From IMG/VR virus record IMGVR_UViG_3300042914_002848: 64,000 nt of DNA, one strand, 5' to 3'. Origin of the DNA: a virus. Taxonomy: Duplodnaviria > Heunggongvirae > Uroviricota > Caudoviricetes. Of the stretch, positions 1 to 64,000 are shown in pieces. The translations under genes and the position numbers were made by a program. The notes beneath the pieces are model-generated. The model searched no databases and was not told where the DNA came from. It saw only the letters and a program-made list of their open reading frames with translations. Positions within the stretch are counted from its first letter, which is position 1. Each line of letters starts with the position of its first letter.

Positions 1-110
1 TACGTTGTTCTTCGGTTAATTTGGTTATTGATTCAATATCATTATAACCATAAGTTTTATCTGCACTTCCGCAGATTGATAGTAGTTTTTCTGTTAAATT
101 TGATTTCATA
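1..110 (-). CDS. hypothetical protein (N-terminal part; gene continues past the window's left edge)
   Basis: Minus-strand ATG at 108-110 opens a frame (MKSNLTEKLLSICGSADKTYGYNDIESITKLTEEQR...) that stays open to position 1. Confidence 0.35.
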
Positions 111-140
111 ATTTATTTTTTTTTAATTGATGGGTGTGAT

Positions 141-782
141 TTAAGATAACTCAAATGCTTCAATAGTTAATTCAAACGGATTATCTTCCAACTTTTTTAC
201 TTCATCTAACATCATTTGAGCCAATTCTCTTACCTCCAACTGCGCATGTTCACTATTTCTCAACTTTTGGAAATGATAAAATGAACGCCAATTAAACATA
301 ACATCCATACTAATTTGAGAGTTCATAGTTTTGAAAAACCTTGCACTCTCTTTTGCTCTTTTTCTACCTAATATGGGTGTGAGTTCTTCTAAACATTCAT
401 GATATAATCTATTACAATCATCGGTATTTTCTTTTAGTATCTTGGCCCAGTCTCTTACTACAGGGCTGTCGTGTGTAAACCAATCATCTGGAATGTAGGT
501 TTTATCTTCTTTTAGTTCTTTGTAACGGGCACTCTCCCCATTAATTGAAACACCAATGCGATGCTTGAGTAAGTGGATATGAGTTGCCTGGTCTACTGTA
601 ACAAGAAAATGAAGAGACGATTTTTCAAATGGTGTATGGTGTCCTTCACTTGCGAGCATCTTTAACAACTTACCAACTCTACCGATTTTTTCTTCAGTTA
701 AATCTCGTGATGTAGATGTCCATGCGGATTGGGCATGAACTAAATCCGAACCATAATATCCTAATAATTCTATTTTATTCAT
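141..782 (-). CDS. thyX: FAD-dependent thymidylate synthase ThyX
   Basis: 213 aa. ThyX signature KHRIGVSINGESARY matches RHRxxSxxxxSxR. Size and context fit a phage nucleotide-metabolism gene. Confidence 0.85.
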   Translation of the reverse strand: MNKIELLGYYGSDLVHAQSAWTSTSRDLTEEKIGRVGKLLKMLASEGHHTPFEKSSLHFLVTVDQATHIHLLKHRIGVSINGESARYKELKEDKTYIPDDWFTHDSPVVRDWAKILKENTDDCNRLYHECLEELTPILGRKRAKESARFFKTMNSQISMDVMFNWRSFYHFQKLRNSEHAQLEVRELAQMMLDEVKKLEDNPFELTIEAFELS

Positions 783-1305
783 AACTTTCTATTGTTTCGT
801 TGTTATAAGTTATTGTGATTAGTTTGGTTGGGATACTAGGATCTTTAGATTTAACTGTACCAATACTATAATTAGTATCCACTTTACCCACACCCCTTCT
901 TATATTATATAATATATTCAATTCACTTTTACTCAACTCTCTTTCCTCAATCTTTAATCCCCACCTTTCAGAGAACCCAGGTTGTGTTTTAGATTCAATA
1001 ATAAATTCATCTCTATTACACATACGACCCATAATACTTTTCCCGTCAGGTGATATTTCTACTTTACACCATCTGGTTTCCATAAAGTTTGTGGTCATAT
1101 AATTGTAGTAATTCTCATACGCCTCATCAATCATCTGATTGTAAATGTTTACCTCATCCCATTCTTTATGTTCATTATCACCAACTAGTTTATAGTATTT
1201 ACCTTCATATTCCCAGATACTATCCCAATTTTCTTTTAATCTTGGATTATCTGGATATGCTCTACCTGATTGGTCATAATTTAATTTACCCTTTTTAATT
1301 TTCAT
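775..1305 (-). CDS. hypothetical protein, tandem paralog A
   Basis: 176 aa. Shares QMIDEAYENY and FSERWGL(K/L)I(E/K)E blocks with the next ORF. Confidence 0.6.
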   Translation of the reverse strand: MKIKKGKLNYDQSGRAYPDNPRLKENWDSIWEYEGKYYKLVGDNEHKEWDEVNIYNQMIDEAYENYYNYMTTNFMETRWCKVEISPDGKSIMGRMCNRDEFIIESKTQPGFSERWGLKIEERELSKSELNILYNIRRGVGKVDTNYSIGTVKSKDPSIPTKLITITYNNETIESYE

Positions 1306-1621
1306 AAACTTCTATTATTTCGTTTTTATAAACAACAATCAATTTATTTTTTCTTTTTGGTTTTGTAATTATAACATCACCAAAATCTTCTGTATGTGGA
1401 ATCAAGTCGTAAGTTTCTTTTATTAACAATCCCCACCTTTCAGAGAACTTTGAATCAGTTTTACATTTGTCAATGAATTCTTCTTTTGTGTAGGGGATAG
1501 GTATATTCATTTTACCAATAGGAGTATCAACTTCCTCTTGTTTTAACCATTTAATATCACCACCTTTTAAGTAGTTCTCATACGCCTCATCAATCATCTG
1601 ATTCATTTTTTCGTTATTCAT
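1295..1621 (-). CDS. hypothetical protein, tandem paralog B
   Basis: 108 aa. Carries the same MIDEAYENY and FSERWGL motifs as 775..1305. Confidence 0.6.
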   Translation of the reverse strand: MNNEKMNQMIDEAYENYLKGGDIKWLKQEEVDTPIGKMNIPIPYTKEEFIDKCKTDSKFSERWGLLIKETYDLIPHTEDFGDVIITKPKRKNKLIVVYKNEIIEVYEN

Positions 1622-1622
1622 C

Positions 1623-1814
1623 TTATAAATCTTGATTTAACTCTTTGAGTTTATTTCCCAACTCTAAAAGAGCATGTTCGGTCCAATAACCCTTCTCATC
1701 TTCGGGTTCAAAATAGTAAAACCCATCAATATCAGGTACAAAATGTCCTATCAATTTATTACTATGTGGGACAGTGATTTTGTAAATGTTATTTATTATT
1801 TCGTAGTTTAACAT
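1623..1814 (-). CDS. hypothetical protein
   Basis: 63-aa ORF packed directly against the neighbouring genes. Confidence 0.45.
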   Translation of the reverse strand: MLNYEIINNIYKITVPHSNKLIGHFVPDIDGFYYFEPEDEKGYWTEHALLELGNKLKELNQDL

Positions 1815-1822
1815 TGATTTTA

Positions 1823-2425
1823 TTAATTCGTAAAGTTTACGGTTAAATTAGGATTACCAAGAAAATCAGGTTTTTTGTAATACTCCCATACTTCATCTAA
1901 TTGTTTTGGGTCTTTCACCCACATAATCCAATCAGCTTTTTTAATTTCTTCCTCCAACACATCAATGTAAAATGTTTTTGGTATAAATGGAAATCCTTTG
2001 ATTTCCAAAGAACTATGAAATCGGTTTGTATTGTTGATAGCATCTTCTCGAGTCATATAAATAGGTCCCGACCAAGTTGTTCCATTAGGACATCTTTTAA
2101 TAATAGCGTCATTATATGTAACCCTCCCATCGCTATCCTTAAACAATCCACTTTCTCTTTTATTTTGATACCAGGGTTCACCTGCTATATCTCTAATATC
2201 TCCCCACTCTTCATCTTTTCCTGTAATAGGCCCCAGTGGTTCGTAATTAGCTAATTTGTGAAATAAGGATGCTACAATCGGTGCTGAACCACCTGAGTGT
2301 CCTTGTTTTGCGAAGACTTCCATTAATTCCATAACCGCCTCCCCAATGGCTCCTGCGTAGTCAGAATCTTCATCAAAGAAGCCTGCTAATTCTAATTCAA
2401 ATTTTGCGTGTGATGTTGTGCTCAT
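1823..2425 (-). CDS. hypothetical protein
   Basis: 200-aa ORF; no motif recognised. Confidence 0.55.
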   Translation of the reverse strand: MSTTSHAKFELELAGFFDEDSDYAGAIGEAVMELMEVFAKQGHSGGSAPIVASLFHKLANYEPLGPITGKDEEWGDIRDIAGEPWYQNKRESGLFKDSDGRVTYNDAIIKRCPNGTTWSGPIYMTREDAINNTNRFHSSLEIKGFPFIPKTFYIDVLEEEIKKADWIMWVKDPKQLDEVWEYYKKPDFLGNPNLTVNFTN

Positions 2426-2585
2426 AAATTTCTATGTTTTAAATGTTTTTTCCAAATGTTTACTACCGCTTCTGCTCTTGGGCCTTTTAGTTTTGACCAA
2501 CGATTAATCCAGTGTTGTATTTCTTCTTTATCAATAAGTTTGTTCATCTTGATAATTTGTTGTTTATAGTTTTACAACCTATTAA

Positions 2586-2960
2586 TTAATCAATTTTTGA
2601 TTTAAACCCATCAATCAATAGAGATGCTGTTGCATAATTTGTAGCAAGTGGTACATTGTAAACATTACACACTCTCAATAACATATTGACATCTACTATG
2701 TGTGGGTGAACTGCTAATGGGTCTACAAAGAAAACAACCCCATCTATCTTTCCATCTGCTATCATTGCTGCTATTTGTGCATCACCACCCAATGGACCTG
2801 ATTTTTTCTTTTCAACTTTAATTCCGGCATGCTCTATATGAGTACCCGTTGTACCTGTTGCAATGATTCTTTGGTTTTTGAAGAAATCTAATCTCTTCAT
2901 TATAAAAGCCACCATATCGGCTTTTTTACCATCGTGTGCTATAACTGCGATATTAAACAT
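2586..2960 (-). CDS. mgsA: methylglyoxal synthase
   Basis: 124 aa, collinear with MgsA. Matching blocks: IAVIAHDGKK, ATGTTG, SGPLGGDAQIAAMIADGKIDGVVFFVDPL, HPHIVDVNMLLRVCNVYNVPLATNYATA. Confidence 0.85.
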   Translation of the reverse strand: MFNIAVIAHDGKKADMVAFIMKRLDFFKNQRIIATGTTGTHIEHAGIKVEKKKSGPLGGDAQIAAMIADGKIDGVVFFVDPLAVHPHIVDVNMLLRVCNVYNVPLATNYATASLLIDGFKSKID

Positions 2961-2962
2961 AT

Positions 2963-2994
2963 GTAAATATACAAAATTTATTCCATATTTACAA
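2963..2994 (-). promoter_or_regulatory. conserved phage promoter element (Bacteroidetes-type; variant with TTG upstream box) abutting the mgsA start codon
   Basis: Reads TTGTAAATATGGAATAAATTTTGTATATTTACAT|ATG on the minus strand. Member of an 11-copy family. Confidence 0.5.
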
Positions 2995-3259
2995 TACTTT
3001 CAATAATTTTTTTTACATTTTTTGAGTGAATTTTTACTTTGATAACGCCCTCACCATCAACTTTAATTCCATCCATCAATACATTTTTAAGTTTGGACAA
3101 TTCATCATCAGTTATTTTATTTTCAACGGGTATTAATTCTACATTCAATTCCAAAGCCTGCTCCTTTTGTGAAAAATAATATTTGGAGTTACTAAACCAT
3201 ATAAATTTATTAGGGGTCAATAATCCTTTCAAAAAGGAAATAAACTTGACCGGACTCAT
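2978..3259 (-). CDS. hypothetical protein
   Basis: 93-aa ORF. Confidence 0.45.
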   Translation of the reverse strand: MSPVKFISFLKGLLTPNKFIWFSNSKYYFSQKEQALELNVELIPVENKITDDELSKLKNVLMDGIKVDGEGVIKVKIHSKNVKKIIESIVNME

Positions 3260-3276
3260 AACTACAATACTCCATA

Positions 3277-3471
3277 TTAAGTACCTACTTCTACCTCTTG
3301 AACACGATACTTTCTACCAGTTGTATCTAACTGAGTAGCCTGTTGAGCAAAATCTTCTGCTTCTTCTAATGTATCAAATTCATCTACCATATCATCCGCA
3401 TCCAATTTTGCTACCCAAATCTTTGGAGTGCTTGCAAGTAATTGTTTGTAAACTCTAAATTTTGTTGCCAT
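3277..3471 (-). CDS. hypothetical protein
   Basis: 64-aa acidic ORF. Confidence 0.45.
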   Translation of the reverse strand: MATKFRVYKQLLASTPKIWVAKLDADDMVDEFDTLEEAEDFAQQATQLDTTGRKYRVQEVEVGT

Positions 3472-3482
3472 TTTACCCCTTT

Positions 3483-3827
3483 TTAGAAATCATCCCCATC
3501 TCGAACAGAATTCCACACAATAGCGTGACCTGAAGATTGTGTTATTTGTAGTATTGGACCATAAATAGGGGTGCCTGGATTAAAAGTTAATCCAGTACTA
3601 GTACCAACACCAATAAACCCACCATTTGCGACAGGATTAATACCATCCGTTTTCATTCTAATAACAGCAACCGATGCCTGTATTGGATAGTAGCAATACG
3701 CAGTTGATACAATGGTACGATTATTAATAGAGCCTGATGGAACTGAAAAACTCATACTCACAGAGCCTGATAGATATGTTCCCCCACCTAAACCAAATTC
3801 ACTTTTTAATGGATGTATTTGAGCCAT
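3483..3827 (-). CDS. hypothetical Gly/Ser-rich protein
   Basis: 114-aa ORF. Confidence 0.45.
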   Translation of the reverse strand: MAQIHPLKSEFGLGGGTYLSGSVSMSFSVPSGSINNRTIVSTAYCYYPIQASVAVIRMKTDGINPVANGGFIGVGTSTGLTFNPGTPIYGPILQITQSSGHAIVWNSVRDGDDF

Positions 3828-3845
3828 TATTTTCTCCTTTTTATT

Positions 3846-4604
3846 TTATAAACCACTCTTTTTCAATGCTCTTGCAGTCTCAACCCACTTTTTACCAATA
3901 GGGTTATACACAGGCCTTCTCATAAATTCATTTACAGCTTTTTGAACTGCGGATGGTGGTGGACCATAAGTTGTATTATCAATTATTCTATAATCTTTTG
4001 CACCAAATAGGGTTTGAAACTTACCCATGTTCTCTTGACAATCCTTCCAAATAGATGTTACTAACTCATCTGATAGTGTTCTATCTCTACCACGATTTCT
4101 TTCCTTAGCAACCTCCAATGATGTATTTACAAACACCATCATACAATCGTATCCCAACGATTCAGCGTGTTGTTTTTGTTTTTTAATTTTTGCAAAATCA
4201 TCACCCGTCCCATCTATAATCAAACCTAAACGGCCTGCTTCATAGAAATCTCGTTGGGCTTTAGTTATCTGCTTTGCTCTATCCCTAATACCATTAGGAA
4301 CTTCCGTAATTTTCTTCCATAATTCAGGCTCTTCTTTTTCAATTCTACCCAAATCTTTTGGATTAATACCATTTTTCTTTAATTGTGCTTCAAACGCAGT
4401 ATCGGAGTTAATTACTTTTAATCCAGATTGAGCAAAACTTGCTTTGAATCTTCTATCAATACCAAATATTTCTTCTGATGTGAAACTTTTCCCTGAACCA
4501 GGACCCCCTGCCATAAATATACACTTTAATATACCAGGGTCATCAACACCTTCTATAAGGTAATTATTCTGAATAATTTTATTAAGTATTTCTTTTAATT
4601 TCAT
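3846..4604 (-). CDS. P-loop NTPase, kinase-like (AAA_33 / zeta-toxin-like fold)
   Basis: Walker A motif FMAGGPGSGKSF near the N-terminus; 252 aa. Candidate nucleotide or polynucleotide kinase. Confidence 0.55.
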   Translation of the reverse strand: MKLKEILNKIIQNNYLIEGVDDPGILKCIFMAGGPGSGKSFTSEEIFGIDRRFKASFAQSGLKVINSDTAFEAQLKKNGINPKDLGRIEKEEPELWKKITEVPNGIRDRAKQITKAQRDFYEAGRLGLIIDGTGDDFAKIKKQKQHAESLGYDCMMVFVNTSLEVAKERNRGRDRTLSDELVTSIWKDCQENMGKFQTLFGAKDYRIIDNTTYGPPPSAVQKAVNEFMRRPVYNPIGKKWVETARALKKSGL

Positions 4605-4627
4605 TATTATACTCCCAATATAAATAG

Positions 4628-4864
4628 TTATTTTTTTGTTTTAAATGAGTTTGAAATACCCTTAAAAAACCCAACAACAAATCCGGCAATTAATGAAATT
4701 AAAAATATTGGCGCAAGGATTGGCCACATGAAAGGCCATCCAATGATAGCACCATCACTTAAAGTGAATTTTTCATCAATAAACCTAAGTGAGTATAATA
4801 TAGGAGAAAATATTAAATACCCCAATAGATATATCTGAATATATTCGTGTATCATTTCCAACAC
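4628..4864 (-). CDS. small membrane protein
   Basis: 78 aa with two hydrophobic helices. Confidence 0.45.
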   Translation of the reverse strand: MLEMIHEYIQIYLLGYLIFSPILYSLRFIDEKFTLSDGAIIGWPFMWPILAPIFLISLIAGFVVGFFKGISNSFKTKK

Positions 4865-5100
4865 CTCCTAAGAACTTCAATCAAATCCTTTAAATCAGTT
4901 TCATTTTTTATTTTGAATTCATTTGATTCAAAGAAATAACAATACCAAGTATCATCTTTGATTTCATCGCTTGATGATGTTATCAAACACAAATCACCGA
5001 TATCCAATGTATAATAGTGCCAATCGGTAGGAGCACCGGATTCTTCTGCAGTTACAACTGTTTTTTCAAATCCAAGTTCTAAAAATATTTGTTCTCTCAT
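4852..5100 (-). CDS. hypothetical protein
   Basis: 82-aa ORF. Confidence 0.45.
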   Translation of the reverse strand: MREQIFLELGFEKTVVTAEESGAPTDWHYYTLDIGDLCLITSSSDEIKDDTWYCYFFESNEFKIKNETDLKDLIEVLRRCWK

Positions 5101-5102
5101 TA

Positions 5103-5387
5103 TTATAATTTTTTAAATTTAGGACTACAACCCAAATAGATTGAGTTTTTGAATGGTGTTACTCTATGGGTTTTAATTTTATGTTTCTTAATAACTTCAT
5201 CTACGATTTCAGAAAATTCATATTCACAAATTTCATGTGCCATAAAATCAATTACCTTTTGCCCATTTTCATCTATGGAGGCGTTATTCATTAATTCATC
5301 AAAATCGGCTGATGGGGTGGATGCTTTATATAGTTTCCTATAGCATTCCCTCATTGCTTCTATTTCTTTTGTTGTTGCGTTCATCAC
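5103..5387 (-). CDS. hypothetical protein
   Basis: 94-aa ORF. Its first 10 codons lie inside the 57-bp direct repeat. Confidence 0.5.
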   Translation of the reverse strand: MMNATTKEIEAMRECYRKLYKASTPSADFDELMNNASIDENGQKVIDFMAHEICEYEFSEIVDEVIKKHKIKTHRVTPFKNSIYLGCSPKFKKL

Positions 5388-5414
5388 AATTTTTCTACTT
5401 TAAGTTCACCATCA
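5358..5414. repeat. 57-bp direct repeat, copy 1 (spans the GS 3' end and the 5103..5387 gene's 5' end)
   Basis: Differs from 6435..6491 at 2 of 57 positions. Confidence 0.85.
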
Positions 5415-6409
5415 ATTTGTTTTAAGGCATCCGAAATAACTTTAACAATCTTATACGGGTCTGCATTTGAAGCAGGCCTTCTATCCTCAATATATCCCTT
5501 CCACTTCAATGATGTTTGAATGGGAACTCTTAAAGATGCACCTCTATCAGAAACACCCCAACTAAACTTATGTATGGATTGGGTTTCATGCTTACCTGTT
5601 AATCGTTGTTCATTAGATGAACCATAATTTTCAATATGTAAAGTGTGTCTACTTTCAAAAACATTGAATATTTTAGAAAAGTATTCCATTCCCCCAATTT
5701 CTCTCATTATGTGGTTTGAAAAATTACAATGTAATCCACTACCATTCCAATCACCCATAACAGGTTTTGGGTGAAACTCAATTTTATATCCCCACTTTTC
5801 GGATAACCTTTGTAAGATATATCGTGATATCCACAAGTCATCTGCAGCAGATTTTGATGAGGTATTGAATATCTGATATTCCCACTGTCCCAAAAGTACT
5901 TCTGCGTTGGTGCCTGTTATTGATAATCCAGTATTTAAGCAAATTTCAAGATGTTCATCTACGAATTTTCTACCACTTACATGCCCATCACCCACACCAC
6001 AATAATACATACCCTGTGGTGGTGGAAATCCATTTATTGGAAACCCAATCGGTCTACCATCTTTTAAAATAGTATATTCCTGCTCAAATCCATACCATAC
6101 ATTATCATAATCAGGTAATATGTGTCTAATATTACTTTCGTGTGGTGTCCCATCAGGATTCATAACCTCACACAAAACAAAATAACTTACATATGACCCC
6201 CCATCCATAGAATTTTGGTATAAAGCAACAGGTTTAAGTATTCTGTCAGAATAATGCCCTTCGGCCTGTTTTGTGGATGAACCATCGAATGACCACTCTG
6301 GGCAATCAGATAGGGTTATAGAATCTTTTTTGGATAATATTTTAACTTTACTTCTTAGGTTTGGTTCGGGTGTATATCCATCCAACCAAATGTATTCTAA
6401 TTTTATCAT
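5384..6409 (-). CDS. glnII: glutamine synthetase, type II (eukaryote-like GSII) homolog
   Basis: 341 aa, collinear with GSII. Matching blocks: EYIWLDG, GMYYCGVG, NAEVLLGQWEYQIF, HCNFS, RLTGKHETQSIHKFSWGVSDRGASLRVP, GYIEDRRPASNADPY. Confidence 0.8.
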   Translation of the reverse strand: MIKLEYIWLDGYTPEPNLRSKVKILSKKDSITLSDCPEWSFDGSSTKQAEGHYSDRILKPVALYQNSMDGGSYVSYFVLCEVMNPDGTPHESNIRHILPDYDNVWYGFEQEYTILKDGRPIGFPINGFPPPQGMYYCGVGDGHVSGRKFVDEHLEICLNTGLSITGTNAEVLLGQWEYQIFNTSSKSAADDLWISRYILQRLSEKWGYKIEFHPKPVMGDWNGSGLHCNFSNHIMREIGGMEYFSKIFNVFESRHTLHIENYGSSNEQRLTGKHETQSIHKFSWGVSDRGASLRVPIQTSLKWKGYIEDRRPASNADPYKIVKVISDALKQIDGELKVEKL

Positions 6410-6434
6410 ATTAATCTTTTAATTTATTATATAT

Positions 6435-6491
6435 TTCTATTTCTTTTGTTGTTGCGTTCATCACAATTTTCCAACTTTAAGTTCACCATCA
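6435..6491. repeat. 57-bp direct repeat, copy 2 (spans the phosphatase 3' end and a truncated 16-codon copy of the 5103 gene's start)
   Basis: See copy 1. It encodes the shared C-terminal tail DGELKV(E/G)KL. Confidence 0.85.
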
Positions 6492-7180
6492 TATATTAAA
6501 TATTCTTTTGAAGGTAAAGCATCAATCATATAGTATTTACCCCCCATTGATTTATCTGTTGATTTAATATCAATAGATTCAACTCCGGTGTGACCTACAA
6601 TTTGGATGAACCTACCTTTAATAGAATCTTTTCCTCTTTTTTTATTTGACCATAACAAAGATCGTGGACGAATCCAAATTGGTGATTGAACTACATCATC
6701 ACCATAGGGGTCCCACCCATTAAATTTAAAAATAGATGGGGTGTATGTGAATGTTTCATTTAATTTCTCAACCAAATTATCACAATTCCACATATTTCTA
6801 AACCACCTATCCATAAATACTGAAGATACACCTGCGTGTGTGCATAGGAACTTATCAAACGAATATGCCATTTGAAGATGTTCCATATTTTCTTTCAGCA
6901 CCATTTCTATATCAAATTTAAGAGCAGGTTGAAAACCACTATAAGTTTGACCAACATTCATATAATGAAAGTCGTGATTACCTACTAATAGGATAACCTC
7001 TTTACCGCTTGTTTTTTTATATTCAATTATTTCTTTGAAATTATGAATTTGGTCTATGCCAGGTATATCAAAAGAATCAAAGTAATCTCCAATAAAGATA
7101 ACCCTATCAGCGTTTTCTTTTGCTACAATGTCCTTCCAAATTGGACGGCCATGTATATCTCCAATAAATATTGTTTTCAT
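6461..7180 (-). CDS. PPP-family metallophosphatase (lambda Ser/Thr phosphatase-like)
   Basis: Contains GDIHG, GDYFD and GNHDF metallophosphoesterase motifs. Start set at MKTIFIGDIHG, directly downstream of a promoter element. Confidence 0.75.
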   Translation of the reverse strand: MKTIFIGDIHGRPIWKDIVAKENADRVIFIGDYFDSFDIPGIDQIHNFKEIIEYKKTSGKEVILLVGNHDFHYMNVGQTYSGFQPALKFDIEMVLKENMEHLQMAYSFDKFLCTHAGVSSVFMDRWFRNMWNCDNLVEKLNETFTYTPSIFKFNGWDPYGDDVVQSPIWIRPRSLLWSNKKRGKDSIKGRFIQIVGHTGVESIDIKSTDKSMGGKYYMIDALPSKEYLIYDGELKVGKL

Positions 7181-7183
7181 ACT

Positions 7184-7216
7184 TAAATATACGAATAAGT
7201 TTTTATATTTCCAAAT
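7184..7216 (-). promoter_or_regulatory. conserved phage promoter element (TTTGGAAA, 20 nt, TATATTTA)
   Basis: Identical over 33 bp to 7619..7651. Matches the Bacteroidetes -33 TTTG / -7 TAnnTTTG architecture. Confidence 0.6.
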
Positions 7217-7293
7217 ATTACTTACACAAATACAACATAATCCCGGTGGATAGGTGAAGTAAAATGGGACAAATGGGCGAGTTATACACAATA

Positions 7294-7605
7294 CTAAGAT
7301 TGTGGCTCAAATTCAGATTTCAATTTAAGGTAATTTTCATACCTACGTTTTCTCAATTCTTCTTTAATGTATTCATTATCAGAAATTCGTTTTTGATATT
7401 CTTCGTCAGTTTCTTCTCGTTCTCGAATAACAACTAATTCAGTGTAGGCATCGTAAGAATTGTTTTTACTATAAAAACTTTCTTCTCTACGAATATCAAT
7501 AATATCATTTTCTTGAATGTCTTTCGGTAAATCAGAAAAACGAATTTCTTGAAAATTACCTTTGAAATCTTTAGTGTAGATTTCTTCTTTTACTTTCTGT
7601 TTCAT
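7294..7605 (-). CDS. hypothetical protein
   Basis: 103-aa charged ORF. Confidence 0.5.
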   Translation of the reverse strand: MKQKVKEEIYTKDFKGNFQEIRFSDLPKDIQENDIIDIRREESFYSKNNSYDAYTELVVIREREETDEEYQKRISDNEYIKEELRKRRYENYLKLKSEFEPQS

Positions 7606-7618
7606 ATTATTTATTTTG

Positions 7619-7651
7619 TAAATATACGAATAAGTTTTTATATTTCCAAAT
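7619..7651 (-). promoter_or_regulatory. conserved phage promoter element
   Basis: Exact 33-bp copy of 7184..7216, sitting 14 nt upstream of the ATG at 7605. Confidence 0.6.
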
Positions 7652-8158
7652 TTAATCCCACCAAGTCTTTAATCCTGTTTCCTTATCTTTTATGATATTA
7701 CAAAATTCTTCCCATTCCTTTTCATCCAATTCAGCAGAATATAAAAATACCTTGCTATTGTGTTCCCTCTCTTCATCGGTTAATTTATCTTCATAAGTAA
7801 ATAAATCCGGATTACCATCCAATGGAATAAAATCACCATCTTTATCAATTAACTTACCATACTTTTCTTCAGCCATATCCATATAAACATAATCATTCAA
7901 TTGGTTTTTTAGGATTTGACTTGCTCTTTCCATTTTAGCAATTTTAGGGATGCGAGTAGAAATGACTTCATTACTTTTGGCTAAAGTTCTATTCCCCATA
8001 TGCTCAATAGCTATCTGCATGAATTGCAATAGAGTGTAGTAATCCCACCATCTAAATTGATATAGTGGTTTTCTAAACCTCCAAATGTTTTTGAAAAAGT
8101 TTATTAGACATTTTACCTGATAGATAAATTCGGTGTAGTAATATTTAAGGCTGTTCAT
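7652..8158 (-). CDS. hypothetical protein
   Basis: 168-aa ORF. Confidence 0.5.
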   Translation of the reverse strand: MNSLKYYYTEFIYQVKCLINFFKNIWRFRKPLYQFRWWDYYTLLQFMQIAIEHMGNRTLAKSNEVISTRIPKIAKMERASQILKNQLNDYVYMDMAEEKYGKLIDKDGDFIPLDGNPDLFTYEDKLTDEEREHNSKVFLYSAELDEKEWEEFCNIIKDKETGLKTWWD

Positions 8159-8543
8159 AATCTGACATTAATTTATTTAGTAAATCGTTTCGTTCCTCAT
8201 CTGTCATAATTTGATATTTTGAGAGGTAGTAATCATTTACTTTATTTTCTTCCAAATATTGATGTAATTCTTCTATGGTTCTACATAGTTCATTCCCATC
8301 TTTATCTGTCATTGTCAAATCGGTTCGTTTCCCAAAATTCTTTTCATAACACCACCAATCGAATGTATCTATACCTTCCATACCATAAATTGAACCAATC
8401 AACATAGTGATAACACTTTCATATGAGCCTGTAAAATTTATATGGTCAATACCTGCTTCATATGCTTTATCTAATTTTTGTTGTTGTTCTTTAAGTTCAA
8501 AAATAATTCTTTCAAATACTTCCGGTCTTATGCTGTAATCCAT
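8145..8543 (-). CDS. hypothetical protein
   Basis: 132-aa ORF. Confidence 0.5.
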   Translation of the reverse strand: MDYSIRPEVFERIIFELKEQQQKLDKAYEAGIDHINFTGSYESVITMLIGSIYGMEGIDTFDWWCYEKNFGKRTDLTMTDKDGNELCRTIEELHQYLEENKVNDYYLSKYQIMTDEERNDLLNKLMSDYEQP

Positions 8544-8833
8544 TGTGTTTTGTTTTTAAATTGAATACTTTCATTTCCATCATATTCTTCAATAGTGAAT
8601 TCTTCACCTTCATCTACCCATACTACTTCTAAATCTTCAACCCCTCCCGTATAAAGCTTCGAATAAGTATTTCTAACATACTCGTTTGCACTATCATAAT
8701 CTTGTGATTCAACCAACTCTACTAACTTCGGGTCAAATATTGCTTCAAGAGGAGCACCCCAAGTATAAAATCCAGCTCCAAATCCATATGAAATAAGAAC
8801 TGCTACCTTACCATCTCTAATTACTTTGTTCAT
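8528..8833 (-). CDS. hypothetical protein
   Basis: 101-aa ORF. Confidence 0.5.
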   Translation of the reverse strand: MNKVIRDGKVAVLISYGFGAGFYTWGAPLEAIFDPKLVELVESQDYDSANEYVRNTYSKLYTGGVEDLEVVWVDEGEEFTIEEYDGNESIQFKNKTQWITA

Positions 8834-8838
8834 AACTT

Positions 8839-9405
8839 TTAATTTTTATCTAATTCACATTTGATTTTATTACAATCTTTTGTCCCCAAATGAACTGAAC
8901 TATCTACAGTTATATTTGAACGAGTTTCATCTTGTTTCCAAAATTCATGACGAATAACTTGAAGAATATCATAAGCCACTCTTGCACTTTCATCTACATC
9001 AGGATTATAAATACCAAAACTTCCACCATTACTAAAATTTTCCTGTAAAAGCATGTTAGCACCTGTGTGTAGAATCTTATCCGCCTCATCCCTAATTCTG
9101 TGGTATTCTCCATAATCAATGGATAGTTTTACATTCTCAACATCAGTCCATGTGCGGACTTCTTCACCATTACCCCAATGACCTTTGGTTTTAATATACC
9201 CATCTCCAATTTCTACAACTTCCCCACGTTCAGTACTATCACCAACTTCTATTTGTTTTTTGGGTCTAAGTTTATCACGTAAAACATTGTAATAAGTTGG
9301 GTGGTCTTTAATTGCCCATAATTGACCTATACCGATACGGGAATACATGTCTAGTGCTTGTTGAATTAATCTAAGTTGTTCGTTTGTAACTTCTAATGTT
9401 GCCAT
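8839..9405 (-). CDS. hypothetical protein
   Basis: 188-aa ORF. Confidence 0.5.
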   Translation of the reverse strand: MATLEVTNEQLRLIQQALDMYSRIGIGQLWAIKDHPTYYNVLRDKLRPKKQIEVGDSTERGEVVEIGDGYIKTKGHWGNGEEVRTWTDVENVKLSIDYGEYHRIRDEADKILHTGANMLLQENFSNGGSFGIYNPDVDESARVAYDILQVIRHEFWKQDETRSNITVDSSVHLGTKDCNKIKCELDKN

Positions 9406-9433
9406 AACTTTTAATTTTTATTTACGTGAATGT

Positions 9434-9461
9434 ACAAAAAGAGGTTGGAATCTCCAACCTC
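9434..9461 (-). terminator. rho-independent terminator
   Basis: Perfect 9-bp stem GAGGTTGGA/TCCAACCTC with a 3-nt loop, followed on the minus strand by TTTTTGT. It lies 28 nt past the SPFH gene's stop codon. Confidence 0.75.
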
Positions 9462-9488
9462 AATTTGCAAAAACCACAATTATTTTTT

Positions 9489-10349
9489 TTATTTACCCAA
9501 ATTATACATCATATTAGTTCCTGAACCCAGTTGTGTGGTAGGTAGAACTCCATTCCACTTATTAATGTATTCAAGTTGTAATAGTAATGGTGTTAAGGTT
9601 TGTTGTTTCATTCTATTGGCTTCAGCTTCGGCTTTGGCTGATGTCAACATCGCTTGAGCATTACCTTCAGCCTGAGCAATTTTGATTTTGGCTTCAGCTT
9701 CAGCTTGCTTTACCCTATTCTCAGCAGTAAGTGCGGACTGCACAGCGTTGTTCTTAGCCTCAATCGCTTTCTTAAATGTTTCAGGATAAACGAGATTTGA
9801 TGTGAATTGAGCCAAAATAAAACCTTCAGGTAATAGATGTGATTCCAAAACCTTTCGAACCTTTACCTCAAATTGTTCACGATTAGAAATAAGTTCATCA
9901 GCGGTGTATGAGTTGGCAACCAAACGAAACGCATCGTAAACAGCTGTTTTAAGAAACCCAGATTCAATTTCATCCAAGGTGACTCGGTATTTACTGAAGA
10001 TATAAGGTGCCTTTTCTCGTTTTACTGAATAGTTCAATAATGGTGATACGTGAAACTCAGAACCATCTTTTGAGTTGACTACAAATGATTCATCTGGGTT
10101 ATCTTCACCATTGTTCTTATACTCTTTGTGTTGAACAAAGGTTGGGAACTCAATAATTTTTGTGGTGAATGGGTTGTAGAATACAAGTCCAGTTACTTCG
10201 GTAACATCATCTACACCTTTACCATCTCCATAAAGATTTACTTTGACACCAACATGTCCAGCATCGATTCGTTCCCAGATTGAGAAACTGAGAAGTAGAA
10301 GAACAAAAGCGACGATTGCTCCGATTCCAAATTTGAAAGGGTTTTCCAT
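9489..10349 (-). CDS. SPFH/band-7 (prohibitin/stomatin/HflK-like) membrane protein
   Basis: N-terminal TM helix, then an Ala/Glu/Lys-rich coiled coil (KQAEAEAKIKIAQAEGNAQAMLTSAKAEAEANRMK) typical of SPFH proteins. Confidence 0.65.
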   Translation of the reverse strand: MENPFKFGIGAIVAFVLLLLSFSIWERIDAGHVGVKVNLYGDGKGVDDVTEVTGLVFYNPFTTKIIEFPTFVQHKEYKNNGEDNPDESFVVNSKDGSEFHVSPLLNYSVKREKAPYIFSKYRVTLDEIESGFLKTAVYDAFRLVANSYTADELISNREQFEVKVRKVLESHLLPEGFILAQFTSNLVYPETFKKAIEAKNNAVQSALTAENRVKQAEAEAKIKIAQAEGNAQAMLTSAKAEAEANRMKQQTLTPLLLQLEYINKWNGVLPTTQLGSGTNMMYNLGK

Positions 10350-10362
10350 AGTTTTTTGTTTT

Positions 10363-10569
10363 TTAGTTTTTTTTTGTTGTGGTTTTTGGTTTAAAAATGA
10401 ATTTTAAAATTAATTCAGAAATGTATATTCCTCCAAGTAAAATGGATACACCAACGAAAAAAGCAATTGTTGATGACATATTCATCAGAAAGAAACTGAA
10501 TTTCATTAGTTCTGAAAATGCTAATCCAAGTAGGATACAATAGAATGTTTTAATTAAAATGTTTTTCAT
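10363..10569 (-). CDS. small membrane protein
   Basis: 68 aa with two TM helices. Confidence 0.45.
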   Translation of the reverse strand: MKNILIKTFYCILLGLAFSELMKFSFFLMNMSSTIAFFVGVSILLGGIYISELILKFIFKPKTTTKKN

Positions 10570-10572
10570 ACT

Positions 10573-11232
10573 TTATTTTTTATTTTCTAATTCATCTAAA
10601 TAATCCTGAAGATCTGATGAGGTCATATATGTTTTACTAAAATCAGGTTCAATTTTCTTAATTTTTTTAATTGTGTCTTCTTTTTTACCAAGTCTGTAAT
10701 AATGAGCCTCAATAGCATCTGCTAAGTCTTGAATGTATTGAGGTGCAGCAACTGAGATTCTTAAATCATACCATTGCCATTTTGTTTTATAATCTACAAA
10801 TGTAATTCCTTTAGTTAGTTTTCTATGTAAGTTATGTAGTGTCATATTACGAACCCTTACAATAGAGTTATCGTTACCAAATACCTGAAGAAATCTAAGA
10901 AACCAACGAGGACACCACCAAGGTTTTGCTTCATAATCCATAGCCAAAACCAATGGGACCATAGCTTTATCATAGTTATTGTAATCAGGTACAGAACCTA
11001 AATAACCATACTTTTCAGAAAATCTTCTCGGAAAGAAAATATAACGAATATCATCCCACTCTATATTACGAGTATGTACTATACCTTTCTTTCTACCCTT
11101 CCAAAATAGGAGAGATTGTCCAAAGTCTTTTACTTTATCAATAAGTGGACGATTGTCCTTAAAAGGACCAAATTTACTTTTTTTCATATCAAAGGGGTCT
11201 GAATCGTATAAATCGTAGTTAATTTGTGTCAT
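10573..11232 (-). CDS. hypothetical protein
   Basis: 219-aa ORF. Confidence 0.5.
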   Translation of the reverse strand: MTQINYDLYDSDPFDMKKSKFGPFKDNRPLIDKVKDFGQSLLFWKGRKKGIVHTRNIEWDDIRYIFFPRRFSEKYGYLGSVPDYNNYDKAMVPLVLAMDYEAKPWWCPRWFLRFLQVFGNDNSIVRVRNMTLHNLHRKLTKGITFVDYKTKWQWYDLRISVAAPQYIQDLADAIEAHYYRLGKKEDTIKKIKKIEPDFSKTYMTSSDLQDYLDELENKK

Positions 11233-11233
11233 A

Positions 11234-11356
11234 CTACAATATTGGTTTAATTAGAGTAAAGACTAAGTACCCCAATAAACAACCCATTAAGGCGGCGGAT
11301 GCAACGAAAAATAGTTCGGTTATCAAATAAAAAATTGTGGATAGTTTGGTTTTCAT
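11234..11356 (-). CDS. small hydrophobic protein (below the ORF-track size cutoff)
   Basis: 40 aa (MKTKLSTIFYLITELFFVASAALMGCLLGYLVFTLIKPIL). It fills the gap between neighbours exactly, with ATG at 11354-11356 and TAG at 11234-11236. Confidence 0.4.
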   Translation of the reverse strand: MKTKLSTIFYLITELFFVASAALMGCLLGYLVFTLIKPIL

Positions 11357-11367
11357 ATGGTTTCCTT

Positions 11368-11781
11368 TTATTGTTTGTTTAAATAAGCAAGAACTTTTTT
11401 GTAGTATTTCTTTTCAGCATTCCTAGCATCTTTCTCCAATGGATTATTCCAATACCCATAAAAAATAGAATATACTGCATACTTTGTTTTCACAGGTTGT
11501 AGTGAGTGTTGGTATTCGTGTATAATGGTAGTTACTAATTTTTGTAAAGTACGAATCTTATTATGATAAAGAATAATTTGGTTCTCATCAGGGTCAAAAG
11601 CACCATAAGTTAGTGGTTCATACTCATCACGAACAACGGATAATGATATAGGTATTTTGTACCTACGATTGATACCCATATTCTTTTTACACCACCGAAA
11701 TACACGCTCTGATAGCAGTTTTTTTTCAGTTCGTGTCCAATTGGATAGGGACATACGCTGAGGATATTTTAGTTTTCTCAT
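11368..11781 (-). CDS. HExxH zinc-metallopeptidase-like protein (SprT/WLM-like)
   Basis: IIHEYQHS carries the HExxH motif. The ORF-track start at 11817 is a GTG; ATG at 11781 (MRKLKYPQ) lies 25 nt downstream of a promoter element. Confidence 0.5.
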   Translation of the reverse strand: MRKLKYPQRMSLSNWTRTEKKLLSERVFRWCKKNMGINRRYKIPISLSVVRDEYEPLTYGAFDPDENQIILYHNKIRTLQKLVTTIIHEYQHSLQPVKTKYAVYSIFYGYWNNPLEKDARNAEKKYYKKVLAYLNKQ

Positions 11782-11802
11782 ATCTTTTTCAATAAGTATA
11801 AT

Positions 11803-11837
11803 GTAAATATACCACACAAATGGTATATTTCCAAATT
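11803..11837 (-). promoter_or_regulatory. conserved phage promoter element
   Basis: Reads AATTTGGAAATATACCATTTGTGTGGTATATTTAC on the minus strand. Confidence 0.55.
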
Positions 11838-11876
11838 TTGTATATTAAATTTGCGTTAAGTTTTTTGAGTAAAAAA

Positions 11877-12104
11877 TTAACTATTAAAGTACTCCCTCAA
11901 ATGAGTAACTTTTTCAAGTCCAGACTCAAAATTACCCTCAACCCACCAAAAAAACTGAGCCCTCTCCCCCGTCATACCATCATTGGGTAATTGATTGAAA
12001 AGGTTTTTGGCCTGTTTATGCTGCCCATTATGGATACTCTCCAAAATATACTCATAATACTCTTCTTTGGTTGAAAAACCAAAATCATTTAATAGTTCTG
12101 TCAT
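11877..12104 (-). CDS. hypothetical protein
   Basis: The ORF-track start at 12131 is a TTG; ATG at 12104 (MTELLNDFG) is more likely the real start. Confidence 0.5.
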   Translation of the reverse strand: MTELLNDFGFSTKEEYYEYILESIHNGQHKQAKNLFNQLPNDGMTGERAQFFWWVEGNFESGLEKVTHLREYFNS

Positions 12105-12111
12105 TTTAAAA

Positions 12112-12270
12112 TTATTTAATAATATAATCAATTAATTGGGTAATTAGATAAAAAACCGATATCAACTGATAAGCCATCATCGTCAAAAAGCCAAGCGTAA
12201 TAATGGCCACCGATTGAACAAATATCCGAAGGGGTTTCATACTCATTGAGGTTGTTTCCATATCAATCAT
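12112..12270 (-). CDS. possible small membrane protein
   Basis: 52-aa ORF (MIDMETTSMSMKPLRIFVQSVAIITLGFLTMMAYQLISVFYLITQLIDYIIK) that starts 8 nt after a promoter element. Confidence 0.3.
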   Translation of the reverse strand: MIDMETTSMSMKPLRIFVQSVAIITLGFLTMMAYQLISVFYLITQLIDYIIK

Positions 12271-12278
12271 CTTACATA

Positions 12279-12311
12279 GTAAAGATACGAAGAAAACCCC
12301 ATATTTCCAAG
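12279..12311 (-). promoter_or_regulatory. conserved phage promoter element (part of a duplicated terminator-promoter module)
   Basis: Reads CTTGGAAATATGGGGTTTTCTTCGTATCTTTAC on the minus strand. Near-identical copy at 21619..21652. Confidence 0.55.
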
Positions 12312-12350
12312 CTTTCTATATTAAATTTAGGTTAAATTTATCCACATTTT

Positions 12351-12379
12351 TTGTGGAAAAGTGTCCAATTTATTGGACA
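12351..12379 (-). terminator. rho-independent terminator (in duplicated module)
   Basis: Inverted repeat TGTCCAAT-TT-ATTGGACA followed on the minus strand by CTTTTTCCACAAAAAA. It begins 5 nt after the NUDIX gene's stop. Confidence 0.55.
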
Positions 12380-12383
12380 GTTC

Positions 12384-12788
12384 CTACTTAACCCTCTTTT
12401 TCCTAAAGAAACCCCCATAAGAACCCACCACAGAGGTTATAATATCCTTTGTAAGAGGTGTAAAGGTGTACTGCTTTAGGTTGGGTATCTCTACGAATTT
12501 AACTTCGGTATGCGCTCCCAGAGAGGCTTTTCCTGATACAAAATCACACATAAAGGGTATTAACTCCACATCATCCCCTATGGCTGGTTTGAACTGGTGA
12601 AATGGTTGTATTTCTATCCCAAGCTCCTCTCTAAACTCTCTGATTAGTGCCTCATACTCCGTTTCCCCATCATCCACTTTACCACCAGGAAACTCCCAAT
12701 ACCCACCCCAATTGGGGTTGTTATCCAATCGTTTTCCTATTAAAACCTTATCCTCGTTTCTAAGTAATCCGCAAACTACTTTAATCAT
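12384..12788 (-). CDS. NUDIX hydrolase
   Basis: Nudix box GGKVDDGETEYEALIREFREELGIEI matches GX5EX7REUXEEXGU. Confidence 0.8.
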   Translation of the reverse strand: MIKVVCGLLRNEDKVLIGKRLDNNPNWGGYWEFPGGKVDDGETEYEALIREFREELGIEIQPFHQFKPAIGDDVELIPFMCDFVSGKASLGAHTEVKFVEIPNLKQYTFTPLTKDIITSVVGSYGGFFRKKRVK

Positions 12789-12924
12789 CCTCTATTCTTC
12801 AAATATACCAAATTGCTTATATATGAATGGAGCACCCATTTTTTTCATTGTCATTGCCACCTTCATTGTTACACCAATTATTCCACCCATATTGGTGTTC
12901 CAAAATAAAGATTGTATAAAATAG

Positions 12925-13518
12925 TTATTCACACTTAACTTTAAATTGACTTACAACCGTTGTTGTTGGTGGTACATTGTTAAAATAGTAGCAATCACAC
13001 ACACCCAATTTCGTTGAATGAATTCTTTTATAAAACCCGGATGGGATAGTAGCGCCACCTGGTACTTTTTTAAGTGGTGGTTTAAAATCTACTCTAATGT
13101 AGACCTGAATATCATCTGCTTTCTGCCTCATCACCCTCTCAGATTCTTCTAACTCCTTCCACGGACCTCTATTCAAAGATTGGTGTTGAAGAGCAGAGTT
13201 TAAATAAGTGAATGTTTGTTTAAGTAGGTTTATATCACAACCAAATGCAGCAGCGGGAGCCATATGTCCCTTATCCCACTCATTTGCTACATAATCCGCA
13301 TTATCGGATGTATGATATGATTTTTCTTTGTAGAAATCCAAACCTTTACGAGATACTGAATTTTCAGCACATTGAACTCTATACTTAATCCATTTTGGTT
13401 GCTCCAAAATTTCGGAATAAACCATTTCAAATATTTGGGTTTTAATATATACACTATCTCTCCCCTGTCCAAAGGAATATAGTGGTAAAAGTAGTAAAAG
13501 TAGTATTAGTTTTTTCAT
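12925..13518 (-). CDS. secreted DNA/RNA non-specific endonuclease (Serratia nuclease family)
   Basis: Signal peptide MKKLILLLLLLPLYSFGQ, then the catalytic DRGH-type motif WDKGHMAPAA. Start moved from 13593 to the Met that begins the signal peptide. Confidence 0.7.
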   Translation of the reverse strand: MKKLILLLLLLPLYSFGQGRDSVYIKTQIFEMVYSEILEQPKWIKYRVQCAENSVSRKGLDFYKEKSYHTSDNADYVANEWDKGHMAPAAAFGCDINLLKQTFTYLNSALQHQSLNRGPWKELEESERVMRQKADDIQVYIRVDFKPPLKKVPGGATIPSGFYKRIHSTKLGVCDCYYFNNVPPTTTVVSQFKVKCE

Positions 13519-13522
13519 AGTA

Positions 13523-14161
13523 TTAATCCTCATAGTGTTTTTTATTATTATCATCATCCCCATCATATAACCAATCGGGTAAATCATCATCAATTGTGTT
13601 TATTTCATAAGTATCATTATCATCCCAATCATCATCCCAATTGTAATCACCGTCATATCTCATATTAGATTGGGATTCTAACTCTTCAATACACTCTTCC
13701 AGCAAAGTATCTTTAATGGTAAATATTTTTGATTCAATTGTATCAACAGACTCATAATCCTCTTTACTCATCAAAGAACTCAATTGCTTTTCAGTAGAAA
13801 CCGAACCAATAGATGTTGCATAGTACGCGCCCGCACAAACGTATTCCATATGCTCATATGTTCCTCTTACTTCAAAATCCTCATCAATTTCTTTGAATAT
13901 CTCACACATTCTATCTACTAAGTTGTGAGGAAATTCGCTGTTAGATGATAGAACTAGCATTGATTCATCGCCAATGAATACATTACTTAATTCAGCCGAA
14001 CAACTTCCCACACAATTAGTGTCTACATCGGAAATTTGTTCGTAGAATTGGCTTAGTAACCAATCCGAATCATGTGTTTTAGGATTTACAAAAAGAGATG
14101 ATAGCATAGATTGCAGGTCATCATTGCCTTTGATTCTAATAGTTGATAGTACTCTGTCCAT
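13523..14161 (-). CDS. hypothetical acidic protein
   Basis: 212 aa, rich in Asp/Glu and Trp/Tyr toward the C-terminus. Confidence 0.5.
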   Translation of the reverse strand: MDRVLSTIRIKGNDDLQSMLSSLFVNPKTHDSDWLLSQFYEQISDVDTNCVGSCSAELSNVFIGDESMLVLSSNSEFPHNLVDRMCEIFKEIDEDFEVRGTYEHMEYVCAGAYYATSIGSVSTEKQLSSLMSKEDYESVDTIESKIFTIKDTLLEECIEELESQSNMRYDGDYNWDDDWDDNDTYEINTIDDDLPDWLYDGDDDNNKKHYED

Positions 14162-14174
14162 ATAAATAAATAGT

Positions 14175-14366
14175 TTAATTTTGTTCTTCGTGAATTTTTC
14201 CTATTGCTTTCACCTCATATTTGTATCCAGAATCTGAATTCGTTTCAAATACATTTGCATAATACTCTGCCGATTCTTCGGTATCAAACTCCCAAACTTC
14301 ACCATGCCCGTCCAATAAAATCACGGGAACATTCTTTTTAATGAATTTTACAATTACAAAGCTCAT
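14175..14366 (-). CDS. hypothetical protein
   Basis: 63-aa ORF. Confidence 0.45.
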   Translation of the reverse strand: MSFVIVKFIKKNVPVILLDGHGEVWEFDTEESAEYYANVFETNSDSGYKYEVKAIGKIHEEQN

Positions 14367-14941
14367 TTATCCTCCAAATTAATTTTTTCTAATGGTATTT
14401 CTTTTCCTATTTGCTTTTCAACGCTTTTAATTACATTAATTCTATCTTGTGGATTTTTAGATGTACACCATATCCAAGCCAATGATTTTTTTATATTGTC
14501 AATTTCACTCTCATACCCTTTGATGTTTTTTTCAATAAGTATTTCATCATCGGTATCCAACTCATATACTATATCATACTTAACTGCTAAATCAACCATT
14601 TCTATTAAATTATCAGTATCATATGCCTTTTTTAACCTTAAAAAATCATCACCACTACCCCCTCTATCGGGATGGGTTTTTATAGATAAGTTTTTAAATA
14701 ATTTTTTGTATTTACTATCAACCTTTTTTTCAATCTGAGGTTTTGATTTTGATGGTTCGGATGTATTGGGTTCATCGGGTCTAACTTCCCCCGTTTCCTC
14801 ATTCACCCAATACTCCGTAATACCATCTTTTGAATCTCCCCCAGATTCATTTTTTTTATTTTCAGACAAAAACTGTCCAAAAAAGGAGTTAAATTTATTT
14901 AGATAAGTATCAAAATCTGATTGCATATCCTCTAACTCCAT
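14363..14941 (-). CDS. J-domain (DnaJ-like) protein
   Basis: J-domain signature YKKLFKNLSIKTHPDRGGSGDDFLRLKKAYD includes the HPD tripeptide. Start set at MELEDMQ to avoid overlapping groEL. Confidence 0.55.
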   Translation of the reverse strand: MELEDMQSDFDTYLNKFNSFFGQFLSENKKNESGGDSKDGITEYWVNEETGEVRPDEPNTSEPSKSKPQIEKKVDSKYKKLFKNLSIKTHPDRGGSGDDFLRLKKAYDTDNLIEMVDLAVKYDIVYELDTDDEILIEKNIKGYESEIDNIKKSLAWIWCTSKNPQDRINVIKSVEKQIGKEIPLEKINLEDK

Positions 14942-14963
14942 TTGAATGTATTTACATTTCAAA

Positions 14964-17205
<2,242 letters not shown>

Positions 17206-17221
17206 ATTATGAAAAAAAATA

Positions 17222-17515
17222 TTAGTTATCGGATAATTTTACCATCAAAATTTCACTTTCACGGTATAGATTATATTTTACTCCATCAATTTTAATTTGG
17301 GTGCCTGTTCCATCTAAAAGAACTTCATCATCCACTCTTAATTTCATAGGTATCTTAACACCTTGCTGAGTAAATAATCCATCACCAACTGCAACAATTT
17401 TTCCATTCATTGTTTCTTTTGCAGTTTCGGGTTTGTATAACCCACCTTTTGTTTTTTCATCGTGCTTGCTTACCAAAACAAGCACATAATCATTCATTGG
17501 TTTATAGTTCATCAT
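17222..17515 (-). CDS. groES: co-chaperonin GroES (Cpn10)
   Basis: 97 aa following the GroES pattern: KPMNDYVLV, KTKGGLY, IVAVGDG, KIDGVKY, ILMV. Confidence 0.8.
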   Translation of the reverse strand: MMNYKPMNDYVLVLVSKHDEKTKGGLYKPETAKETMNGKIVAVGDGLFTQQGVKIPMKLRVDDEVLLDGTGTQIKIDGVKYNLYRESEILMVKLSDN

Positions 17516-17535
17516 AACTCCTTTTGTTTTTTTGA

Positions 17536-17570
17536 TAAATATACAAAATAATTTTTAAATTACCAAAATT
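17536..17570 (-). promoter_or_regulatory. conserved phage promoter element upstream of groES
   Basis: Reads TTTTGGTAATTTAAAAATTATTTTGTATATTTAT on the minus strand. Confidence 0.5.
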
Positions 17571-17997
17571 TTCCGTTAATAAAATCTTTTTGTTTTTCAA
17601 TAGCCCTTTTTAGTTCCTTTTTATCAATAACAACCTTTTCTGCTTTTTTCTCAACAATAGGTTTATTACTAACCAAATTTTTAGATTCACTCCATTCAAT
17701 TCTTTTTTTTACCAACTCTCTCTCACCATCCGTCATTGATTTCGTTAAAACTGATGATATGTAGCAATACGGGTCTTCTGGGTCATCCAACTGCATATCG
17801 GAATAAATGCATCCAGGTTTACTCGCTGATTTGATTTTATAACAAGCCCACCCATCTTTTGAGTGATAGCATTCCATAACATACCCAACTTCTTTTTCAG
17901 CATACCATTTATAAGCCACCATATCTTTTACTTTGAAATGGTGTTTCTTTAGTTTGTGTTTATCTTTGTTTACATTTTTTACATTAGGCAGTTCCAT
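17560..17997 (-). CDS. hypothetical protein
   Basis: 145-aa ORF. Confidence 0.5.
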   Translation of the reverse strand: MELPNVKNVNKDKHKLKKHHFKVKDMVAYKWYAEKEVGYVMECYHSKDGWACYKIKSASKPGCIYSDMQLDDPEDPYCYISSVLTKSMTDGERELVKKRIEWSESKNLVSNKPIVEKKAEKVVIDKKELKRAIEKQKDFINGKFW

Positions 17998-18002
17998 ACT
18001 GA

Positions 18003-18353
18003 TTAAATATCAATACCATTAAATCCACCATTTTTTTCAACTTCAATAGCAGTTGCCCTTTTTTCGGTCGGGTTTTTTACACTTTTGTTGTTAATCAGTA
18101 TTCGTTCACTTCTACCAATACCCATTACCAATTGGTGGTATGGAATATTTAATAGTTGCATTTCTTGCTTTGTAATCAGGTTGTATTCGGGTGGACGAGC
18201 GGTTGTCAATACAATATAATAGCCTGAATTGTACCACTCGTTCATTTTTTTTACAACTCCCGGCAAAGCCATACTCGTTGTTGGGTTAATTTCTTCAAAT
18301 GGAACCTGATATACAAGCGTTCCATCAATATCACAAAAAATCGTCTTACTCAT
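18003..18353 (-). CDS. HAD-family phosphatase-like protein
   Basis: DxDxT motif in IFCDIDGTLV. Confidence 0.55.
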   Translation of the reverse strand: MSKTIFCDIDGTLVYQVPFEEINPTTSMALPGVVKKMNEWYNSGYYIVLTTARPPEYNLITKQEMQLLNIPYHQLVMGIGRSERILINNKSVKNPTEKRATAIEVEKNGGFNGIDI

Positions 18354-18918
18354 TTTCCATATTTTTTAAATGTTCAAAATATACATCAACTTCTTCATCC
18401 ATCATATTTGATAGTTTATCACAATATGAATGATATTCTTCACCACCCTCTAAAAACTTATCTACATTCCAATCTTCCATATCAATATATTCATCCGAAG
18501 AATAACCTCTTGCTGCTAGGTGAACGCCTGCAAAATTGAAACCCTCATCTTCAAATTTGTTTTGAATCCAAACATCAGGCTTAATATCAGATAATACTTC
18601 TGCTAATTTTTCCACCCAGCCCATAATCGGGTCCCAAGCAGAATCTATATGTATCGTAATAGTTCCATCATCACCATAATCACTCACACACCCATTAAAC
18701 CACTTTGCTCCACATCTGTTTTCTACCCAATACCTATCATAATCACTACCACCATTGGGCCATATATTATCAAAAAGAGCATTTACCAATTGAACTGTTG
18801 ATGTTGTTTCAAATGGGTTATCTGATTCGGTTTTTGGTTGAAAAATTTCTTTAATTTTTTCTACCACAGCATCATCGGCATTGTTGATGGTGATATAATT
18901 AAATACGGTATTTGCCAT
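18346..18918 (-). CDS. hypothetical protein
   Basis: 190-aa ORF. Confidence 0.5.
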   Translation of the reverse strand: MANTVFNYITINNADDAVVEKIKEIFQPKTESDNPFETTSTVQLVNALFDNIWPNGGSDYDRYWVENRCGAKWFNGCVSDYGDDGTITIHIDSAWDPIMGWVEKLAEVLSDIKPDVWIQNKFEDEGFNFAGVHLAARGYSSDEYIDMEDWNVDKFLEGGEEYHSYCDKLSNMMDEEVDVYFEHLKNMENE

Positions 18919-18958
18919 AAAAATATCTAATGTGTAATGTAGTTGTTGTTAGTTAATT

Positions 18959-19285
18959 TTAACCTTTAAGTAAATCTTTTTTTAATTTTAAATCAAATTT
19001 GTCCATACGAGAATCAATCCCTCGCTCAACTTTATCAATATCTAATCCTATTCTAGTATGAACCTCATCTATATCTTTATAGATTTGATTCTCCAAATTA
19101 TCAATCCTAAGATTTAGGAGTTGTAATTCTTCTCTCGTTGATTGAATCAGTTCCGTGTTCTGCATCTGAATATTGGTTATTTTTTCAGAATACCTATTAA
19201 ATGTTTTTACCACACTAAACCAAGCCACAACCTCAGCCAACACCAAAGCTGTAACTAACCCTAATGCAAAATAAATAATTTCCAT
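18959..19285 (-). CDS. membrane-anchored coiled-coil protein
   Basis: TM helix MEIIYFALGLVTALVLAEVVAWF followed by a coiled coil. Start moved to the Met preceding the TM helix. Confidence 0.45.
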   Translation of the reverse strand: MEIIYFALGLVTALVLAEVVAWFSVVKTFNRYSEKITNIQMQNTELIQSTREELQLLNLRIDNLENQIYKDIDEVHTRIGLDIDKVERGIDSRMDKFDLKLKKDLLKG

Positions 19286-19325
19286 AATTTTTTTCCTTTC
19301 TTTTTTTATTAAACAACAACTAACA

Positions 19326-19517
19326 CTACACAATAGATAATTTTCTTTTTAAGTTTTTAATATGTTTACACTCCGAACCCCTACCGAATTCATAAGCAGG
19401 GCAGTTACATATAAATCGTTTATGATTAAAAGATGTAACATTGTAGTATTTGAGCCTCTTTGTTTTTTTATCACGAGAACCCATTTCAATGTAAACTTGT
19501 TTCCAATCTAAACTCAT
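19326..19517 (-). CDS. SWIM zinc-finger protein
   Basis: CxC-x(n)-CxH pattern in FICNCPAYEFGRGSECKHI. Confidence 0.45.
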   Translation of the reverse strand: MSLDWKQVYIEMGSRDKKTKRLKYYNVTSFNHKRFICNCPAYEFGRGSECKHIKNLKRKLSIV

Positions 19518-19535
19518 ATCTTTTATTTATTTTAG

Positions 19536-19618
19536 TAGTCAGGACAGGATTCGAACCTGTATTAGGGCTTACGACCTATGATACTCTATTTACTACAACG
19601 CCATGTAGCCACCTGACT
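19536..19618 (-). tRNA. tRNA-like element (83 nt)
   Basis: On the minus strand: 7-bp acceptor stem AGTCAGG/CCTGACT, T arm ACAGG-TTCGAAT-CCTGT, D stem CTAC/GTAG with GG in the loop. No canonical anticodon stem could be drawn by eye. Confidence 0.5.
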
Positions 19619-19624
19619 ATTTGT

Positions 19625-19834
19625 TTATTTTTCTAAAACATACCGCATCATTTCTTGCATCTTGAGAATCAAAACTTTCATTTCATCCTCATTAAGATAC
19701 AACCTACTGTTAGGTGTTTTATCATCTAATTCTTTGGTTTCTATGATGATTCCATCGAACTCTTCCGTGGGGTAAATTCCAACATTCTGTTCTTCTGTTG
19801 AAATAATAGTTTTAATCCAAACTTTGTTTTTCAT
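19625..19834 (-). CDS. hypothetical protein
   Basis: 69-aa ORF between the two tRNA-like elements. Confidence 0.45.
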   Translation of the reverse strand: MKNKVWIKTIISTEEQNVGIYPTEEFDGIIIETKELDDKTPNSRLYLNEDEMKVLILKMQEMMRYVLEK

Positions 19835-19852
19835 AACTTTTTATTTTTTTTG

Positions 19853-19974
19853 TAGTCAGGACAGGATTCGAACCTGCGGAGAACGGCTTGATAGTTTCTG
19901 CGCGAGGGCTACTTAATTCGCCACCCCTCAATCCTTGTTCTCAATTACGCTGCGGATACCACCGCCACCTGACT
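19853..19974 (-). tRNA. tRNA-like element, atypically long (122 nt)
   Basis: Same acceptor stem and T arm as 19536..19618, D arm GCGG-TGGTAT-CCGC, plus about 40 extra internal nucleotides. Confidence 0.35.
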
Positions 19975-20068
19975 GTGTTGAGGATGAGAAGTCCTCTGTG
20001 TTGTAAGTGTTTTCATAATTACTTCTAATTATCTACATTCCTTTCTCAAGAGAACAACACAATGTTGA

Positions 20069-20233
20069 TTACTGTGCTACAGCAGCAGTAGTATCAACAC
20101 TTCCACCACCCACAGTGTCTTGTGAGAGAGTTGAATCTACAGGTTCACCCATAGTTTCAGTTGTGGTGGTTTGGTTGTTTGAGCAAGCCGTAACTGTTAC
20201 AGCAAGCATCAAAATTGCGATTAGTTTTTTCAT
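20069..20233 (-). CDS. small lipoprotein (below the ORF-track size cutoff)
   Basis: 54 aa (MKKLIAILMLAVTVTAC|SNNQTTTTETMGEPVDSTLSQDTVGGGSVDTTAAVAQ) with a signal peptide and lipobox Cys. ATG at 20231-20233. Confidence 0.45.
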   Translation of the reverse strand: MKKLIAILMLAVTVTACSNNQTTTTETMGEPVDSTLSQDTVGGGSVDTTAAVAQ

Positions 20234-20278
20234 ATTGTTTTTTTTGTTTTTTGTTTAAAAATCATCATAACCATAAGG

Positions 20279-20482
20279 TCAGGCGTGCTTTTCTTCCCAA
20301 ATTCGTAAAGTTTCATCAATTTCTTCGGGAGAAAGTTTATCTGCTAACTCTTCTAATTCGTTAGCAACATCATCAGAACACATGCCATAGGTCTCAATCA
20401 TACGATTAGCCTTCTCTTGAAGGTGAATAAATCGGCGAACATTTTCGTTTCTCACAATAATGGGGGTTAGTATCTCAATCAT
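20279..20482 (-). CDS. hypothetical protein
   Basis: The ORF-track start is a TTG; ATG at 20482 (MIEILTP) lies 6 nt after the promoter's -7 box. Confidence 0.45.
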   Translation of the reverse strand: MIEILTPIIVRNENVRRFIHLQEKANRMIETYGMCSDDVANELEELADKLSPEEIDETLRIWEEKHA

Positions 20483-20488
20483 TACATA

Positions 20489-20522
20489 GTAAATATACAA
20501 CAGAAAAATGGAGTTTCCAAAC
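20489..20522 (-). promoter_or_regulatory. conserved phage promoter element
   Basis: Reads GTTTGGAAACTCCATTTTTCTGTTGTATATTTAC on the minus strand. Confidence 0.5.
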
Positions 20523-20636
20523 TTTGTATGTTAAATTTAGGTTAAATTTTTAACTTAATTAAGCCATCATCAGTTCATTTTTAAGTTGTTCCTGATAGGG
20601 GTTATCCGACATCACAAATGTATCGTATTACTGGTG

Positions 20637-21065
20637 TTACCAATCGTTTTCAGAACCAACTTTTACTAAATCCACACTTTCTGAATAATAACCGTTTGAT
20701 GAGCCATACCAACGAATATCTACATATCCTTTTATGGTTGCCAATTTGTAAAATGTCCAAGTGAACGAATATTCATAATCGTAATAGTTATCACCTTCTT
20801 CAAGTTTCTTCTTTTCCTTTTCAGCTAATTGTTCAGGCGTATGTTCACTTGAACTGTTTTCTTCTGCAACCAAAATAGGGCTACCTACCAAATCATTTAA
20901 GTCACCGTTGATGTCATCTATTGATACACCTTCGCAACAATCTTGTCTGTGGTACATTTTGTATTCAGTTCCATCATCAACGGTAAAAATTATTTCATCG
21001 TTGGCTTCGTTTTTTACTACGGCAGTTAATGTTTTGCCTAAAAGTTGTTCAATTCCTGTTTCCAT
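20637..21065 (-). CDS. hypothetical protein
   Basis: 142-aa ORF. Confidence 0.5.
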
Positions 21066-21165
21066 TTTAGTTATATTTAATTTTATGTATTTTCTTATAT
21101 TTTTAAATTATACCATAGGAAATCCGGCGCGGGAAATAGTTGTTGATGGTAGTGGTTTAGAATTT

Positions 21166-21588
21166 TTAGCTACCTACCAATGCAGCAACCAACGCATCGT
21201 GCGCTGCTCCTTTAGGTTGTTTAATCATTACACCATTATAATTGGTGTATTGTGGTGCGGATGAACTCCAACCTTTTGAGTGATTACTAAAAGCCCGTTG
21301 GCCATAGTTAGCAGCAACCATTGGTGATACCTTTCCAATATTATCCCATCCACTTTCCCACTTTTTCAATTCGGTTTTTTCCTTAAAAGTGATACTATCT
21401 TCGGTAAACCCAGCAATCATTTTAGTTGGTGCTTTACGGAAAATGTTTTTACGCTCCTCACGATTTATCTCAATAAACAATACTGAGCGGACTTTTACCC
21501 TACAAACCTTTAGGTTCATAGTGTAATCCTTACCATTCACTGGGATGGTCACTGCGACAACTTTACCTTCCAAACTTTGTAGTTCCAT
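21166..21588 (-). CDS. hypothetical protein
   Basis: 140-aa ORF. A G8/T7 homopolymer tract sits just upstream of its ATG. Confidence 0.5.
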   Translation of the reverse strand: MELQSLEGKVVAVTIPVNGKDYTMNLKVCRVKVRSVLFIEINREERKNIFRKAPTKMIAGFTEDSITFKEKTELKKWESGWDNIGKVSPMVAANYGQRAFSNHSKGWSSSAPQYTNYNGVMIKQPKGAAHDALVAALVGS

Positions 21589-21618
21589 AATATAGGGGGG
21601 GTTTTTTTATCTTACATA

Positions 21619-21652
21619 GTAAAGATACGAAGAAAAACCCATATTTCCAAAC
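21619..21652 (-). promoter_or_regulatory. conserved phage promoter element (second copy of the duplicated module)
   Basis: Near-identical to 12279..12311. Confidence 0.55.
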
Positions 21653-21692
21653 TTTTGAGATTAAAATTCCATTAAAGTTATCCACATTTGTG

Positions 21693-21718
21693 TGAAAAAG
21701 TGTCCAATTTATTGGACA
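21693..21718 (-). terminator. rho-independent terminator (second copy of the duplicated module)
   Basis: TGTCCAAT-TT-ATTGGACA hairpin followed by CTTTTTCACAC on the minus strand. Confidence 0.5.
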
Positions 21719-21724
21719 GTTGGG

Positions 21725-21916
21725 TTATTTGTATGGAAACAACTTATTTAGGGTTTCCTGCCGTTCATCACACCCACAATCAGATTGTCCTGCAATGTGG
21801 GCTATTTTTTCAGCCAACTTATCCAATTTGGTTGCCGATGTTACCTTTGCAATGGTATCACCCAAACCTTTACTTTTTTGCCCTTTTTCTACGCCCATTT
21901 TGTATCTCCGTTTCAA
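21725..21916 (-). CDS. hypothetical protein
   Basis: 63-aa ORF that overlaps the ClpS-like gene. Confidence 0.35.
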   Translation of the reverse strand: MKRRYKMGVEKGQKSKGLGDTIAKVTSATKLDKLAEKIAHIAGQSDCGCDERQETLNKLFPYK

Positions 21917-22115
21917 ACTTTAAATAGTTTAATTTATTTTGGTAATCAAATAATTCAGTATAACCACCCTCTTTTACACAGCAATTACCTGTTGTGTGGA
22001 TTATGTGAGCAATACTTGCGCACTGATTTAGGGGATAATCAAACATATTTGATAATATTAAAATGACATCATTAAAAGAATGGATATCATCATTATGAAT
22101 AAATAATTTTGCCAT
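21870..22115 (-). CDS. clpS: ClpS-like Clp protease adaptor
   Basis: MAKLFIHNDDIHSFNDVILILSNMF...AHIIHTTGNC aligns with the ClpS core ([22 protein letters not shown]...AVHYQGKA). Start set at MAKLF. Confidence 0.55.
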   Translation of the reverse strand: MAKLFIHNDDIHSFNDVILILSNMFDYPLNQCASIAHIIHTTGNCCVKEGGYTELFDYQNKLNYLKFETEIQNGRRKRAKK

Positions 22116-22287
22116 CGGGTATATCAAATTTTTTCTGATATTTGTTTAGGTAAATTGGTATTTCGTGCTCATTACACAACTCTGCTAATATTGGACGATT
22201 AGACCTATCCAACACATAGATAATATGAGTTTGGCCATTACTACCAAAATCTACTTCATACTTTAGCTTTTTTACTCTTATTTTCAT
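22093..22287 (-). CDS. hypothetical protein
   Basis: 64-aa ORF. Confidence 0.4.
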   Translation of the reverse strand: MKIRVKKLKYEVDFGSNGQTHIIYVLDRSNRPILAELCNEHEIPIYLNKYQKKFDIPDGKIIYS

Positions 22288-22471
22288 TTAGTTTCTCCAT
22301 CCTATCGGTAAAGTTTTTCAACTTTTGGAGTTTTTCGTATTCTTCGTGTTTTAGATAAAAATCAACTAAATGCGGAATTACAAGCTTTTTATAATCCGCA
22401 ATACCACGCTTCCTACTTAGAACAATCTCCAAAGTATCATCCATTGCCTTTTTTTCGTATTCGTTTACCAT
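22256..22471 (-). CDS. hypothetical protein
   Basis: 71-aa ORF. Confidence 0.4.
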   Translation of the reverse strand: MVNEYEKKAMDDTLEIVLSRKRGIADYKKLVIPHLVDFYLKHEEYEKLQKLKNFTDRMEKLNENKSKKAKV

Positions 22472-22481
22472 CTTATATATA

Positions 22482-23060
22482 TTAAAAAAGTTTTAATAAA
22501 TCGTTAAATCTTGATTGTACTAATGATTCAAATATACGAACTTTTTTCTCAGGAACAAAGTGGTCTACCACTAATTTTGTTTTAATGTTTATGTTTGGGT
22601 ATTTTGATTTAAGTTTATTTACCGCTTGAATGTTTGATGGAGAATCATCCATAAAGGCTATATCGGTATATCCTTTTTCTATATGCTTTTCAATCCAATC
22701 TGCTTTATCTTTTGGATTATTACTACCTAATGCAACGGGATATACATCTAAACCTAATTGGGTTTTAAAAAAATGTCTAATTGGAAATCCTAAAGACCTG
22801 GCCGTTAATATAGTTACTTTTTTGGATGGGTTTGATAGCATTCTTTTTAGTAATTCTACATTCTTTTTAATTAATTTTGGTTCTTTTAAGAGTTTGTTGA
22901 ATTCCCCAAAATCAAATTTATCGCCGGGTTTTTCCTTATAAACAGCATATTCACCTGGTGTAAGCATGGATTCTTTTCCATCTGAGTGGATTACTCTTAT
23001 TTTAGAAGATGTCTTTACTAAAGTATCATCTAAGTCAAATATTCTTAAAACTTTTCCCAT
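22482..23060 (-). CDS. HAD-family hydrolase (5'-nucleotidase-like)
   Basis: DxDxT motif in IFDLDDTLV. The ATG abuts a promoter element. Confidence 0.55.
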   Translation of the reverse strand: MGKVLRIFDLDDTLVKTSSKIRVIHSDGKESMLTPGEYAVYKEKPGDKFDFGEFNKLLKEPKLIKKNVELLKRMLSNPSKKVTILTARSLGFPIRHFFKTQLGLDVYPVALGSNNPKDKADWIEKHIEKGYTDIAFMDDSPSNIQAVNKLKSKYPNINIKTKLVVDHFVPEKKVRIFESLVQSRFNDLLKLF

Positions 23061-23063
23061 ACA

Positions 23064-23099
23064 TATAAATATACAAAAGAAAGTTTAATTATCCAAATT
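23064..23099 (-). promoter_or_regulatory. conserved phage promoter element
   Basis: Reads AAATTTGGATAATTAAACTTTCTTTTGTATATTTATATGT|ATG on the minus strand. Confidence 0.5.
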
Positions 23100-23196
23100 T
23101 ATTTTACTGGACTTGATTTAGTATCCTCACCCCTCTGTCTTGCTTTTCTTCCTGCACAATGTGCTTTTTGAGAAAACCCCTTTGGATTATTACAAT

Positions 23197-23892
23197 CTAT
23201 GGATTTTTTGTATTTTTTAGACCAATCCTCATTGACTTTTTTTTTAAAAGTTCAACGACCATATTTTCAATAGTTTTTAACTTATCGTAATATTTCGGGT
23301 CCTCAAAGATGTGGTCTTTTGCAATCTCAAATGCAACTTTCTTATCATCCGTATGTTCCATCTCCACTTTCACACCTTTAGCAATTTGAGATTTTATTTC
23401 ATCCACACCAATACCATGCTTTTTTGCCAAATCATTTAAAGAATACTTATCTGCCATTCCGCCAGGAAAAGCATCTTCAAAAACTGATGGTGTTTTTATT
23501 TTGGCCCAACCACCGCCTGGTACATCAAATAAACGAGATGGAATAGGGATTATACCATCCTTTGGTAACTTACTCCAATACTGCCTATCAATATGTATCA
23601 CCCGTACCATATAACTTCTGGTTCTATTATCAGCACCAACCATTTCTACTTCAACAGGTACAGGCGCCCCACCAATCTTTAACTTACCTTTGTATATACT
23701 ACCTTTAGTATGTTTTGCTTCCTCTATACCAGCTTCGGGCGAAGGTGTTGGTGCAGGAGTTGGTTCTTCTGCGGGTGGTTCTTCTTCTTTTTTCTGAAGC
23801 AGGTCTATTGGAAAAGCATAGGTGTATCCACCACATCTTTTCCTAAACTCTTGTTCAGTTTCACCCTTTAGTTTTGAGGAGCACGTCGCCAT
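23197..23892 (-). CDS. hypothetical protein
   Basis: 231 aa with a Pro/Glu-rich linker. Confidence 0.5.
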   Translation of the reverse strand: MATCSSKLKGETEQEFRKRCGGYTYAFPIDLLQKKEEEPPAEEPTPAPTPSPEAGIEEAKHTKGSIYKGKLKIGGAPVPVEVEMVGADNRTRSYMVRVIHIDRQYWSKLPKDGIIPIPSRLFDVPGGGWAKIKTPSVFEDAFPGGMADKYSLNDLAKKHGIGVDEIKSQIAKGVKVEMEHTDDKKVAFEIAKDHIFEDPKYYDKLKTIENMVVELLKKKSMRIGLKNTKNP

Positions 23893-24598
23893 TTTTTGTA
23901 ATCCTTATATTTTCTTTTATAAATTTAGATATTGTTAGTTTGGATTCCACCAACTTTTCAATTTTCTCTCCTAAAGGTCTACCAATTGTCATTGATACAT
24001 AAAATCCAATCGCATCTACAATTCCAGTACCATCCCAATCAGATAAAGTTGCTATTGTAGGTCCAACCTCATACTCATATTTTTCAATAAGTTTTTCTTC
24101 ATCACTCCCATTATAAATTGCGGTTGGGAACAACGAAGCAACTTTTTTAGATTCGGAACGAAAGTTAGCATCCCTCAAAGCACCTATCAATATATGCTTT
24201 ACTGCGAATTGATGTTCCGAACTACCTGGCTTTAAATTATTAAGTTTTCTTTTTAATAGTTGAGATACTTTTAAGTTTAGTTCACGATTTAATTCGTTTA
24301 TACTACCCTCTTTTACTATTGCTTTTAAATGCTTTTTGTATAAGTGCGCAAGAAATGGTATTAGTTCTTTTACCATTTTATCTTTATCGGCATCGGATAC
24401 GGGTTTACCCATTCTTTCTTTTCTATCCAGTGCTTTTTGGTATGATGTGTTAGTTCTACCACCTGTATCTTTATTTTGGTATGTAAATGATATTGGTGTA
24501 TTGTAGATAGCATTGTATGCCTGGTCTTCTAAATTATTCTTTGTTATTACCAAAGCCTCTTTTAGAGGTTTTTTATTTTGTTCACATCCACAGTCCAT
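23861..24598 (-). CDS. hypothetical protein
   Basis: 245-aa ORF. Confidence 0.5.
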   Translation of the reverse strand: MDCGCEQNKKPLKEALVITKNNLEDQAYNAIYNTPISFTYQNKDTGGRTNTSYQKALDRKERMGKPVSDADKDKMVKELIPFLAHLYKKHLKAIVKEGSINELNRELNLKVSQLLKRKLNNLKPGSSEHQFAVKHILIGALRDANFRSESKKVASLFPTAIYNGSDEEKLIEKYEYEVGPTIATLSDWDGTGIVDAIGFYVSMTIGRPLGEKIEKLVESKLTISKFIKENIRITKNGDVLLKTKG

Positions 24599-24600
24599 AC

Positions 24601-25044
24601 TTATACCTTTCTTATTCCTTTATGATTATCTATTTTATCAAGTATTTCATTTAACAAGCTCATCTTTATGTATCCAGCCATAGATGCGTTTTTAAGTGCG
24701 CTTACTAACTGAAATACCATAAATGGAACAACGATTACTTCACTCAACCACCCTGTACCACTAAATCCCTTTTCAACCATTAATATTGCGGATAGTATCA
24801 TTATCCAAACAAATGTGTTTCTTAATACACTTAGTGCTTTATGTGTTTTAAATCCCTCTCTTTTTGAACCGGCGATTATTCCAAATATACCATCTAAAAA
24901 CATTACACCAATTACTGCGGTGTATTGGTCTTGATTGTTCATATATAGATTAAGAAAATAACTGCATATAAAAGCACATAGTGCTGATACGGATGTTATT
25001 GTTAATATCAACGGATTGGTGAGTATTTGTAATTTACTTGTCAT
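24601..25044 (-). CDS. putative holin (Phage_holin_4_1-like)
   Basis: Multi-TM protein whose FLDGIFGIIAGSKREGFKTHKA block resembles the LDxITG motif of holin family 4_1. It lies in the lysis cluster. Confidence 0.5.
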   Translation of the reverse strand: MTSKLQILTNPLILTITSVSALCAFICSYFLNLYMNNQDQYTAVIGVMFLDGIFGIIAGSKREGFKTHKALSVLRNTFVWIMILSAILMVEKGFSGTGWLSEVIVVPFMVFQLVSALKNASMAGYIKMSLLNEILDKIDNHKGIRKV

Positions 25045-25045
25045 A

Positions 25046-25432
25046 CTATTCGTTCTTTAGTTTTTGTATTTCCGTTCTTAATAAATATTCTTCTACACTA
25101 TCGTTCCACTTTTTCAAACGTATCATTTCAATCTTTTTTTCAACAACAAATTCCAAAGAATCAGCTTTCGTTTTTGCTTTTCTAGCTTTTTCGTATTTTA
25201 TTTTTTTAGTGGGGGTGTATGCTGAATCACTCTGTCTAATAAATTCCTCTTCAATTATCTTTTCCCTACTTTGTGATATGTTATCAATCTCCCCTTCTAA
25301 CCCAGATATTTTATCTAGCAAAGCGGATTCAACATCTAAAAAGTTTTTTTCGGCACGCATATAACCATAATTATATCCCGCTATCCCACCAATAAAGGCA
25401 ATTATTAATATGTAAAATTTTTCTAATCGCAT
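25046..25432 (-). CDS. membrane-anchored coiled-coil protein (spanin-like)
   Basis: N-terminal TM helix followed by a coiled coil. Confidence 0.4.
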   Translation of the reverse strand: MRLEKFYILIIAFIGGIAGYNYGYMRAEKNFLDVESALLDKISGLEGEIDNISQSREKIIEEEFIRQSDSAYTPTKKIKYEKARKAKTKADSLEFVVEKKIEMIRLKKWNDSVEEYLLRTEIQKLKNE

Positions 25433-25635
25433 TCTTCTACTAATTTAACTACAGTTTGTTGTAATTTTTCAACATCCTGCTCTAATTTATTAATTCTAAC
25501 TTTCTGAGCTTCTATTTGTTCTTTGTAAACCATCCTATTATCAACATACAAAAAAACGATCCCCACCAAAACCAAAAACATAATGGCTTTGATGGGGTCT
25601 TTTATAAAATCCTCAAATGATATAGGAAATTTCAT
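25423..25635 (-). CDS. membrane-anchored coiled-coil protein (spanin-like)
   Basis: 70 aa with an N-terminal TM helix and a coiled coil. Confidence 0.4.
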   Translation of the reverse strand: MKFPISFEDFIKDPIKAIMFLVLVGIVFLYVDNRMVYKEQIEAQKVRINKLEQDVEKLQQTVVKLVEECD

Positions 25636-25638
25636 TTT

Positions 25639-26238
25639 TTATTTAAGTAATGCGTAATATTCTTTAAAGTGTTTGATACGGTCAGGTAAACCAATTGTAC
25701 CACCGTTTACTCTTTTAGTAATTGCGGTTACATCAGCATCAGTTGCGCCCTTATCTGCGATAGTATTCAAGCCATTGCTAGACCAAAACCAAGCAGCTGA
25801 TAATAATGGATACTTTGTTGCTACTAAATCTGGGTTTGCAGCGATATCTTCGTTGATAGCTTTACCAAAAGCTACATAGTTGTTCTTACCTGTCAATTGA
25901 ATATAACCTCTACCTCTGAATTTGTATCCATCACCACTTGCTTCATCACCATTACCCATTCTACCACCATATACTAAGTTAGCAATCTTCTCAGGCTTTC
26001 TTTCATATTGAAGAGCTTTAGCTTCAGTTGGGAAATATTTTTTAAAAATACCCAACAAACCTTTTGCACCATAGTTTAAATTTTCTTGAATGGCTTTAAA
26101 ACCAGCACTCTCGTGACCACATTGTGCTAAAAAGTGAGATAATCTCAAAGCTGAATCAATTTTGAATGTACTCATCACAGACGGGATTTGTCCAATTACT
26201 CCATCAGGAACATGCCCTTTTAACTTATTAATATCCAT
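25639..26238 (-). CDS. endolysin, glycoside hydrolase family 19 (chitinase-like lysozyme)
   Basis: GH19 catalytic blocks HFLAQCGHESAGF and YGGRMGNGDEASGDGYKFRGRGYIQLTGKNNY. Confidence 0.75.
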   Translation of the reverse strand: MDINKLKGHVPDGVIGQIPSVMSTFKIDSALRLSHFLAQCGHESAGFKAIQENLNYGAKGLLGIFKKYFPTEAKALQYERKPEKIANLVYGGRMGNGDEASGDGYKFRGRGYIQLTGKNNYVAFGKAINEDIAANPDLVATKYPLLSAAWFWSSNGLNTIADKGATDADVTAITKRVNGGTIGLPDRIKHFKEYYALLK

Positions 26239-26278
26239 AAATTATCCTTTCGTTTTGTTACTTATATAAATATTGGTT

Positions 26279-26680
26279 TTATTTTTTAAATGCGGATTCT
26301 AATGATTTTCTTAAAGCAGAACTAAATTCGGTTCTTTCAAATGGTAGGTTTTCATCTTGCAATTGTAAAATCGTAGAAGATACTGATGTTTTGTTTGTAC
26401 CTTCCCCAAAATACTCTTTACCATCCATCGTTATTTTAGTTTTTACAACAGTTTTCTTTTGCTTAAATTCAAATGGGCCCACTCTAATACCTTTCGTTGG
26501 TGCTTCAATTGATAAAATTTCTACAGTTACTGGTCTACCATCATCGCAGAGTGCGTATTTATCATTTACCAATTCAGTAACGATTTGTTTTGCACCATAA
26601 GTTAATTTTGTATCAGGCACTCCATTCATATGAGCAAGTGTGATAACGCTTGAAATAAAGTAACATACTATTGTGTTCAT
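26279..26680 (-). CDS. hypothetical protein with hydrophobic N-terminus
   Basis: 133 aa; possible signal peptide. Confidence 0.45.
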   Translation of the reverse strand: MNTIVCYFISSVITLAHMNGVPDTKLTYGAKQIVTELVNDKYALCDDGRPVTVEILSIEAPTKGIRVGPFEFKQKKTVVKTKITMDGKEYFGEGTNKTSVSSTILQLQDENLPFERTEFSSALRKSLESAFKK

Positions 26681-26692
26681 TGTGTTCTCCGT

Positions 26693-28408
26693 TTAATAAG
26701 TTAAAGTTGATTGATTTGTAAATCCTGGTGATAATAAATATAGGTTTGTTGTACCTCCACTCAAAGGAGTAAAAGTATAGGTAGATTGAACTCCTGGTAT
26801 TGAACTTCTTAAATCGGTTGTGCTGGTGGTTAAGGTTGTCCATTGTGAGTTTGTGAATAGTAAAGTTCTTTTAGTATAAGCCAACCCATTCACCCTTTTG
26901 ATTATTGTATTTATATCCCCAATCGTAATATTATTATCACCATTTAATTCATATTTGTGGTAGTGGTAAGACCTGAGTGGTGTTCTTTGTAATATAATAT
27001 CATCAACTCCTACAAAATCAATAGAAGATAGATTTGAGGTTGTAGTTGGGATTACTACTTCAATATACCATTCATCTCCGTTTGTTATTGGCTGTGAAAA
27101 TGAATATTCCCCTAAAGTGTTTGTTGTAGATGTGGTTTGTTGAGTCCAAGAAGTGAATGTTGGTGCTAATACACCCAACTCCGATGTTTGTAATGAATAG
27201 GTACTTTGATTGGGTCTTTTCCAAACAACAGCCAATCCATCACCCCCACCATATTCTTGCATCCTTGCTCTAAAAGTGTATTGAGTCCCCGCTACTAAGT
27301 TTATATTCCCATATATCGGCCCACTCATTCCGTGTCCACCATAATAACTTACTACAAAAGTTCCACCAATGAATAAATCACTACCATCATCTGAATTTAT
27401 ACCAAATGAGTATGTCCCACTTACAGCAGGTATAAATGTCCCCGTAACTTCAACCGAATAGTAATCTCCATTATTGGGAACAGTTGCACCTGCATTTCTT
27501 ATAGTTGTAAATGTATTAAAGTTTAAGCAAGTTGTTGTAGGTAATGTCCCCGACCATCTGAGTTGAGTATTCGTAAAGGTTGTATTGAACAATCTATCAA
27601 ATTCAGTTGTGTTCGTTGGATGCGCCACATATTGTGATGTGTTTCCATTTCCAGCATGCGTTGAAAAAACCTTTACATCCATCACATTAGATAATCCAAT
27701 TGTTTGACCCCTCTTAAAAAGTTTTGTAAGTATGTTTGAAACAGGTACATCGTTTTCAGTTCTGATAATGCCTGAGTGTGTAAAAGGTATGAAGGGTGTA
27801 AACAATACAGATGAATTAGAAGTCGGACTCCAATTAACACCATTTCTACCTGTTGTTGTGATTATTTGTGAGTTATTGTTGTTTGATATCCCTTGAAGAG
27901 ATGCACCAGAAGAACACCCCGGATGTGTACTGACATTTATTTGTATTGTATTTGTTGTTTCTGATAATACGATTTGAAAATCCGTAAAAAGTGTGGTGCT
28001 GGAATTACAGCTATAATAACCTATATGATAACTTACAACAAATTTTCGGTTTGGAGATGAACCAATGGTTTGGTATCTTACAAAGTAACCAGAGATTGGA
28101 AATAAATCCATAGCATTGGCATGAATACCATTACTTACTACACTATTAGGCGAACCACCAACAATATCACCACCTGCATTTGTAAAAGATATCCATCCAT
28201 TAGAACATATATTGACTGTTGTAAAATTTGTTCCCCAATAACTGAATGTAAAACCTATTGGTAAATTAGATATAGTTTGGTCATCCCCCAAAGTTAAAGC
28301 AGTCCCAGCAGTTGATTCGTATGAGTAGGTTGGTGTTGATTGGGTATAACTCATTTGCCCAAATACCGAAAATGGTAGTAATAGTAATAATATCAACTTT
28401 TTCATCAT
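26693..28408 (-). CDS. secreted PA14-domain protein (carbohydrate-binding, adhesin-like)
   Basis: Signal peptide MMKKLILLLLLPFSVFGQ. PA14-like block GTYSFGINSDDGSDLFIGGTFVVSYYGGHG...LVAGTQYTFRARMQEYGGGDGLAVVW. Confidence 0.6.
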   Translation of the reverse strand: MMKKLILLLLLPFSVFGQMSYTQSTPTYSYESTAGTALTLGDDQTISNLPIGFTFSYWGTNFTTVNICSNGWISFTNAGGDIVGGSPNSVVSNGIHANAMDLFPISGYFVRYQTIGSSPNRKFVVSYHIGYYSCNSSTTLFTDFQIVLSETTNTIQINVSTHPGCSSGASLQGISNNNNSQIITTTGRNGVNWSPTSNSSVLFTPFIPFTHSGIIRTENDVPVSNILTKLFKRGQTIGLSNVMDVKVFSTHAGNGNTSQYVAHPTNTTEFDRLFNTTFTNTQLRWSGTLPTTTCLNFNTFTTIRNAGATVPNNGDYYSVEVTGTFIPAVSGTYSFGINSDDGSDLFIGGTFVVSYYGGHGMSGPIYGNINLVAGTQYTFRARMQEYGGGDGLAVVWKRPNQSTYSLQTSELGVLAPTFTSWTQQTTSTTNTLGEYSFSQPITNGDEWYIEVVIPTTTSNLSSIDFVGVDDIILQRTPLRSYHYHKYELNGDNNITIGDINTIIKRVNGLAYTKRTLLFTNSQWTTLTTSTTDLRSSIPGVQSTYTFTPLSGGTTNLYLLSPGFTNQSTLTY

Positions 28409-29637
28409 AACATCAATTTAGTTCCTGTTAATACCTGCCAATTTAAGAATGTTTGATTCAATTGATAAACGCCTGAAAAACTTATAGTCCATTTAAACTT
28501 ATCAGTTACTTTCAAATCGGTATTCACCATTGGTATGAATAAAAATCCACTCTTATACCATTGCCCTGCATAGAAATAAATATAGGGAGAATACACAGCT
28601 AATCCAAGAAAATTAACACCAATTGATTTTCCACCTTTAAAGTTTGTAAATCCCCCACCAATCAAAGACCAATTTCTAAAAGTATTTTTACTAATCTCAC
28701 CCAATGTAAAGGTTGTTCCTCCCATAAGTGTTATCTTATTTATTTTTTGGGCATTGAGTAGGGAAGCAGTTAAAAACCAATCTTCTTTAAAGTTACTCAT
28801 ATACGATGTAGAAAATATACCCATATACTCTTTATACTTTAAAGAACCATACCCCGATACATTTAATATGTTTTGTCCAGTTTGATAGTTTATGTTTATA
28901 CCCTTAATAAAGGTTTGTGAGGTATTGACATGAGTTAGAGATGTATTGAATCTGAAATTATCACTACCCTTTTTTGTAATATCTGAATCGTTTCTTATTA
29001 TTACAATATCCCCCGTTGCTATTAAAGCACCATTTGATACTTTGGATGATGATTTACTCTTTCCACCACCACCTCCTCCTCCACCATCACCACTATTTTC
29101 ACTTTCACCACCACTTGCCGTTTGTTGGTTTTGTTCTCCCACTACACCATCTCCACCACCTTCAGTTGAGGAATTGCTGTTATTGTTGTTATTATTGCTT
29201 CCACCATCACTTCTCGGTGCGGGTGGGGGTGTGGGTATGCTTCCAACAGAACTGCCGATAGAACTCGCCATAGATACTACTGATGTTAGGTTAGCAACTC
29301 CTCCCGCAGTTACACTACCTATAAAGTTAGAAACATTATTTGATGCTTCCGCTCCTTCGGCTGCGCAAGGGTTTGAGCCGGGAGGTAAAGCATCTCTGAT
29401 AGATTGTACCCATTGTTCATACGCCCCACCACTCAATTCAGCATAGGTAAATATGCGGTATTGTCCCGCATAAAACATTGTTACTTCGGATGATTGTGTT
29501 TGTAGTTGAACTGATTCAGTTCTACCATTACATGGGTTGATATAAGAATAGGTGAAACTCTGAGCGTGTACACTCAAAATTCCACCTATAATTAAGATAG
29601 TAGTAAGTAGTAGTTTTTTACCAACCATTTTGCTCAA
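28405..29637 (-). CDS. secreted protein with Gly/Asn/Ser low-complexity linker and C-terminal beta-strand-rich region (candidate outer-membrane beta-barrel, PorP/SprF-like?)
   Basis: Signal peptide MSKMVGKKLLLTTILIIGGILSVHAQ. The C-terminal ~200 aa show amphipathic, alternating hydrophobic periodicity. Confidence 0.5.
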   Translation of the reverse strand: MSKMVGKKLLLTTILIIGGILSVHAQSFTYSYINPCNGRTESVQLQTQSSEVTMFYAGQYRIFTYAELSGGAYEQWVQSIRDALPPGSNPCAAEGAEASNNVSNFIGSVTAGGVANLTSVVSMASSIGSSVGSIPTPPPAPRSDGGSNNNNNNSNSSTEGGGDGVVGEQNQQTASGGESENSGDGGGGGGGGKSKSSSKVSNGALIATGDIVIIRNDSDITKKGSDNFRFNTSLTHVNTSQTFIKGININYQTGQNILNVSGYGSLKYKEYMGIFSTSYMSNFKEDWFLTASLLNAQKINKITLMGGTTFTLGEISKNTFRNWSLIGGGFTNFKGGKSIGVNFLGLAVYSPYIYFYAGQWYKSGFLFIPMVNTDLKVTDKFKWTISFSGVYQLNQTFLNWQVLTGTKLML

Positions 29638-30313
29638 GACGCTTTACGAGGTTCATTGTCGCAACCTCCAAAGCCTTCTGAGTAGCAATACCAACGGTTG
29701 ATTGGTCAAATCCCATTGTAGGGTTTTTAAAGTAACCCTCACCAAATTGAGTAGATTGTCCTTGACCTGAAGCAACTATAAATTGTGAGTTTTCTACATT
29801 TACTAAACGAATTTGGATACCCATAATGGTTGTATTCGTTTTCTTTAATTTACCCTTATCATAGTTTTCTGCGTATGAAACTGAAAAATCATAGATTTCA
29901 GCATAAACTATGTATTTAGGTAAACGAATACCCTGCATTTTAAGTTTTGTTTTACCATCATCTAAACCATCAATCTTCTTTTCCCACGCATCCAACATTT
30001 GGTTTACAACGGCATCTTTTTCTTCAGTAAATTCAAAACGATTAGTATATAATAGGTTTTCTATAATACGATTAGATACACCTAAGCCAAGTCTTTTCTC
30101 TCTCAATTCAGGAAATGTCTCCCAAAGTTCTTTGTTTACATTTAATTTTGAAAGTTGAAGCGTTTGTTTCTTACCTGTGTAGGTAGAGATAGATTCTAAT
30201 GTTCTATCTGTCTTTTCAAAATCCGCTTGATATTGTGTAGTTGATATAGATGATTTACACCCACTCAATAACAACAAGCAACTTACGATTGGAATTAAAA
30301 CTATTTCTCTCAT
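29618..30313 (-). CDS. lipoprotein
   Basis: Lipobox LLLSGC|KSS after an N-terminal hydrophobic segment. Confidence 0.55.
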   Translation of the reverse strand: MREIVLIPIVSCLLLLSGCKSSISTTQYQADFEKTDRTLESISTYTGKKQTLQLSKLNVNKELWETFPELREKRLGLGVSNRIIENLLYTNRFEFTEEKDAVVNQMLDAWEKKIDGLDDGKTKLKMQGIRLPKYIVYAEIYDFSVSYAENYDKGKLKKTNTTIMGIQIRLVNVENSQFIVASGQGQSTQFGEGYFKNPTMGFDQSTVGIATQKALEVATMNLVKRLEQNGW

Positions 30314-30708
30314 TCTTCACCTTCCTGTTCTGCTTGTTTAGCTCTCAATCTCTTCATTCTCTCAGCAGGTGTTTCTTTCTTTTCTTCAACAGGTGCTGCT
30401 GCAGCAGGAGCTGCGGTTTGAGCTGGTGCTACTTCTCTGATAGTTTCCTTTTCTCTGATTACAGTAGTTCCACCACCACTACCTGCGGATGAATTACTTT
30501 GGTTGTTGTTCTCCAAATTAAGATTGATTACTGGTGCTGCGGCAGGTGCGGCCTGTTCCGTTTTGGTTTCTTCACTATCGTTTCCACCACCACCGAATAA
30601 GGTTGTGGAAATCCACACACCACCACCCGTAACTACAGTGGCGAGTGTTCCAACGATGGTCTTTTTTAATCCACCCCAAGTACCATCATTTTCTGTCTCT
30701 TCTGCCAT
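30310..30708 (-). CDS. membrane protein with Gly-zipper TM and Ala/Pro-rich low-complexity region
   Basis: 132-aa ORF. Confidence 0.45.
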   Translation of the reverse strand: MAEETENDGTWGGLKKTIVGTLATVVTGGGVWISTTLFGGGGNDSEETKTEQAAPAAAPVINLNLENNNQSNSSAGSGGGTTVIREKETIREVAPAQTAAPAAAAPVEEKKETPAERMKRLRAKQAEQEGEE

Positions 30709-30721
30709 TTTTTCTCCTTTT

Positions 30722-32623
30722 TTAGAATTTAAATATTTTGTAAACTTTTTGCTTTTCGTTAGTGGTTAATCTTACAAAGTAAAAACCTGTCTTTAAATCA
30801 CTAACATTGATTTTTTTCGTAACTACTTGATTTTGATTTACGAACTCTTTTTCTGAATAAAAGTTTTTACCCATATAATCGTAGATTTCGTATGTTAAAT
30901 ATCCCCAATCAGTTTGGAAATAATCTATGTTTAAGTTGTCTTGAACAGGGTTAGGATATACTCTGAATCCATTCACCAATTGGTCTACCAACTCTCTTGC
31001 TCTTCTACCATTAACCACAGTCGCATCTACAGGTGAAGGGATGATATTCAAATCTTCTGCTTTTTCATTTCCCGCTGCTTTGTTGGTTATTTTAATAGGT
31101 GATTGTTCCCAGTTTTGATTTAAGATTTCAAATTGGAAATTGAACATTTGAGTTGGGTTGGTGATAAGTGATGGAGACATTTTAGATTCGTGTCCACCCC
31201 AAGTTATCTCACCAGGCTTTGCTGAAATGAATGCGTTCCAAGCACTTGCTTCAGGCCCTACATTAACATTTGTAAACCTAAAAATGGTTGGGTCATACTT
31301 TAAAGATAATTGTGCCGCACCTACTTTGTTTCCGTGTGTGATAAAGGTAACAGCAACATTTACTGAATTATCATCTGAAATAGTTAATTTAGGTATTCTA
31401 AATTGAACCGAATCTTCAATGTTTTGATAGATTGTTCCTTCATCCAATACATAAGATGTTCCGCTTGTTGGGTTGTTTACTCTTTGAATTTGGAATGATA
31501 AGTTGTTTAATCCAGTATTTGTTACATCCCCTAAAACATACCCTCTATAACTTAACGAACTTAATCCATTCAATGGAACATCAATGTTAGTTGTACCTAT
31601 GATATTGGTTTGGAATACATCTGGGTTAGCCATAATCGTAGCGTATTCTCCTGCGGTATAATACCTAATATTGTATTCATTTGCTACTACAGGAGACCAA
31701 GTAGTTCTACCTGTTGCTAAACGATTAAATATTAAATAAGCATCGGATACGGATAATGTGTTATTGCGGTTTACATCACCTTGTTGGAACTCGTATGCTT
31801 GGGCAGTATCAGCGTAAATACTCATATCGGATAATCTATAAGCATCGGTAATGTTGATAGCTGAATTATCAGATAGGGTATCTAAATTTGATACTAACTT
31901 AACATTGTAGAAAGATGTATCGTATGGGATTTTAATTCCTGCTAAACCAGCAGCGTCTGTTACAAATCTTTCACCACGACTATAAGTTTGTGTGGTTTTC
32001 AGTTTGTAATCAAATGCGAATGGCATATCCGGCGCAGGTGTTCCATCTACATTTAATAAGGTTACGGGGAACACCAAAGTATCCATTTGGAATCTACCTC
32101 CGTAGCTGTAAACACCTAAAGCGTTATCAACACCAGCGGTTGTGGTTGCTATGTTTGTGTAGGCAGGGGTAGATTGAACTTCTAATGAATCAACGGAAGA
32201 AGGATTGAACCCAACGGCGTGTGGGAGTAAAACTTCAAATATAGCACCATCTGGCCAATCAAATACTGCTGATGTCCCAGTATAGATTGCCGTTGCGTTT
32301 ACCCAACCAGGCTGACTATAATAAGAACCATACTTTGTACCGATTCCTGCTGCGGTTGGTCCCCATTTTACAATAGGTTGCTTGAAAGCTGCGGTAGGGT
32401 AAAAAAATCTTACCTGAAAACCAGCATAACTTACTGCAGTTGGATTGTGATAGTGTAAATATACTACAGTAGTGTCCTCTAATACACTACCCAATGTAAA
32501 CACCGTATCAATCAAAAAGTGTGGTGAGTTTGAGTTTGGTGATACTAATACTTCCGTTCTTCCGTTTTGAGCAAATGCTCCAAATGGTAAAAGTAACGCA
32601 AATAATAAAATAAGTTTTTTCAT
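30722..32623 (-). CDS. secreted protein with type IX secretion system C-terminal sorting domain (T9SS cargo)
   Basis: Signal peptide MKKLILLFALLLPFGAFAQ. C-terminal CTD: YPNPVQDNL...EIYDYMGK...INVSDLKTGFYFVRL...KVYKIFKF, matching the Por_Secre_tail pattern. Confidence 0.7.
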   Translation of the reverse strand: MKKLILLFALLLPFGAFAQNGRTEVLVSPNSNSPHFLIDTVFTLGSVLEDTTVVYLHYHNPTAVSYAGFQVRFFYPTAAFKQPIVKWGPTAAGIGTKYGSYYSQPGWVNATAIYTGTSAVFDWPDGAIFEVLLPHAVGFNPSSVDSLEVQSTPAYTNIATTTAGVDNALGVYSYGGRFQMDTLVFPVTLLNVDGTPAPDMPFAFDYKLKTTQTYSRGERFVTDAAGLAGIKIPYDTSFYNVKLVSNLDTLSDNSAINITDAYRLSDMSIYADTAQAYEFQQGDVNRNNTLSVSDAYLIFNRLATGRTTWSPVVANEYNIRYYTAGEYATIMANPDVFQTNIIGTTNIDVPLNGLSSLSYRGYVLGDVTNTGLNNLSFQIQRVNNPTSGTSYVLDEGTIYQNIEDSVQFRIPKLTISDDNSVNVAVTFITHGNKVGAAQLSLKYDPTIFRFTNVNVGPEASAWNAFISAKPGEITWGGHESKMSPSLITNPTQMFNFQFEILNQNWEQSPIKITNKAAGNEKAEDLNIIPSPVDATVVNGRRARELVDQLVNGFRVYPNPVQDNLNIDYFQTDWGYLTYEIYDYMGKNFYSEKEFVNQNQVVTKKINVSDLKTGFYFVRLTTNEKQKVYKIFKF

Positions 32624-32643
32624 TTTACTCCTTTAAGGTTTAA

Positions 32644-32988
32644 TTATTCTTCATTTGATGATAGCGAAACCCCATCTTCTTCGTCCATTTTCTGAACAAG
32701 CATCTTATCTCTATCTTCATTAGAGAACCAAAAGTCTACTACTTTGTTTAGATTACCCACAAAAGCACCTAAAAGGATAAGTAGTAACTCTTTCCACGCT
32801 TCTTCAATACTTGCTTTGAACATTACTGCTAAAACAATACCGAATATGATAAAAAAGAATGTAAATAAAATTAATAATGTAATTTTCCAACGATTTGACT
32901 GCATCGTTTGGAGCATGAAATTGAATCTTTGGTCGTTTTCAACTCTTTGAAAATCTTCGTTGTATAGTAATTTGTTAATAAGTCCCAT
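32644..32988 (-). CDS. membrane protein
   Basis: 114 aa with two TM helices. Confidence 0.45.
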   Translation of the reverse strand: MGLINKLLYNEDFQRVENDQRFNFMLQTMQSNRWKITLLILFTFFFIIFGIVLAVMFKASIEEAWKELLLILLGAFVGNLNKVVDFWFSNEDRDKMLVQKMDEEDGVSLSSNEE

Positions 32989-32990
32989 AA

Positions 32991-33242
32991 TTATTCCTCC
33001 CCTTTGTCGCAGTTACAATCTTTCTTTTTGAAAATCTTATCTGCGGATGCTAAACCTAAAGCTCCAAAAGCAAGTGCAGCAACTGCATTTACTAATGAAT
33101 CAGCTGGGGCGATGTGGGATTCGGTGAATTGATTGTGGTACATTGTAACACATAGTGTCAATGCTGATAAAATACCCACAAATCGTTTGGATGAAAATCC
33201 TCCTTTTTCGTCTTGGAAGATTTCAGTAAAAAATCTCTTCAT
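32991..33242 (-). CDS. membrane protein
   Basis: 83 aa with two TM helices. Confidence 0.45.
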   Translation of the reverse strand: MKRFFTEIFQDEKGGFSSKRFVGILSALTLCVTMYHNQFTESHIAPADSLVNAVAALAFGALGLASADKIFKKKDCNCDKGEE

Positions 33243-33300
33243 AGTCTTGTCCTTTCATTGTTTTTAACATAACCAAATTGACAAAACCAAATTTAAAACC

Positions 33301-33507
33301 TTATATAAATAGGTAATTTTTTGGAATAACCCACTCCATTCCGAATGGGTCTGAAACTTTTATTTCATTTCCCAGAAGTTCTTTTATCTGAACTCTCTCC
33401 CCCTCTAACAGGCTTCCCCTGTGGTTGGAGAATGTCATCAACATTCTCACCCTTTCTCCCTTTTTTGGGCTTAAACTTTTCAAATCCTGCGGGTTCTCCA
33501 TAATCAT
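33301..33507 (-). CDS. hypothetical protein
   Basis: 68-aa ORF. Confidence 0.4.
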   Translation of the reverse strand: MIMENPQDLKSLSPKKGERVRMLMTFSNHRGSLLEGERVQIKELLGNEIKVSDPFGMEWVIPKNYLFI

Positions 33508-33524
33508 AATTTTTTAAATCTATT

Positions 33525-34712
33525 TTAGGCATAATTATTCACAATTTTTATTAAATCATTTTCGTAATGTCTTACTGAACTAATATGGAATTTAAATATA
33601 TCCATTTCATAATAACCAACTGATATTTCATTCTCTGTTAAAATCTCCGATAATCTTTCAATAAATATAAAGTTATTTTGGTTTAACATCGTACCATCAA
33701 ACTCAACAACAATATCATTTTCACAAATAGGGTCGTGGTGGTTAATTAAACGAATTCTTCTACTTAAATCAAACTTTGTATTTTTTTGTTCTTCATCAAT
33801 GTAATTGGTGGTTATCATACCATATCCATCTTCTATGTATATTTTATCACACCAAGGTTCTAATGCCCTCAACAACTCTAAATTACAATTCTTTACTACT
33901 AACCCAACACCATATTTGTGGGGGATGATTGGATACTGATACTCATCGTTTTTTATCCAACTACCCCATTTACGCAGGTAGTTTCGGGCAGCAGATTGTT
34001 TCATATTATGAAAATCTACATCTTTGGTAACTTGCTCTATTCCATCCTGAAACTGACCTCCTCTACAAGTTAGATGATACACAAAAGCTGTCCATATTTG
34101 TGTAATATCATATCCATTTAAAATAAATCTATTAAAAATATCACTATCTTCGTGATAAGAGTGAAAAGTTTCATCGTGCATCCCAATTTTAGTAATATCT
34201 TCTTTATAACAAGCCCATGGAGCAAATATCCCTTTGGTTGTTATGTTTTGATTTTTCGTAATTAACTCCCTCACAAATTCATCAAATTCTTCTTTTTTAA
34301 AATCTTCAGGATAAAGTCCAAAGTTTTTAACTATTTTTTCTTTTCCTTCTGGGTGTAATGGTGGTTCAATTCTAGTTCCGGCTACAATACTACCCCGTTT
34401 CAAAAACTTTAAAATATTTTCATCAAACCCTCTAGCCACATACATATCAGCGTGAAACATACAAACTATTTCAGTAGTTGCCATTTCAATACACTTATTA
34501 TAAGCATGGGCAATTCCTTGTGGTTTATTTAAATCATTTTTAAGGTATTGAATTCCGTTTTCAATTAACCATGTTTCTGTCCCATCCTCATCCATATCAA
34601 CATAGACAATAATATGGTGTTCAATAGCACTATTTTCTTTAATAGATTTAATACTATTTTTTAAATATCTAAGATTGTTTTTGCTTGGGATACAAAAAGT
34701 TATTTTATTCAT
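33525..34712 (-). CDS. glycosyltransferase family 2 with C-terminal extension
   Basis: GT2 N-terminus ITFCIPSKNNLRYLKNSIKSI...VYVDMDEDGT. Start set at MNKITF to avoid overlapping the upstream gene. Confidence 0.6.
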   Translation of the reverse strand: MNKITFCIPSKNNLRYLKNSIKSIKENSAIEHHIIVYVDMDEDGTETWLIENGIQYLKNDLNKPQGIAHAYNKCIEMATTEIVCMFHADMYVARGFDENILKFLKRGSIVAGTRIEPPLHPEGKEKIVKNFGLYPEDFKKEEFDEFVRELITKNQNITTKGIFAPWACYKEDITKIGMHDETFHSYHEDSDIFNRFILNGYDITQIWTAFVYHLTCRGGQFQDGIEQVTKDVDFHNMKQSAARNYLRKWGSWIKNDEYQYPIIPHKYGVGLVVKNCNLELLRALEPWCDKIYIEDGYGMITTNYIDEEQKNTKFDLSRRIRLINHHDPICENDIVVEFDGTMLNQNNFIFIERLSEILTENEISVGYYEMDIFKFHISSVRHYENDLIKIVNNYA

Positions 34713-34713
34713 A

Positions 34714-35271
34714 TCAAACCCAATGTGTAAATTTAACTCCAATTTTTTCAATTTCTTTTATCAATTCAATTGTACTGTTTTTATCTTCCCCATTTTCTAA
34801 AATAGGATACATATCTTTGTGTGAATGAAACTCTACAAATAAATCATTTAGATATTGAATTGAATTATCTTCTATCATTTTTCTCAAAACAGCATATTCC
34901 GCACCTTCTATATCCATTTTAACAACTATAAAATCATCTTTAGAAAAATTTTGTATTATAAATTCGCTAAAATCCAAACACATTACATCAATAGAGCCAT
35001 AGTAATTTTTTCCTATATGGTTTTTATATATAGATGATGAATCGGTGTTTGGGTATGCAATATTAAACGTAATTATTTCATTATTAGTATATATTGCTTT
35101 ATTAATGTAATGAATATTATTGTGAATATTTTGTTCGTTGTGCTCTTGCCATAAATAAGTGTTAGGTTCAAATGAGTATATTTCCCAACTACTATCCATA
35201 TTATACATTTGTATGAATTTCATTAAACCCTCTGCCAAATGTGTCCCGCAATCTAAAAATATTTTTTTCAT
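34714..35271 (-). CDS. FkbM-family methyltransferase
   Basis: FLDCGTHLAEG and the overall FkbM layout. Confidence 0.55.
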   Translation of the reverse strand: MKKIFLDCGTHLAEGLMKFIQMYNMDSSWEIYSFEPNTYLWQEHNEQNIHNNIHYINKAIYTNNEIITFNIAYPNTDSSSIYKNHIGKNYYGSIDVMCLDFSEFIIQNFSKDDFIVVKMDIEGAEYAVLRKMIEDNSIQYLNDLFVEFHSHKDMYPILENGEDKNSTIELIKEIEKIGVKFTHWV

Positions 35272-35283
35272 ACTATCTAATTA

Positions 35284-36117
35284 TTATTTTGGTAAACACA
35301 ATAAGTTATGACCAGATTTCGGTGATATATCAGTATGTGTTTTAATTTTATTTCCTAAATTGTTAATATCAAATACACCATTACGTTCATCATAGCACTC
35401 ATAGTTTAAATCGGCTATAACATATAATAGTTCATCTATTTCTTTAAAATTTAAACCATCGTATAATTCTGTTATTAATACAGGTTTACATTCAGTTATA
35501 ATAGGTTTAAGGGTTGGAATTATATTTTTATCATGTCCTTCAGCATCTATTTTGATTAAACTAATATTATTTATTAAATTATTGTGGTGTTCTTTTAAAA
35601 AATCGGCTGTATTTACAGCAAAAACATCCAATGGAATAGTATGGCCGGTGACCCCGATACCAGCATTTAAAGATTCCGCGTATCCGCCATTACAAAAACC
35701 ATAGTCGGAATAATGAAAGGTTAAGTTTGTATTTTTTGTAGAACACGCTAAATTGTAAGGAATAATATTTTGATGTATGGTTGAATTTAATTCCAACACT
35801 TCATAAGCAACTGGATTTGGTTCGAATGAAATAACTTTATTTGCAAATAGTGAAAAAGCTATGGACATATTTCCTACTTGGGCACCAATATCTATTACAT
35901 TTGAATTTGGTCTAATTAACTTCTTTATATTATTTAATATGGTATTGGTAAATAATTCGCGTTGCTCCCAATTTCCTTGATATGGGTGATTCCATTTATA
36001 ATATTTAAAATTATATTCAATAATATTGTAATTAACAATACTGCTTGAATAGTGAAAGTTATTTTTTTTTAAAAATTGTATAACTTCTTCTCTGTATTCT
36101 TTAATTTCTTTTAACAT
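35284..36117 (-). CDS. SAM-dependent methyltransferase (FkbM-like)
   Basis: Motif I VIDIGAQVGNMSIAF. Confidence 0.55.
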   Translation of the reverse strand: MLKEIKEYREEVIQFLKKNNFHYSSSIVNYNIIEYNFKYYKWNHPYQGNWEQRELFTNTILNNIKKLIRPNSNVIDIGAQVGNMSIAFSLFANKVISFEPNPVAYEVLELNSTIHQNIIPYNLACSTKNTNLTFHYSDYGFCNGGYAESLNAGIGVTGHTIPLDVFAVNTADFLKEHHNNLINNISLIKIDAEGHDKNIIPTLKPIITECKPVLITELYDGLNFKEIDELLYVIADLNYECYDERNGVFDINNLGNKIKTHTDISPKSGHNLLCLPK

Positions 36118-36995
36118 AAAATTTTATTTTTAAATTTTTCTAATTCATTTAAAAGATTTGCTTCAGCGTGTCTTTTAAACTCCAATTGCTTATCAATTAA
36201 GTGTAAATATTTTTGATATGGATTATGGCGGTATTTAAAATTTTCTATAACTATTACTTCTTCTAGCACAAATTGTTGTATATTGTAATTACAGTTCTTC
36301 ATTATATCACAACACAACATAACATATGTATCATCCACACCATATGGTCCAAATGAATCAGGAATATCTGTTAATTTTAATAATTTAGTGGATAGCAAAT
36401 TAAACCAACCACCACCGAATTTAAAATAATTTATACTTTTTAAATTTACATCACCACTAAAAGAATAGTTGACAATTTTAAAAGGATCAACATTCCTATA
36501 TCTTTCTAAATTTGGTGATAAATTGATAAAATTTTTGTTTACTAAAGAATCCCAACTATTATCCCACATTTTCATTATTTCCGGTGATATAACGTAATAA
36601 TCAATATTAATTTTTTTAGAAGATTCTATCAAATAAAAAAAATGCTCGGGTTTAAATATAACATCACAATCTAAATAAAGAATATTATCAGAGGTGGTTG
36701 AACGTACAGCTTCTCTTCTTTTATCATCACACCCCATACATTTACTATCATCATCAATCACAAACTGAGTTTCCGCCCAATCCCACAATTTTTTTATTTG
36801 ATTAAATTTATCAATGAAAAATTGTTTAGGTATTTGTGATTTTTTCCAGTCAACTAAATTTAAATTTAAAGTGGTATCTATTATTATTTTATCTTCTGGA
36901 TTCAGATAATAACTACCAATTTTAAATTGTAATGATTGCCATTCAAACCAGTCTATTTCATGTGGTAGTAGATGAACTACTATATGCGTTTTCAT
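36111..36995 (-). CDS. hypothetical protein (glycan island)
   Basis: 294-aa ORF. Confidence 0.5.
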   Translation of the reverse strand: MKTHIVVHLLPHEIDWFEWQSLQFKIGSYYLNPEDKIIIDTTLNLNLVDWKKSQIPKQFFIDKFNQIKKLWDWAETQFVIDDDSKCMGCDDKRREAVRSTTSDNILYLDCDVIFKPEHFFYLIESSKKINIDYYVISPEIMKMWDNSWDSLVNKNFINLSPNLERYRNVDPFKIVNYSFSGDVNLKSINYFKFGGGWFNLLSTKLLKLTDIPDSFGPYGVDDTYVMLCCDIMKNCNYNIQQFVLEEVIVIENFKYRHNPYQKYLHLIDKQLEFKRHAEANLLNELEKFKNKILC

Positions 36996-37843
36996 TTTAG
37001 TAAATGTTTAAATTTATTTTTGTTTATTTTTATGTACTCAGGCAAGTTTACATTATCTATCCAATATTTAAATTCATTTCTACCTAGAATATCTGTATTA
37101 CTTTCTAAACTGTTAGAAATGTTGTTTTTAATATAATCATTATTATATTCTTGATGGCCAAAATTTTCTATTTTGGTTTTAATTCTATCAACACCACCTT
37201 GATAAGAAAAATGCCAACCAGCATTATCAATATAGGTGTATGTAGTTTTATTTGGAGTATCTAAGTGATTTACACTTGCATTTTTAACATTTTTAAATTT
37301 AGTATAATAAGTTCCGGCCCATTCTTCACTACTGCGCATGTTAAGATACATAGAAAAAACCAATTGTTTACACTTATATATTTGATTATCATCTATAACA
37401 TAACTAATATTTGGATTCCAAATTTCATCCAAATCCGATATATAGCACACGTCATCATCGGCAATTCCAGCATTAATTAAAGCATCTTTCATACATTCTT
37501 TTTGATAAAATTCACGCATCCAATGAAACTGCCCATATGGTACATTTGTAGTAGTTAAACAATTCAAATATTTTTGTTTATCAATAGTTGTTGATGCATT
37601 CAAAAATCTGAATTGAAGCTCCTCATACGATTTTGGGGTATCATCAACTATATGATGTATTATTTTGTGTGCATATTTTTTAAATAATTCTTTATTTTCA
37701 TCATAAAATAATTTTTTATTTAATCCAGAAAAAGAAATGTTTGATTCAACAATTACAAATTTATCTACAACATTTTCAAGTGTATTTAATCTAATTTCTA
37801 ATAATTCTAATTCATTAAAGAATATAAAGCAATCGTATATCAT
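36992..37843 (-). CDS. glycosyltransferase, GT17-like (tentative)
   Basis: N-terminus DCFIFFNELELLEIRL...VDKFVIVESNISFSG resembles bacterial Glyco_transf_17 homologs. Confidence 0.45.
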   Translation of the reverse strand: MIYDCFIFFNELELLEIRLNTLENVVDKFVIVESNISFSGLNKKLFYDENKELFKKYAHKIIHHIVDDTPKSYEELQFRFLNASTTIDKQKYLNCLTTTNVPYGQFHWMREFYQKECMKDALINAGIADDDVCYISDLDEIWNPNISYVIDDNQIYKCKQLVFSMYLNMRSSEEWAGTYYTKFKNVKNASVNHLDTPNKTTYTYIDNAGWHFSYQGGVDRIKTKIENFGHQEYNNDYIKNNISNSLESNTDILGRNEFKYWIDNVNLPEYIKINKNKFKHLLK

Positions 37844-38742
37844 TTTAAGTAAATTTTTGTTTGATTAATAAATAAATTTAATTCTCTTTTACATTCATCG
37901 TATGTTTGTAAATTTCCAAATCTATCCATATAAATAAAATCTTTATATAAATTACAACCCATAGACCAATACCCGTTAGATATATTATGTCTTGCCCAAT
38001 ATTTTGGAGCAATAATTAATTTTGCTAACTCATTTGTTAAAGCTGGGAAATATCCAAAGCTAGAGTTGGATAAAATTAACCACTTTGCGTTTTTTATTAT
38101 TGAATAATCCTCCCCAACACCCATGTGAAAAACATTATCGGATAACTCAGGTAATAAATTTTTTACACAATTTGGATTTTCGGTAATTACAGCAAAAGTC
38201 ATTTGGGGATTAATACTTAGCATATGATTAATAGCATTAACCCAATATGTTCTAGATAAAAATAATGTATCATCACCCTCATAGTCCCGTATATTTAAAA
38301 TACACACATCATCATTTGAAAAATCATATATATCATATTCGGGCTTAACACATAACCATTTTTTAATATCATTTTTATAATCATAAAAATAATCTTCCGA
38401 TTGTAATAATCCATCTATTTTGCAATTATCATGTAACGATAACACATTATAATCAGTCAACCGTATATCACACCCTATAGTTGCATCGTGCTGACTAGTA
38501 TTTAATTTGATTCTACATTCTTTTTCTTTGTAGTAATTAGTAATTGCGCTAATATCAACAGGCAATCCTAAATCCAAATCCATAAAATACACTCCTTTAT
38601 CGTTGTATCTTCTATCTCCAAAGTTTTCTAAACCAGTGAAACCAAATTCATACCCATTGCGTAGTGCAATAGCTCTTGTTGTAACATATACAGCAAGTTG
38701 GTTTCCAAAACCCTGTCCATAATAAAATTCGGTTGTTATCAT
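37840..38742 (-). CDS. glycosyltransferase family 11-like (alpha-1,2-fucosyltransferase-like)
   Basis: N-terminal GQGFGNQL resembles the GT11 GGLGNQMFQ motif. Confidence 0.5.
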   Translation of the reverse strand: MITTEFYYGQGFGNQLAVYVTTRAIALRNGYEFGFTGLENFGDRRYNDKGVYFMDLDLGLPVDISAITNYYKEKECRIKLNTSQHDATIGCDIRLTDYNVLSLHDNCKIDGLLQSEDYFYDYKNDIKKWLCVKPEYDIYDFSNDDVCILNIRDYEGDDTLFLSRTYWVNAINHMLSINPQMTFAVITENPNCVKNLLPELSDNVFHMGVGEDYSIIKNAKWLILSNSSFGYFPALTNELAKLIIAPKYWARHNISNGYWSMGCNLYKDFIYMDRFGNLQTYDECKRELNLFINQTKIYLK

Positions 38743-38760
38743 TAGATATAAATTTTATAG

Positions 38761-40113
38761 TTAATTGGATATTAAGTTATTATAATTATGATTTTTTCCA
38801 TGAAAGCCAAATGTTAATATACCATTATTTTCCGGTATTGGTGTTTCAAAAGAAAATTTTGATGCAACATCAATTGGTGCAAATTTACAACCATTTGCTT
38901 CATAAATGTGCTTGTTATGACAACAAAAAAATCCATCTTCGTTGTAAAACCCAAAGTAAGACTTCCACTCAAGATCCAATTCACTAGCTAATCTAAGTAG
39001 TTTTTTACTTCGCAGTGAAAAACCACCATTTCCAACTCGTTGTAAGTTACCATAACTATCTTTAAATGAAAAATCATCTTCAGGTATTGGCCACGGAGCT
39101 CCTATATAATCATATTCTAAAAACAAACCATCCCATTGTTCTGCATTAACAACAAACCCATCCTCTTGTATAATAAGGGCAAATTCAGTATTAATATATT
39201 TATGTAATTCATATACAATAAATTTACTGTATTCATCGGTATTTAGTATGGGGTTAATTTTAATAACATCTATATTATCTAACACACATTCTTCACTTGT
39301 TAATAATAAAACATTTTTAAATTCAATATTTTTTACAGAATATTGTAACGCTTTTATAGCACGTTGCACATTAACAGATGTAACACATACTAGTGTAACA
39401 TTTTCTAAATACTTTTTGTATTTTTTAGTAATGTAGTGCACTTCTTTTTCTATAATTTTATCATTAACTATTGTATTTGTTGTTCTGTTAGGATGTTCTC
39501 TATTTACAACAGTAACATAGTTACAAATACTTGGTAGTCCAAATTTATCATACAAACGTTTATAATAGTCAACATCAACCAACCATATTAGATTTTCATC
39601 AAACTCCAAAACATTTTTATTTTTAAACATTAAAACACTGGGTGAACTAATAGTATTTTCACCATAATGAATATTATCGTGATATTTAGGATATACTGTG
39701 TTGTAAAAATTTATTCCATCATTGGAATGACAGCAAGCTGTCACCATCCAATGGTTGTAATTTCCTACAAAATGATATATTTGATAGTATAAACTGTTTT
39801 CATCTACCAAAAAATCATCTTGACAAAGTATTTTTATAACATCACCCGAAGCCTTTGATATTACATTGTTTAAATTGGGCGCAAGTGTTCCGTATTTTTT
39901 TTGATAAAAAAAGTGTTTTATATTTAATTTATTAGACCATTCATAACACAAATTTTTTATTTCATCATTTTTACTATGATCTGAAATAATAATTTCAAAG
40001 TTAGTGTAAGTTTGTTTGGCTAATTTTTGAAAAGAAAAATCTAAATATTTTTTTCCGTTTCCACCCATTTCATATGTTGGTATGCATACACTAATTAAAG
40101 GTAAATTATTCAT
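38761..40113 (-). CDS. glycosyltransferase family 2 with additional C-terminal domain
   Basis: ISVCIPTYEMGGNGKKYLDFSFQKLAKQTYTNFEIIISDHS. Confidence 0.6.
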   Translation of the reverse strand: MNNLPLISVCIPTYEMGGNGKKYLDFSFQKLAKQTYTNFEIIISDHSKNDEIKNLCYEWSNKLNIKHFFYQKKYGTLAPNLNNVISKASGDVIKILCQDDFLVDENSLYYQIYHFVGNYNHWMVTACCHSNDGINFYNTVYPKYHDNIHYGENTISSPSVLMFKNKNVLEFDENLIWLVDVDYYKRLYDKFGLPSICNYVTVVNREHPNRTTNTIVNDKIIEKEVHYITKKYKKYLENVTLVCVTSVNVQRAIKALQYSVKNIEFKNVLLLTSEECVLDNIDVIKINPILNTDEYSKFIVYELHKYINTEFALIIQEDGFVVNAEQWDGLFLEYDYIGAPWPIPEDDFSFKDSYGNLQRVGNGGFSLRSKKLLRLASELDLEWKSYFGFYNEDGFFCCHNKHIYEANGCKFAPIDVASKFSFETPIPENNGILTFGFHGKNHNYNNLISN

Positions 40114-40114
40114 T

Positions 40115-40792
40115 TTAAAAAACTTTTTTTAATTTGCTTATATTCATTGTAATGTTATTTGGCGCATTAATTGGTGCGTTGATGGGTTTTGTATCAAATT
40201 CTTTTTTTGTAAGACTATGCCAAGTTTTTATTTCAGTACCTACATTATAAATACCAAAACAATTTTTATAAATTAACTTTATAATTAACTCTGATATTTT
40301 ATTTACATAATCACCATTTGTAAATTGATTATCCCATGCGTTTTTATATGGAAATGGGTATGGTTTATGAGATGTTCTAACTATTAAATAGTTTTTACAT
40401 TTTAATTGTATGTGGGCATCACCAAGTAATTTTGTGTAACCATACCAGGTTTCTAAATGAACAGGAACATCTTCCTCTGATGCTTCTGTTTTAGAATTTG
40501 CATAAATATAATCAGTAGATATATGAGCAAGTTTTTTTCCTGTCTCGTTACAAAAATTTACTAATGTATCAACAAACTCATAATTTACTTTCCAATGCAA
40601 TTCTTTATTATTTGAATATGTGTCTGTATTTGCTATGCAATTAATGATAACGTCATATTCAGAAAGTTTAAACATCCATTGGTTAAAGTCAAAAATATCT
40701 ATTCCATCTTTTTTTCTTGAAATATAATCCCAATTAGTTTGTTTAACCAATTCAGAACCTAATAAACCATCACCAAGAATTACTATTTTCAT
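40115..40792 (-). CDS. NAD(P)-dependent sugar-nucleotide 4-reductase (RmlD/Rmd-like)
   Basis: Rossmann N-terminus MKIVILGDGLLGSELV and the YxxxK region. Confidence 0.5.
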   Translation of the reverse strand: MKIVILGDGLLGSELVKQTNWDYISRKKDGIDIFDFNQWMFKLSEYDVIINCIANTDTYSNNKELHWKVNYEFVDTLVNFCNETGKKLAHISTDYIYANSKTEASEEDVPVHLETWYGYTKLLGDAHIQLKCKNYLIVRTSHKPYPFPYKNAWDNQFTNGDYVNKISELIIKLIYKNCFGIYNVGTEIKTWHSLTKKEFDTKPINAPINAPNNITMNISKLKKVF

Positions 40793-42075
40793 TTAAAATT
40801 TTTTACAACGGATTCAATATATTCAAAAACTACATCAGTATAGTGTGGTGCGGCCCCAATAAAAAATACTTTATCTAAAACTTTATTAGCTTCAGGATAG
40901 TTTGATGAATTGTCTAAAAATGAATATCCCGGATGTAACAAAATATTACCTGCAAAATAATTTCTCGTCTGAATTTTATTTTTTTCCAAATGTTCAACTA
41001 ATTTATGCTTTAACCCTTCTTCTTCACAAACAAATGGAGTACCAAACCAACTTACATCCGCTTTATCCAAAGATTTAATACCCCTAATTCCTTTTATATT
41101 TGAGGTAAAAATATTCTCAATTGTTTCTTTTGATTTTTTTCTATTAGTTTCAATCTCATCAAATTTATCCAATTGAACAGAACCTATAGCCCCCTGTAAA
41201 TCCAATGGTTTTAAATTATAGCCCATATTTGAAAAAACATATTTATGGTCTATTATACCATCATATGAATCTAACCAATTATTAAATCTTTTACCACAAG
41301 TACCACAACTTAACAAATTAGCTGAACCCACGCAGTAGCAATCTCTACCCCACCATGCTATACTTGTTAATAATTTTTTTAATTCTTCTTCATTAGTCCC
41401 AATCAACCCACCTTCTCCAGTAGAAATATGGTGTGCTGGGTAGAATGAATTTGAGTATGCTATATAATACTCATTTAAATATTTGCCACCCCATTTTGAA
41501 CCCAAACTATCACAGTTATCTCCAATTAGTTTTAAATTGTATTTTTCACAAATTTCAATAAGTTTATCAAAATCTGGCGGATTGCCTAAAACGGGGGAAA
41601 CAAATATTGCTTTAGTTTTATTTGTTATTTTTGATTCTATTTGATTTAAATCAAAATTCAAAGTATCCCATTCAATATCTACAAATACAGGCTTAAGTCT
41701 ATTTTGATATAAAACAGATATTGTTGTGGCAAAACCAACAGGTGAAACAATAACTTCATCATCATCTTCCCAACCAAAATATTTTTTTAAAGCGGTTATC
41801 ATTACTAAATTTGCAGAGCTACCTGAGTTTACCATTTGGTTGAATTTTGAATTAAATTTTTTACCAAATTTTCTTTCAAATTTCCAAACTTCTTCTCCAG
41901 CAGTAATCCATTTACCATTTAAAAATGTATTAACAGCAGCTTCTATTTCTTTATTATCCCAATATGGGCCTGAGTAGTAAATGGGTGTAGTTCCCGCTTT
42001 GAATTCTTTAGAATTGTATATGTAGGGGGCTACATGATTTCCAATTAAAGATTTAATTTCATTTTGTAAAATCAT
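40789..42075 (-). CDS. DegT/DnrJ/EryC1/StrS-family PLP-dependent sugar aminotransferase/dehydratase
   Basis: Family-typical size and NSGSSANLVMITAL block. A Cys cluster (CYCVGSANLLSCGTCGKRF) hints at an E1-type 3-dehydrase. Confidence 0.6.
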   Translation of the reverse strand: MILQNEIKSLIGNHVAPYIYNSKEFKAGTTPIYYSGPYWDNKEIEAAVNTFLNGKWITAGEEVWKFERKFGKKFNSKFNQMVNSGSSANLVMITALKKYFGWEDDDEVIVSPVGFATTISVLYQNRLKPVFVDIEWDTLNFDLNQIESKITNKTKAIFVSPVLGNPPDFDKLIEICEKYNLKLIGDNCDSLGSKWGGKYLNEYYIAYSNSFYPAHHISTGEGGLIGTNEEELKKLLTSIAWWGRDCYCVGSANLLSCGTCGKRFNNWLDSYDGIIDHKYVFSNMGYNLKPLDLQGAIGSVQLDKFDEIETNRKKSKETIENIFTSNIKGIRGIKSLDKADVSWFGTPFVCEEEGLKHKLVEHLEKNKIQTRNYFAGNILLHPGYSFLDNSSNYPEANKVLDKVFFIGAAPHYTDVVFEYIESVVKNFK

Positions 42076-42131
42076 ATTTTAATTTTTGTATTTTATTTTT
42101 TAAATTTATATAAAAACTATTTTATATAGAG

Positions 42132-43019
42132 TTATACAAAGTATTTAAAATTTGTTTGATCATATTTAGTATAAAGACCATAGCATGGCACAACACCCCA
42201 TAAAGGAATATATACTTCATTTGAAATACCAAAAAATAAAGAACTTAATGCATAATTACTTTTTGATAAAATTAATGTTTCGCAATTACACAATAAAAAC
42301 AAATCATAAGACTCATCAGTATTTGAAATACATTTGTAAGGAATATCCTCTAAATTTTCTTTTGGGTTTGTAATAACAATCACTTCATAATCAGTCTTAT
42401 CTTTTTTTAAAGAATCTACAATAGATTGTATTCTATTAAATGGTATCGGTGCTTGTCCGCTACAATTTGGATTTATTCTTAAAACATCATCATGTGTAAT
42501 ATGATTTGCTATATTACCATTTTCAATATGATTTTTAAAGTGAGTTGCACACACTCGCCCATCATAATCCGGTCTATTTCTAACATCCTCAAGCCGCAAA
42601 TGTATTAGAATAGTTTTTTTAGGATTAAATGGTATTGTATAACCGTTTGCAGCGCCTCTATCCATAAATGAATTTTTTATATCGGATGTATAGAGCTGTT
42701 TAAATGCTGAAAACATATCAATCTTCACATTAAGTAATGTTCTTGAAAAGGTTTCAAAGTGAGTTGGTGCAGCTAAATCAACAAATTGTGTAAAATCTTC
42801 ATTTTGAATTGTAGAATTATGCTTATCTATAATATCAAATAAAGTTTGTACAAAAATAGTACGATTGTAATTTTGATTATAATAATTATATGCCCGTATA
42901 ATGTCCCTACTATGATACCTGATATACATTTTGTTGTTTACGGCATATAGTATTTGTGCTACCATATCCGCTATATTACCACCAAGCCTATCACTTGAAC
43001 CAAATAAATCTATATACAT
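42132..43019 (-). CDS. hypothetical protein (possible glycosyltransferase)
   Basis: 295-aa ORF. Confidence 0.45.
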   Translation of the reverse strand: MYIDLFGSSDRLGGNIADMVAQILYAVNNKMYIRYHSRDIIRAYNYYNQNYNRTIFVQTLFDIIDKHNSTIQNEDFTQFVDLAAPTHFETFSRTLLNVKIDMFSAFKQLYTSDIKNSFMDRGAANGYTIPFNPKKTILIHLRLEDVRNRPDYDGRVCATHFKNHIENGNIANHITHDDVLRINPNCSGQAPIPFNRIQSIVDSLKKDKTDYEVIVITNPKENLEDIPYKCISNTDESYDLFLLCNCETLILSKSNYALSSLFFGISNEVYIPLWGVVPCYGLYTKYDQTNFKYFV

Positions 43020-43020
43020 A

Positions 43021-44001
43021 TTATTTTGATAATTTATTTCTCCAATAATTTAATAAATCTTCCATAGTTTGTTGAATTGTTATTTTAGGCTCCCAACCTG
43101 TCAAATTAACCAATTCAGTAGAGTCTCCGATTTGAACCTGTATATCAATTGGTCTGTAATATGGTTCATATATTTTTTGTTCTACTTCACCATATTCAAA
43201 CATAGATGAATTAATTAACAAATCGGTGTAGTATTGCATTTTATGAACTTCGCTACCACACACATTATAAACATTACCATTACTTTTTGGATTTAGCATC
43301 AATAAGTAATAAGCATTTACACAATCTCTAACATCAATAACTACTCGCTCAGTTTGTAGGTTTCCAATCTTTAATATTTTTTCTTGTAACCCAAGTTCCA
43401 TACAAGCTATTTGATATGCATCGGAACTTATACTAAATATCTTACCCCTACGCGGTCCTGTATGACTGAATGCTCTAGTTACAAACCCATCTAAAAACCC
43501 ATTACTAGTTCTCTCCTGAATGTATAAATCCATAGCTGCTTTTGATGCTCCATATGGATTGCTTGGTTTAATAGGCGTATCAACCGTCAATTTACCAACA
43601 TCTTTACAAGTATCACCATAAACTTCACTTGTTGAACAAAACATTAATCTGGTTTTAGATCCTTCCAATGCTGTTATTAAATTCATAGTTGCCGTAACAT
43701 TTTCTTCATAAGTTAAAATTGGGTCTTTAAAACTTGTAGGTGGGTGTGATTGAGCTGCAAGATGGAATACTCCATCAAACTTTTCATTTTTTAAAAGCTT
43801 ATCAATACTATAATAGTGCTTTAAATCTAAATAATGAAATTTAATTTTATTAAGTTCATCTAAACTCATAATATCAATTAAATCCAATTCCCTACCATTT
43901 GCCGTTCTAACTATACCATGAACTTCGTGTCCATTTTCTAATAACAGTTTTGCCAAATTAGGACCTGCAAATCCTGTAATTCCTGTGATGAGATATTTCA
44001 T
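43021..44001 (-). CDS. gmd: GDP-mannose 4,6-dehydratase-like SDR
   Basis: N-terminus MKYLITGITGFAGPNLAKLLLENGHEVHGIVR, then extended-SDR features. Confidence 0.65.
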   Translation of the reverse strand: MKYLITGITGFAGPNLAKLLLENGHEVHGIVRTANGRELDLIDIMSLDELNKIKFHYLDLKHYYSIDKLLKNEKFDGVFHLAAQSHPPTSFKDPILTYEENVTATMNLITALEGSKTRLMFCSTSEVYGDTCKDVGKLTVDTPIKPSNPYGASKAAMDLYIQERTSNGFLDGFVTRAFSHTGPRRGKIFSISSDAYQIACMELGLQEKILKIGNLQTERVVIDVRDCVNAYYLLMLNPKSNGNVYNVCGSEVHKMQYYTDLLINSSMFEYGEVEQKIYEPYYRPIDIQVQIGDSTELVNLTGWEPKITIQQTMEDLLNYWRNKLSK

Positions 44002-44024
44002 TTTTATTTATTTTTATTTATTAT

Positions 44025-44780
44025 TTAACAATATATGTAATTAACACAATCATACCAAAAGAATGATTTGTTAGTTGTTCCCCAGCCTGTTATACCACTA
44101 TCAGCTTTTAAACAATCAATTTGTAATTCTGGTTTATATGATTGTTTAATAGCCGTTGATAAATGGGCTCCACCTGACCAAAGACATATAAATCGTTTAC
44201 ATGAATAAATTAAATCAGTATAGTTAAAAATACCATTTGTTTTTATTGGTATAAACCCAAAAGTATTTAACAAATCAATATCAATAACCGATTTTCCATA
44301 ACTATTTTCACTTAAAGAATATATAACTTTTTCATTTTTAAATGATTCAATATGATTCAAAATCACATTAGTATTGTGAGAATAGTTTGCAACGGATGCG
44401 GCATTTAAATCTAAAAATATATAATCATTATATTCTTTTAAATTATTTGGTTTATAATAAATTTTAGGATAATCACTATCGCCATTCATACCATATAGAT
44501 TTTCTATATTCTTATGTATGGATAGTGATGTATTAAATTCTACTACATTATTTAATGCTAACCCCCAATTTTCTATATGCCCACAATTTGCTTCATCTGA
44601 CGAAAACCCTTTGATATATGGATTAGATTTCCATATTAAATCATAATGTTTCATATCTCTAAATACGGACTTATCGCTGATATAACAATCAAATCCGTTT
44701 TTATGAAACACTTCTGGTAAAGTTGAAAACGCTAAGTGGTCTCCTAACCCTCCCCAATTTATGTATAATATTTTTTTCAT
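44025..44780 (-). CDS. glycosyltransferase family 9-like (tentative)
   Basis: N-terminal ILYINWGGLGDHLAFSTLP resembles the heptosyltransferase SLGD motif. Confidence 0.4.
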   Translation of the reverse strand: MKKILYINWGGLGDHLAFSTLPEVFHKNGFDCYISDKSVFRDMKHYDLIWKSNPYIKGFSSDEANCGHIENWGLALNNVVEFNTSLSIHKNIENLYGMNGDSDYPKIYYKPNNLKEYNDYIFLDLNAASVANYSHNTNVILNHIESFKNEKVIYSLSENSYGKSVIDIDLLNTFGFIPIKTNGIFNYTDLIYSCKRFICLWSGGAHLSTAIKQSYKPELQIDCLKADSGITGWGTTNKSFFWYDCVNYIYC

Positions 44781-44789
44781 TGTTATTTT

Positions 44790-45458
44790 TTATCTTAAAT
44801 TCCAAGAAGCTTGTGGGTCGGAAATATTTGAAAATATAGTTCCATTAAAATTATTAATTACAGTTTGATGCAATCCCAAAGCGTCTTGAGAATTGTTATA
44901 ACTATGGTATTCTATACCTATATATTTAAAATCATTTAAGCTATGTAATATAGTTGGTAAAATATCATACTCACCGCCTTCACAATCTATTTTAAAATAT
45001 GTACAACCATTGATTAAATATTTATCAATTGTTTCAGTTTTACAATGTGAAACTTTACCTCCAATCTGATATATGGATGAACCTCCACTATTTGTTTCCG
45101 GTGTAGATATGTATATATCACCATCTTCCACATTTGTAATAGCCGTTTGATGTAATTCAAAATCGTTTTCTGAAAATCCATTAAGTATTATATTTTTTTT
45201 AAAGTTTTCAAAATTTTCCAATACGGGTTCAAAAGCTATAACTTTACATCCAAACCTTTTTTTAATATAGATTGAAAACATACCAACATTTGCACCAATA
45301 TCAATAACGGTATCATTTTCATTCAAAGATATTGCTTCTAAACCATAAAAGTTATTCAAAAATTCATTCCAAACATAAGGTACAGTATCTGACCTTTTTT
45401 TGTCTTGAAATGTAAATAACTGATCATCTTTTGTAAATGTAAAAATTTCTGTGTTCAT
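44790..45458 (-). CDS. FkbM-family methyltransferase
   Basis: VIDIGANVGMFSIYI. Confidence 0.55.
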   Translation of the reverse strand: MNTEIFTFTKDDQLFTFQDKKRSDTVPYVWNEFLNNFYGLEAISLNENDTVIDIGANVGMFSIYIKKRFGCKVIAFEPVLENFENFKKNIILNGFSENDFELHQTAITNVEDGDIYISTPETNSGGSSIYQIGGKVSHCKTETIDKYLINGCTYFKIDCEGGEYDILPTILHSLNDFKYIGIEYHSYNNSQDALGLHQTVINNFNGTIFSNISDPQASWNLR

Positions 45459-45523
45459 TTTGTTTTAAATTTTATTTTATCAAGCAATGTACTAAACCAC
45501 TTGAATTCATATATAATATTTTT

Positions 45524-46297
45524 TCATTTTAATTGATATAAAAAATTAAATGCGCTAATATCTTCTATTTCATTAAAGTTATTTTCATTAAAAGTACTAA
45601 TTGGTTTTTTTCCGTGACACGCATTACCCCTTTCAACTTTAGAAACAAATTCAGAATATGTTCTTATATAGTAATGGTTAAGTTGAGCGATGTTGTCATT
45701 AGCCAAGTAATTATGTGAGGCGGTGCCTCTGTTAAAATTCGGGTCCACCCACATTTCAGTATCCCAATGATTATTGTGTTTCATTTCAGGTCTTAATTTA
45801 CAAATACTTTTAAATTGGTGGTGTAAATCTTTTTTTCTTTTTGTGAACCTTTTAACTGAACTAGTTTCAGAATAATCAAAATCTTTTATATTGTTATCTC
45901 CAAACATCGCCCAATTTATTACTAAACAATTAAAATCTTTATAATCGTCTATAAATAATTTTATGTCTTTTGTTTTTTTCAATACTAAAAATTCGTCTAC
46001 ATCAAAAAAAGCAGCCCATTCATATTCTGTGTGATATTTTTTTGCAAAATCTACATAACATTTTGTTTGTATATTTTTAACCCATTCAGGCTCATTTGAT
46101 TCCACATAGTTTGAGAACGATTTACCATCATAAATGTGAAAATGCACCCTTTCGTTTGGTATTGGATTTTTAAATCTCCAATCGTTTTGGAAAATATGAA
46201 TATCATCAAATCCAAGAAGTAAATGGTAATCAATCCATTCTTGTAAATAGTAATCTTCTTCTTTAGCTATACAAACTAACGATATCTTTTTTTTCAT
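45524..46297 (-). CDS. glycosyltransferase (GT92/GT2-like)
   Basis: ISLVCIAKEEDYYLQEWIDYHLLLGFDDIHIF. Confidence 0.45.
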   Translation of the reverse strand: MKKKISLVCIAKEEDYYLQEWIDYHLLLGFDDIHIFQNDWRFKNPIPNERVHFHIYDGKSFSNYVESNEPEWVKNIQTKCYVDFAKKYHTEYEWAAFFDVDEFLVLKKTKDIKLFIDDYKDFNCLVINWAMFGDNNIKDFDYSETSSVKRFTKRKKDLHHQFKSICKLRPEMKHNNHWDTEMWVDPNFNRGTASHNYLANDNIAQLNHYYIRTYSEFVSKVERGNACHGKKPISTFNENNFNEIEDISAFNFLYQLK

Positions 46298-46303
46298 ATA
46301 ATA

Positions 46304-47089
46304 TTAGTTATAATTAGGTGTGTATAGTGAATTAATTTTAAAATCATTATTATACAATGCGTACATAGCTCTTTCTAATAAATATGCTTCTCCAGGCTGT
46401 TTACTCCAAGAACAATACATTTTCATAGTATTATAAAAATTTAAATTATATCGTAAAATATCCTGTTTATTAAAAATGTAATTACAACCAGGAGCAAATC
46501 GTGTGTAATCATAAAGTATTGGATTTTCAAATATTGAAAACATTAAATCTTGATAGGTTGATACATATTTGTATCCAAATTGACCGTTAACCTGACCATT
46601 AACGATGGATATATGTTCGTAGTATTCATCGGTATCTTCTGTTACAAATCCAGAGCAACCATTGGTGAATTGAGGTGCTTCTCGTATATAATTTTCAATT
46701 GGTGTAAATGTTTGATTATTTATAATTTTAATAAATTTTAAAAAACCACAATGTCTAGGAACTACATTTCCTTTACAAAAAATAATTACTTCTGGCAAAT
46801 TATAATAATTATTTGTAATATAATCAAATATATCATATACATTTGCACCAACATTTTTTTGGTGTATTATTTTATCAGATGGTTCAAATCTATGAGCCTT
46901 ATCATAAATTAAGTAATTATCTGTAAAATCAAAAAACCAAGATTCTTCCAATGCTTCTGGTAACATATTATAATCTGTTATAACTAGCAATGCATCATTA
47001 GTAATAATTTTTGGAAATTTATATACTGGGTGTTTTTTTTGAATTATCATAATGTAATTTTTAAGATTAAATTTTAAATTACTAACCAA
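46304..47089 (-). CDS. hypothetical protein (glycan island)
   Basis: 261-aa ORF. Confidence 0.45.
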   Translation of the reverse strand: MVSNLKFNLKNYIMIIQKKHPVYKFPKIITNDALLVITDYNMLPEALEESWFFDFTDNYLIYDKAHRFEPSDKIIHQKNVGANVYDIFDYITNNYYNLPEVIIFCKGNVVPRHCGFLKFIKIINNQTFTPIENYIREAPQFTNGCSGFVTEDTDEYYEHISIVNGQVNGQFGYKYVSTYQDLMFSIFENPILYDYTRFAPGCNYIFNKQDILRYNLNFYNTMKMYCSWSKQPGEAYLLERAMYALYNNDFKINSLYTPNYN

Positions 47090-47811
47090 TTTTGTGGATA
47101 TAGATAGGATAGATTTCTATCTTCAGAAAACCATTTAGTGGGGGCAATCACTTTTTTATTTATATTTTTATTTAAAAATGCGCCCCACCAACTAAAAGTA
47201 CTATTACATATCACATTATGATGGCACAATGACATTAAACACATATCTTCAAATTGATTTCCTTGAATAAAAACAACTCCATCAGGAAATACTTGCTTAC
47301 ACCAATCAATATCATCGGAAAATATCAAAAAAGTATAGTCGTTATCATTAAAGTAATTTAAAGCTTCTTGAATATATTCGGGTGTAATCACCCAATAGTC
47401 GGAATGATTAATATAGTCTTGTCTACGAACGTGAATAGATACTGGATTTTTATACAAATTAATTATTTGATTACATTTAGTAAGTATGTGGGGTTTAAAT
47501 TTGAATTCTTTTATTATTTCTTCTTCATGTCCGCTGATGTATTCATAGGTTTGAAAATACCCATCTATAACAACATTATCCCCCTCTATGTTTCCTATTG
47601 TACAATTTAAATCAAATCCCTCTAATAAATCCAATTTATAGGGAATCCAAATATTATTGGTAAAGTCAAAACAACCATTTTTTTTTATATTTGTATTATC
47701 CGGCAATATAATAGGTTGTTTCATAGCAATTGAAATGACTTTTAAGGCAGCATACTGAAACATTTGGTTTCCCAATCTTCCACTATAACCAATACTTTTA
47801 TGTGTTATCAT
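47074..47811 (-). CDS. glycosyltransferase family 11 (alpha-1,2-fucosyltransferase)
   Basis: GT11 motif GYSGRLGNQMFQYAALKVIS. Confidence 0.65.
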   Translation of the reverse strand: MITHKSIGYSGRLGNQMFQYAALKVISIAMKQPIILPDNTNIKKNGCFDFTNNIWIPYKLDLLEGFDLNCTIGNIEGDNVVIDGYFQTYEYISGHEEEIIKEFKFKPHILTKCNQIINLYKNPVSIHVRRQDYINHSDYWVITPEYIQEALNYFNDNDYTFLIFSDDIDWCKQVFPDGVVFIQGNQFEDMCLMSLCHHNVICNSTFSWWGAFLNKNINKKVIAPTKWFSEDRNLSYLYPQNWLVI

Positions 47812-48016
47812 AACATTCTAAAAAATATGTTTGATCTATTTCAACTGAAAGAATTTTATTAAAGCCCAAGTCTAGGGCTTTTAGTATGCCATCTCCATGA
47901 TGAGTGCATGTTTCAAAAAATATATTATGATTAAATTTATATTTTTTGGATAATTCAAAAAAAGTTAATCCTTTAATTCCTTCAACTGTGACTTGAGAAT
48001 GTGTTTTATATATCAT
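47798..48016 (-). CDS. hypothetical protein
   Basis: 72-aa ORF. Confidence 0.35.
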   Translation of the reverse strand: MIYKTHSQVTVEGIKGLTFFELSKKYKFNHNIFFETCTHHGDGILKALDLGFNKILSVEIDQTYFLECYDNT

Positions 48017-49047
48017 ATAATTTGCTTATTAATCCAATAATATGTGTCTAAAATTCCATCATAAAGTGATTTAGTTGGCTCCCACTTCATTTTTTCTTTA
48101 TATAATGTATTATCTGAATTTCTGCCTCTAACACCAACCGGACATTTGAATCCATATTTTTCTTTAAATTCACTACCACCTATATTTTTGATAGTAATGT
48201 TTTTACCTGAAGCATCAATAGCAAATTGTGCAAGTTGATTAATAGTAACCATTTCTTCTGAACCAATATTAACCGGGCCTAAAAACCCATCTTGCCTCAT
48301 AAACCTCAATACTGCTTCTACACATTCATCAATATAAAGAAATGAACGAGTTTGTTGTCCATCACCCCAAACCTCTATCTCACCACCATCAGGAGTTTCT
48401 GCTGCTTTTCTACACATAGCGGCTGGTGCTTTTTCTTTACCACCTTTCCAAGTTCCCATAGGACCAAATATGTTATGAAATCTAGCTACTCTAACATCTA
48501 AACCATAATTGCGATTAAATGCTAAAAATAAGCGCTCACTAAATAATTTTTCCCACCCATATTCAGAATCGGGATTTGCAGGATAAGCGGAGGATTCTTC
48601 GCAATTTGGGTTATTTGGGTCTAATTGATTATGTTCAGGATACATACAAGCTGATGAACTATAAAAGATTCGTTTTATGGAATGTCTAATTGCTTCAGGA
48701 GTCACATTTAAATTAATTAAGGCTGAGTTGTGCATTACATTTGCATCGTTCTCACCTGTAAAAATATACCCCGCCCCACCCATATCGGCTGCTAATTGAT
48801 ATACTTCATCAAATGACAGTTCTTTATCGGCTAATGAGCGTTGATTTGGAGAAAACATTACTCTACTTACTAACTTTGGGTCTCGTAAATCTCCGCAGAT
48901 ATATTCATCACAAATATCTTCATTGTTCCAATATTCGTGTTTGGGTTTAATGTCTACTATACGAACCCAAAATCCTTCATTTTTAAGTCGCTTTGCCAAA
49001 TGGCCTCCAATAAAGCCTCCCCCACCTAATACTAATGCTGTTTTCAT
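48013..49047 (-). CDS. NAD-dependent epimerase/dehydratase (GDP-mannose 3,5-epimerase-like)
   Basis: LVLGGGGFIGGHL Rossmann motif and a SEYGWEKL YxxxK block. Confidence 0.6.
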   Translation of the reverse strand: MKTALVLGGGGFIGGHLAKRLKNEGFWVRIVDIKPKHEYWNNEDICDEYICGDLRDPKLVSRVMFSPNQRSLADKELSFDEVYQLAADMGGAGYIFTGENDANVMHNSALINLNVTPEAIRHSIKRIFYSSSACMYPEHNQLDPNNPNCEESSAYPANPDSEYGWEKLFSERLFLAFNRNYGLDVRVARFHNIFGPMGTWKGGKEKAPAAMCRKAAETPDGGEIEVWGDGQQTRSFLYIDECVEAVLRFMRQDGFLGPVNIGSEEMVTINQLAQFAIDASGKNITIKNIGGSEFKEKYGFKCPVGVRGRNSDNTLYKEKMKWEPTKSLYDGILDTYYWINKQII

Positions 49048-49667
49048 AATGTTTCGTAATAGTTGTTTTGTTTTTCTTGCCTTTCAATTGTTTTGGGATG
49101 ATACAACGACCACTCTTCTTCCATAGGAAGGTAAGCGAATTGTTTATGTCCATCAAGTCTCTCATGTACTTTATTTATCCATTTTATTTCAGGAGTGTTT
49201 CTATAAATACGAGTTTGAAAATCAGGCCAATTCACCCATCCATTTTCATTTACATTCCACCCCCACTTTTGAATGTGTTGAGGTGTTAAACCTTCCACCG
49301 TGTTTACTCTTGGAACAGCGTATAAATCAACTGAAGAATTGTTTTCTAAAACCAAAGGTAATTGAGATATCAGATTTTCGTGTGGTAATTCATCCGCATC
49401 AATCTGAAAGATGTAATCACCACTACAAAGAGAATTTAGATAATTTTTATGGTCTGCAAAATGATTATCAAAATCCCTACTATACCACTTATACCAGTCC
49501 AATAAGGAGTAGGCTTTGAGTATATCCAAAACTTTAGATGTTCCATTTTTAGAATCAAAAAGAACAACAATCTCATCTTCTTCCCTCTTTTTTTCTAAAA
49601 GGAATCCAAGCAATCTTTGGATTTCTACTTCTTCATTTTTGACTGTTAATCCGTAACTTAGTTTCAT
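49044..49667 (-). CDS. glycosyltransferase family 2
   Basis: YGLTVKNEEVEIQRLLGFLLEKKREEDEIVVLFDS. Confidence 0.5.
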   Translation of the reverse strand: MKLSYGLTVKNEEVEIQRLLGFLLEKKREEDEIVVLFDSKNGTSKVLDILKAYSLLDWYKWYSRDFDNHFADHKNYLNSLCSGDYIFQIDADELPHENLISQLPLVLENNSSVDLYAVPRVNTVEGLTPQHIQKWGWNVNENGWVNWPDFQTRIYRNTPEIKWINKVHERLDGHKQFAYLPMEEEWSLYHPKTIERQEKQNNYYETL

Positions 49668-50151
49668 TTATTTCTTGTTCGTTTGTTTTTTGCTGTGCTT
49701 CTCTTACATTCTTTGGTTCTACCATATCAACAGGTTTATATTTGTAATTGTAAACTATTGCTGATTTGATGTTTTTCCATATAAAAGTTCTATATCCTTC
49801 TTGCAACAATTTGTTTCTAATTTTTGCGGTATATATCCCCTTTGATGCTTCATTGAACTCTAACTTTGCTAATTCTAATTTTTTAACTCTTGCTGATTCA
49901 GATATTACTTCACGAAATTCTTTTGATAATCTTTCAAATATTTGAGGTCTTAAATAATTCAAGTCTAAGCAATGAAAGTAGTTTTTGTATCTTGGTTCTA
50001 AAACAAGTACCCAATAATAATTCAATTCACCATTTACCTTTTCATACTGAAGCTTTGCTACCATTCCCCTTTCCAAATACATTTTGTTTAGAGGTTGAGC
50101 ATCACTCAATCTGAGTAAATGTTGATTTATGAATTTCTTATCCGTTGGCAT
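49633..50151 (-). CDS. hypothetical protein
   Basis: 172-aa ORF. Confidence 0.45.
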   Translation of the reverse strand: MPTDKKFINQHLLRLSDAQPLNKMYLERGMVAKLQYEKVNGELNYYWVLVLEPRYKNYFHCLDLNYLRPQIFERLSKEFREVISESARVKKLELAKLEFNEASKGIYTAKIRNKLLQEGYRTFIWKNIKSAIVYNYKYKPVDMVEPKNVREAQQKTNEQEINETKLRINSQK

Positions 50152-51508
50152 CTACTTTTTTCAATTCAGGTAGTTTTATTTTTGGTAGTTCGTTTGTTTC
50201 ACCAACCTTATTAAGTTTTGGTAATTCAATCTTTTTAAGTGTTGGTAGTTTTAAACCAACCATTTGAGGAGCGGAGTCTGCCCCATACTTTTCCAAGTAT
50301 TCAGATAACTTTTCGGTCATTTTATCAAAGGTAAAGTTATCTTTTGCATACTTACGATTCTTTCTGGATAGTTCTAAATACTTATTGTAATTTTCGTAGA
50401 TATCCTTCATATACCCAGCTGCTTCGCTTATATTGATTTTAAACCACTTAGAACCTTTAATCAACCAATCATTCACAGCTGATTGATGTATTTCTTCTAA
50501 TTCCCCACTAACTAACACATTAAACCCATTATCCAAAAAGTCCATATGACCACTCCACTTAGGAGCAATGATTGGTTTACCACTTATCATTGCTTCTAAT
50601 AGTGGTCTACCGAATCCTTCACCCTTTGTAAAAGATAGATGCGCTTTAACCTTTGTATGGTTGTATAGGGAGTTCATTTCAATATCTGATAAATCACCAC
50701 TCAATAAATAAATATTAGGTAGTTTTGATTCCCCACTTTCTTTTCGGACCTGCTCTTTCAACGATTCAATTCTTTTCCTTATCTCATGAGTATCCACATA
50801 AGAAGGCGCCATCAAACTTGTTTTTAGAACAAGAGCAGGTGCGGTTTTTTTACCTTTGAATGATTGTAAAAAGGTATATATCATCGCACATACATTCTTA
50901 CGGTCTTGCCCACATTCGCCAGGCAACCAATGTCCTACGAATAGGAAGCAAAACTCTTCTGAAACATCACTCAATACATCTTTTACAGATTGTTCAACAG
51001 GCAGTTTATTATCGTATATCTGCTCATCAAACCCTTCAAAGAGAACTTCAACAGGCTTCGTTAATCCTAACTCACCAACCTTTTGTTGAGTTTTTTCATC
51101 CTGCATATCATACTTTATCTCCAACCCAGATTTGGCGTGGTTGGATGATACCAAAGTTAGATTCATTCTATTACACCCCTCAATAAATTGAGGTGAAGCC
51201 TGATTTGTTTCAATCCCCGCAGTTATACCAATGTTATAGTTACCCATAGGTTGGAACTCATTTGGTATTGTAATTTGTATCCAAACATCAGGCTTTTGAT
51301 TAATCTGCCCCAAAACCAATCTACTCACCAAATCATCATCAATTGGTGATATCAAAGCGTTTTGAGGTGTAGCACCCCATCTCTGAGGTAAAATCTTAAC
51401 ATCCCAATCCGGCCTTGCTTTTATCAAACTACGGACAAAGTCACGACTACGCGCACCGTATCCACTACGGGTTGCTATTGGGCAACTAACTATACATAAC
51501 TTCTTCAT
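50138..51508 (-). CDS. glycosyltransferase family 4 (GT-B, GT1 fold)
   Basis: EGFGRPLLEAMISGKPIIAP. Confidence 0.65.
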   Translation of the reverse strand: MKKLCIVSCPIATRSGYGARSRDFVRSLIKARPDWDVKILPQRWGATPQNALISPIDDDLVSRLVLGQINQKPDVWIQITIPNEFQPMGNYNIGITAGIETNQASPQFIEGCNRMNLTLVSSNHAKSGLEIKYDMQDEKTQQKVGELGLTKPVEVLFEGFDEQIYDNKLPVEQSVKDVLSDVSEEFCFLFVGHWLPGECGQDRKNVCAMIYTFLQSFKGKKTAPALVLKTSLMAPSYVDTHEIRKRIESLKEQVRKESGESKLPNIYLLSGDLSDIEMNSLYNHTKVKAHLSFTKGEGFGRPLLEAMISGKPIIAPKWSGHMDFLDNGFNVLVSGELEEIHQSAVNDWLIKGSKWFKINISEAAGYMKDIYENYNKYLELSRKNRKYAKDNFTFDKMTEKLSEYLEKYGADSAPQMVGLKLPTLKKIELPKLNKVGETNELPKIKLPELKKVDANG

Positions 51509-52926
51509 ACTTTTACTATTTCAAACTTTTTACGAGGTTTCCAATTTTCAAATACCACCTCCATTGATTCAATAAAGGTTTCACCCATTTTTTCAGCTGT
51601 CATATTACCAACACCATTTACAAATGCGTGCGCTAACATCCCCGCTTTTGCTCTTTCATCTGCTGGGGTATCATACCATTCCTTAATTGCGTTTCCAAAA
51701 TCTCTGAAATCACATCTATCATCAAATATATAAGGTGTCAATGGTGAACCTTGCAATGAACGATTTGATGGCCATACAGGCTTTACCCACTCACCCCAAG
51801 TCAATCTACTCAAATAATCAGAACGAACATCGTGCAACGAACCCAATTCCAAATAATCATCTTCGGTTAAGAACTTACCATCCATTTTAAACCCACATTG
51901 GTCTTGCAATCCACCAGTAACATTTACCACAATTGGTAAACCAGCTCTCATCCCTTCACAAGTACTCAACCCAAAACCTTCATTGGATGTAAGGTTTACA
52001 ATTATATCACCTGAGTTGTAGTACAGGTTTAATTCTTCAGTTGATATGCCAGGATTTGTAAATACATATTTACCACCACTGGAGCAATTCTTAATAACTT
52101 CAGGTATATCCGTTCCATTTTCATCTACAGGCTGTGTGTGTAAAAACAAACAAACCTTATCACGCTTCTCCTTTGGTAATTGCTGAACAAAACTATCAAA
52201 AGCAATAATCAAATCACCTGGTTGTTTTCTACGAATATTTCTATTGTTCCACAACACCACAAATTCCATATCATCAATTCCATACTTTTTCTTAAACTCC
52301 ACCAATTTTTCATTATCTTTTGGTAGTGGTTTAAAATGTTCGGATACACCATGCGGTACATACTTAAATGTCCAATCAGGTAAATCCATACCATACTTTT
52401 TCAAACACCTTTTGTTGATACCATAAGTTTGTTTTGATATCGCCATCAGCAAATCACAACTTGCGTAATAAGGTGAATTCCAAACTGGGTCAGGTAAATC
52501 ATCCCAAATATTATAATAAAATATTGGAATCATCTGCCTAAGTTCATGCTCCATTTGATACAACCATATCCAATATCTTGGGTCGGTAAAGTGTAGAATA
52601 GCATCAGGCTTTTCCACATTTATCAATTGACGAACAATATCAGGATTTCCATATCCATTAGTGCAGTATATTTTTAGATATGCATCCTCAACACCAGTTT
52701 CTTTTGCAGCATCCTGCGATACATCTAAAACCTTTCCGTTTTCTGGGTGATTTAATGCAGCACCTAATTGAACCCAATCGTATTTGTGTAGGGTTTTTAG
52801 GACAAACTCTTTTGATTGAGTTGCTATTCCACTAAATAATCTTAAATCATCTGAAAGAAGGAGTATCTTCTTTTTCTTTGGTTTGTTAGGGTCTATTTTC
52901 CTAAGCTTTGGTAATTTTAATTCCAT
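51505..52926 (-). CDS. glycosyltransferase family 4 (GT-B)
   Basis: NEGFGLSTCEGMRAGLPIVV. Confidence 0.65.
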   Translation of the reverse strand: MELKLPKLRKIDPNKPKKKKILLLSDDLRLFSGIATQSKEFVLKTLHKYDWVQLGAALNHPENGKVLDVSQDAAKETGVEDAYLKIYCTNGYGNPDIVRQLINVEKPDAILHFTDPRYWIWLYQMEHELRQMIPIFYYNIWDDLPDPVWNSPYYASCDLLMAISKQTYGINKRCLKKYGMDLPDWTFKYVPHGVSEHFKPLPKDNEKLVEFKKKYGIDDMEFVVLWNNRNIRRKQPGDLIIAFDSFVQQLPKEKRDKVCLFLHTQPVDENGTDIPEVIKNCSSGGKYVFTNPGISTEELNLYYNSGDIIVNLTSNEGFGLSTCEGMRAGLPIVVNVTGGLQDQCGFKMDGKFLTEDDYLELGSLHDVRSDYLSRLTWGEWVKPVWPSNRSLQGSPLTPYIFDDRCDFRDFGNAIKEWYDTPADERAKAGMLAHAFVNGVGNMTAEKMGETFIESMEVVFENWKPRKKFEIVKV

Positions 52927-52963
52927 AAATTTTCGTAACTAACTTTATTATAAATATTATTTT

Positions 52964-53398
52964 CTACCCAATAAAAGTTACTTTTGAACCAGTTATTTTC
53001 AACATTTTTTTGAAATGGGATAGTTCCCCGTGTGATATTTCTCCAAAATATAGAATCTTATCTGCGTTCCTAGCAATCAACTCATACTGATGCAGTTTTT
53101 GTGTTGCGTGATAAGGTTTTTCATAATACGATTCGGTCATTCCGCTGTATAGGTTCATTGGAGTGGATGCTAAGTTGTATTCAATATACTTAACACCCAT
53201 TTCCAATGCCCATTTCTTAACCCACTTTTCAGCACCATTCTGATTACCTCTTGAAATCAATATTAGGTTATCACCATATAAATTCTTCAACTTAAAAACC
53301 AAATCTTTGATTTCCATTCGGTTTTCGTATCGTTCACTACCAATTAATGCTACCCTGGTCATAATCTTGCTCCTGTAAAATCTCTGTGTTACTTTCAT
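52964..53398 (-). CDS. hypothetical protein
   Basis: 144 aa; an alternative start lies at 53362. Confidence 0.45.
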   Translation of the reverse strand: MKVTQRFYRSKIMTRVALIGSERYENRMEIKDLVFKLKNLYGDNLILISRGNQNGAEKWVKKWALEMGVKYIEYNLASTPMNLYSGMTESYYEKPYHATQKLHQYELIARNADKILYFGEISHGELSHFKKMLKITGSKVTFIG

Positions 53399-54386
53399 CT
53401 TTTCTACGATAAATACTCAATAAAAAATCGGTTTTAATTCTATCAGTTTTTGGGCATAAATCGTATCTACTTTTAAAAGGACAAAACTTACACTGCTTAT
53501 TACTAAATCCAGCAGTTGCTGGGAAATTGTTATCAACCCTATGAGAACCATCGTTATTAAAGGCTTCTTTTACAAAGTCCTCAAACATTTTAAGAGTTTT
53601 CTTTATAGTTCTACCCCCATTTGTTGGTGAAAACTTTTGTAATCGGGTTACATTATACATCATCGCCTCATTCAACTTTCTTTTCAAGATTAAATACTTT
53701 ACATCAATCTTTTTGTATTCAATCCCAAATTGTTGTGAGAAAAAGTGTTTGTATAAAATAAGCTGTGCTGTTTTTGTTTCATCTGCTTTCTGATAACTAT
53801 TCCAACCATTGGTGGATGTTTTGATATCAACGATTAAGATGTTACCTGTTTCAATTTCCTCAAAAACCAAATCTAAGTAACTAATCATTTTTATGTTTTC
53901 CATACCCTTTACTATGGGTTGGTACAACTTTGTTTCAATACCAAATAACTTCCACTTTCTGGTTGAAAATAACTCTGCCCTACTTTTCTTTAGCTCATTC
54001 AGTATTTCTATCCCATCCAAATAAAACTCATTCATTTGAGATTTTGTAATCCAATCTTTTAAATCAGGTCTATTTTCTAAAAGAGATTTATACTCCCTAG
54101 CCATTGTATCTCTTAACAAAGCCCCCAAATCCATTTCATCGGATTCTAATGGAGATTTTGTAAAAAGTATTTTTAACCACTCCTGAATAGTTTCGTGCAT
54201 ACTTGTCCCAAACAGCAGGTGAATAGAAGGCTCATCCTCTTTATGCCCATCCATATAGGTTAATTTCCATTTCTTAGGACAATTAATCCACATTGTGAAC
54301 TGAGAATAAGAAACCCTCACATCGCCTGGAGACTCCGTTGGGGTTGTAAAATCAAGTATACTATTAAAACTATTTTTCATAATCAA
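53337..54386 (-). CDS. PD-(D/E)XK nuclease (RecB/Cas4-like exonuclease)
   Basis: LIVDIKTS D-x-K motif. C-terminal Cys cluster CKFCPFKSRYDLC. Confidence 0.55.
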   Translation of the reverse strand: MIMKNSFNSILDFTTPTESPGDVRVSYSQFTMWINCPKKWKLTYMDGHKEDEPSIHLLFGTSMHETIQEWLKILFTKSPLESDEMDLGALLRDTMAREYKSLLENRPDLKDWITKSQMNEFYLDGIEILNELKKSRAELFSTRKWKLFGIETKLYQPIVKGMENIKMISYLDLVFEEIETGNILIVDIKTSTNGWNSYQKADETKTAQLILYKHFFSQQFGIEYKKIDVKYLILKRKLNEAMMYNVTRLQKFSPTNGGRTIKKTLKMFEDFVKEAFNNDGSHRVDNNFPATAGFSNKQCKFCPFKSRYDLCPKTDRIKTDFLLSIYRRKDESNTEILQEQDYDQGSINW

Positions 54387-54624
54387 TCAAAAAAGCTGGG
54401 AATGGTTCTTGTCCATGCAAACCTAAAATATTGTATTCATAAAACTCATAGGCCTCTTCATAACTCATACCATCCCTCTCCATAAGTTTTGATAGAATGG
54501 CTTTAATTGAATAGAGTATTTTTGTATCACTACCCGCCTGCTCAACCCTACCTAAAATACAATCATTGAATCCATCCAATACAATCATACCCTCATAAAC
54601 ATCATCTAATATATTATTTTCCAT
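54370..54624 (-). CDS. hypothetical protein
   Basis: 84-aa ORF. Confidence 0.4.
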   Translation of the reverse strand: MENNILDDVYEGMIVLDGFNDCILGRVEQAGSDTKILYSIKAILSKLMERDGMSYEEAYEFYEYNILGLHGQEPFPAFLIDYEK

Positions 54625-54883
54625 TTTGTAAGTTTTGAATTTTTCTATCTAAGTACCACTTTGCTTTTAATAAATCTTCCAATTCTTTATCTTGATGCTT
54701 TTTTCCGGCACGGGATATGTACTTGACTGTATTACCCAAATGAAAATCTAAATCCCATGCTTCTATAACCTTAATTGCCTCATAAGGATTATCTACCCCA
54801 CCATAATGATTGGGGTGGTTTACCATTTCTTTACTTTGCTGCATCTTTATACATTTTATCAATTTGAGAATCTTTAACTCCAT
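54614..54883 (-). CDS. hypothetical protein
   Basis: 89-aa ORF. Confidence 0.4.
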   Translation of the reverse strand: MELKILKLIKCIKMQQSKEMVNHPNHYGGVDNPYEAIKVIEAWDLDFHLGNTVKYISRAGKKHQDKELEDLLKAKWYLDRKIQNLQNGK

Positions 54884-55358
54884 ACTTTTTTATAATACTT
54901 CTAACCTCATCCTCTGATAATATCTCTAAATAATCATCAGCTTCTCTGCTTGAGACCTCAAAGTACTTACAAATATACGAAATAATTTCTTCAGAAACAA
55001 CATTCCCGCCAGATTTTTTTATGTATTTATCAAAAGTTTTTTTCTTTGGTAAAAAATCATAATATACCTTATACACCTCCCTAGCACCTAATTTTCCATT
55101 GGTGAATCTTTGAACTTCATTTACTAAATCAATGAATTCATAGTTCATACTCAACCAACGATTGGCAAGATAAACCGAAAACGATTTTTTATCAACATCC
55201 GAAAGGGATTCCCATTTCGTTTTGTTTTCTTTCAAACCACTTAAATGGTCAAAAAGAGTTTTAGCTTTTATCGTTCCTTCAGAACTATCACTTTTTTTCT
55301 TCGGGGGCATCGAATAAACCTTTTGGTACAAATTTTGGATGAACAGTTCCACACTCAC
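54831..55358 (-). CDS. hypothetical protein
   Basis: 175-aa ORF. Confidence 0.45.
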   Translation of the reverse strand: MSVELFIQNLYQKVYSMPPKKKSDSSEGTIKAKTLFDHLSGLKENKTKWESLSDVDKKSFSVYLANRWLSMNYEFIDLVNEVQRFTNGKLGAREVYKVYYDFLPKKKTFDKYIKKSGGNVVSEEIISYICKYFEVSSREADDYLEILSEDEVRSIIKKYGVKDSQIDKMYKDAAK

Positions 55359-55569
55359 TACAAACTACCACTGGGATAGGAATCATTGATGCTTTCCCAT
55401 TTGGAGATTGAATCGCAGGTAGTTCTTTGAACATCATTTTTTCTTCAAAAAAGATACTATCACAATTTGGACAAGTAACTGTTTGAAGCTTCATCGGGTC
55501 TACATTGAACTGAATCGGTTGTTCATGTTGTTGGGGTGCTCCCCCTTTAAAATCTACTAATTTTGCCAT
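55288..55569 (-). CDS. zinc-ribbon protein
   Basis: CPNC...CSEC Cys pairs. Confidence 0.45.
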   Translation of the reverse strand: MAKLVDFKGGAPQQHEQPIQFNVDPMKLQTVTCPNCDSIFFEEKMMFKELPAIQSPNGKASMIPIPVVVCSECGTVHPKFVPKGLFDAPEEKK

Positions 55570-55582
55570 TTTTATCCTTTAT

Positions 55583-56500
55583 TTACATTAAAATATTTAC
55601 AAACATTGCCATTACATTTATTTCTTTATCCACCACCAACGAATCCTTATATTGCGCTTCGGCTATATTAACAATTGTAGTTCCAACCTTATTTCCCGCA
55701 TACTCATCCACCCTTTCATATAGGGATGAATACAACTTTGTATAATCTCTTACTTTTGAATCTGCCAATATTTGACGAATCTGAGTAAACTTACTTTTAG
55801 TATCTACTCCACTTTTTAAGATATCCACAATTTTTTCGGAATAGGTTGATTCAATGCTGGATTGTTTATCAATAACCAACCTACCATTAATAACCTGTCG
55901 CTGTGCAGCGTTTATTACCCTACGAATATCGGGGTATCCACTATTAACAATAACCGCAAGGTCTTGCATTTCAAATTGAATACCCTCATTAATTAAGATA
56001 TCATTCAATCTTTTAGCCACATCTTTTTTAGTTGGTGGTATAATTTCAAATGTTTGACATCTACTTTGAATTGGGTCAATAACCTTTTCAGGATAATTAC
56101 AAGTCAATATAAACCTCGTACTCTTACTAAATGTTTCCATTAGATTACGAAGAGCTGCTTGTGCATCTCTTGTTAGGTAATCAGATTCATCCAATATTAC
56201 AACCTTCCAAGTCCGAAATCCAACCGATGCTGCAAATCCTCTGATTTTCTCTCTTAAAGTATCAATACCCCTTTCATCGGATGCGTTGACATAAAGATAA
56301 TCACAATCAATAGCATTTACTATAATTTTTGCTAATGTGGTTTTACCAGTCCCCGCATCACCATGTAGTAACAAGTGCGGAACATCATTGTTTTCTATGT
56401 AAATATTAACTTTTTGTATGATATGTTCATTACCAACATATCCCTCAAGTCCAGATGGGCGATATCGTTCTACCCATAAGCTATTTTCATTATTACTCAT
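55583..56500 (-). CDS. clamp loader large subunit (T4 gp44 / RFC small-subunit-like AAA+ ATPase)
   Basis: WVERYRP, Walker A GDAGTGKTT, DExx in ILDESD, and the SRC motif in QSRCQ. Confidence 0.85.
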   Translation of the reverse strand: MSNNENSLWVERYRPSGLEGYVGNEHIIQKVNIYIENNDVPHLLLHGDAGTGKTTLAKIIVNAIDCDYLYVNASDERGIDTLREKIRGFAASVGFRTWKVVILDESDYLTRDAQAALRNLMETFSKSTRFILTCNYPEKVIDPIQSRCQTFEIIPPTKKDVAKRLNDILINEGIQFEMQDLAVIVNSGYPDIRRVINAAQRQVINGRLVIDKQSSIESTYSEKIVDILKSGVDTKSKFTQIRQILADSKVRDYTKLYSSLYERVDEYAGNKVGTTIVNIAEAQYKDSLVVDKEINVMAMFVNILM

Positions 56501-56775
56501 CTTCCTACTTCTTTTAAATATGTTTCTTTTGCTTTTTCCCAGCTCATTCCTATGATATCTACATAAAAAAGTGCTTCGGGTTTAATTCTTACTTCATCAA
56601 ACAGAGGGGTGTATCTGCGAATTGCTTTAGGTTTCCACCAATTTATAGTATATTCATCACCTTTAACAAACTTATCCTTCATAACCAATTTATCTTCTTC
56701 TATTTCCCCCTTCAGAAATTCGTTACCATTTTCGTAGAATGGTGCAAGATACACCCCCTGTTTGAAGAAAAACAT
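56497..56775 (-). CDS. clamp loader small subunit (gp62-like, tentative)
   Basis: 92-aa ORF lying between the clamp-loader and clamp genes. Confidence 0.4.
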   Translation of the reverse strand: MFFFKQGVYLAPFYENGNEFLKGEIEEDKLVMKDKFVKGDEYTINWWKPKAIRRYTPLFDEVRIKPEALFYVDIIGMSWEKAKETYLKEVGR

Positions 56776-56776
56776 A

Positions 56777-57475
56777 TTATTTCACTTCAACTAAAAAGTA
56801 TTCTGATTTAAAACCTTCACTCTCAAATGTACAATGCGCCAAACCCGCAGTTGCGATTTTTAGATTAGCTGCTTTTGGAGCCCGGTTCGCATTTAGGATT
56901 TCTTTCAAATACTTTGCAGAAAATGAAATAGGCCCAACCGAATCTTTGGTGCAAGTACAATCAACCTTAATAGAAATTCTATTTGAGTTAATCTTTGAAT
57001 ACCCCAAAATAATCTCACCCTTACCATCTTTACATTGGAAGGTAAAAGTATCGGAATCACTTAAAGCGCCTTTTGACTTGATGAACCTACTAATAAATTC
57101 ATCACTCAAAGTGATTTCAGATTCAAAATCAGGCACCTGTTTGATATCCGGCACAGCAGGAATAACTGATAGGTCAGCCATCATATAGTTCACCGTAGTT
57201 GAATTATCGGAGAACTCCAATGCAGCACTTCCCGCAGTTACATTGATATTAGCATCCAACACACCTAATAGATTTTTGAGTTGGGATGTAGTATAGACAC
57301 CAAATTCACCATCAGCAAATTCAGCATCTTCAGATGTAACAGTTCCCAATAGGGTTTTATCATCTGAAATGAATTTAACACTCATACCAGTTTTATCTGA
57401 TACGATTTTTACCGATTCAATCTCACCACCTAAATTATAGCGGCTTATGAATCCCTCTAACGAAGATTTTTTCAT
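56777..57475 (-). CDS. sliding clamp (T4 gp45-like, tentative)
   Basis: 232 aa (T4 gp45 is 228 aa), adjacent to the clamp loader and preceded by a promoter element. Confidence 0.5.
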   Translation of the reverse strand: MKKSSLEGFISRYNLGGEIESVKIVSDKTGMSVKFISDDKTLLGTVTSEDAEFADGEFGVYTTSQLKNLLGVLDANINVTAGSAALEFSDNSTTVNYMMADLSVIPAVPDIKQVPDFESEITLSDEFISRFIKSKGALSDSDTFTFQCKDGKGEIILGYSKINSNRISIKVDCTCTKDSVGPISFSAKYLKEILNANRAPKAANLKIATAGLAHCTFESEGFKSEYFLVEVK

Positions 57476-57496
57476 AGTTTTTAATTTTTAAAGTTT

Positions 57497-57530
57497 ATAC
57501 AATATACGAAATTTTTATCAATTATCCAAA
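57497..57530 (-). promoter_or_regulatory. conserved phage promoter element
   Basis: Reads GTTTGGATAATTGATAAAAATTTCGTATATTGTA on the minus strand. Confidence 0.5.
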
Positions 57531-58111
57531 CATTTATAGAAAATAATTTTACGATTTTCACCAGTTGGTTTTACAAACTTTTTAGATAACTCTTCCGAAT
57601 TATCCCATTTCATAGATGATGATTTATGTTCAGGTAAGCCTGCTGTAAAACCAATAGATTGCCAATTATCTGCTTTATAAACTGCTCCAGTATTACCACC
57701 TGCTACAAATGTAATGATATGTTTAAGTTCATCTCCATATTTTTGTTTCCAAGCAATCGGGCCTTTTTTTCTCAATTCTTTTAAAATACGAGTTCCTGCA
57801 TTCTTTATTGATTTTACCATACAAAATCTCCAATTATTACATATTGTATTGAAAACTTCTCTATACTCCAACTTACTTAATTGTAACTTATTTAACAAGT
57901 CTTTTGGTGGTGGATATACTGAAGAACCTATACCAATCATACCAACAGGCTGCGATGGAAATGAATCTTCTTCGTATATTAACCAATCAATTCTCCTACC
58001 AACAGAAGCATTATGTGGAACATACGAATGATAGTTTTCAATTATTTTTTTAACAATATCTTTTTGAGATTGTGTTTTAACTTCAACTAAAACCATCGTT
58101 TTAAAATCCAA
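57518..58111 (-). CDS. hypothetical protein
   Basis: 197-aa ORF. Confidence 0.45.
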   Translation of the reverse strand: MDFKTMVLVEVKTQSQKDIVKKIIENYHSYVPHNASVGRRIDWLIYEEDSFPSQPVGMIGIGSSVYPPPKDLLNKLQLSKLEYREVFNTICNNWRFCMVKSIKNAGTRILKELRKKGPIAWKQKYGDELKHIITFVAGGNTGAVYKADNWQSIGFTAGLPEHKSSSMKWDNSEELSKKFVKPTGENRKIIFYKCLDN

Positions 58112-60599
58112 AAAATTGTGAAGCTTTTTGTAAATTTTTATTTGGTAAATCCCACTTCATCGCATTATAGAAATCATCTATTTTGTTTTGAAGAGCACCT
58201 TCCCAAATAGCATCCAAGTCGGTGTAATCGTTAATTATTTTTTCAATCTCCGGCGGGTCATTCCATCCCGTAAAACCAACGGTATCTAACCCCAAATTGT
58301 TTCTTTTCAAATAAACCCACTTAATCTTATCACCATCTTTCATTGGTTCAAATTTAAATGGACATTTGTAGTATTTCAATAGTTGATTATATGCAATGGC
58401 TGATTTGACATGCGCAGGTGTTCCTTTAGGGAACTTACCCAATGAATATGTACCATCATCATACTTACTCAATTCTTTTACAGCGGAGTTCTTTGCTACA
58501 TCCTTCTTTGGTTGAGTTTCCATCCCCTCCTTAAAATCCAATATCTTCTTATCAATATCATTCTTATTTACCCCCTTTAAGATATCCGATAGAACCTGCT
58601 CCATCACACCCTTAAAGTAAGTTGGAAAATCAGAGCGTTTAACATCTAACCCCTTTGCATCAATTTTATCACATGGGACGGTATTATCATTGATAATCCA
58701 TTGAGCATATCGTTTTTTGGCAACCCAAAATCCAGACTTAGCAATTGTTTCTTGCTTAATATCAAATCGGTGTTTCTCTATATTGAACAACCTTTTTGAC
58801 ATTACATCATAGGTTTTATTAATATACTGCTGCACCTCCTTTGCAACTGCTAAGATAGCAGGCACCATTTCCTCATCCGATTGTTCATTAATAGTTGGGT
58901 TTCGGTGCTTTACAAGCGGAAGAGCTGAAAAATACACAGAGTCAGTGTCCGTGTAAATGTTGTAATCCCCGTCCGTTCCAATCTGCGAAATATAATACTG
59001 ATTCGCAATCTTTTCAGTAGTTTTAATTACCGTCTGCCCCGTCATTGTAACTGCTTCTGCGTTATCAACATCGTAGAATCTAAACGATGGTAATCCTAAT
59101 ACACCATATAGTGAGTTAAGCATAATCTTTTGAACAAGTTGGCGTTGGGAATAAAACTTATACAAATCTTTATTACCCTCTTTACCATACTTTTTCATCA
59201 AATCCTTATACTCAACCCTTTTATCAAACCACACATTTAGGATTTCAGGTATTACTCCCACCTGCTCATTTGAATATATAACCCCATTTGAAGCAATGGA
59301 GTAGTTATTGGATTTTATCAACTCATTAAACTCACTATGCACTAATGGTGGTAATTGATTACCATCATCATCAACCACAACATAAAGTTCAATTTTATTC
59401 TTTACATATTCCTCACTCGTAAACCCTTTAACCTTACCAACTTTTGTTTCAGGGCTGATATTCAAACTCATAATAATGGATGGATATAGAGATGTTAAAT
59501 CCAAGTCATACAACCATTGGTATAAGCCTGGTACAGGCTCTTTCACATACGCACCTTCAAACTTACCCTCACTATCCTCACCTTTCCTTTTTGGTTTGTT
59601 AGGAGCAACCCTACCACTTCTACGCAAGAATGTGAGTATCGCACCCTCTAACCACTTAGATGAAAATAAGAAATCTTCATAAGGAACATGCCCCGCGTGA
59701 CATATCGCTCTAGCCAAATCAATGAATTGGAGTTTTGCATCCAAGTCCACAACCAATTTAACATCTTCAACATTGTACTCAATGAATCGTTCCAAGTCAT
59801 CTCGCATCAATTGGTCTAAGTTTCCCGTATATTGAACCTTACCTCTACCCAACTCTAACTTTGAAATGGTATCCAATCTGTAATTAGGAAATTCCTGATA
59901 AGTGTAGGTTTTGTAAAGAGCAAGGTAATCTAAGCAAGAAACACCTGCTATCACATAACGCTCCCTATTTTTTAGATAATCCACCTTTCCTATAGGTGAT
60001 AAGGAATTAGCATTCTTATGCCCCAATACCTTTTTTAACCTATTGTAAAGGTATGGTATATCAAAGAAATCAATATTCCACCCAGTTACAATTGTTGGAT
60101 TTATTTCCTGCCACTTTTGAAGAAATGCCCACAACAAATCCCGTTCGTTGTTATATATGTTTACTTCTGCACCGCCAATAGTTTTGTTCAGTTTAGTATC
60201 ACCCAAAACATAAACAAAATAATCTCCAGTCGCAGAGTCGTGAGCTGCGATGGAGGTTATACTATTATCGGCTTTTTCAACATTTGGGAGACCTGTATTC
60301 ATCTCCACCTCAATATCAAATGTCAATACAACATTCCCCGTTGAAACATCATCAGATGTTCCATACTCATCAATCAAAAATCGGGTGTAATCATTTACAT
60401 CGGATTCATATAATTCTAAATTGGTATCCTTTTCCCAATAAGTAAGCTTCTTTAAGCGTTTACCATATATAGAAAAATAAGAACCATTTCCATCAGGTGT
60501 GTAGGCGTATCTACTATACTTTTTAATATAGTATCCTTTAACATCATCCCAACAGTGTATTGTGTTTGTTTCTTTATCATAGTATAGATTCTGATACAT
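58101..60599 (-). CDS. DNA polymerase, family B (T4 gp43-like)
   Basis: Exo I FDIE, motif A DLTSLYPS, motif B KIMLNSLYG, motif C YTDTDSVY. Confidence 0.95.
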   Translation of the reverse strand: MYQNLYYDKETNTIHCWDDVKGYYIKKYSRYAYTPDGNGSYFSIYGKRLKKLTYWEKDTNLELYESDVNDYTRFLIDEYGTSDDVSTGNVVLTFDIEVEMNTGLPNVEKADNSITSIAAHDSATGDYFVYVLGDTKLNKTIGGAEVNIYNNERDLLWAFLQKWQEINPTIVTGWNIDFFDIPYLYNRLKKVLGHKNANSLSPIGKVDYLKNRERYVIAGVSCLDYLALYKTYTYQEFPNYRLDTISKLELGRGKVQYTGNLDQLMRDDLERFIEYNVEDVKLVVDLDAKLQFIDLARAICHAGHVPYEDFLFSSKWLEGAILTFLRRSGRVAPNKPKRKGEDSEGKFEGAYVKEPVPGLYQWLYDLDLTSLYPSIIMSLNISPETKVGKVKGFTSEEYVKNKIELYVVVDDDGNQLPPLVHSEFNELIKSNNYSIASNGVIYSNEQVGVIPEILNVWFDKRVEYKDLMKKYGKEGNKDLYKFYSQRQLVQKIMLNSLYGVLGLPSFRFYDVDNAEAVTMTGQTVIKTTEKIANQYYISQIGTDGDYNIYTDTDSVYFSALPLVKHRNPTINEQSDEEMVPAILAVAKEVQQYINKTYDVMSKRLFNIEKHRFDIKQETIAKSGFWVAKKRYAQWIINDNTVPCDKIDAKGLDVKRSDFPTYFKGVMEQVLSDILKGVNKNDIDKKILDFKEGMETQPKKDVAKNSAVKELSKYDDGTYSLGKFPKGTPAHVKSAIAYNQLLKYYKCPFKFEPMKDGDKIKWVYLKRNNLGLDTVGFTGWNDPPEIEKIINDYTDLDAIWEGALQNKIDDFYNAMKWDLPNKNLQKASQFFGF

Positions 60600-60637
60600 C
60601 TAATATTCCTTTCGTTAAAATTATTCTTTTAGGTGAA

Positions 60638-62209
60638 TTATGGTTTATAAAAAACAAAAATAGGTTCAAATTTGTAAAACTGTCCCTCTATCTGCATTGA
60701 ATTTTTAGCTTTAGATAAATCCATTCCGGTCATCGGACTCATAGTCATTCTTAGTTTACCTTTGTATTCACATCCTAACGCAGTTAATATATCAATACTA
60801 TCACGTTCTAATGGATAAAATTTATCAGGTCCAACTTTAATATCTGCGATATTCCAACAAACATAGCGGTCATTTCTAAGATATTCGTAGATTGTTGTAA
60901 GTGTTGGTTTTAAGAAACCATCTCGCCAACTTTCATAGTTACTAAACTTTTTAAATGATTGGGTATCATCATCTGAATATCTTTCTCTATCAAAGTATGG
61001 TGGTGAGGTAAATGCGAAATCCAACTTACCTTTATACTTCTGAAATCTTGTATCATCAGCAATCACCTCAGAACCCGTTGTAAATATTTCATATGTATTT
61101 GCATGCCCCCAAAAGGAATTTGCCGCACCCGGTACTTTGCTATTAAAGAATTCTGCAAGATACTCATAGCGAGTTTTACCAATTTCAGGTATTTGATTTT
61201 CAGTATTTGGGTCATTACCGATGTAGTGAATATTTCTATCATCTATACTCAATGCTCCCAATATTCTTCCACCCCAACCCGCGGATGGGTCATAGATGTT
61301 AATCACATCTTGCTCCTTAATATGTTGTGTAAACCTTTGATACAAATACTTTGCAGTAAGTGGTGGGAAGTTTACAACTGCTTGTGTTCCCATTCCAATA
61401 CGAAACGCTGCAGTTGCTTCGGGAAATATTCTCTGTCCTAGCGGATAGATTTTAATCTGAATTGGTTGTTTGTGGATATCAACTAAATTATCAATATTTT
61501 CACCCCAATCTGCAGTTTTAAGAGAAGATATATTTTCATACTTCAATATACCAGCGTTGTAAAGGTCTTTAACCTCTTTCGCAGTAATTGGTGGAGATGG
61601 GACTTTACTATCCGCCTGAGATAAACAAAAGTTATATCCGCTCTTATTATCACCGGCTACCCATTTTTCAATCCACTCTTTACCACTTTGAATATGCGAG
61701 TTATGAAATTGCGGATTATCTAAATGCAATGTTTTAGAAAAACGATACATACCATCCTGTCTTGTTAATCTTCTCATTTGTTTAACAAACTCTGGCAAAT
61801 ACTGGTCATCTGCAAATACATCATAGATAGATGGTTTGGGCTTATCGTATGTCGAACCACCAATACCTGTCTTATACATTGCAGGAAAGAATTGATTGAC
61901 TGGTGTTGCGAACTTATTAAAGTTAAAGATTACTTCGTTTCCGTCATCATCTTTTTCTTCAAACTCATTTACTTTGTAAGTTTGTAGTTTAGAAAACTGT
62001 TCAATTATTTCTGATTCGTCAACACCAATTCGTGGTGGTGCTCCAGTTTCGTTCCACTTTCTTACTGCAAGTTCTCTAAAAAATGCCACCCACTTTTCAA
62101 AGTCAGCAAATGGCATTTTGAGAATATCTTCGTATAATAAGTTTACGGCGGGTTCATACAACCAATCATTCTTTTCGTAAAAATACTTTTTAGAATAATT
62201 GAAACTCAT
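60638..62209 (-). CDS. gamma-class amino-methyltransferase-like protein with ~300-aa N-terminal domain of unknown function
   Basis: Motif I YDPSAGWGGR and motif IV FTSPPYF. Paralogous to 62408..63628. Confidence 0.55.
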   Translation of the reverse strand: MSFNYSKKYFYEKNDWLYEPAVNLLYEDILKMPFADFEKWVAFFRELAVRKWNETGAPPRIGVDESEIIEQFSKLQTYKVNEFEEKDDDGNEVIFNFNKFATPVNQFFPAMYKTGIGGSTYDKPKPSIYDVFADDQYLPEFVKQMRRLTRQDGMYRFSKTLHLDNPQFHNSHIQSGKEWIEKWVAGDNKSGYNFCLSQADSKVPSPPITAKEVKDLYNAGILKYENISSLKTADWGENIDNLVDIHKQPIQIKIYPLGQRIFPEATAAFRIGMGTQAVVNFPPLTAKYLYQRFTQHIKEQDVINIYDPSAGWGGRILGALSIDDRNIHYIGNDPNTENQIPEIGKTRYEYLAEFFNSKVPGAANSFWGHANTYEIFTTGSEVIADDTRFQKYKGKLDFAFTSPPYFDRERYSDDDTQSFKKFSNYESWRDGFLKPTLTTIYEYLRNDRYVCWNIADIKVGPDKFYPLERDSIDILTALGCEYKGKLRMTMSPMTGMDLSKAKNSMQIEGQFYKFEPIFVFYKP

Positions 62210-62317
62210 TGGGCTGTTAATTGTTGTTCTACCAAATCAGCGAGAGTGTACTTTTGTACGAAGCGATTAATTTTGTTTTTTTCCATATTTAAAGTTTATA
62301 GTTTTTATATTTTGAAT

Positions 62318-62352
62318 GTAACGATACGAAAAAAATTTCATACCACCAAATT
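62318..62352 (-). promoter_or_regulatory. degenerate copy of the conserved promoter element
   Basis: Reads AATTTGGTGGTATGAAATTTTTTTCGTATCGTTAC on the minus strand. Confidence 0.35.
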
Positions 62353-62407
62353 ATTTTGGTACTTTTTTGTTGTTTACATCGGTTCGTGCCACGCGCGATG
62401 GATTTTT

Positions 62408-63628
62408 TTACTTTTTCCAAACCCATATAGGTTCACAAAAAGTTTGATTTTTTGCATCTTTTGCAAGTTTAAGTGTATCATCTGAATAGTATTCACTAAC
62501 TGCAGTTCCTGCACCACCACTATTAGGTCTTTTGGTCATTTCCATTCCGATACAACCCATATAGGTAAGACCCGTTGAGTTAATAAAATCATTCATACAA
62601 TTTACAATATCCACATAACCTTTATCGGGCGCAGAATATACATCTGCAATGTTAATCGCGAGGATACCATCTTTTTTTAGAGTTGGTATCATTTTCTCCA
62701 ATGCTTTGTGTAAAAAGTTTTTATTCCAATCGTCAATTTGTTTATACCTCAAATATGACTGTGTATCATGGTCTGAGTATCTTTCAGTATTAAAGTAAGG
62801 TGGTGATGTAAAAATAGTATCAAAGTAATTTTCATACTTTGAGTAATCCACATCTTCTGCAGGTTCCGAAATAAATGTTGCTCTTTTTGGTTCTTCAAAA
62901 AAAGTTTGGTATTTCTTGTAGTATTCTTCTTGTAAAAGATAGTTCTGATAATTGTTTAAATTTGGGTCTATACCAACATAGTGTTTTGTGTTTTGTGATG
63001 TATAGAATCCTGCAAATCTATCTCCCCATCCAGCAGAAAAATCCAATATGTATTCTGAATTGAAATACTCATAAAGTGATTTTGCAACCGATGGTTTGAA
63101 TTGTGATGCAACATACTTTCTTAAATTCATTGCCATTTTTAAGGTGTTGATATTGATTTCTGTCAAAACTTTCTCCAAACTAAAAAATGCCCTAACAATT
63201 GTTTTAATACCTTCTACTGTCTGCCAGGTTTTCCAACCCGATGGTCCTCTAACCCAATCTACTTTGTATCGGTTTTCAACATGGAATTTGTTGGAACATT
63301 TATTGCCAGTTGTGTTCTTTTTAAAGTAAAGGTATTTCCCATCAAAAGTAATCGGATATCTACTTTCGTGTCCGTTACGAGGATACCATTCACCTTCTAC
63401 CAAAATATCTGCCCACCAGATTCCTTTCAATTTTTTGTAATCATCCAAAATTTCATCATCGGTGTAAACCGGAATTGGAAGTGGGTAGGTATGACATACT
63501 TCTGATAGAGTTTCTATAATATCTTCTTTTGGGTAAGTATTTTTAATATACTCCCATTGTTGTTCGTTTATTTTAAGGTAAGGGGTCATTCCCCTAAATT
63601 GCTGAAAATGTTCTCTTATATCTTGCAT
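62408..63628 (-). CDS. gamma-class amino-methyltransferase-like protein (paralog)
   Basis: Motif I LDFSAGWGDR, motif IV FTSPPYF...ERYSDHDTQS, and a KSLYEYF block shared with the paralog. Confidence 0.55.
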   Translation of the reverse strand: MQDIREHFQQFRGMTPYLKINEQQWEYIKNTYPKEDIIETLSEVCHTYPLPIPVYTDDEILDDYKKLKGIWWADILVEGEWYPRNGHESRYPITFDGKYLYFKKNTTGNKCSNKFHVENRYKVDWVRGPSGWKTWQTVEGIKTIVRAFFSLEKVLTEININTLKMAMNLRKYVASQFKPSVAKSLYEYFNSEYILDFSAGWGDRFAGFYTSQNTKHYVGIDPNLNNYQNYLLQEEYYKKYQTFFEEPKRATFISEPAEDVDYSKYENYFDTIFTSPPYFNTERYSDHDTQSYLRYKQIDDWNKNFLHKALEKMIPTLKKDGILAINIADVYSAPDKGYVDIVNCMNDFINSTGLTYMGCIGMEMTKRPNSGGAGTAVSEYYSDDTLKLAKDAKNQTFCEPIWVWKK

Positions 63629-63981
63629 TAATTTGGTTTTTTACTTTTGTTGAGAGCTTCTGAGGTGTATTTTTCATATACTTCTTCAAAACCCCAATCT
63701 TTAACATCAATTAGTGCATCGTCCAATTGAAAAGATAATTGACCACTACCTTTAACCTTAGTAAAATACTTGTTCCAAGATTCAACATGTTTGGAACTAA
63801 TGTGTCTTGATACACCTATAATCATTATAGTGTTTTTAGTGCTAGAAACATATGCTATTGCTTGCTGTCTTGCAGCAGTGTTAAAGTCATCCCTTTTAAC
63901 TTCAATGATTATATTTTTTGTATCGGCAGTTACAATACCTTCATTATCGGTAACAAAAATTTTAAAATCATGTCTACCCAC
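63628..63981 (-). CDS. hypothetical protein (possible small PD-(D/E)XK-like fold)
   Basis: D...EVK pattern in VTADTKNIIIEVKRDD. Confidence 0.35.
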   Translation of the reverse strand: MGRHDFKIFVTDNEGIVTADTKNIIIEVKRDDFNTAARQQAIAYVSSTKNTIMIIGVSRHISSKHVESWNKYFTKVKGSGQLSFQLDDALIDVKDWGFEEVYEKYTSEALNKSKKPN

Positions 63982-64000
63982 ATCAGAATCCCATTCAAGA

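Follow-up and report, generated by a model that had tools for sequence, protein, structure and literature searches.

Two anticodon-less tRNA-like elements in a phage genome belong to a large modular family with a tRNA-Leu-like top half and exchangeable interiors

Two tRNA-like elements and their surroundings

The stretch of viral DNA analysed here, 64 kb long and referred to below as the window, contains two tRNA-like elements of 83 and 122 nt, E1 and E2, which lie exactly where the original prediction had placed them (Table 1). Both are on the minus strand, which is also the strand of every large ORF in the window. A Bacteroidota host fits this phage, since one of the proteins encoded in the window carries a type IX secretion sorting domain.

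Table 1. Features of the window discussed in the text, with positions counted from its first letter. R1 is the family model described in the text.
Feature	Position	Strand	Remarks
E1, 83-nt tRNA-like element	19536..19618	-	folds; R1 match of 49.6 bits (E=3e-11)
E1 acceptor 5' strand	19612-19618	-	
E1 D hairpin	19592-19609	-	6 bp
E1 interior (payload)	19561..19591	-	13-nt single strand AAAUAGAGUAUCA, then hairpin UAGG-U-C(GUAA)G-C-CCUA (MFE fold)
E1 T arm	19544-19560	-	
E1 acceptor 3' strand	19537-19543	-	
E1 discriminator	19536	-	A
E2, 122-nt tRNA-like element	19853..19974	-	folds; R1 match of 42.8 bits (E=2e-9); near-identical copy in contig L303
E2 acceptor 5' strand	19968-19974	-	
E2 D hairpin	19952-19965	-	GCGG-UGGUAU-CCGC
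E2 interior (payload), ~74 nt	19878..19951	-	GAGAAC/GUUCUC helix around a GAGGG...CCCUC hairpin, and a smaller hairpin (fold)
E2 T arm	19861-19877	-	
E2 acceptor 3' strand	19854-19860	-	
E2 discriminator	19853	-	A
Exact 3' 25-mer at E1	19535-19559		
Exact 3' 25-mer at E2	19852-19876		
Leader moving with E2, 88 nt	19975..20062	-	8-bp long-range helix and hairpin GAGGA-cuucuca-UCCUC ending 5 nt before E2
69-aa ORF between E2 and E1	19625..19834	-	start 18 nt after the E2 discriminator; within the stretch in which the close relative differs
63-aa ORF	19326..19517	-	CxC...CxH motif; start 18 nt after the E1 discriminator
Intergenic repeat copy, 81 nt	20479..20559	-	Bacteroidota-type promoter-like TTGG-N19-TAnnTTTA; 4 copies in the window
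HNH gene	16576-17205		
Gene for protein with type IX secretion sorting domain	30722-32623		

The two elements have a 5' start in common, AGTCAGGTGGC, and end in the same exact 25-mer, CAGGTTCGAATCCTGTCCTGACTAC, which matches the window twice against 0.00 matches expected in shuffled sequence. The broader pattern GGTTCRANTCC is likewise found in the 64 kb only at E1 and E2. In the MFE folds of both elements, a 7-bp acceptor stem (AGUCAGG/CCUGACU) is followed by a discriminator A, a D-type hairpin carries GG in its loop, and the T arm reads (A/G)CAGG-UUCGAAU-CCUGU, which is a 5-bp stem closing a TTCGAAT loop of the UUCRANY type. The shared ends, the perfect acceptor stem and the canonical T arm that had been noticed from the letters are thus confirmed by sequence and folds in both elements. 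The D loops are compact and atypical, being 6 nt long and lacking A14 and A15.

An anticodon arm would occupy positions 27-43 as a 5-bp stem whose 7-nt loop bears U33 and R37, and the folds of E1 and E2 show no such arm. In E1, the interior stands in place of the anticodon and variable arms together. The original prediction had seen a D arm in the 83-nt element, no anticodon stem, and a TAGG/CCTA hairpin with an 8-nt loop. The MFE fold agrees on the first two points, and the hairpin is present as well, but not as an anticodon arm, since it abuts the T arm, which is the position of a class II variable arm, and has an inner C(GUAA)G tetraloop cap.

Standard cloverleaves from tRNA predictors had been named in advance as the sign of ordinary tRNAs, and none came back from the window. 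ARAGORN reported 0 tRNA and 0 tmRNA genes in all 64 kb, and Rfam gave no match in the window at the gathering score or at E<=1, and no match to its intron families at E1 or E2 at E<=1. The Rfam tRNA model RF00005 aligns with the T arm of E1 only, at 14 bits against a gathering threshold of 29 bits, and does not match E2. A weak Rfam match to SpF41_sRNA (19.6 bits, E=2) was also seen. Two known classes of tRNA-like RNA were considered for E1 and E2 and rejected. A tmRNA has a tRNA-Ala-like domain that requires G3:U70, while the 3:70 pair is U:A here, and ARAGORN found no tmRNA in the window. In YrlA, a bacterial Y RNA, the acceptor-like stem is closed and the RNA ends form the Ro-binding helix, a topology opposite to that of the phage elements; the ends of E1 and E2 form the acceptor stem itself, and neither has an Rfam match to this class. 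No TROVE domain was found among the 30 window proteins scanned against Pfam, a set that takes in about half of the ORFs of at least 150 aa.

A family model, R1, was built from the elements of other phages using only their conserved framework, hereafter the chassis, and with E1-type sequences left out. R1 matches the window at exactly two sites, E1 and E2, with alignments that cover model positions 1-52 but skip the D arms of both as well as the anticodon-arm region. The two elements combine this chassis match with tRNA-type flanks and gene-strand orientation, and they are members of the family that R1 defines. E1 and E2 are neither ordinary tRNAs nor chance similarity, and the first observation of two aberrant tRNA-like elements was correct, given their shared parts, their folds without an anticodon stem, and the negative ARAGORN and Rfam searches.

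The repeat formed by E1 and E2 runs on beyond their 3' ends into the A-rich leader and ATG of the next ORF, over 46 nt at 89% identity. At -1, E1 has T and E2 has C, and downstream each element continues into C-(T/A)-AAA. Upstream of E2, the 88-nt leader is absent from the close relative L218; it accompanies E2 in L303, where its stems are kept and its interior has diverged. The 69-aa ORF between the elements has no Pfam and no PHROG match, and its 68% homologue in L041 is differently flanked. Homology with the relatives restarts within the T arm of E1, upstream of the 63-aa ORF. To judge from its promoter-like motif, the 81-nt intergenic repeat copy is probably the promoter from which E2 and E1 are transcribed together. 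Next to E1 and E2 themselves, the minus strand has neither a promoter of the sigma-70 type nor a terminator. Across the wider family, only 15 of 166 elements are preceded, at a distance of 3-14 nt, by the end of a Bacteroidota -7 box (TAnnTTTG), and 8 of the 15 represent one locus.

A family built on a tRNA-Leu-like top half

Beyond what the original prediction could see, E1 and E2 are part of a very large modular family in which a tRNA-Leu-like top half is near-invariant and the interiors are exchangeable. At least 119 IMG/VR contigs, from 4 kb to 308 kb long, carry between 1 and 8 copies per locus of the exact 25-mer. Among 185,579 species genomes, a 22-mer of it was found in 18 contigs, all from MAGs and mostly assigned to Bacteroidota (Chitinophagia, Sediminibacterium, Flavobacterium, Saprospirales). 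No host tRNA in those genomes carries this 3' 22-mer; 18 of the 18 matches are payload-bearing elements. In INPHARED, which covers cultured and deposited phages, neither the 25-mer nor the 1-kb region found a match along its full length, and the sequence data are all metagenomic. The family to which E1 and E2 belong is apparently an undescribed one of uncultured phages of Bacteroidota.

The loci that were fetched yielded 202 instances, 197 of them distinct in sequence, with lengths of 54-191 nt and a median of 103. Every instance starts with the complementary AGTCAGG (or GGTCAGG), and most continue as TGGCGGAAT(T)GGTAGACGC. The 3' half served as the search key, so its invariance is partly a matter of ascertainment, and variants with 1-3 changes exist. 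Interiors differ in nearly every copy and range from 0 to ~130 nt, the minimal chassis being 54 nt long (L036). About 125 of 156 interiors are singletons, with the rest falling into 13 clusters of 2-4, and copies inside one genome carry different payloads.

The conserved parts are those of a leucine tRNA. Positions 8-25 of most members, TGGCGGAATTGGTAGACGC, are letter-for-letter those of E. coli tRNA-Leu, and the near-invariant chassis consists of the acceptor stem AGUCAGG/CCUGACU, A73, the T arm ACAGGUUCGAAUCCUGU, a D arm with G18G19, and the 15:48 pair. A class II tRNA-Leu is the likely ancestor of the family, to judge by this resemblance, which includes the 7-bp acceptor stem, A73, the UUCGAAU T loop, G18G19, A15:U48 and the flanks of the gene. 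The elements differ from such a tRNA in lacking the anticodon arm, in their hypervariable interior, in an acceptor stem that starts with A1-U72 and, for E1 and E2, in their atypical D arms.

Several patterns in the family are those expected of a folded RNA made from the gene strand. At position 48, which directly precedes the T stem, 135 of 161 elements have T, and the 15:48 Levitt pair, a tertiary pair of L-shaped tRNAs, covaries (A:T in 111, G:C in 7, mixed in 4). The D stem covaries as well, appearing among members as GCG/CGC, GUG/CAC, GCA/UGC or ACC/GGU. In nine E1-type variants from different contigs, every stem is retained, 99% of cells are paired and 2 pairs are compensatory. G-U pairs are seen only on the gene strand, and would be A-C mismatches on the opposite one. 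The flanks are those of the genuine tRNA genes in the same loci (n=209), with A at -2 and -4 and N73-C-A/T-A-A downstream, and T stands at -1 in 108 of 128 elements compared with 151 of 209 genuine tRNAs. Of the elements whose orientation is informative, 171 of 187 are on the coding strand. Taken together, Levitt covariation, D-stem types, the strand bias of G-U pairs, tRNA-type flanks and orientation point to elements that are probably transcribed and then matured, at the 5' and 3' ends alike, by the machinery that serves the phages' tRNAs.

Charging of tRNA-Leu by LeuRS needs A73, A15-U48 and G18G19, while the anticodon and variable arms are dispensable (PMC9976931). The family consensus retains all known bacterial LeuRS identity elements, namely A73, A15:U48, G18G19 and the D/T elbow. 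Typical members may therefore be leucylated, as this identity set is kept and only parts dispensable for charging are lost (PMC9976931). E1 and E2 have A73, the GG and Y48, but they are poorer candidates for charging because of their compact, atypical 6-nt D loops without A14 and A15.

Payloads, cassette exchange and competing explanations

The evidence on what the interiors do is mixed. Variable predicted pairs in the 13 payload clusters, which are small and have structures fitted to the same data, comprise 5 compensatory, 6 one-sided and 1 broken. In one payload hairpin the loop is unchanged while 3 of the pairs around it are compensatory, and at least some payloads appear to be maintained hairpins. 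The differing payloads of copies within one genome also speak for a function. Measured against shuffled sequence, however, payload folding has a mean z of -0.39, barely lower than the -0.29 of coding controls (p=0.03). Since their stability is not clearly above that of shuffled sequence, many payloads may be weakly structured or unconstrained. Within the window, no complementarity of 12 nt or more to the interior of E1 or E2 was found that would mark an antisense target. A 16-mer of the E1 hairpin occurs in one conserved coding gene (10 viral contigs), a match roughly estimated as one chance event and not taken as a target. No motif is shared across payloads, which have subfamily-specific k-mers only. 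No partner protein was apparent either, with the commonest neighbouring ORF cluster present in 15 of ~138 loci and endonuclease-like clusters not adjacent.

Near-identical phages with different interiors at one locus, as read from aligned contigs, show that phages swap these interiors as cassettes, in some cases along with the DNA that separates two elements. L092 and L218-221 match the window at ~87% identity on either side and carry a pair of elements in the corresponding position, but they differ from it from just inside the 5' end of the first element to the T arm of the second. The differing stretch includes both interiors and the DNA between them, which in the window holds the 69-aa ORF. 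A second case, independent of this one and cleaner, is a syntenic locus in six contigs (L021, L064, L072, L100, L103 and L108). Their flanks are ~90% identical, and the locus holds four interiors of 90, 93, 133 and 160 nt; homology is lost after AGTCAGGTGG and regained in the T arm. The 133-nt allele recurs in L037, E2 recurs with its 88-nt structured leader in L303 (708-922), and the E1 payload is found on the same chassis in at least nine unrelated flank contexts. These breakpoints in the conserved halves, and the payload types in unrelated contexts, suggest that the invariant ends serve as portable homology. In T4-type phages, promoter/stem-loop cassettes likewise mediate the exchange of accessory DNA through short conserved sequences. 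In the tRNA region of T4, the homing endonuclease SegB recognises T-psi-C-encoding DNA and drives the inheritance of neighbouring genes (PMC2330249). That region resembles the present case in that accessory DNA passes non-reciprocally from one related phage to another by way of short conserved sequences, T-psi-C-encoding DNA included. It differs in that no endonuclease is consistently adjacent here and the conserved sequence is a tRNA-like gene under RNA-level constraint.

Functional decoding tRNAs of odd shape, with an anticodon loop of 8 nt, a giant variable arm, or an intron that some unknown enzyme takes out, would be in keeping with the 4-bp hairpin and 8-nt loop of E1 and with the many relatives that score above the gathering threshold of the Rfam tRNA model (31-50 bits). 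Those Rfam alignments are, however, local, with 15 anticodon-arm model positions replaced by an unaligned insert, and the anticodons that ARAGORN assigns to the 31 of 154 relatives it calls are incoherent, being scattered over many specificities and including impossible ones of 2 and 4 bases. The E1 hairpin, for its part, lies in the variable-arm position under its GUAA cap. Without an anticodon arm the elements cannot decode, and we give this explanation almost no credence. The divergent phage tRNAs suggested by the original prediction are not supported, on the same grounds. Nor is its suggestion of one tRNA with a small intervening element, since exon-like conservation reaches only to the D stem and restarts at position 48, so that removal of the insert would leave no anticodon arm, and no intron family matches. 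Only its remaining option, a tRNA-derived RNA that does not decode, fits. A near-canonical minority does exist on the same minihelix, comprising a Lys(UUU) element with 66 Rfam bits, an Ile(UAU)-like element and a 90-nt Leu(UAA)-like element, and for this reason the family probably grew out of genuine phage tRNAs. These few members, and a CUUAAG remnant in some payloads, would also suit a pseudogene reading, in which genes for phage tRNA-Leu and further tRNAs are decaying after indels wrecked their anticodon regions. Neutral decay would be expected to strike the acceptor, D and T arms too, yet these arms are near-invariant across ~200 copies in a wide range of phages, with compensatory changes and with the tertiary pairs still in place, and we consider such decay very unlikely.

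The exchange data lend themselves to an account in which the element acts at the DNA level first, its conserved halves being portable recombination or homing sites that shuffle accessory DNA among co-infecting phages while any RNA is incidental. Breakpoints fall within the conserved halves. The regions that hold the elements are accessory and variable, and in a relative with 75% identity both the elements and the whole 2-kb accessory block are missing. GIY-YIG-like ORFs are present in 11 loci, and the window itself has an HNH gene (Table 1). Such endonuclease genes are nevertheless neither adjacent nor general, lying at variable distances in few loci, and recombination sites would leave the tertiary nucleotides, Levitt covariation, G-U strand bias, tRNA flanks and strict co-orientation unexplained. 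A DNA-level role is compatible with an RNA function, and as the primary explanation we find it unlikely. Pure mRNA punctuation is a serious rival because the evidence on interior function is mixed. As in mitochondrial tRNA punctuation, RNase P and RNase Z would cleave a polycistronic phage transcript and so free the short 5' leader of the next ORF, and the interior would be filler, at liberty to drift and be replaced. This predicts the conserved chassis and hypervariable interior that are observed, and the barely lowered folding energies of the payloads agree with it. An ORF starts at most 30 nt from the discriminator in 65 of 163 elements compared with 29 of 158 genuine tRNAs, E1 and E2 each lie 18 nt from the next ORF start, and their repeat reaches into the leader and ATG of that ORF. 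Compact phage genomes, though, place any intergenic element near the next start codon, and RNase P and RNase Z do not need near-exact sequence conservation. Filler would also be at odds with the compensatory changes in payload hairpins and with identical payload types that persist on the chassis across many unrelated contexts. As the 54-nt minimal chassis exists, long interiors are not needed for cutting. On balance we regard punctuation alone as rather improbable.

Proposed role and relation to known tRNA-like RNAs

We favour, at a probability of about 0.6, the interpretation that E1, E2 and their relatives are tRNA-Leu-derived genes whose chassis would be processed by tRNA enzymes into a stable, non-decoding RNA with a variable payload, and whose ends mediate the exchange of payloads. 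The elements would be transcribed together with their neighbours on the gene strand. RNase P would then cut the 5' end, and RNase Z or exonucleases and the CCA-adding enzyme would act at the 3' end, all of which read only the acceptor/T minihelix and the elbow. The expected product is a discrete, stable small RNA, with the adjacent mRNA released from it. As this RNA has no anticodon arm and is unable to decode, its chassis would be a natural processing and stabilising scaffold that presents the variable payload RNA. The invariant ends would at the same time act as portable DNA homology through which interiors and inter-element DNA are swapped as cassettes.

The same logic, a tRNA body carrying an inserted RNA, underlies the engineered tRNA scaffold of Ponchon and Dardel, a tool of recombinant RNA production in which a foreign RNA reportedly replaces the anticodon region and cellular tRNA enzymes process and stabilise the product. 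The engineered scaffold is artificial and keeps the anticodon stem as a junction. The phage elements are natural, with interiors that are exchanged between genomes; the whole anticodon arm is gone, and a single-stranded linker is often left. The tRNA-like domain of tmRNA, YrlA (PMC4201824) and the 3' tRNA-like structures of plant viruses are similar in being non-decoding mimics of the top half and elbow on which tRNA enzymes act. A hypervariable module that can be swapped is found in none of them, and tmRNA further differs in its G3:U70 pair, pseudoknots and tag ORF, while the viral structures are 3'-terminal parts of RNA genomes.

An IMG/VR survey reported unspecified tRNA-like candidate phage motifs that overlap ARAGORN tRNA calls only sometimes (PMC10690425). 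Compared by description, some of these candidates could be subfamilies of the family treated here, though the survey describes for them neither a conserved chassis nor descent from tRNA-Leu, and neither hypervariable interiors nor an exchange of cassettes (PMC10690425). Rfam 15 and the searchable literature, queried by concept and by exact sequence, contained no description of the family. Its members are tRNA mimics, and there is a real chance that they form a new functional class.

A practical consequence is that counts of "tRNA genes" in the genomes of Bacteroidota phages probably include non-decoding elements. Standard tRNA and Rfam annotation is blind to the two copies in the window, and their relatives are missed or mislabelled as tRNAs with odd anticodons. 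For phage evolution, the conserved ends of 10-26 nt provide an example of short sequences driving cassette exchange between phages.

A bolder extension, which we hold only tentatively, is that Bacteroidota phages have a fixed tRNA-Leu top half, matured by RNase P and RNase Z and perhaps also a substrate of LeuRS, as a natural scaffold for expressing a very large library of small effector RNAs, which they load onto it and swap from genome to genome. If so, the payloads could act as decoys, aptamers or antisense modules in conflicts with hosts or with other phages, and the family would parallel, at the RNA level, the hypervariable anti-defence loci known for proteins, besides setting a natural precedent for the engineered tRNA scaffold. 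The ~200 natural payloads are available for functional screening, and the chassis offers a test case for the minimal-substrate biochemistry of tRNA-Leu in vivo. If the elements are indeed processed RNAs, phages would have repeatedly reused the half of the tRNA that is read by the maturation, CCA-adding, EF-Tu and LeuRS machinery as a carrier for small RNAs.

The accessory block and its repeats

The 2-kb accessory block that holds both tRNA-like elements, E1 (83 nt) and E2 (122 nt), lies between two copies of an 81-nt intergenic repeat. Read on the gene strand, this repeat has the form TTGG-N19-TAnnTTTA(C), which resembles the Bacteroidota -33/-7 promoter, and the related contigs L092 and L222 carry matches to pieces of it. 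The repeat may be a promoter and a shuffling module at once. Elsewhere, the window contains a low-GC island at 34000-48000 (25-29% vs ~34%) with many ORFs of 220-450 aa, and a scan of the first few of these, up to ~37 kb, found a GT2 glycosyltransferase and two FkbM-type methyltransferases. The island is probably a glycan-modification cluster.

Features of the window and of related contigs (L-numbers)
Feature	Location	Coordinates
Tad3-type anti-Thoeris homologue	window	1823-2425
Glutamine-synthetase-like protein	window	5384-6409
GroEL chaperonin	window	14964-16571
PA14-domain protein	window	26693-28408
Cohesin-like protein with type IX secretion sorting domain	window	30722-32623
81-nt intergenic repeat, full copies	window	11793-11873, 12269-12349, 20479-20559, 21609-21689
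81-nt intergenic repeat, shorter copies	window	17535-17570, 23065-23100
88-nt leader accompanying E2	window; L303	19975-20062 (-); 708-795
Near-canonical tRNAs of differing identity (Lys-UUU, Ile-UAU-like, Leu-UAA-like)	L037; L064; 90-nt elements of L064/L072/L103	13031-13101; 4958-5030; 

Sequences upstream of the elements

The leader of E2 contains an 8-bp long-range helix, inside which the sequence has diverged between the window and L303, and a hairpin that ends 5 nt upstream of the tRNA-like 5' end. RNase P cleavage could free this leader as a second small RNA. A different hairpin recurs immediately 5' of elements in L008, L019, L025, L032, L033, L294, and others, where GCTCG-GAAAGA-CGAGC-AACAT runs directly into the AGTCAGG of the acceptor stem; this hairpin and its AACAT may function either as a signal for processing or as a promoter hairpin.

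tRNA content and the top half

The 64-kb window (1-64000) of this large phage contains neither a canonical tRNA gene nor a match to an Rfam family at E<=1, in contrast to the dense tRNA arrays of related contigs. Among the family elements, several interiors (payloads of L128, L082, L054, and others) hold a second T-arm-like hairpin, e.g., ACGGTTCGATTCCGT and CTCGTTCGATTCGAG, and a few elements have a second insertion in the D loop. The acceptor stem and T arm of the payload elements are also those of the near-canonical Lys-UUU, Ile-UAU-like, and Leu-UAA-like tRNAs. It is unusual for tRNAs of differing specificity to share one acceptor stem and T arm, and this suggests that the tRNA "top half" has been shuffled as a module of its own.

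Follow-up and report, generated by a model that had tools for sequence, protein, structure and literature searches.

Why should a large phage carry, side by side, a series of genes whose products bear export signals, and where in the host would those products go? The question is raised by a 64,000-nucleotide stretch of viral DNA (IMGVR_UViG_3300042914_002848; "the window" below), whose genes form a single co-oriented block and include those for a T4-type DNA polymerase, a clamp loader, GroEL, an endolysin and a holin. Within it, this Flavobacterium-type phage exhibits an eight-gene operon of exported proteins on the minus strand (Table 1). Strand and coordinates were verified for every gene of the interval 26693-33242, in which the first-pass annotation had placed consecutive genes for products with signal peptides, a lipobox or membrane anchors; all three kinds of feature are indeed present. 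Three products (g633, g571 and g410) exhibit predicted Sec signal peptides with cleavage before Gln, and the remaining products of the interval are one lipoprotein (g231) and three small membrane proteins (g132, g114 and g83). Signal peptides were assigned by inspection and a heuristic, and a single lipobox was recognised. A crude scan of ORFs of at least 50 aa flagged a hydrophobic N-terminus in ten minus-strand ORFs. By our own reading five of the ten carry a cleavable-type signal peptide or a lipobox, and four of those five fall inside this 6.5 kb. Exported-type N-termini are clustered in 26693-33242 more than expected by chance.

Table 1. Genes and domains of the cassette, in order from the first gene
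Feature	Position	Strand	Description
g83	32991..33242	-	83-aa small membrane protein, first cassette gene in this lineage; hydrophobic segment at residues 49-67
g114	32644..32988	-	inner-membrane protein of 114 aa; residues 38-56 form a strong TM segment
g633	30722..32623	-	T9SS cargo, 633 aa; signal peptide, N-terminal domain of no assigned family, beta-sandwich plus dockerin-like module, cohesin, type A sorting domain
g633 beta-sandwich plus dockerin-like (EF-hand-type) module, residues 216-374	31502..31978	-	loop DVNRNNTLSVSD; common to the g571 C-terminus (alignment A5)
g633 cohesin domain, residues 407-517	31073..31405	-	PF00963
g633 type A C-terminal sorting domain, residues 555-633	30725..30961	-	PF18962, TIGR04183, 8glj_D, alignment motifs
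g132	30310..30708	-	132 aa; acidic N-terminus, G/T-rich segment, Ala/Pro-rich stretch, charged C-terminus
g231	29618..30313	-	divergent CsgG-family outer-membrane lipoprotein (predicted), 231 aa; lipobox LLSG/C
g410	28405..29637	-	410 aa; signal peptide, two-Cys domain, linker, candidate C-terminal beta-barrel
g410 two-Cys domain, 72 aa	29347-29562	-	
g410 linker	between two-Cys domain and barrel	-	disordered, N/G/S-rich
g410 C-terminal beta-barrel	28408-29037	-	structure model (low confidence)
g571	26693..28408	-	lectin-slot protein, 571 aa; signal peptide, PA14, beta-sandwich plus dockerin-like module
g571 N-terminal domain, residues 18-208	within 26693..28408	-	no assigned family
g571 PA14 domain	27191-27475	-	PF07691
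g571 beta-sandwich plus dockerin-like module	26696-27193	-	alignment A5
g133	26279..26680	-	reduced CsgG-like paralogue, 133 aa; third gene of the bacterial module, outside the interval of the first-pass annotation

The cassette is not peculiar to this virus. At least 550 IMG/VR contigs contain the lipoprotein gene (g231), and the gene order is constant across the 80 of these that were examined as well as in immuto, an isolated lytic phage of Flavobacterium sp. LMO8 whose complete genome carries the cassette. All eight genes are under strong purifying selection, with dN/dS values of 0.02-0.11 (0.033 for g231; 0.11 for g633 compared with lineage L007). At about 35% GC, the cassette agrees in composition with the phage genes on either side. 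A glycosyltransferase island adjoins it on the genome.

The C-terminus of g633, described in the first-pass annotation as a textbook T9SS sorting domain, lives up to that description. Residues 555-630 match Por_Secre_tail (PF18962; E-value = 2.6e-14, 53.7 bits for a cut-off of 27) over model positions 1-73 of 75, and a TIGR04183 profile search, proposed as a check in the annotation, gave 39 bits for a curated cut-off of 23; the matched region, residues 555-632 of 633, is at the very end of the protein. The same segment matches a solved sorting domain (PDB 8glj_D, E-value = 1.4e-3), and its alignment with homologues makes the YPNP, DxxG, GxY and KxxK motifs visible. The N-terminus, MKKLILLFALLLPFGAFA/QNG (slash, cleavage site), is a predicted signal peptide by inspection. 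A signal peptide ending in a small residue before Gln is found in 36 of 39 distinct N-termini of cohesin proteins, and in 42 of 43 of barrel proteins. As far as is known, T9SS is general in Flavobacterium, the genus of the immuto host.

Upstream of the sorting domain, g633 contains a cohesin domain, which the first-pass annotation did not mention. It scores 28.3 bits against PF00963 (gathering cut-off 24.1), a cut-off also passed by the homologues in lineages L018, L029 and L030. A profile made from the cohesins of phage homologues retrieved 17 PDB sequences, with cohesin- and scaffoldin-type names in the lead (best E-value = 3.3e-5). On these profile matches the cohesin is genuine; its binding of a dockerin is a prediction. 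Cohesin and sorting domain were found together in all 76 of the 76 loci with sufficient upstream sequence. No further cohesin, dockerin-like or sorting domain was found in the window or in immuto from 2.6 kb onward.

A possible partner for the cohesin is encoded in the same cassette. A beta-sandwich plus dockerin-like module is common to g633 and the C-terminus of g571. Its dockerin-like part, likewise absent from the first-pass annotation, has a degenerate first repeat; the other loop is clear and reads D-x-N-x-[DN]-x-x-[ILV]-x-x-x-D. Its scores against PF00404 are 14.2 and 13.0 bits, below the cut-off of 22.9 (Dockerin_1 E-value = 0.051). A profile from 10 copies of the module detected six PDB sequences (E-value = 0.027-2), exclusively dockerin modules or dockerin-bearing cellulosomal proteins. 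The matches are weak and miss every curated threshold, but point to dockerins alone.

The g571 protein begins with MMKKLILLLLLPFSVFG/QMS, again a predicted signal peptide by inspection, and the PA14 domain attributed to it by the first-pass annotation is clear: residues 312-406 match PF07691 with an E-value of 5e-13 (49.5 bits, gathering cut-off 24), and PDB PA14 proteins match too. No T9SS sorting domain is found on g571. The gene occupies what we call the lectin slot, where PA14 is replaced by a C-type lectin in lineages L004-L006, L020 and immuto. The lectin domain has been exchanged even between near-identical phage contigs, and the lectin-slot protein of many lineages does not carry the dockerin-like module.

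The genes g231, g410 and g133 have homologues in bacteria. In bacteria chiefly of the FCB group, and in one Spirochaetia MAG, a CsgG-like gene, a barrel gene and a second CsgG-like gene form an operon of three adjacent genes, and immuto gp017-gp019 retain its commonest bacterial order. To our knowledge no T9SS occurs in Spirochaetia. The bacterial lipoprotein is 34-45% identical to g231. The g410 family matches the bacterial barrel beside the CsgG-like genes (hhalign 93.8%, E-value = 1.7e-7; direct HMM match E-value = 2.3e-11), and the g133 family matches the second CsgG-like protein (hhalign 98.7%, E-value = 3e-16) as well as the g231 family (hhalign 97.2%). These matches indicate that the g231-g410-g133 trio derives from a bacterial three-gene envelope module. 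Its linkage to the cohesin/T9SS cargo gene is invariable in the viral loci examined. The bacterial origin of the trio, the probable CsgG-family identity of g231 and the membership of g133 in the unit had all been missed by the first-pass annotation.

By sequence, g231 appears to be a divergent CsgG-family protein; alone it falls below Pfam significance for CsgG (PF03783), and its relationship to CsgG is detectable in sequence. The lipobox Cys is unchanged in 18 close homologues; the counterparts in immuto and L020 exhibit a signal-peptidase-I site in its place and would not be lipoproteins. In the HMMER alignment with CsgG, the first-hairpin region is about 7 residues shorter and, by eye, rich in Lys, Glu and Asp. 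A CsgG-type channel is doubtful, since g231 has shorter, polar loops where CsgG has its transmembrane hairpins. The g133 protein is 39% identical to immuto gp019; inspection and the heuristic reveal no signal peptide in the lineage of the window, where it has been lost.

For g410, the linker and the candidate barrel of the first-pass annotation stood up, the latter through the structure prediction suggested there, which modelled the protein at low confidence as an outer-membrane beta-barrel. The AF2 models of g410 and g231 are both of low confidence (pLDDT of the two: 38.9 and 50.7). The likeness to PorP/SprF was not supported: g410 has no family match to PF11751, and the neighbouring cargo carries a type A, not a type B, sorting domain. 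The 12-strand family barrel and passenger of an autotransporter (type V secretion) were not recognised in g410 either, and a CsgF-like reading of its N-terminus found no support.

Of the small proteins, g114 and g83 each have a hydrophobic segment that passes the 19-residue threshold. The former is 55-65% identical to homologues within the cassette of the distant lineages L020 and L030 and matches only function-unassigned families in PHROGs; homologues of g83 adjoin the cassette in many viral loci, at variable positions. The G/T-rich segment of g132 (residues 17-39) falls under the threshold, and its membrane assignment was made by eye. The N-terminal 51 residues of g132 show 61% identity to immuto gp016; its stop and the start of g231 overlap. 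Most viral loci have this gene flanked by those for the cargo and the CsgG-like protein, but it was undetected in L093-L102.

What would such a set of proteins do? Signal peptides before Gln, the lipobox, the type A sorting domain, the barrel and the homology to a bacterial envelope operon together argue that the products are exported envelope proteins, for which a role in the virion is unlikely. They carry predicted sorting signals of four host routes, namely Sec/signal peptidase I, lipoprotein, outer-membrane barrel insertion and type IX secretion. We consider it fairly probable that the cassette is a conserved accessory operon, belonging to a large group of Bacteroidota (Flavobacterium-type) phages, that, instead of building virions, installs a phage-encoded complex, likely a lectin coat, in the host envelope during infection. 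In such a complex, g410 would span the outer membrane, g231 and g133 lying on its periplasmic face, as presumed for the bacterial homologues, and g132, g114 and g83 would link the assembly to the inner membrane. The host T9SS would carry out g633, which would be retained on the surface, its cohesin binding the dockerin-like modules so that a PA14 or C-type lectin is held on the cell. The coat would bind host-type surface glycans, hide receptors or shut out competing phages, and keep progeny off debris; alternatively, it may attach infected cells to particles or to the cells around them. Counting against this scheme, g571 has no sorting domain with which to cross the outer membrane, confidence in both AF2 models is low, the dockerin match does not reach threshold and no cassette gene matches a PADLOC family. 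The absence of lipidation of g231 in immuto and L020 and the loss of the g133 signal peptide also count against it.

The same parts could serve another purpose, as an adhesion or nutrient-capture factor rather than a shield: cargo and lectins would be released, or displayed so as to bind algal or particle polysaccharides, and hold the infected cell to its substrate or neighbours, raising burst size or transmission. PA14 and C-type lectin domains do bind carbohydrate, the glycosyltransferase island is adjacent, elsewhere among bacteria cohesins and dockerins assemble extracellular complexes for glycan degradation, and many type A CTD proteins of F. johnsoniae are released without anchoring. However, no catalytic glycoside hydrolase or lyase domain was detected in any cassette protein, and the fast swapping of lectins among near-identical phages looks more like the tracking of strain-specific host glycans than the binding of common substrates. 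We regard this purpose as possible and rather unlikely.

It is improbable that the cassette assists lysis, with g132, g231 and the barrel acting as a spanin-like device or an outer-membrane disruptor beside the endolysin and holin. In the window a GH19 endolysin gene does lie 40 bp past the cassette end, followed by holin, and the g132/g231 overlap recalls many i-spanin/o-spanin gene pairs. The proximity to the lysis genes, to which the first-pass annotation had drawn attention, does not generalise: of the 80 related loci, 29 have the endolysin at a distance of 8 kb or less and 51 do not, and in immuto the annotated endolysin and holin (gp191, gp190) are about 27 kb away. Moreover, the bacterial homologues of the trio sit in non-phage operons, g231 is a folded CsgG-like domain that is unlipidated in some phages, and lectins, cohesin and a T9SS signal play no part in lysis.

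Still less credible is a set of virion or receptor-binding components, with the lectin proteins as adhesins of the tail-fibre kind and hydrophobic N-termini that only look like signal peptides. Phage virions often bear Ig-like or lectin domains, and receptor-binding proteins undergo domain shuffling similar to that seen in the lectin slot. Against this stand the recurrent cleavage-site pattern, the lipobox, the full-length sorting domain and the outer-membrane barrel fold. The first-pass annotation had argued from the signal peptides alone for a non-structural role; its case is strengthened by immuto, where the cassette (10-16 kb) is outside the structural module (80-160 kb), by the lack of any cohesin or dockerin-like docking module on the structural proteins, and by the lack of any match of cassette proteins to PHROGs structural families. 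Finally, that the region is a bacterial island or mis-assembly is hardly conceivable, despite the bacterial homologues of the trio and the binning of some cassette contigs in Flavobacterium, Sediminibacterium and Bacteroidetes MAGs, given the phage genes of the window, the immuto genome, the number of IMG/VR contigs and the uniform GC content.

Bacteroidota phage genes with a terminal type A sorting domain have been noted earlier in "Cryophage" (Bellas et al. 2020, PMC7468147) and in gut crAss-BACON phages (de Jonge et al. 2019, PMC6949934), neither with such a cassette. There too, the variable genes include one for a PA14 protein, cargo genes vary in otherwise near-identical genomes, and exclusion or competition was suggested as the role. 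In the unrelated 76-kb Cryophage, however, each of the PA14, endoglucanase and GH39 proteins has its own sorting domain, whereas here the domain is on the cohesin protein and absent from the PA14 protein, and the cargo gene is tied to the CsgG-like/barrel/CsgG-like module and small inner-membrane proteins.

Each part of the cassette has further relatives. CsgG (PF03783; E. coli 3x2r, 6lqh) and the Caulobacter holdfast anchor HfaB probably share with g231 the core fold, the outer-membrane lipoprotein nature, a detectable sequence relation and a location beside genes for partner envelope proteins acting at the cell surface; unlike CsgG, g231 is about 50 residues shorter, has no CsgA/B/E/F homologues around it and has a monomer-type barrel as partner. 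As in cellulosomes and non-cellulosomal cohesin-dockerin assemblies, a bona fide cohesin is on the surface-anchoring protein and an apparently duplicated EF-hand-like module on the proteins that would be recruited. In contrast to both, lectins instead of enzymes are attached, the insert between the two loops of the module is longer, and the anchor is a virus-encoded T9SS sorting domain instead of an SLH domain or sortase signal. An outer-membrane barrel gene adjoins a T9SS cargo gene for PorP/SprF also, whereas the kin of g410 are the barrels of the bacterial CsgG-like operon, including that of the Spirochaetia MAG. The T5 Llp lipoprotein, lambda Lom/Bor, Cor and TraT-like proteins are likewise placed in the host outer membrane by phage genes with a signal peptide or lipobox, but they are small individual proteins whose targets are known and which have no sequence relation to the present eight-gene, multi-compartment, T9SS-using assembly, the function of which is a proposal.

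Phages were already known to encode T9SS cargo; the complete cassette seems to be new to the literature searched. An operon of exported proteins including a T9SS cargo, swappable sugar-binding proteins and a captured outer-membrane module suggests that, most likely, this virus reshapes its host cell's surface during infection, perhaps by coating it with lectins.

The first-pass annotation had delimited the cassette correctly at the level of single genes, all its gene coordinates being confirmed. The cassette comprises eight minus-strand genes named after the length of their products in amino acids (g83, g114, g633, g132, g231, g410, g571 and g133). The signal peptides of g633, g571 and g410 were read by inspection and a heuristic rather than by SignalP, with junctions FA/Q, FG/Q and HA/Q, respectively. 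The lipobox of the proposed lipoprotein g231 has a cysteine invariant among close homologues. A crude scan of the minus-strand ORFs of the window (50 aa or longer) flagged 10 whose N-terminus is hydrophobic; five of these were read as cleavable-type signals, four of them within the 6.5-kb cassette. The small proteins g114 and g83 have hydrophobic segments exceeding the scan threshold, and a G/T-rich segment of g132, below that threshold, was read as membrane-spanning. Signal peptides end with a small residue followed by glutamine in 42 of 43 distinct N-termini of the barrel proteins (g410 family) and in 36 of 39 of the cohesin proteins (g633 family). This fits the "Q-rule" reportedly described for signal peptidase I substrates of Bacteroidetes by Bochtler et al. 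in 2018. Taken together, the cassette products carry signals for Sec/signal peptidase I, lipoprotein processing, barrel insertion and the T9SS. Outside the cassette, the window also encodes an envelope-directed 54-aa predicted lipoprotein (MKKLIAILMLAVTVTA/C) and an envelope-directed 286-aa SPFH/Band 7 protein with a membrane segment at its N-terminus.

Coordinates of the cassette genes and of the other features discussed (immuto, cultured Flavobacterium phage vB_FspM_immuto; a slash marks a cleavage site)
Feature	Sequence	Position	Strand	Description
g633	window	30722-32623	minus	signal peptide, dockerin-like module, cohesin, type A T9SS sorting domain
g231	window	29618-30313	minus	lipobox LLSG/C, CsgG-like
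g410	window	28405-29637	minus	signal peptide, small domain, low-complexity linker, beta-rich C-terminus
g571	window	26693-28408	minus	signal peptide, PA14 domain, C-terminal dockerin-like module
g133	window	26279-26680	minus	second CsgG-like protein; downstream of g571, outside the interval first delimited
g133 equivalent	L001 (immuto)	13291-13746
g133 equivalent	L020 (compared contig)	4011-4502
Slot gene	L004 (compared contig)	9221-10201		C-type lectin; corresponds to window 26693-28408
Slot gene	L007 (compared contig)	9221-10933		PA14, as in the window; corresponds to window 26693-28408
gp014 + gp015	L001 (immuto)	8935-10759		g633 equivalent, split
Cohesin protein	L026 (MAG-binned contig)	3406-5199		ends right past the cohesin
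Cohesin protein	L029 (MAG-binned contig)	4475-6244		ends right past the cohesin
gp012	L001 (immuto)	7272-7850		annotated nuclease, signal peptide
Bacterial operon	L022	787-3591
Bacterial operon	L025	4979-7623
Bacterial operon	L027	6947-8899
Bacterial operon	L028	6968-9335
Bacterial operon	L024	6011-8328
SPFH/Band 7 protein	window	9489-10349
Predicted lipoprotein	window	20069-20233
Low-GC island	window	34000-48000		glycan island
DNA polymerase	window	58101-60599		family B
DNA polymerase	L036 (immuto)	15899-18232		family A
Adjacent paralogues	window	60638-62209; 62408-63628		match phrog_12517

The C-terminus of g633, in which a T9SS sorting domain had been proposed, matches TIGR04183 with 39 bits against a cut-off of 23 and PF18962 with an E-value of 2.6e-14, and it also matches a solved sorting domain (PDB 8glj). 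Aligned with its homologues, the tail exhibits the usual YPNP, DxxG, GxY and KxxK motifs. By its sequence, g633 is a member of the type A cargo family. The protein also contains a cohesin (28.3 bits, cut-off 24.1), and 17 PDB sequences match a profile made from its phage homologues (best E-value = 3.3e-5), cohesin- or scaffoldin-type names leading. A second cohesin considered for the N-terminal domain of g633 was rejected at an hhalign probability of a mere 22%. In all three immuto isolates the g633 equivalent is split into two genes, one (gp014) for the N-terminal domain and the dockerin-like module and the other (gp015) for the cohesin and the sorting domain. Both products have a signal peptide of their own. 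Such a split would be expected if cohesin-dockerin binding brought the two halves together. In two MAG-binned copies (L026 and L029) the cohesin protein ends right past the cohesin and a Pfam search found no sorting domain in it; either the domain has been lost or the tail has diverged.

Both g633, in its middle part, and g571, at its C-terminal end, contain a module of about 160 aa, which recurs in the equivalent proteins from other phages. The module has a small beta-sandwich and, after it, an EF-hand-like loop and helix (e.g. DVNRNNTLSVSDAYLIF). Pfam Dockerin_1 weakly matches both copies (E-values of 0.051 and 0.13), ranking first for the g571 copy and second, behind a spurious gerPA match, for the g633 copy. 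The six PDB matches of a profile built from ten copies (E-values from 0.027 to 2) are all dockerin modules or dockerin-bearing cellulosomal proteins. These similarities are suggestive of a dockerin without proving it. A tblastn search of the phage collection with the g571 copy returned no match. The dockerin-like module is absent from the slot protein (the g571 position, between the barrel gene and the second CsgG-like gene) in many lineages, so that cohesin-dockerin recruitment cannot be a universal rule.

The slot itself is highly variable. The PA14 domain attributed to g571 is present (E-value = 5e-13), and g571 has no sorting domain. PA14 occupies the slot in the window and in contig L018, a C-type lectin in contigs L004-L006, L020 and immuto, and uncharacterised domains in the remaining lineages, with an N-terminal domain variably present or absent. 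Such differences are seen between contigs whose proteins are about 85-97% identical to those of the window over the remaining cassette; for L004 and L007, compared directly, the figure is about 83-97% each. The slot is a recombination hot spot resembling a receptor-binding gene. Stop-codon read-through joining g571 to g133, which share a frame in the window, was discarded, the two being out of frame in the relative L014.

g231, g410 and g133 point to a bacterial envelope module. g231 has no Pfam match of its own. The best PDB sequence match of a profile of 27 family members is E. coli CsgG (E-value = 1.5e-4), with an alignment running from the lipobox on. An exhaustive search with the g231 profile gathered 210 cluster representatives, in the distant ones of which the matched region overlies the Pfam CsgG domain; bacterial orthologues with about 40% identity to g231 exceed the Pfam CsgG cut-off. 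In the alignment, examined by eye, the stretches of g231 facing the CsgG transmembrane hairpins are polar and fall short of them in length, and for this reason we do not claim channel formation. g231, which is not lipidated in some lineages, is best called a putative divergent CsgG-family lipoprotein of unproven channel function.

The low-complexity linker and beta-rich C-terminus first described for g410 stand, but its likeness to PorP/SprF does not: the protein belongs to an unnamed barrel family. AF2 modelled it poorly (pLDDT 38.9). In the barrel proteins, two cysteines of the N-terminal domain are invariant, as expected of an exported protein. A CsgF-like identity was also considered, the conserved mature N-terminus QxFxYxYxNPC looking by eye like that of CsgF, and was dropped when a profile search of PDB sequences returned no CsgF. 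Barrel profiles matched nothing or only low-complexity noise among PDB sequences, and a BFVD fold search gave weak matches to phage outer-membrane proteins and nothing stronger. g133 matches the second bacterial CsgG-like protein (98.7% probability, E-value = 3e-16) and is more distantly related to g231. A normal signal peptide (...G/QC...) is seen in its equivalents from immuto, L020, L030 and their lineages. The protein of the window's lineage starts with MNTIVCYF... and lacks a signal peptide, with no room for an upstream start; purifying selection on it is strong despite this loss (dN/dS of 0.04-0.09).

A one-genome-per-species scan revealed g231 relatives of two kinds. Some lie on phage-like, cassette-bearing contigs binned into Flavobacterium, Sediminibacterium and Bacteroidetes MAGs, and others on bacterial contigs of KSB1, Ignavibacteriales, Bacteroidota, Rhodothermales, Cloacimonadota, Fibrobacterota, Chitinivibrionales and Spirochaetia. 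The usual bacterial set has three genes, encoding a CsgG-like lipoprotein, a signal-peptide protein of 314-414 aa (acidic linker, then a C-terminal barrel with ...LGxxxRF at its end), and a second CsgG-like protein. The operon occurs in KSB1, Rhodothermales, Cloacimonadota, Bacteroidota and Spirochaetia; order and spacing vary, and three of nine bacterial loci have no barrel gene within the available sequence. The phage g410 family is homologous to the bacterial middle protein (hhalign probability of 93.8%, E-value = 1.7e-7), and its HMM directly matches a Spirochaetia protein (E-value = 2.3e-11). In immuto, gp017-gp018-gp019 exhibit exactly the commonest bacterial order. Judged from these homologies, g231, g410 and g133 are a bacterial envelope module acquired by phages. 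Frequent neighbours of the bacterial operon are Ser/Thr kinases, histidine kinases, a CHASE2 cyclase and caspase-domain proteins, and fusions of a CsgG-like domain with a kinase or caspase domain also occur; T9SS cargo genes adjoin one locus only (Cloacimonadota). The operon is apparently uncharacterised.

Among 50,697 deposited phage genomes only immuto has the cassette, at 10.5-16.4 kb amid replication and nucleotide-metabolism genes, the structural genes lying at 80-160 kb. g231 relatives are found in at least 550 IMG/VR contigs. The 80 viral loci examined among these exhibit a fixed order: cohesin/sorting-domain protein, CsgG-like 1, barrel, variable slot, CsgG-like 2. Every one of the 76 loci whose upstream sequence suffices has the cohesin/sorting-domain gene, and g132 lies between it and CsgG-like 1 in most lineages, although L093-L102 gave no match to g132. 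Per phage there is exactly one cohesin, a single sorting domain and no more than two dockerin-like modules, none of them outside the cassette. Measured against a relative with unsaturated dS, dN/dS is 0.02-0.11 for all eight genes, compared with 0.03 for the endolysin. The parts of the cassette are one selected unit. Just upstream of it in immuto, gp012 carries the annotation of a NUC1/endonuclease G-type nuclease; it begins with a signal peptide (MKKIFLLLLLPLLSFS/Q) and seems to be exported as well.

The window is a single 64-kb block of co-oriented minus-strand phage genes, encoding a family B DNA polymerase (50% identity to Microcystis phage Mel-JY01), a clamp loader, GroEL, an exonuclease, many glycosyltransferases, a GH19 endolysin and a holin. 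Its GC content is about 33-36% except in the glycan island (about 34-48 kb, 25-29%), which is dense in GT2 glycosyltransferases and FkbM-type methyltransferases, with a nucleotide-sugar epimerase close by; immuto has a comparable glycosyltransferase block. The two phages are organised alike (GroEL/GroES, glycan island, cassette) apart from the polymerase, which is of family A in immuto. The difference resembles the polymerase swapping treated in papers citing immuto. Two adjacent paralogues of the window match phrog_12517 and, weakly, a DNA methyltransferase family. A megablast of 20 kb against the phage collection found no DNA-level relatives, and a scan for Sigma-70 promoters and terminators gave counts no higher than chance.

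How might these proteins work together? Most likely, the barrel and both CsgG-like proteins would form an outer-membrane platform. The cohesin protein would be exported via the host T9SS and kept at the surface, where lectins would be held, in some lineages by the dockerin-like module; g132, g114 and g83 may link the assembly to the inner membrane. A bolder reading is that of a self-contained viral display system, in which a T9SS-exported and T9SS-anchored cohesin scaffold carries interchangeable lectins docked by dockerin-like modules, and the CsgG-family lipoprotein/barrel/CsgG-like trio serves as outer-membrane platform or as export route for partners lacking a sorting domain. We offer this bolder reading very tentatively and consider it unlikely. 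As its purpose we favour a surface lectin coat directed against strain-specific host glycans, which would mask receptors, exclude other phages or spare progeny from debris, because the turnover of the lectin domain is like that of receptor-binding proteins. The main alternative is adhesion to particles or neighbouring cells. A role as lysis accessory is suggested by the endolysin abutting the cassette in the window, but an endolysin is within 8 kb at just 29 of 80 loci, on which ground obligatory coupling to lysis genes was rejected, and the cassette parts have bacterial homologues outside phages. Virion components, already doubted in the first-pass annotation, are opposed by the sorting signals, the position of the cassette in the immuto genome and zero PHROGs structural matches. 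Decoration of released virions via cohesin-dockerin pairing was rejected, as the window and the examined immuto sequence have such modules in the cassette alone. PADLOC families for anti-phage defence gave no match to the cassette. Bacterial DNA is excluded by the phage gene context and the cultured isolate.

Phage-encoded envelope proteins and phage-encoded T9SS cargo are already known. In the 76-kb "Cryophage", variable endoglucanase, GH39 and PA14 genes bear a T9SS sorting domain (PMC7468147), and sorting-domain genes were noted in some gut crAss-BACON phages (PMC6949934); neither account describes the cassette of the window. In the literature searched, of incomplete coverage, neither a cohesin/dockerin system nor a CsgG-like module was found described for a phage. 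The cassette is real, richer than first described, widespread and conserved, and its function is what we infer. Should the bolder display-system reading hold, no viral cohesin-dockerin assembly and no viral CsgG-type envelope machine would precede it, and it would open a way into the uncharacterised bacterial operon. The cassette in any case offers for study a compact phage-borne version of this three-gene envelope module, found mostly in FCB-group bacteria and in one Spirochaetia MAG. With immuto growing on Flavobacterium sp. LMO8, the predictions can be tested directly in culture. The usual view is that a lytic phage does not touch the surface of its host before lysis. Here, widespread freshwater and brackish phages of Bacteroidota keep eight genes under strong selection, apparently for rebuilding that surface. 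A lectin coat that masked receptors or glued cells together would affect superinfection, the amount of progeny lost on debris and the attachment to particles of Flavobacteria, which are major degraders of algal polysaccharides.

Follow-up and report, generated by a model that had tools for sequence, protein, structure and literature searches.

Introduction

In Megavirinae, the fibril glycans are made by clade-specific clusters of 6–33 genes (PMC10117803), and glycosylation of both the capsid and the tail tube is known for mycobacteriophages, as cited in PMC12619734. For the islands of pelagimyophages and cyanomyophages, the published interpretation favours modification of the host surface (PMC7029224; PMC12801897). 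In addition, phage glycosyltransferases related to LPS enzymes can transfer mono- to trisaccharides onto 5hmC (bioRxiv 10.1101/2023.12.21.572611). Similar islands have already been annotated in other aquatic T4-like phages.

Here we analysed a glycan biosynthesis island within a 64,000-nucleotide stretch of viral DNA (the window). The phage belongs to the T4 superfamily, with Flavobacterium phage immuto, phage Mel-JY01 and Rhodothermus phage RM378 among its relatives, and is a large aquatic phage, probably with a Bacteroidota host.

Results

Gene content and position of the island

The island occupies positions 33525-52926 of the minus strand and consists of 22 contiguous genes (21 ORFs of at least 100 aa and a single 72-aa ORF at 47798-48016), as the original prediction had proposed. 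The same 22 genes appear in independent public gene calls on identical contigs, which revise two starts: to ATG 34712 (395 aa) instead of TTG 34751, and to ATG 47050 (248 aa). Neighbouring genes overlap or are spaced by no more than about 65 nt, and no sigma-70 or terminator signal inside the island exceeded chance. Profile or fold evidence identified 10 glycosyltransferases, 3 FkbM methyltransferases and 4 sugar-nucleotide enzymes, leaving 5 ORFs (36111, 42132, 46304, 47798 and 49633) without a family; most ORFs thus did not fail in profile searches, and the region is indeed a contiguous island for glycan biosynthesis. On the upstream side are genes for a PD-(D/E)XK nuclease, clamp loader, clamp and PolB. 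The downstream side encodes transmembrane, signal-peptide, T9SS-CTD and PA14 proteins followed by a GH19 endolysin and holin. This agrees with the predicted location between an exported-protein cluster and the replisome genes.

The fall in GC from 0.34 to 0.27 across 34-48 kb could indicate a host polysaccharide locus wrongly joined to phage DNA at assembly. This reading is already refuted. Both junctions are 100% identical in contigs from several independent samples and assemblers, all 22 genes match the phage genes in strand and packing, and a glycan locus stands at the same position in 80 IMG/VR contigs and in the complete genomes of cultured immuto and Mel-JY01, where it is syntenic. The comparison with related Bacteroidota phages that had been suggested yields a syntenic locus in immuto, with a homologous core in a locus of 13 genes.

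A conserved frame within the island

The island has a two-layer architecture, a core with a replaceable cassette, which had been missed previously together with its hypervariability at the population level. Four genes form the conserved head and one closes the far end:

51505-52926, minus strand: GT4-A, core GT-B glycosyltransferase, 473 aa (Pfam Glycos_transf_1 E 7.5e-8; phrog_2170)
50138-51508, minus strand: GT4-B, core GT-B glycosyltransferase, 456 aa (Pfam Glycos_transf_1 E 8e-9; phrog_2170 E 1e-21)
49633-50151, minus strand: P172, semi-conserved small protein, no family assigned
49044-49667, minus strand: short GT2, 207 aa, closing the conserved head (Pfam Glycos_transf_2 E 3.5e-9)
33525-34712, minus strand: terminal GT2, 395 aa, closing the island (PF00535 E 2e-13)

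GT4-A and GT4-B are weak paralogues. The identity of GT4-A is 45% in immuto and about 38-64% (in two pieces) in Mel-JY01, that of the short GT2 is 56% and 40%, respectively, and homologues of GT4-A form more than 8000 clusters in aquatic metagenomes. The C-terminal tail of GT4-B carries LKLPxLKK(I/V) repeats and is kept in immuto and in two related loci (L019 and L022). In the terminal GT2, the N-terminal GT-A domain is variable while the C-terminal part is conserved, and the protein is 46.6% identical to immuto gp169, the final gene of the immuto locus. The order PDDEXK, GT4-A, GT4-B was kept in all 80 IMG/VR loci (45-99% identity), and the short GT2 followed GT4-B in 73 of them, the other 7 running out too soon after GT4-B. 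A scan of 185,579 GTDB species genomes for the core returned 15 matches, all on MAG contigs with inconsistent taxonomy; phage synteny was kept in 12, and the remaining 3 were too short for judging. The core is phage-specific, occurring in GTDB on phage-like contigs only, and is common to phages isolated on hosts from different phyla.

A cassette replaced as one block

Between the head and the terminal GT2 lies a cassette of about 14.7 kb with low GC (0.273, compared with 0.339 in the backbone):

48013-49047, minus strand: GDP-mannose 3,5-epimerase (GME) homologue, first replaceable gene (plant GME 2c59, 299 bits, E 3e-88)
47798-48016, minus strand: 72-aa ORF called in the public assembly, with no family match and no homologue among related loci
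47074-47811, minus strand: GT11-family glycosyltransferase, 245 aa (Pfam Glyco_transf_11 E 5e-26, 92 bits against a cut-off of 23.9)
46304-47050, minus strand: protein with weak resemblance to DUF3431 (PF11913 E 0.004, under the cut-off)
45524-46297, minus strand: GT2_4/GT92-like glycosyltransferase (PF13704 E 1.8e-9 and PF01697 E 8.5e-7, both exceeding Pfam cut-offs)
44790-45458, minus strand: FkbM methyltransferase (PF05050 E 6.5e-12; weak RfbT match), a candidate for sugar O-methylation
44025-44780, minus strand: compact GT-B enzyme with a GT9 (heptosyltransferase) fold
43021-44001, minus strand: GDP-sugar 4,6-dehydratase, SDR (PF16363 E 2e-62)
42132-43019, minus strand: 295-aa protein, no family assigned
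40789-42075, minus strand: E1/RfbH-type PMP-dependent sugar 3-dehydrase with a Cys cluster (NCBIfam RfbH 356 bits)
40115-40792, minus strand: short RmlD-like reductase, candidate 4-ketoreductase and 3-dehydrase partner (PF04321 E 2.7e-23, spanning the N-terminal half of the profile only)
38761-40113, minus strand: two-domain GT2 + DUF5672 protein (PF00535 E 1.4e-12, PF18922 E 1.8e-23)
37840-38742, minus strand: probable GT11-like glycosyltransferase (phrog_2644 glycosyltransferase E 1.7e-10; no Pfam match)
36992-37843, minus strand: GT17-family glycosyltransferase (PF04724 E 9.6e-26, 91 bits against a cut-off of 26)
36111-36995, minus strand: possibly degenerate GT-A (PF00535 at E 0.033, sole match)
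35284-36117, minus strand: FkbM methyltransferase (PF05050 E 2.6e-12)
34714-35271, minus strand: FkbM methyltransferase (PF05050 E 2e-13)

The predicted set of transferases largely holds. The four GT2 enzymes (ORFs 33525, 38761, 45524 and 49044), the two GT4, the GT17 and the GT9-fold enzymes were all recovered, as were the three FkbM methyltransferases, and the GT92 candidate is present as a match within the same ORF as GT2_4. Only one of the two proposed GT11 enzymes is firm; the second, ORF 37840, is 25% identical to it over 173 aa (pairwise E 8e-6). ORF 42132 matched nothing in Pfam, NCBIfam, PHROGs or PDB, its sole likeness being a short HxRxxD-like stretch that resembles GT11 motif I.

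Between strains, DNA homology of 92-100% stops at window position ~49040, the stop codon of the short GT2, and restarts within the terminal GT2 at 33985 or 34376. At least 8 unrelated cassette types occur among 12 loci with GT4-B identity of at least 88%, showing that the cassette is swapped as one block between otherwise near-identical phages. Downstream of the core, 56 related loci together have 550 ORFs; these fell into 229 clusters, and the cassette genes of this strain mostly recurred in 0-4 of these loci. The GME homologue, for example, is absent from cassette types L003 and L005. On the other hand, the 3-dehydrase and the RmlD-like reductase occur together in L003 (98.8% and 95.6% identity), where a DUF3431 protein likewise follows a GT11 gene, with no sequence similarity to ORF 46304 detected.

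Predicted sugar chemistry

The enzyme with the Cys cluster had been assigned to the DegT family of PLP enzymes. The family is correct, and an aminotransferase identity is ruled out by the RfbH match, by the scores against E1 structures (257 bits to 3bcx/3bb8 vs 168 bits to ColD) and by the AHH motif and CYC...C..C cysteines retained in the alignment. The E3 reductase partner that an E1-type dehydrase would need is not encoded in the island, which counts against the scheme proposed below. The other sugar-nucleotide genes, described as GDP-mannose 4,6-dehydratase-like, GME-like and RmlD/Rmd-like, agree with their profiles or solved relatives, the 4,6-dehydratase scoring highest against GDP-D-glycero-D-manno-heptose 4,6-dehydratase (7us5, 199 bits), followed by Rmd (143 bits) and Gmd (~110 bits). 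The combination of 3-dehydrase, GDP-sugar 4,6-dehydratase and GDP-mannose 3,5-epimerase leads us to predict a 3,6-dideoxy sugar and L-galactose as products, the GME homologue presumably supplying GDP-L-galactose or GDP-L-gulose. Deoxy-sugar and methylation chemistry is thus encoded in the island as expected. In contrast, the fucose-containing glycan of the original prediction is unsupported because no GDP-fucose synthase is found among the island genes, the SDR at 48013 being the GME homologue. No nucleotidyltransferase is encoded in the cassette, suggesting that it uses host GDP-sugars.

A glycan of this kind on DNA, the alternative target named originally, was not borne out. The island lies directly downstream of the replication genes, two DNA-methylase-like genes are found near PolB, and LPS-type phage enzymes are able to glycosylate 5hmC (bioRxiv 10.1101/2023.12.21.572611), so sugars could be placed on hydroxymethylated bases, in the manner of T4 or of the 5hmC glycan clusters described by Pyle et al. 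However, the window, which covers 64 kb of this genome, encodes ThyX only, with no Tet/JBP dioxygenase, C5-methyltransferase or ThyA-type hydroxymethylase, and about 10 transferases with methylated dideoxy sugars would go far beyond any known DNA glycan. LC-UV-MS of immuto DNA, from a phage with the homologous core, gave dA, dC and dT peaks with fdPreQ1 replacing dG, and no glycosylated nucleoside was reported (PMC10516641). With a late-type promoter also arguing against it, DNA glycosylation is unlikely, and we give it very little weight.

A late-type promoter motif heads the island

Two promoter motifs bracket the island:

52945-52956, minus strand: late-type promoter motif TATTTATAATAA, matching TATTTATAWWAD, 18 nt upstream of the GT4-A start codon, heading the island
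33300-33311, minus strand: second late-type motif TATTTATATAAG, a TATTTATAWWAD match just past the island, opening the next transcription unit

The motif TATTTATAWWAD has three matches in the window, all on the coding strand and intergenic, which precede GT4-A, the first gene after the island and the endolysin gene. The 131 kb of immuto contain 12 copies, again all intergenic, preceding tail sheath, tape measure, terminase large subunit, tail spike and tail-fibre-like genes. Of 91 related loci, 47 have an exact copy no more than 80 nt upstream of GT4-A, and the number rises to 58 when one mismatch is allowed. Immuto likewise has the motif directly past its last glycosyltransferase (at 59991), but only a one-mismatch copy before its own glycan locus. 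An early-type motif, with 6 copies at 7-22 kb that are all intergenic, is absent from the island. Since the motif at its head is the one found before the immuto genes for tail sheath, terminase and tail spike, the island is probably a late operon, with 'late' reflecting co-occurrence of the motif in a relative. In loci with 60-85% GT4-A identity, a -33-like TTTGG/TTAGG box often also precedes GT4-A, which suggests that timing may differ between lineages.

All island enzymes are soluble

No island protein contains a transmembrane-like segment (maximum 19-residue hydropathy 1.35), no flippase, polymerase or priming membrane enzyme is found in the island, and among the 550 related ORFs the number of membrane segments never reaches three. 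The reported lack of Wzx/Wzy/Wzz is therefore upheld.

These data bear on a real rival, in which the soluble enzymes would extend a host lipid-linked primer, such as undecaprenyl-P-linked O-antigen, capsule or the Bacteroidota general O-glycan, and a host flippase, ligase or oligosaccharyltransferase would export the altered glycan. The GT2, GT4, GT11, GT9-fold, FkbM and RfbH-type families are typical of O-antigen and capsule loci, a low-GC replaceable cassette within conserved flanks resembles bacterial serotype loci, and the same reading has been published for the pelagimyophage and cyanomyophage islands. The lysine-rich LKLPxLKK tail of GT4-B could anchor it to the membrane surface, and the neighbours encode exported, T9SS-sorted and PA14 proteins, an adjacency that is not kept in immuto. 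If this were so, the surface change might, for example, block superinfection or keep progeny off debris. However, the island has no ligase or ABC exporter either, the core spans phages of different host phyla and was found in no genuine bacterial chromosome, and a late-type promoter would give the surface little opportunity to turn over before lysis. Sugar modules are also shared as a whole with cyanophages: the GME homologue is ~59% identical in T4-like cyanophages and the 3-dehydrase 58.6% in Synechococcus phages, which suggests a target independent of the host. We consider remodelling of the host envelope possible, though somewhat doubtful.

Cytoplasmic enzymes could also act on a host protein, serving takeover or counter-defence, on a non-structural phage protein, or on a small-molecule acceptor, soluble or lipid. 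GT4-A weakly matches the Pfam family 'GT4 in conflict systems', most of its homologues carry a precomputed match to that family, and the window has counter-defence content, e.g. a Tad3 homologue. We regard such a target as improbable, since some 13 transferase and methylase steps with hypervariability at the strain level ill fit the inactivation of one intracellular target, and this variability rather points to selection from outside acting on an exposed product. A takeover role is also made less likely by the late-type promoter.

Discussion

Our best reading, which we hold with no more than middling confidence, is cytoplasmic, strain-variable glycosylation of a virion protein. The preference for cytoplasmic glycosylation over O-antigen conversion is strengthened, short of proof, by the late-type promoter, the phage-specific core and the all-soluble enzymes. 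Besides the Megavirinae and mycobacteriophage cases cited above, a precedent for virus-built virion glycans comes from the best solved relative of GT4-A, the virus glycosyltransferase B736L (3oy2, E 1e-13), a chlorovirus NY-2A protein. Several observations count against a virion target. The window contains no virion genes, and the island adjoins replication and lysis genes, whereas that of mycobacteriophages lies inside the structural module. Moreover, the enzyme families are identical to those of O-antigens and capsules, and low GC with conserved flanks also typifies bacterial surface-polysaccharide loci.

Under virion glycosylation, the lineage-wide, phage-specific frame of GT4-A, GT4-B, small protein, short GT2 and terminal GT2 would act with the cassette late in infection. 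GDP-mannose 3,5-epimerase would provide GDP-L-galactose or GDP-L-gulose, and the GDP-hexose/heptose 4,6-dehydratase, the E1-type Fe-S/PMP 3-dehydrase and the short RmlD-like reductase would provide a GDP-3,6-dideoxy sugar. The GT11, GT11-like, GT17, GT2/GT92, GT2-DUF5672 and GT9-fold enzymes would build an oligosaccharide, O-methylated by the three FkbM enzymes. Because all enzymes are soluble, we propose that assembly takes place in the cytoplasm, directly on a conserved phage-encoded acceptor primed by the conserved glycosyltransferases; the acceptor, the most conjectural element of the scheme, would likeliest be a virion protein. The variable middle part of the island thus most likely gives the virus particle a variable sugar coat, and the cassette would determine the strain-specific 'glycan serotype' of the particle.

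Gene content and layout of the island

ORF prediction and public gene calls bore out the original prediction of a large contiguous run of 22 minus-strand glycan genes. The island (33525-52926) contains 21 ORFs of at least 100 aa and a 72-aa ORF at 47798-48016; the same 22 genes are present in public gene calls on identical contigs, which place two of the starts at ATG 34712 and ATG 47050. Neighboring genes overlap or are separated by gaps of no more than about 65 nt, and a scan of the interior for consensus (sigma-70) promoters and terminators gave results below or at chance. Profile searches against glycosyltransferase (GT), SDR and FkbM families assigned most of the genes, with a tally of 10 GTs, 3 methyltransferases and 4 sugar-nucleotide enzymes.

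Island genes assigned by profile search, named by start coordinate
33525, minus strand, GT2 (terminal GT2)
34714, minus strand, FkbM methyltransferase
35284, minus strand, FkbM methyltransferase
36992, minus strand, GT17
38761, minus strand, GT2 fused to DUF5672
40115, minus strand, sugar-nucleotide enzyme
40789, minus strand, sugar-nucleotide enzyme
43021, minus strand, sugar-nucleotide enzyme
44790, minus strand, FkbM methyltransferase
45524, minus strand, GT2 (GT2_4 and GT92)
47074, minus strand, GT11
48013, minus strand, sugar-nucleotide enzyme
49044, minus strand, GT2 (short GT2, 207 aa)
50138, minus strand, GT4 (GT4-B)
51505, minus strand, GT4 (GT4-A)

The GT11-like gene 37840 has only a PHROG glycosyltransferase match and 25% identity to 47074. 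Five ORFs received no family assignment (36111, 42132, 46304, 47798 and 49633, the last encoding the small protein P172), and searches of Pfam, NCBIfam, PHROGs and the PDB returned no significant match for 36111, 42132, 46304 or the C-terminal domain of the terminal GT2. A by-eye reading of the 72-aa ORF as a methyltransferase fragment, possibly a recombination scar, was dropped, as it had no Pfam support and no homologue elsewhere.

Genomic context

The long ORFs of the window are all encoded on the same strand. To the right of the island are genes for a T4-type family-B polymerase (phrog_262, E 8e-193), a sliding clamp, a clamp loader and a PD-(D/E)XK nuclease; the left part of the window has those for GroEL (14964-16571), ThyX, a GH19 endolysin and a holin. 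Polymerase, clamp and clamp loader are all of T4 type, as in members of the T4 superfamily. The polymerase shares 50% identity with that of the Microcystis phage Mel-JY01 and about 31-34% with those of T4-like phages of other hosts, including cyanophages. The island is situated between the replication and lysis modules, with no tail-fibre gene inside or adjoining it, and complete genomes of cultured phages carry a glycan locus at the same place. Both junctions are 100% identical in contigs from several independent samples and assemblers. The island is therefore part of a phage genome rather than a mis-joined host contig, and the probability of an assembly artefact is negligible.

Directly after the island, a cluster of genes for predicted exported proteins (26693-33242) encodes two transmembrane proteins (83 and 114 aa), a 633-aa protein with cohesin domains and a T9SS C-terminal sorting domain, two signal-peptide proteins and a 571-aa PA14-domain protein; it is followed by the GH19 endolysin (25639-26238) and a holin-like 147-aa protein. 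A T9SS cargo protein is unusual in a lytic-type phage. We considered a functional link between the island and these exported neighbors and rejected it, because the adjacency is conserved neither in the Flavobacterium phage immuto nor in Mel-JY01.

Several other genes of the window were identified in the same searches. Among the 23 ORFs of 141-17997 are a homologue of Tad3, a type I Thoeris inhibitor (E 2e-35), as well as ThyX, NUDIX, glutamine-synthetase-like, Band_7, non-specific endonuclease and zeta-toxin/AAA_33 kinase-like proteins. One ORF among those of 18003-30708 and 54370-63981 matches the Druantia DruA domain, and public calls place a 192-aa DruA-domain product between the polymerase and the clamp, matching 57518-58111; sister strains (L003-L008 and L019-L022) carry a second DruA-domain gene of 405 aa that is not present in the window strain. 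Upstream of the polymerase, two adjacent paralogues (60638-62209 and 62408-63628; 523 and 406 aa) match PHROG DNA-methyltransferase families, and one ORF of the same set has a Pfam N6_N4_Mtase match; the paralogues are possibly DNA-modification genes unrelated to the island. Two tRNA-like elements on the minus strand, at 19535-19617 and 19852-19973, have in common an acceptor-like stem of 6 bp (GUCAGG/CCUGAC) and a T-arm of canonical form, GGUUCGAAUCC; their middle regions are aberrant or expanded. ARAGORN and Rfam called neither element, and the predicted folds, in which the acceptor, a D-like arm and the T arm are retained, are no more stable than those of shuffled sequence.

A conserved frame encloses a replaceable cassette

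The first four genes of the island, GT4-A, GT4-B, a small protein and the short GT2, form a head that occurs in the same order and at the same site, after the PD-(D/E)XK nuclease, in immuto and Mel-JY01. Identities between immuto and the window are 45% for GT4-A, 50% for GT4-B and 56% for the short GT2, whereas the small protein of the immuto head is not homologous to P172. Immuto also shares the last island gene, the terminal GT2 (46.6% identity). The immuto locus, with 13 genes in about 10.8 kb, and the Mel-JY01 locus, with 8 genes in about 6.3 kb, are both shorter than the island, and their cassettes are unrelated to that of the window; the immuto cassette encodes aminotransferases, a pilin-glycosylation-like acetyltransferase and a mannosyltransferase.

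Comparison of closely related strains located the boundaries of the variable part. Contigs that encode an identical GT4-A protein have a backbone with about 95-99% DNA identity to the window over the replication genes and carry different genes between the conserved head and the terminal GT2. The homology between strains ends at about 49040, the stop codon of the short GT2, and restarts at 33985 or 34376, within the terminal GT2, so that this gene is divided: its C-terminal part is frame, and the catalytic N-terminal part is exchanged with the cassette. The replaceable part spans about 14.7 kb with a GC content of 0.273, compared to 0.339 for the backbone; the corresponding drop is about 0.02 in Mel-JY01 and nil in immuto. 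When 12 loci with GT4-B at 88% or higher amino acid identity were classified by the sequence after the short GT2, 8 cassette types were found that have essentially nothing in common at 90% DNA identity. Such non-syntenic content between conserved flanks is characteristic of a hypervariable island. One cassette (L003) shares the block of dehydrase, reductase, GT2-DUF5672 and 37840 with the window at 74-86% DNA identity, and modules are thus reshuffled between strains.

A scan of IMG/VR recovered 80 loci with GT4-B at 45-99% identity. The order nuclease, GT4-A, GT4-B is kept in all 80, and the short GT2 comes next in the 73 that extend far enough. Within 10 kb downstream of the core, 56 related loci contain 550 ORFs in 229 clusters, and most of the window cassette genes recur in 0-4 of these loci. 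The cassettes of the lineage encode methyltransferases, epimerases, dehydratases, DegT enzymes, cytidylyltransferases, NeuB, GT29 sialyltransferase-family proteins, PIG-L deacetylases and acetyltransferases. Nonulosonic-acid pathways (NeuC-like, NeuB, CMP-sugar synthetase) are found in some of them, for example at L022:17336-21398, and 2OG-Fe oxygenases also occur. Four protein clusters belong to the GT29 family, which is mostly eukaryotic and viral.

The distribution of GT4-A shows that the frame is phage-specific. More than 8000 homologue clusters were found in aquatic metagenomes, while a search of 185,579 prokaryotic species, each represented by one genome, gave 15 matches, all of them MAG contigs with inconsistent taxonomy. 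Phage synteny is kept in the 12 matches with sufficient flank, and the other 3 are too short to judge. A megablast search against 50,697 phage records revealed no close relative of the island, the only match being short and 72% identical.

The two GT4 proteins of the head have a repeated peptide, (L/I)xLPxLKK(I/V), with three copies in the C-terminal tail of GT4-B (50138-50260) and one at the N-terminus of GT4-A (52890-52926); the six-frame translation of the window holds no further copy. The LKLPxLKK tail of GT4-B is kept in two related loci (L019 and L022) and in immuto, and the peptide could be a docking or membrane-surface motif. The idea that P172 is an SH3-like binder of these tails was dropped, because immuto keeps the tails and has an unrelated protein in the slot.

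Sister strains (L003, L005, L006 and L007) also carry mobile elements that are missing from the window strain. These include a NUMOD3 homing-endonuclease ORF that splits the short GT2 (about 49230-49260; L005-L007), a pair of 47-aa and 261-aa ORFs between GT4-A and GT4-B (about 51490-51505), an extra 289-aa ORF around which the clamp-loader gene, itself with a weak intein-splicing match, is split (55583-56500), and a NUMOD3 endonuclease gene that splits the polymerase (58101-60599).

Promoter motifs suggest late expression of the island

Two promoter-like motif classes were found by comparing upstream regions with those of immuto (131 kb examined), and the canonical T4 late motif, TATAAATA, showed no enrichment. 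In immuto, a late-type motif, TATTTATAWWAD, has 12 copies on the coding strand, every one of them intergenic and 0-64 nt ahead of a start codon, and 3 on the opposite strand. The coding-strand copies precede, among others, the genes for the tail sheath, tape measure, terminase large subunit, tail spike and tail-fibre-like proteins, and also the first gene after the glycan locus, where the motif follows the terminal GT2 as it does in the window. The window contains three copies, all intergenic and on the coding strand: one lies 18 nt before GT4-A, and the other two precede the endolysin gene and the gene that comes next after the island. Across 91 related loci, the 80 nt upstream of GT4-A contain an exact copy in 47 cases, or in 58 if one mismatch is allowed, and the immuto glycan locus likewise has a one-mismatch copy ahead of GT4-A. 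Because the motif co-occurs with structural genes in immuto, we infer that the island would be expressed as one late transcription unit.

A second motif, TTTGG(A/T)A-N17-TAT(A/C)TTTA, has six minus-strand copies within 7180-21651, all of them intergenic and 3-31 nt upstream of gene starts; none was found in the island when the window was scanned.

Copies of the early-type motif in the window (motif match)
7184-7215, minus strand, early-type motif
7619-7650, minus strand, early-type motif
11804-11835, minus strand, early-type motif
17536-17567, minus strand, early-type motif
20490-20521, minus strand, early-type motif
21620-21651, minus strand, early-type motif

Its analogue in immuto is GTTGC-N-TATATTTAG, with 18 copies ahead of 18 mostly small genes in one block. 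In the form TTTGGAAA-N17-GTATATTTA, the window motif resembles the -33/-7 promoter consensus of Bacteroidota, and it looks like an early, host-type promoter class. These promoters and the T9SS sorting domain point to a Bacteroidota host.

Predicted sugar-nucleotide pathways

The product of 40789, a DegT-family protein, is not an aminotransferase. It matches other enzymes best: RfbH among the NCBIfam models (356 bits) and, among solved structures, the E1 3-dehydrases 3bcx/3bb8 (257 bits), with ColD next at 168 bits. In E1, the catalytic histidine replaces the Schiff-base lysine, and cysteines are the ligands of a [2Fe-2S] cluster. The alignment of 40789 with E1 keeps the PAHHI stretch and the WGRDCYC...C..C cysteines, so that the sequence has both the histidine in place of the Schiff-base lysine and the Fe-S cysteines of a PMP-dependent 3-dehydrase. 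The gene 43021 encodes an NDP-sugar 4,6-dehydratase (PF16363, E 2e-62) whose best solved relatives are GDP-specific, with GDP-D-glycero-D-manno-heptose 4,6-dehydratase (199 bits) ranking above Rmd and then Gmd, and 40115 is a short RmlD-like reductase that accompanies the dehydrase in another cassette type.

The remaining enzyme, 48013, is a homologue of GDP-mannose 3,5-epimerase (GME). We considered it as a GDP-fucose synthase and rejected this assignment, since it scores 88 bits against an NCBIfam cut-off of 500 and 299 bits against plant GME structures. The proposal of a fucose-containing glycan consequently lost its support, with no GDP-fucose synthase among the ORFs scanned.

Profile scans of the island and of the window ORFs of at least 100 aa found no nucleotidyltransferase and no E3 reductase; host enzymes would thus have to supply both the reduction and the sugar-1-phosphate nucleotidyltransfer. 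These enzyme assignments and the missing nucleotidyltransferase predict donors derived from host GDP-sugars, namely a GDP-3,6-dideoxy hexose or heptose and GDP-L-galactose or GDP-L-gulose, with O-methylation as a later step. We infer the identities of these sugars from the enzyme families.

Membrane steps and the acceptor

By a simple hydropathy scan, every island protein of 100 aa or longer (21 in all) lacks transmembrane-like segments, and no protein with three or more membrane segments is encoded by the 550 ORFs that follow the core in 56 related loci. Had these included a priming phosphoglycosyl transferase, flippase, polymerase or ABC permease, the scan would have revealed it. The predicted lack of a flippase and polymerase therefore holds and extends to the related loci sampled, to about 10 kb downstream of the core. 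Pfam scans found no initiating WecA/WbaP-type transferase in the island or in the other window ORFs of at least 100 aa, and the window has neither a flippase and polymerase nor an ABC exporter, its only polytopic ORF being the holin-like 147-aa protein. A GtrA/GtrB/GtrC seroconversion module is likewise absent from the island, in which the hydropathy scan found no membrane proteins; the sole trace of such a module is a weak PHROG match of the short GT2 to GtrB-like proteins (E 0.0024). The gene set corresponds to the virus type, in which glycosyltransferases act without a membrane carrier or export.

Direct glycosylation in the cytoplasm of a conserved phage-encoded acceptor fits all of these observations. 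The soluble island enzymes would act on this acceptor directly, most plausibly a virion protein, a reading to which we give about half of our confidence. The hypervariability of the cassette argues for a product exposed to external selection. There is precedent in giant viruses, which have clade-specific clusters of 6-33 genes (PMC10117803), and in the capsid and tail glycosylation of mycobacteriophages, as cited in PMC12619734. The best solved relative of GT4-A is itself a virus glycosyltransferase, B736L of chlorovirus NY-2A.

Remodelling of the host envelope is the published interpretation of the islands of pelagimyophages (PMC7029224) and cyanomyophages (PMC12801897), and the enzyme families of our island are compatible with it. 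However, the host would have to prime and export foreign glycans that keep changing, and the interpretation fits poorly with a late-type promoter. Moreover, the phage-specific core is kept across phages isolated on hosts of different phyla, and the sugar modules are about 59% identical in cyanophages. We consider this interpretation a serious rival, though less likely than the virion reading. That the target is another intracellular or soluble molecule appears improbable.

Glycosylation of DNA, named as a possible target in the original prediction, is a very improbable explanation. Pfam scans of the ORFs of at least 100 aa in the 64 kb found ThyX and one N6_N4 methylase match but no ThyA-like hydroxymethylase, Tet_JBP or C5-methylase, and there is no hydroxymethyl-pyrimidine pathway in the window. 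In immuto, LC-UV-MS detected dA, dC and dT with fdPreQ1 for dG, and a glycosylated nucleoside was not reported (PMC10516641). The known DNA glycans are 5hmC-dependent mono- to trisaccharides (bioRxiv 10.1101/2023.12.21.572611).

Comparison with known systems

Aquatic T4-like phages are already known to carry large islands annotated as glycan or "LPS-like" genes. Contiguous GTs, SDR enzymes and methyltransferases in a member of the T4 superfamily are common to the present island, those of the cyanomyophages S-B05, S-SSM7, P-SSM2 and S-SCSM2R, and the pelagimyophage island. In S-B05, the roughly 22 genes of a cluster of about 17 kb include homologues of GME (59%) and the E1 dehydrase (58.6%) and a GT11, S-SCSM2R has 22 glycan genes including 13 GTs (PMC12801897), and the GT-rich islands of pelagimyophages are hypervariable between relatives (PMC7029224). 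Unlike these, the present island belongs to the lineage of immuto, Mel-JY01 and the Rhodothermus phage RM378. Its variable part is framed by the phage-specific four-gene head and the terminal GT2, with a late-type motif at the start, and it lies outside the tail-fibre "host recognition cluster" in which the cyano- and pelagimyophage islands are located (PMC7029224). In the literature searched, we found no description of a phage-specific head and tail framing a wholesale-replaceable cassette in this lineage, of at least 8 cassette types on one backbone, or of a late-type promoter at the island; the Far-T4 paper makes no mention of glycosyl, sugar or polysaccharide.

Giant viruses, with their chlorovirus capsid N-glycans and Megavirinae fibrils, resemble the window in having their own sugar-nucleotide pathways, soluble GTs, methyltransferases and rare bacterial-type sugars. 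They differ in that their hosts are eukaryotic and their virion glycans have been shown by experiment, whereas a virion acceptor is a prediction here. Variation is at the level of clades in giant viruses and among near-identical strains here, and no orthology between their clusters and the island is detectable except for B736L. In mycobacteriophages, according to what PMC12619734 and PMC12801897 relay of Freeman et al. 2023, cytoplasmic GTs modify structural proteins without a lipid carrier or export; as described there, 2-4 GT genes lie beside structural genes and no sugar-nucleotide pathway accompanies them, whereas the island has 22 genes with deoxy-sugar chemistry of its own and is remote from the structural genes. 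By the same accounts mycobacteriophage virions are glycosylated, which for the window lineage is a candidate property.

Bacterial O-antigen and capsule loci share with the island a low-GC replaceable cassette between conserved flanks, transferases of the GT2, GT4, GT11 and GT9 types, and FkbM methyltransferases, and the rfb loci for 3,6-dideoxyhexoses share the 4,6-dehydratase, the E1/RfbH-type 3-dehydrase and the ketoreductase. In contrast to these loci, the island has no phosphoglycosyl transferase, Wzx/Wzy/Wzz, ABC exporter, E3 or nucleotidyltransferase, and it lies in a lytic-type phage and is headed by a phage late-type motif.

Implications

For about two decades, annotations of marine T4-like phages have included large "LPS-like" islands whose function has never been demonstrated. 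The cultured phage immuto, grown on Flavobacterium sp. LMO8, has the same conserved head and makes it possible to tell a virion coat, a change of the host surface and DNA modification apart by simple experiments. The cassettes also offer a pool of compact, soluble glycosyltransferases and of enzymes of deoxy-sugar synthesis.

The core-plus-cassette design and the extreme turnover between strains, with at least 8 types on one backbone, imply strong diversifying selection on the product. We tentatively propose that a globally abundant lineage of aquatic tailed phages may coat its virions with complex rare-sugar glycans by means of a conserved phage-specific priming module and a freely exchangeable cassette. 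If the product is on the virion, lake and ocean phage particles would carry variable rare-sugar glycans (3,6-dideoxy sugars and L-galactose in the window strain, nonulosonic acids in its relatives), with consequences for adsorption, for how particles aggregate and are grazed, and for the definition of phage "strains". Near-identical phages would then comprise many "glycan serotypes", a phage counterpart of the fibril glycosylation of giant viruses, and phage diversity and selection would have an axis that was not recognised before, involving grazers, lectin-like defences of the host and adsorption.
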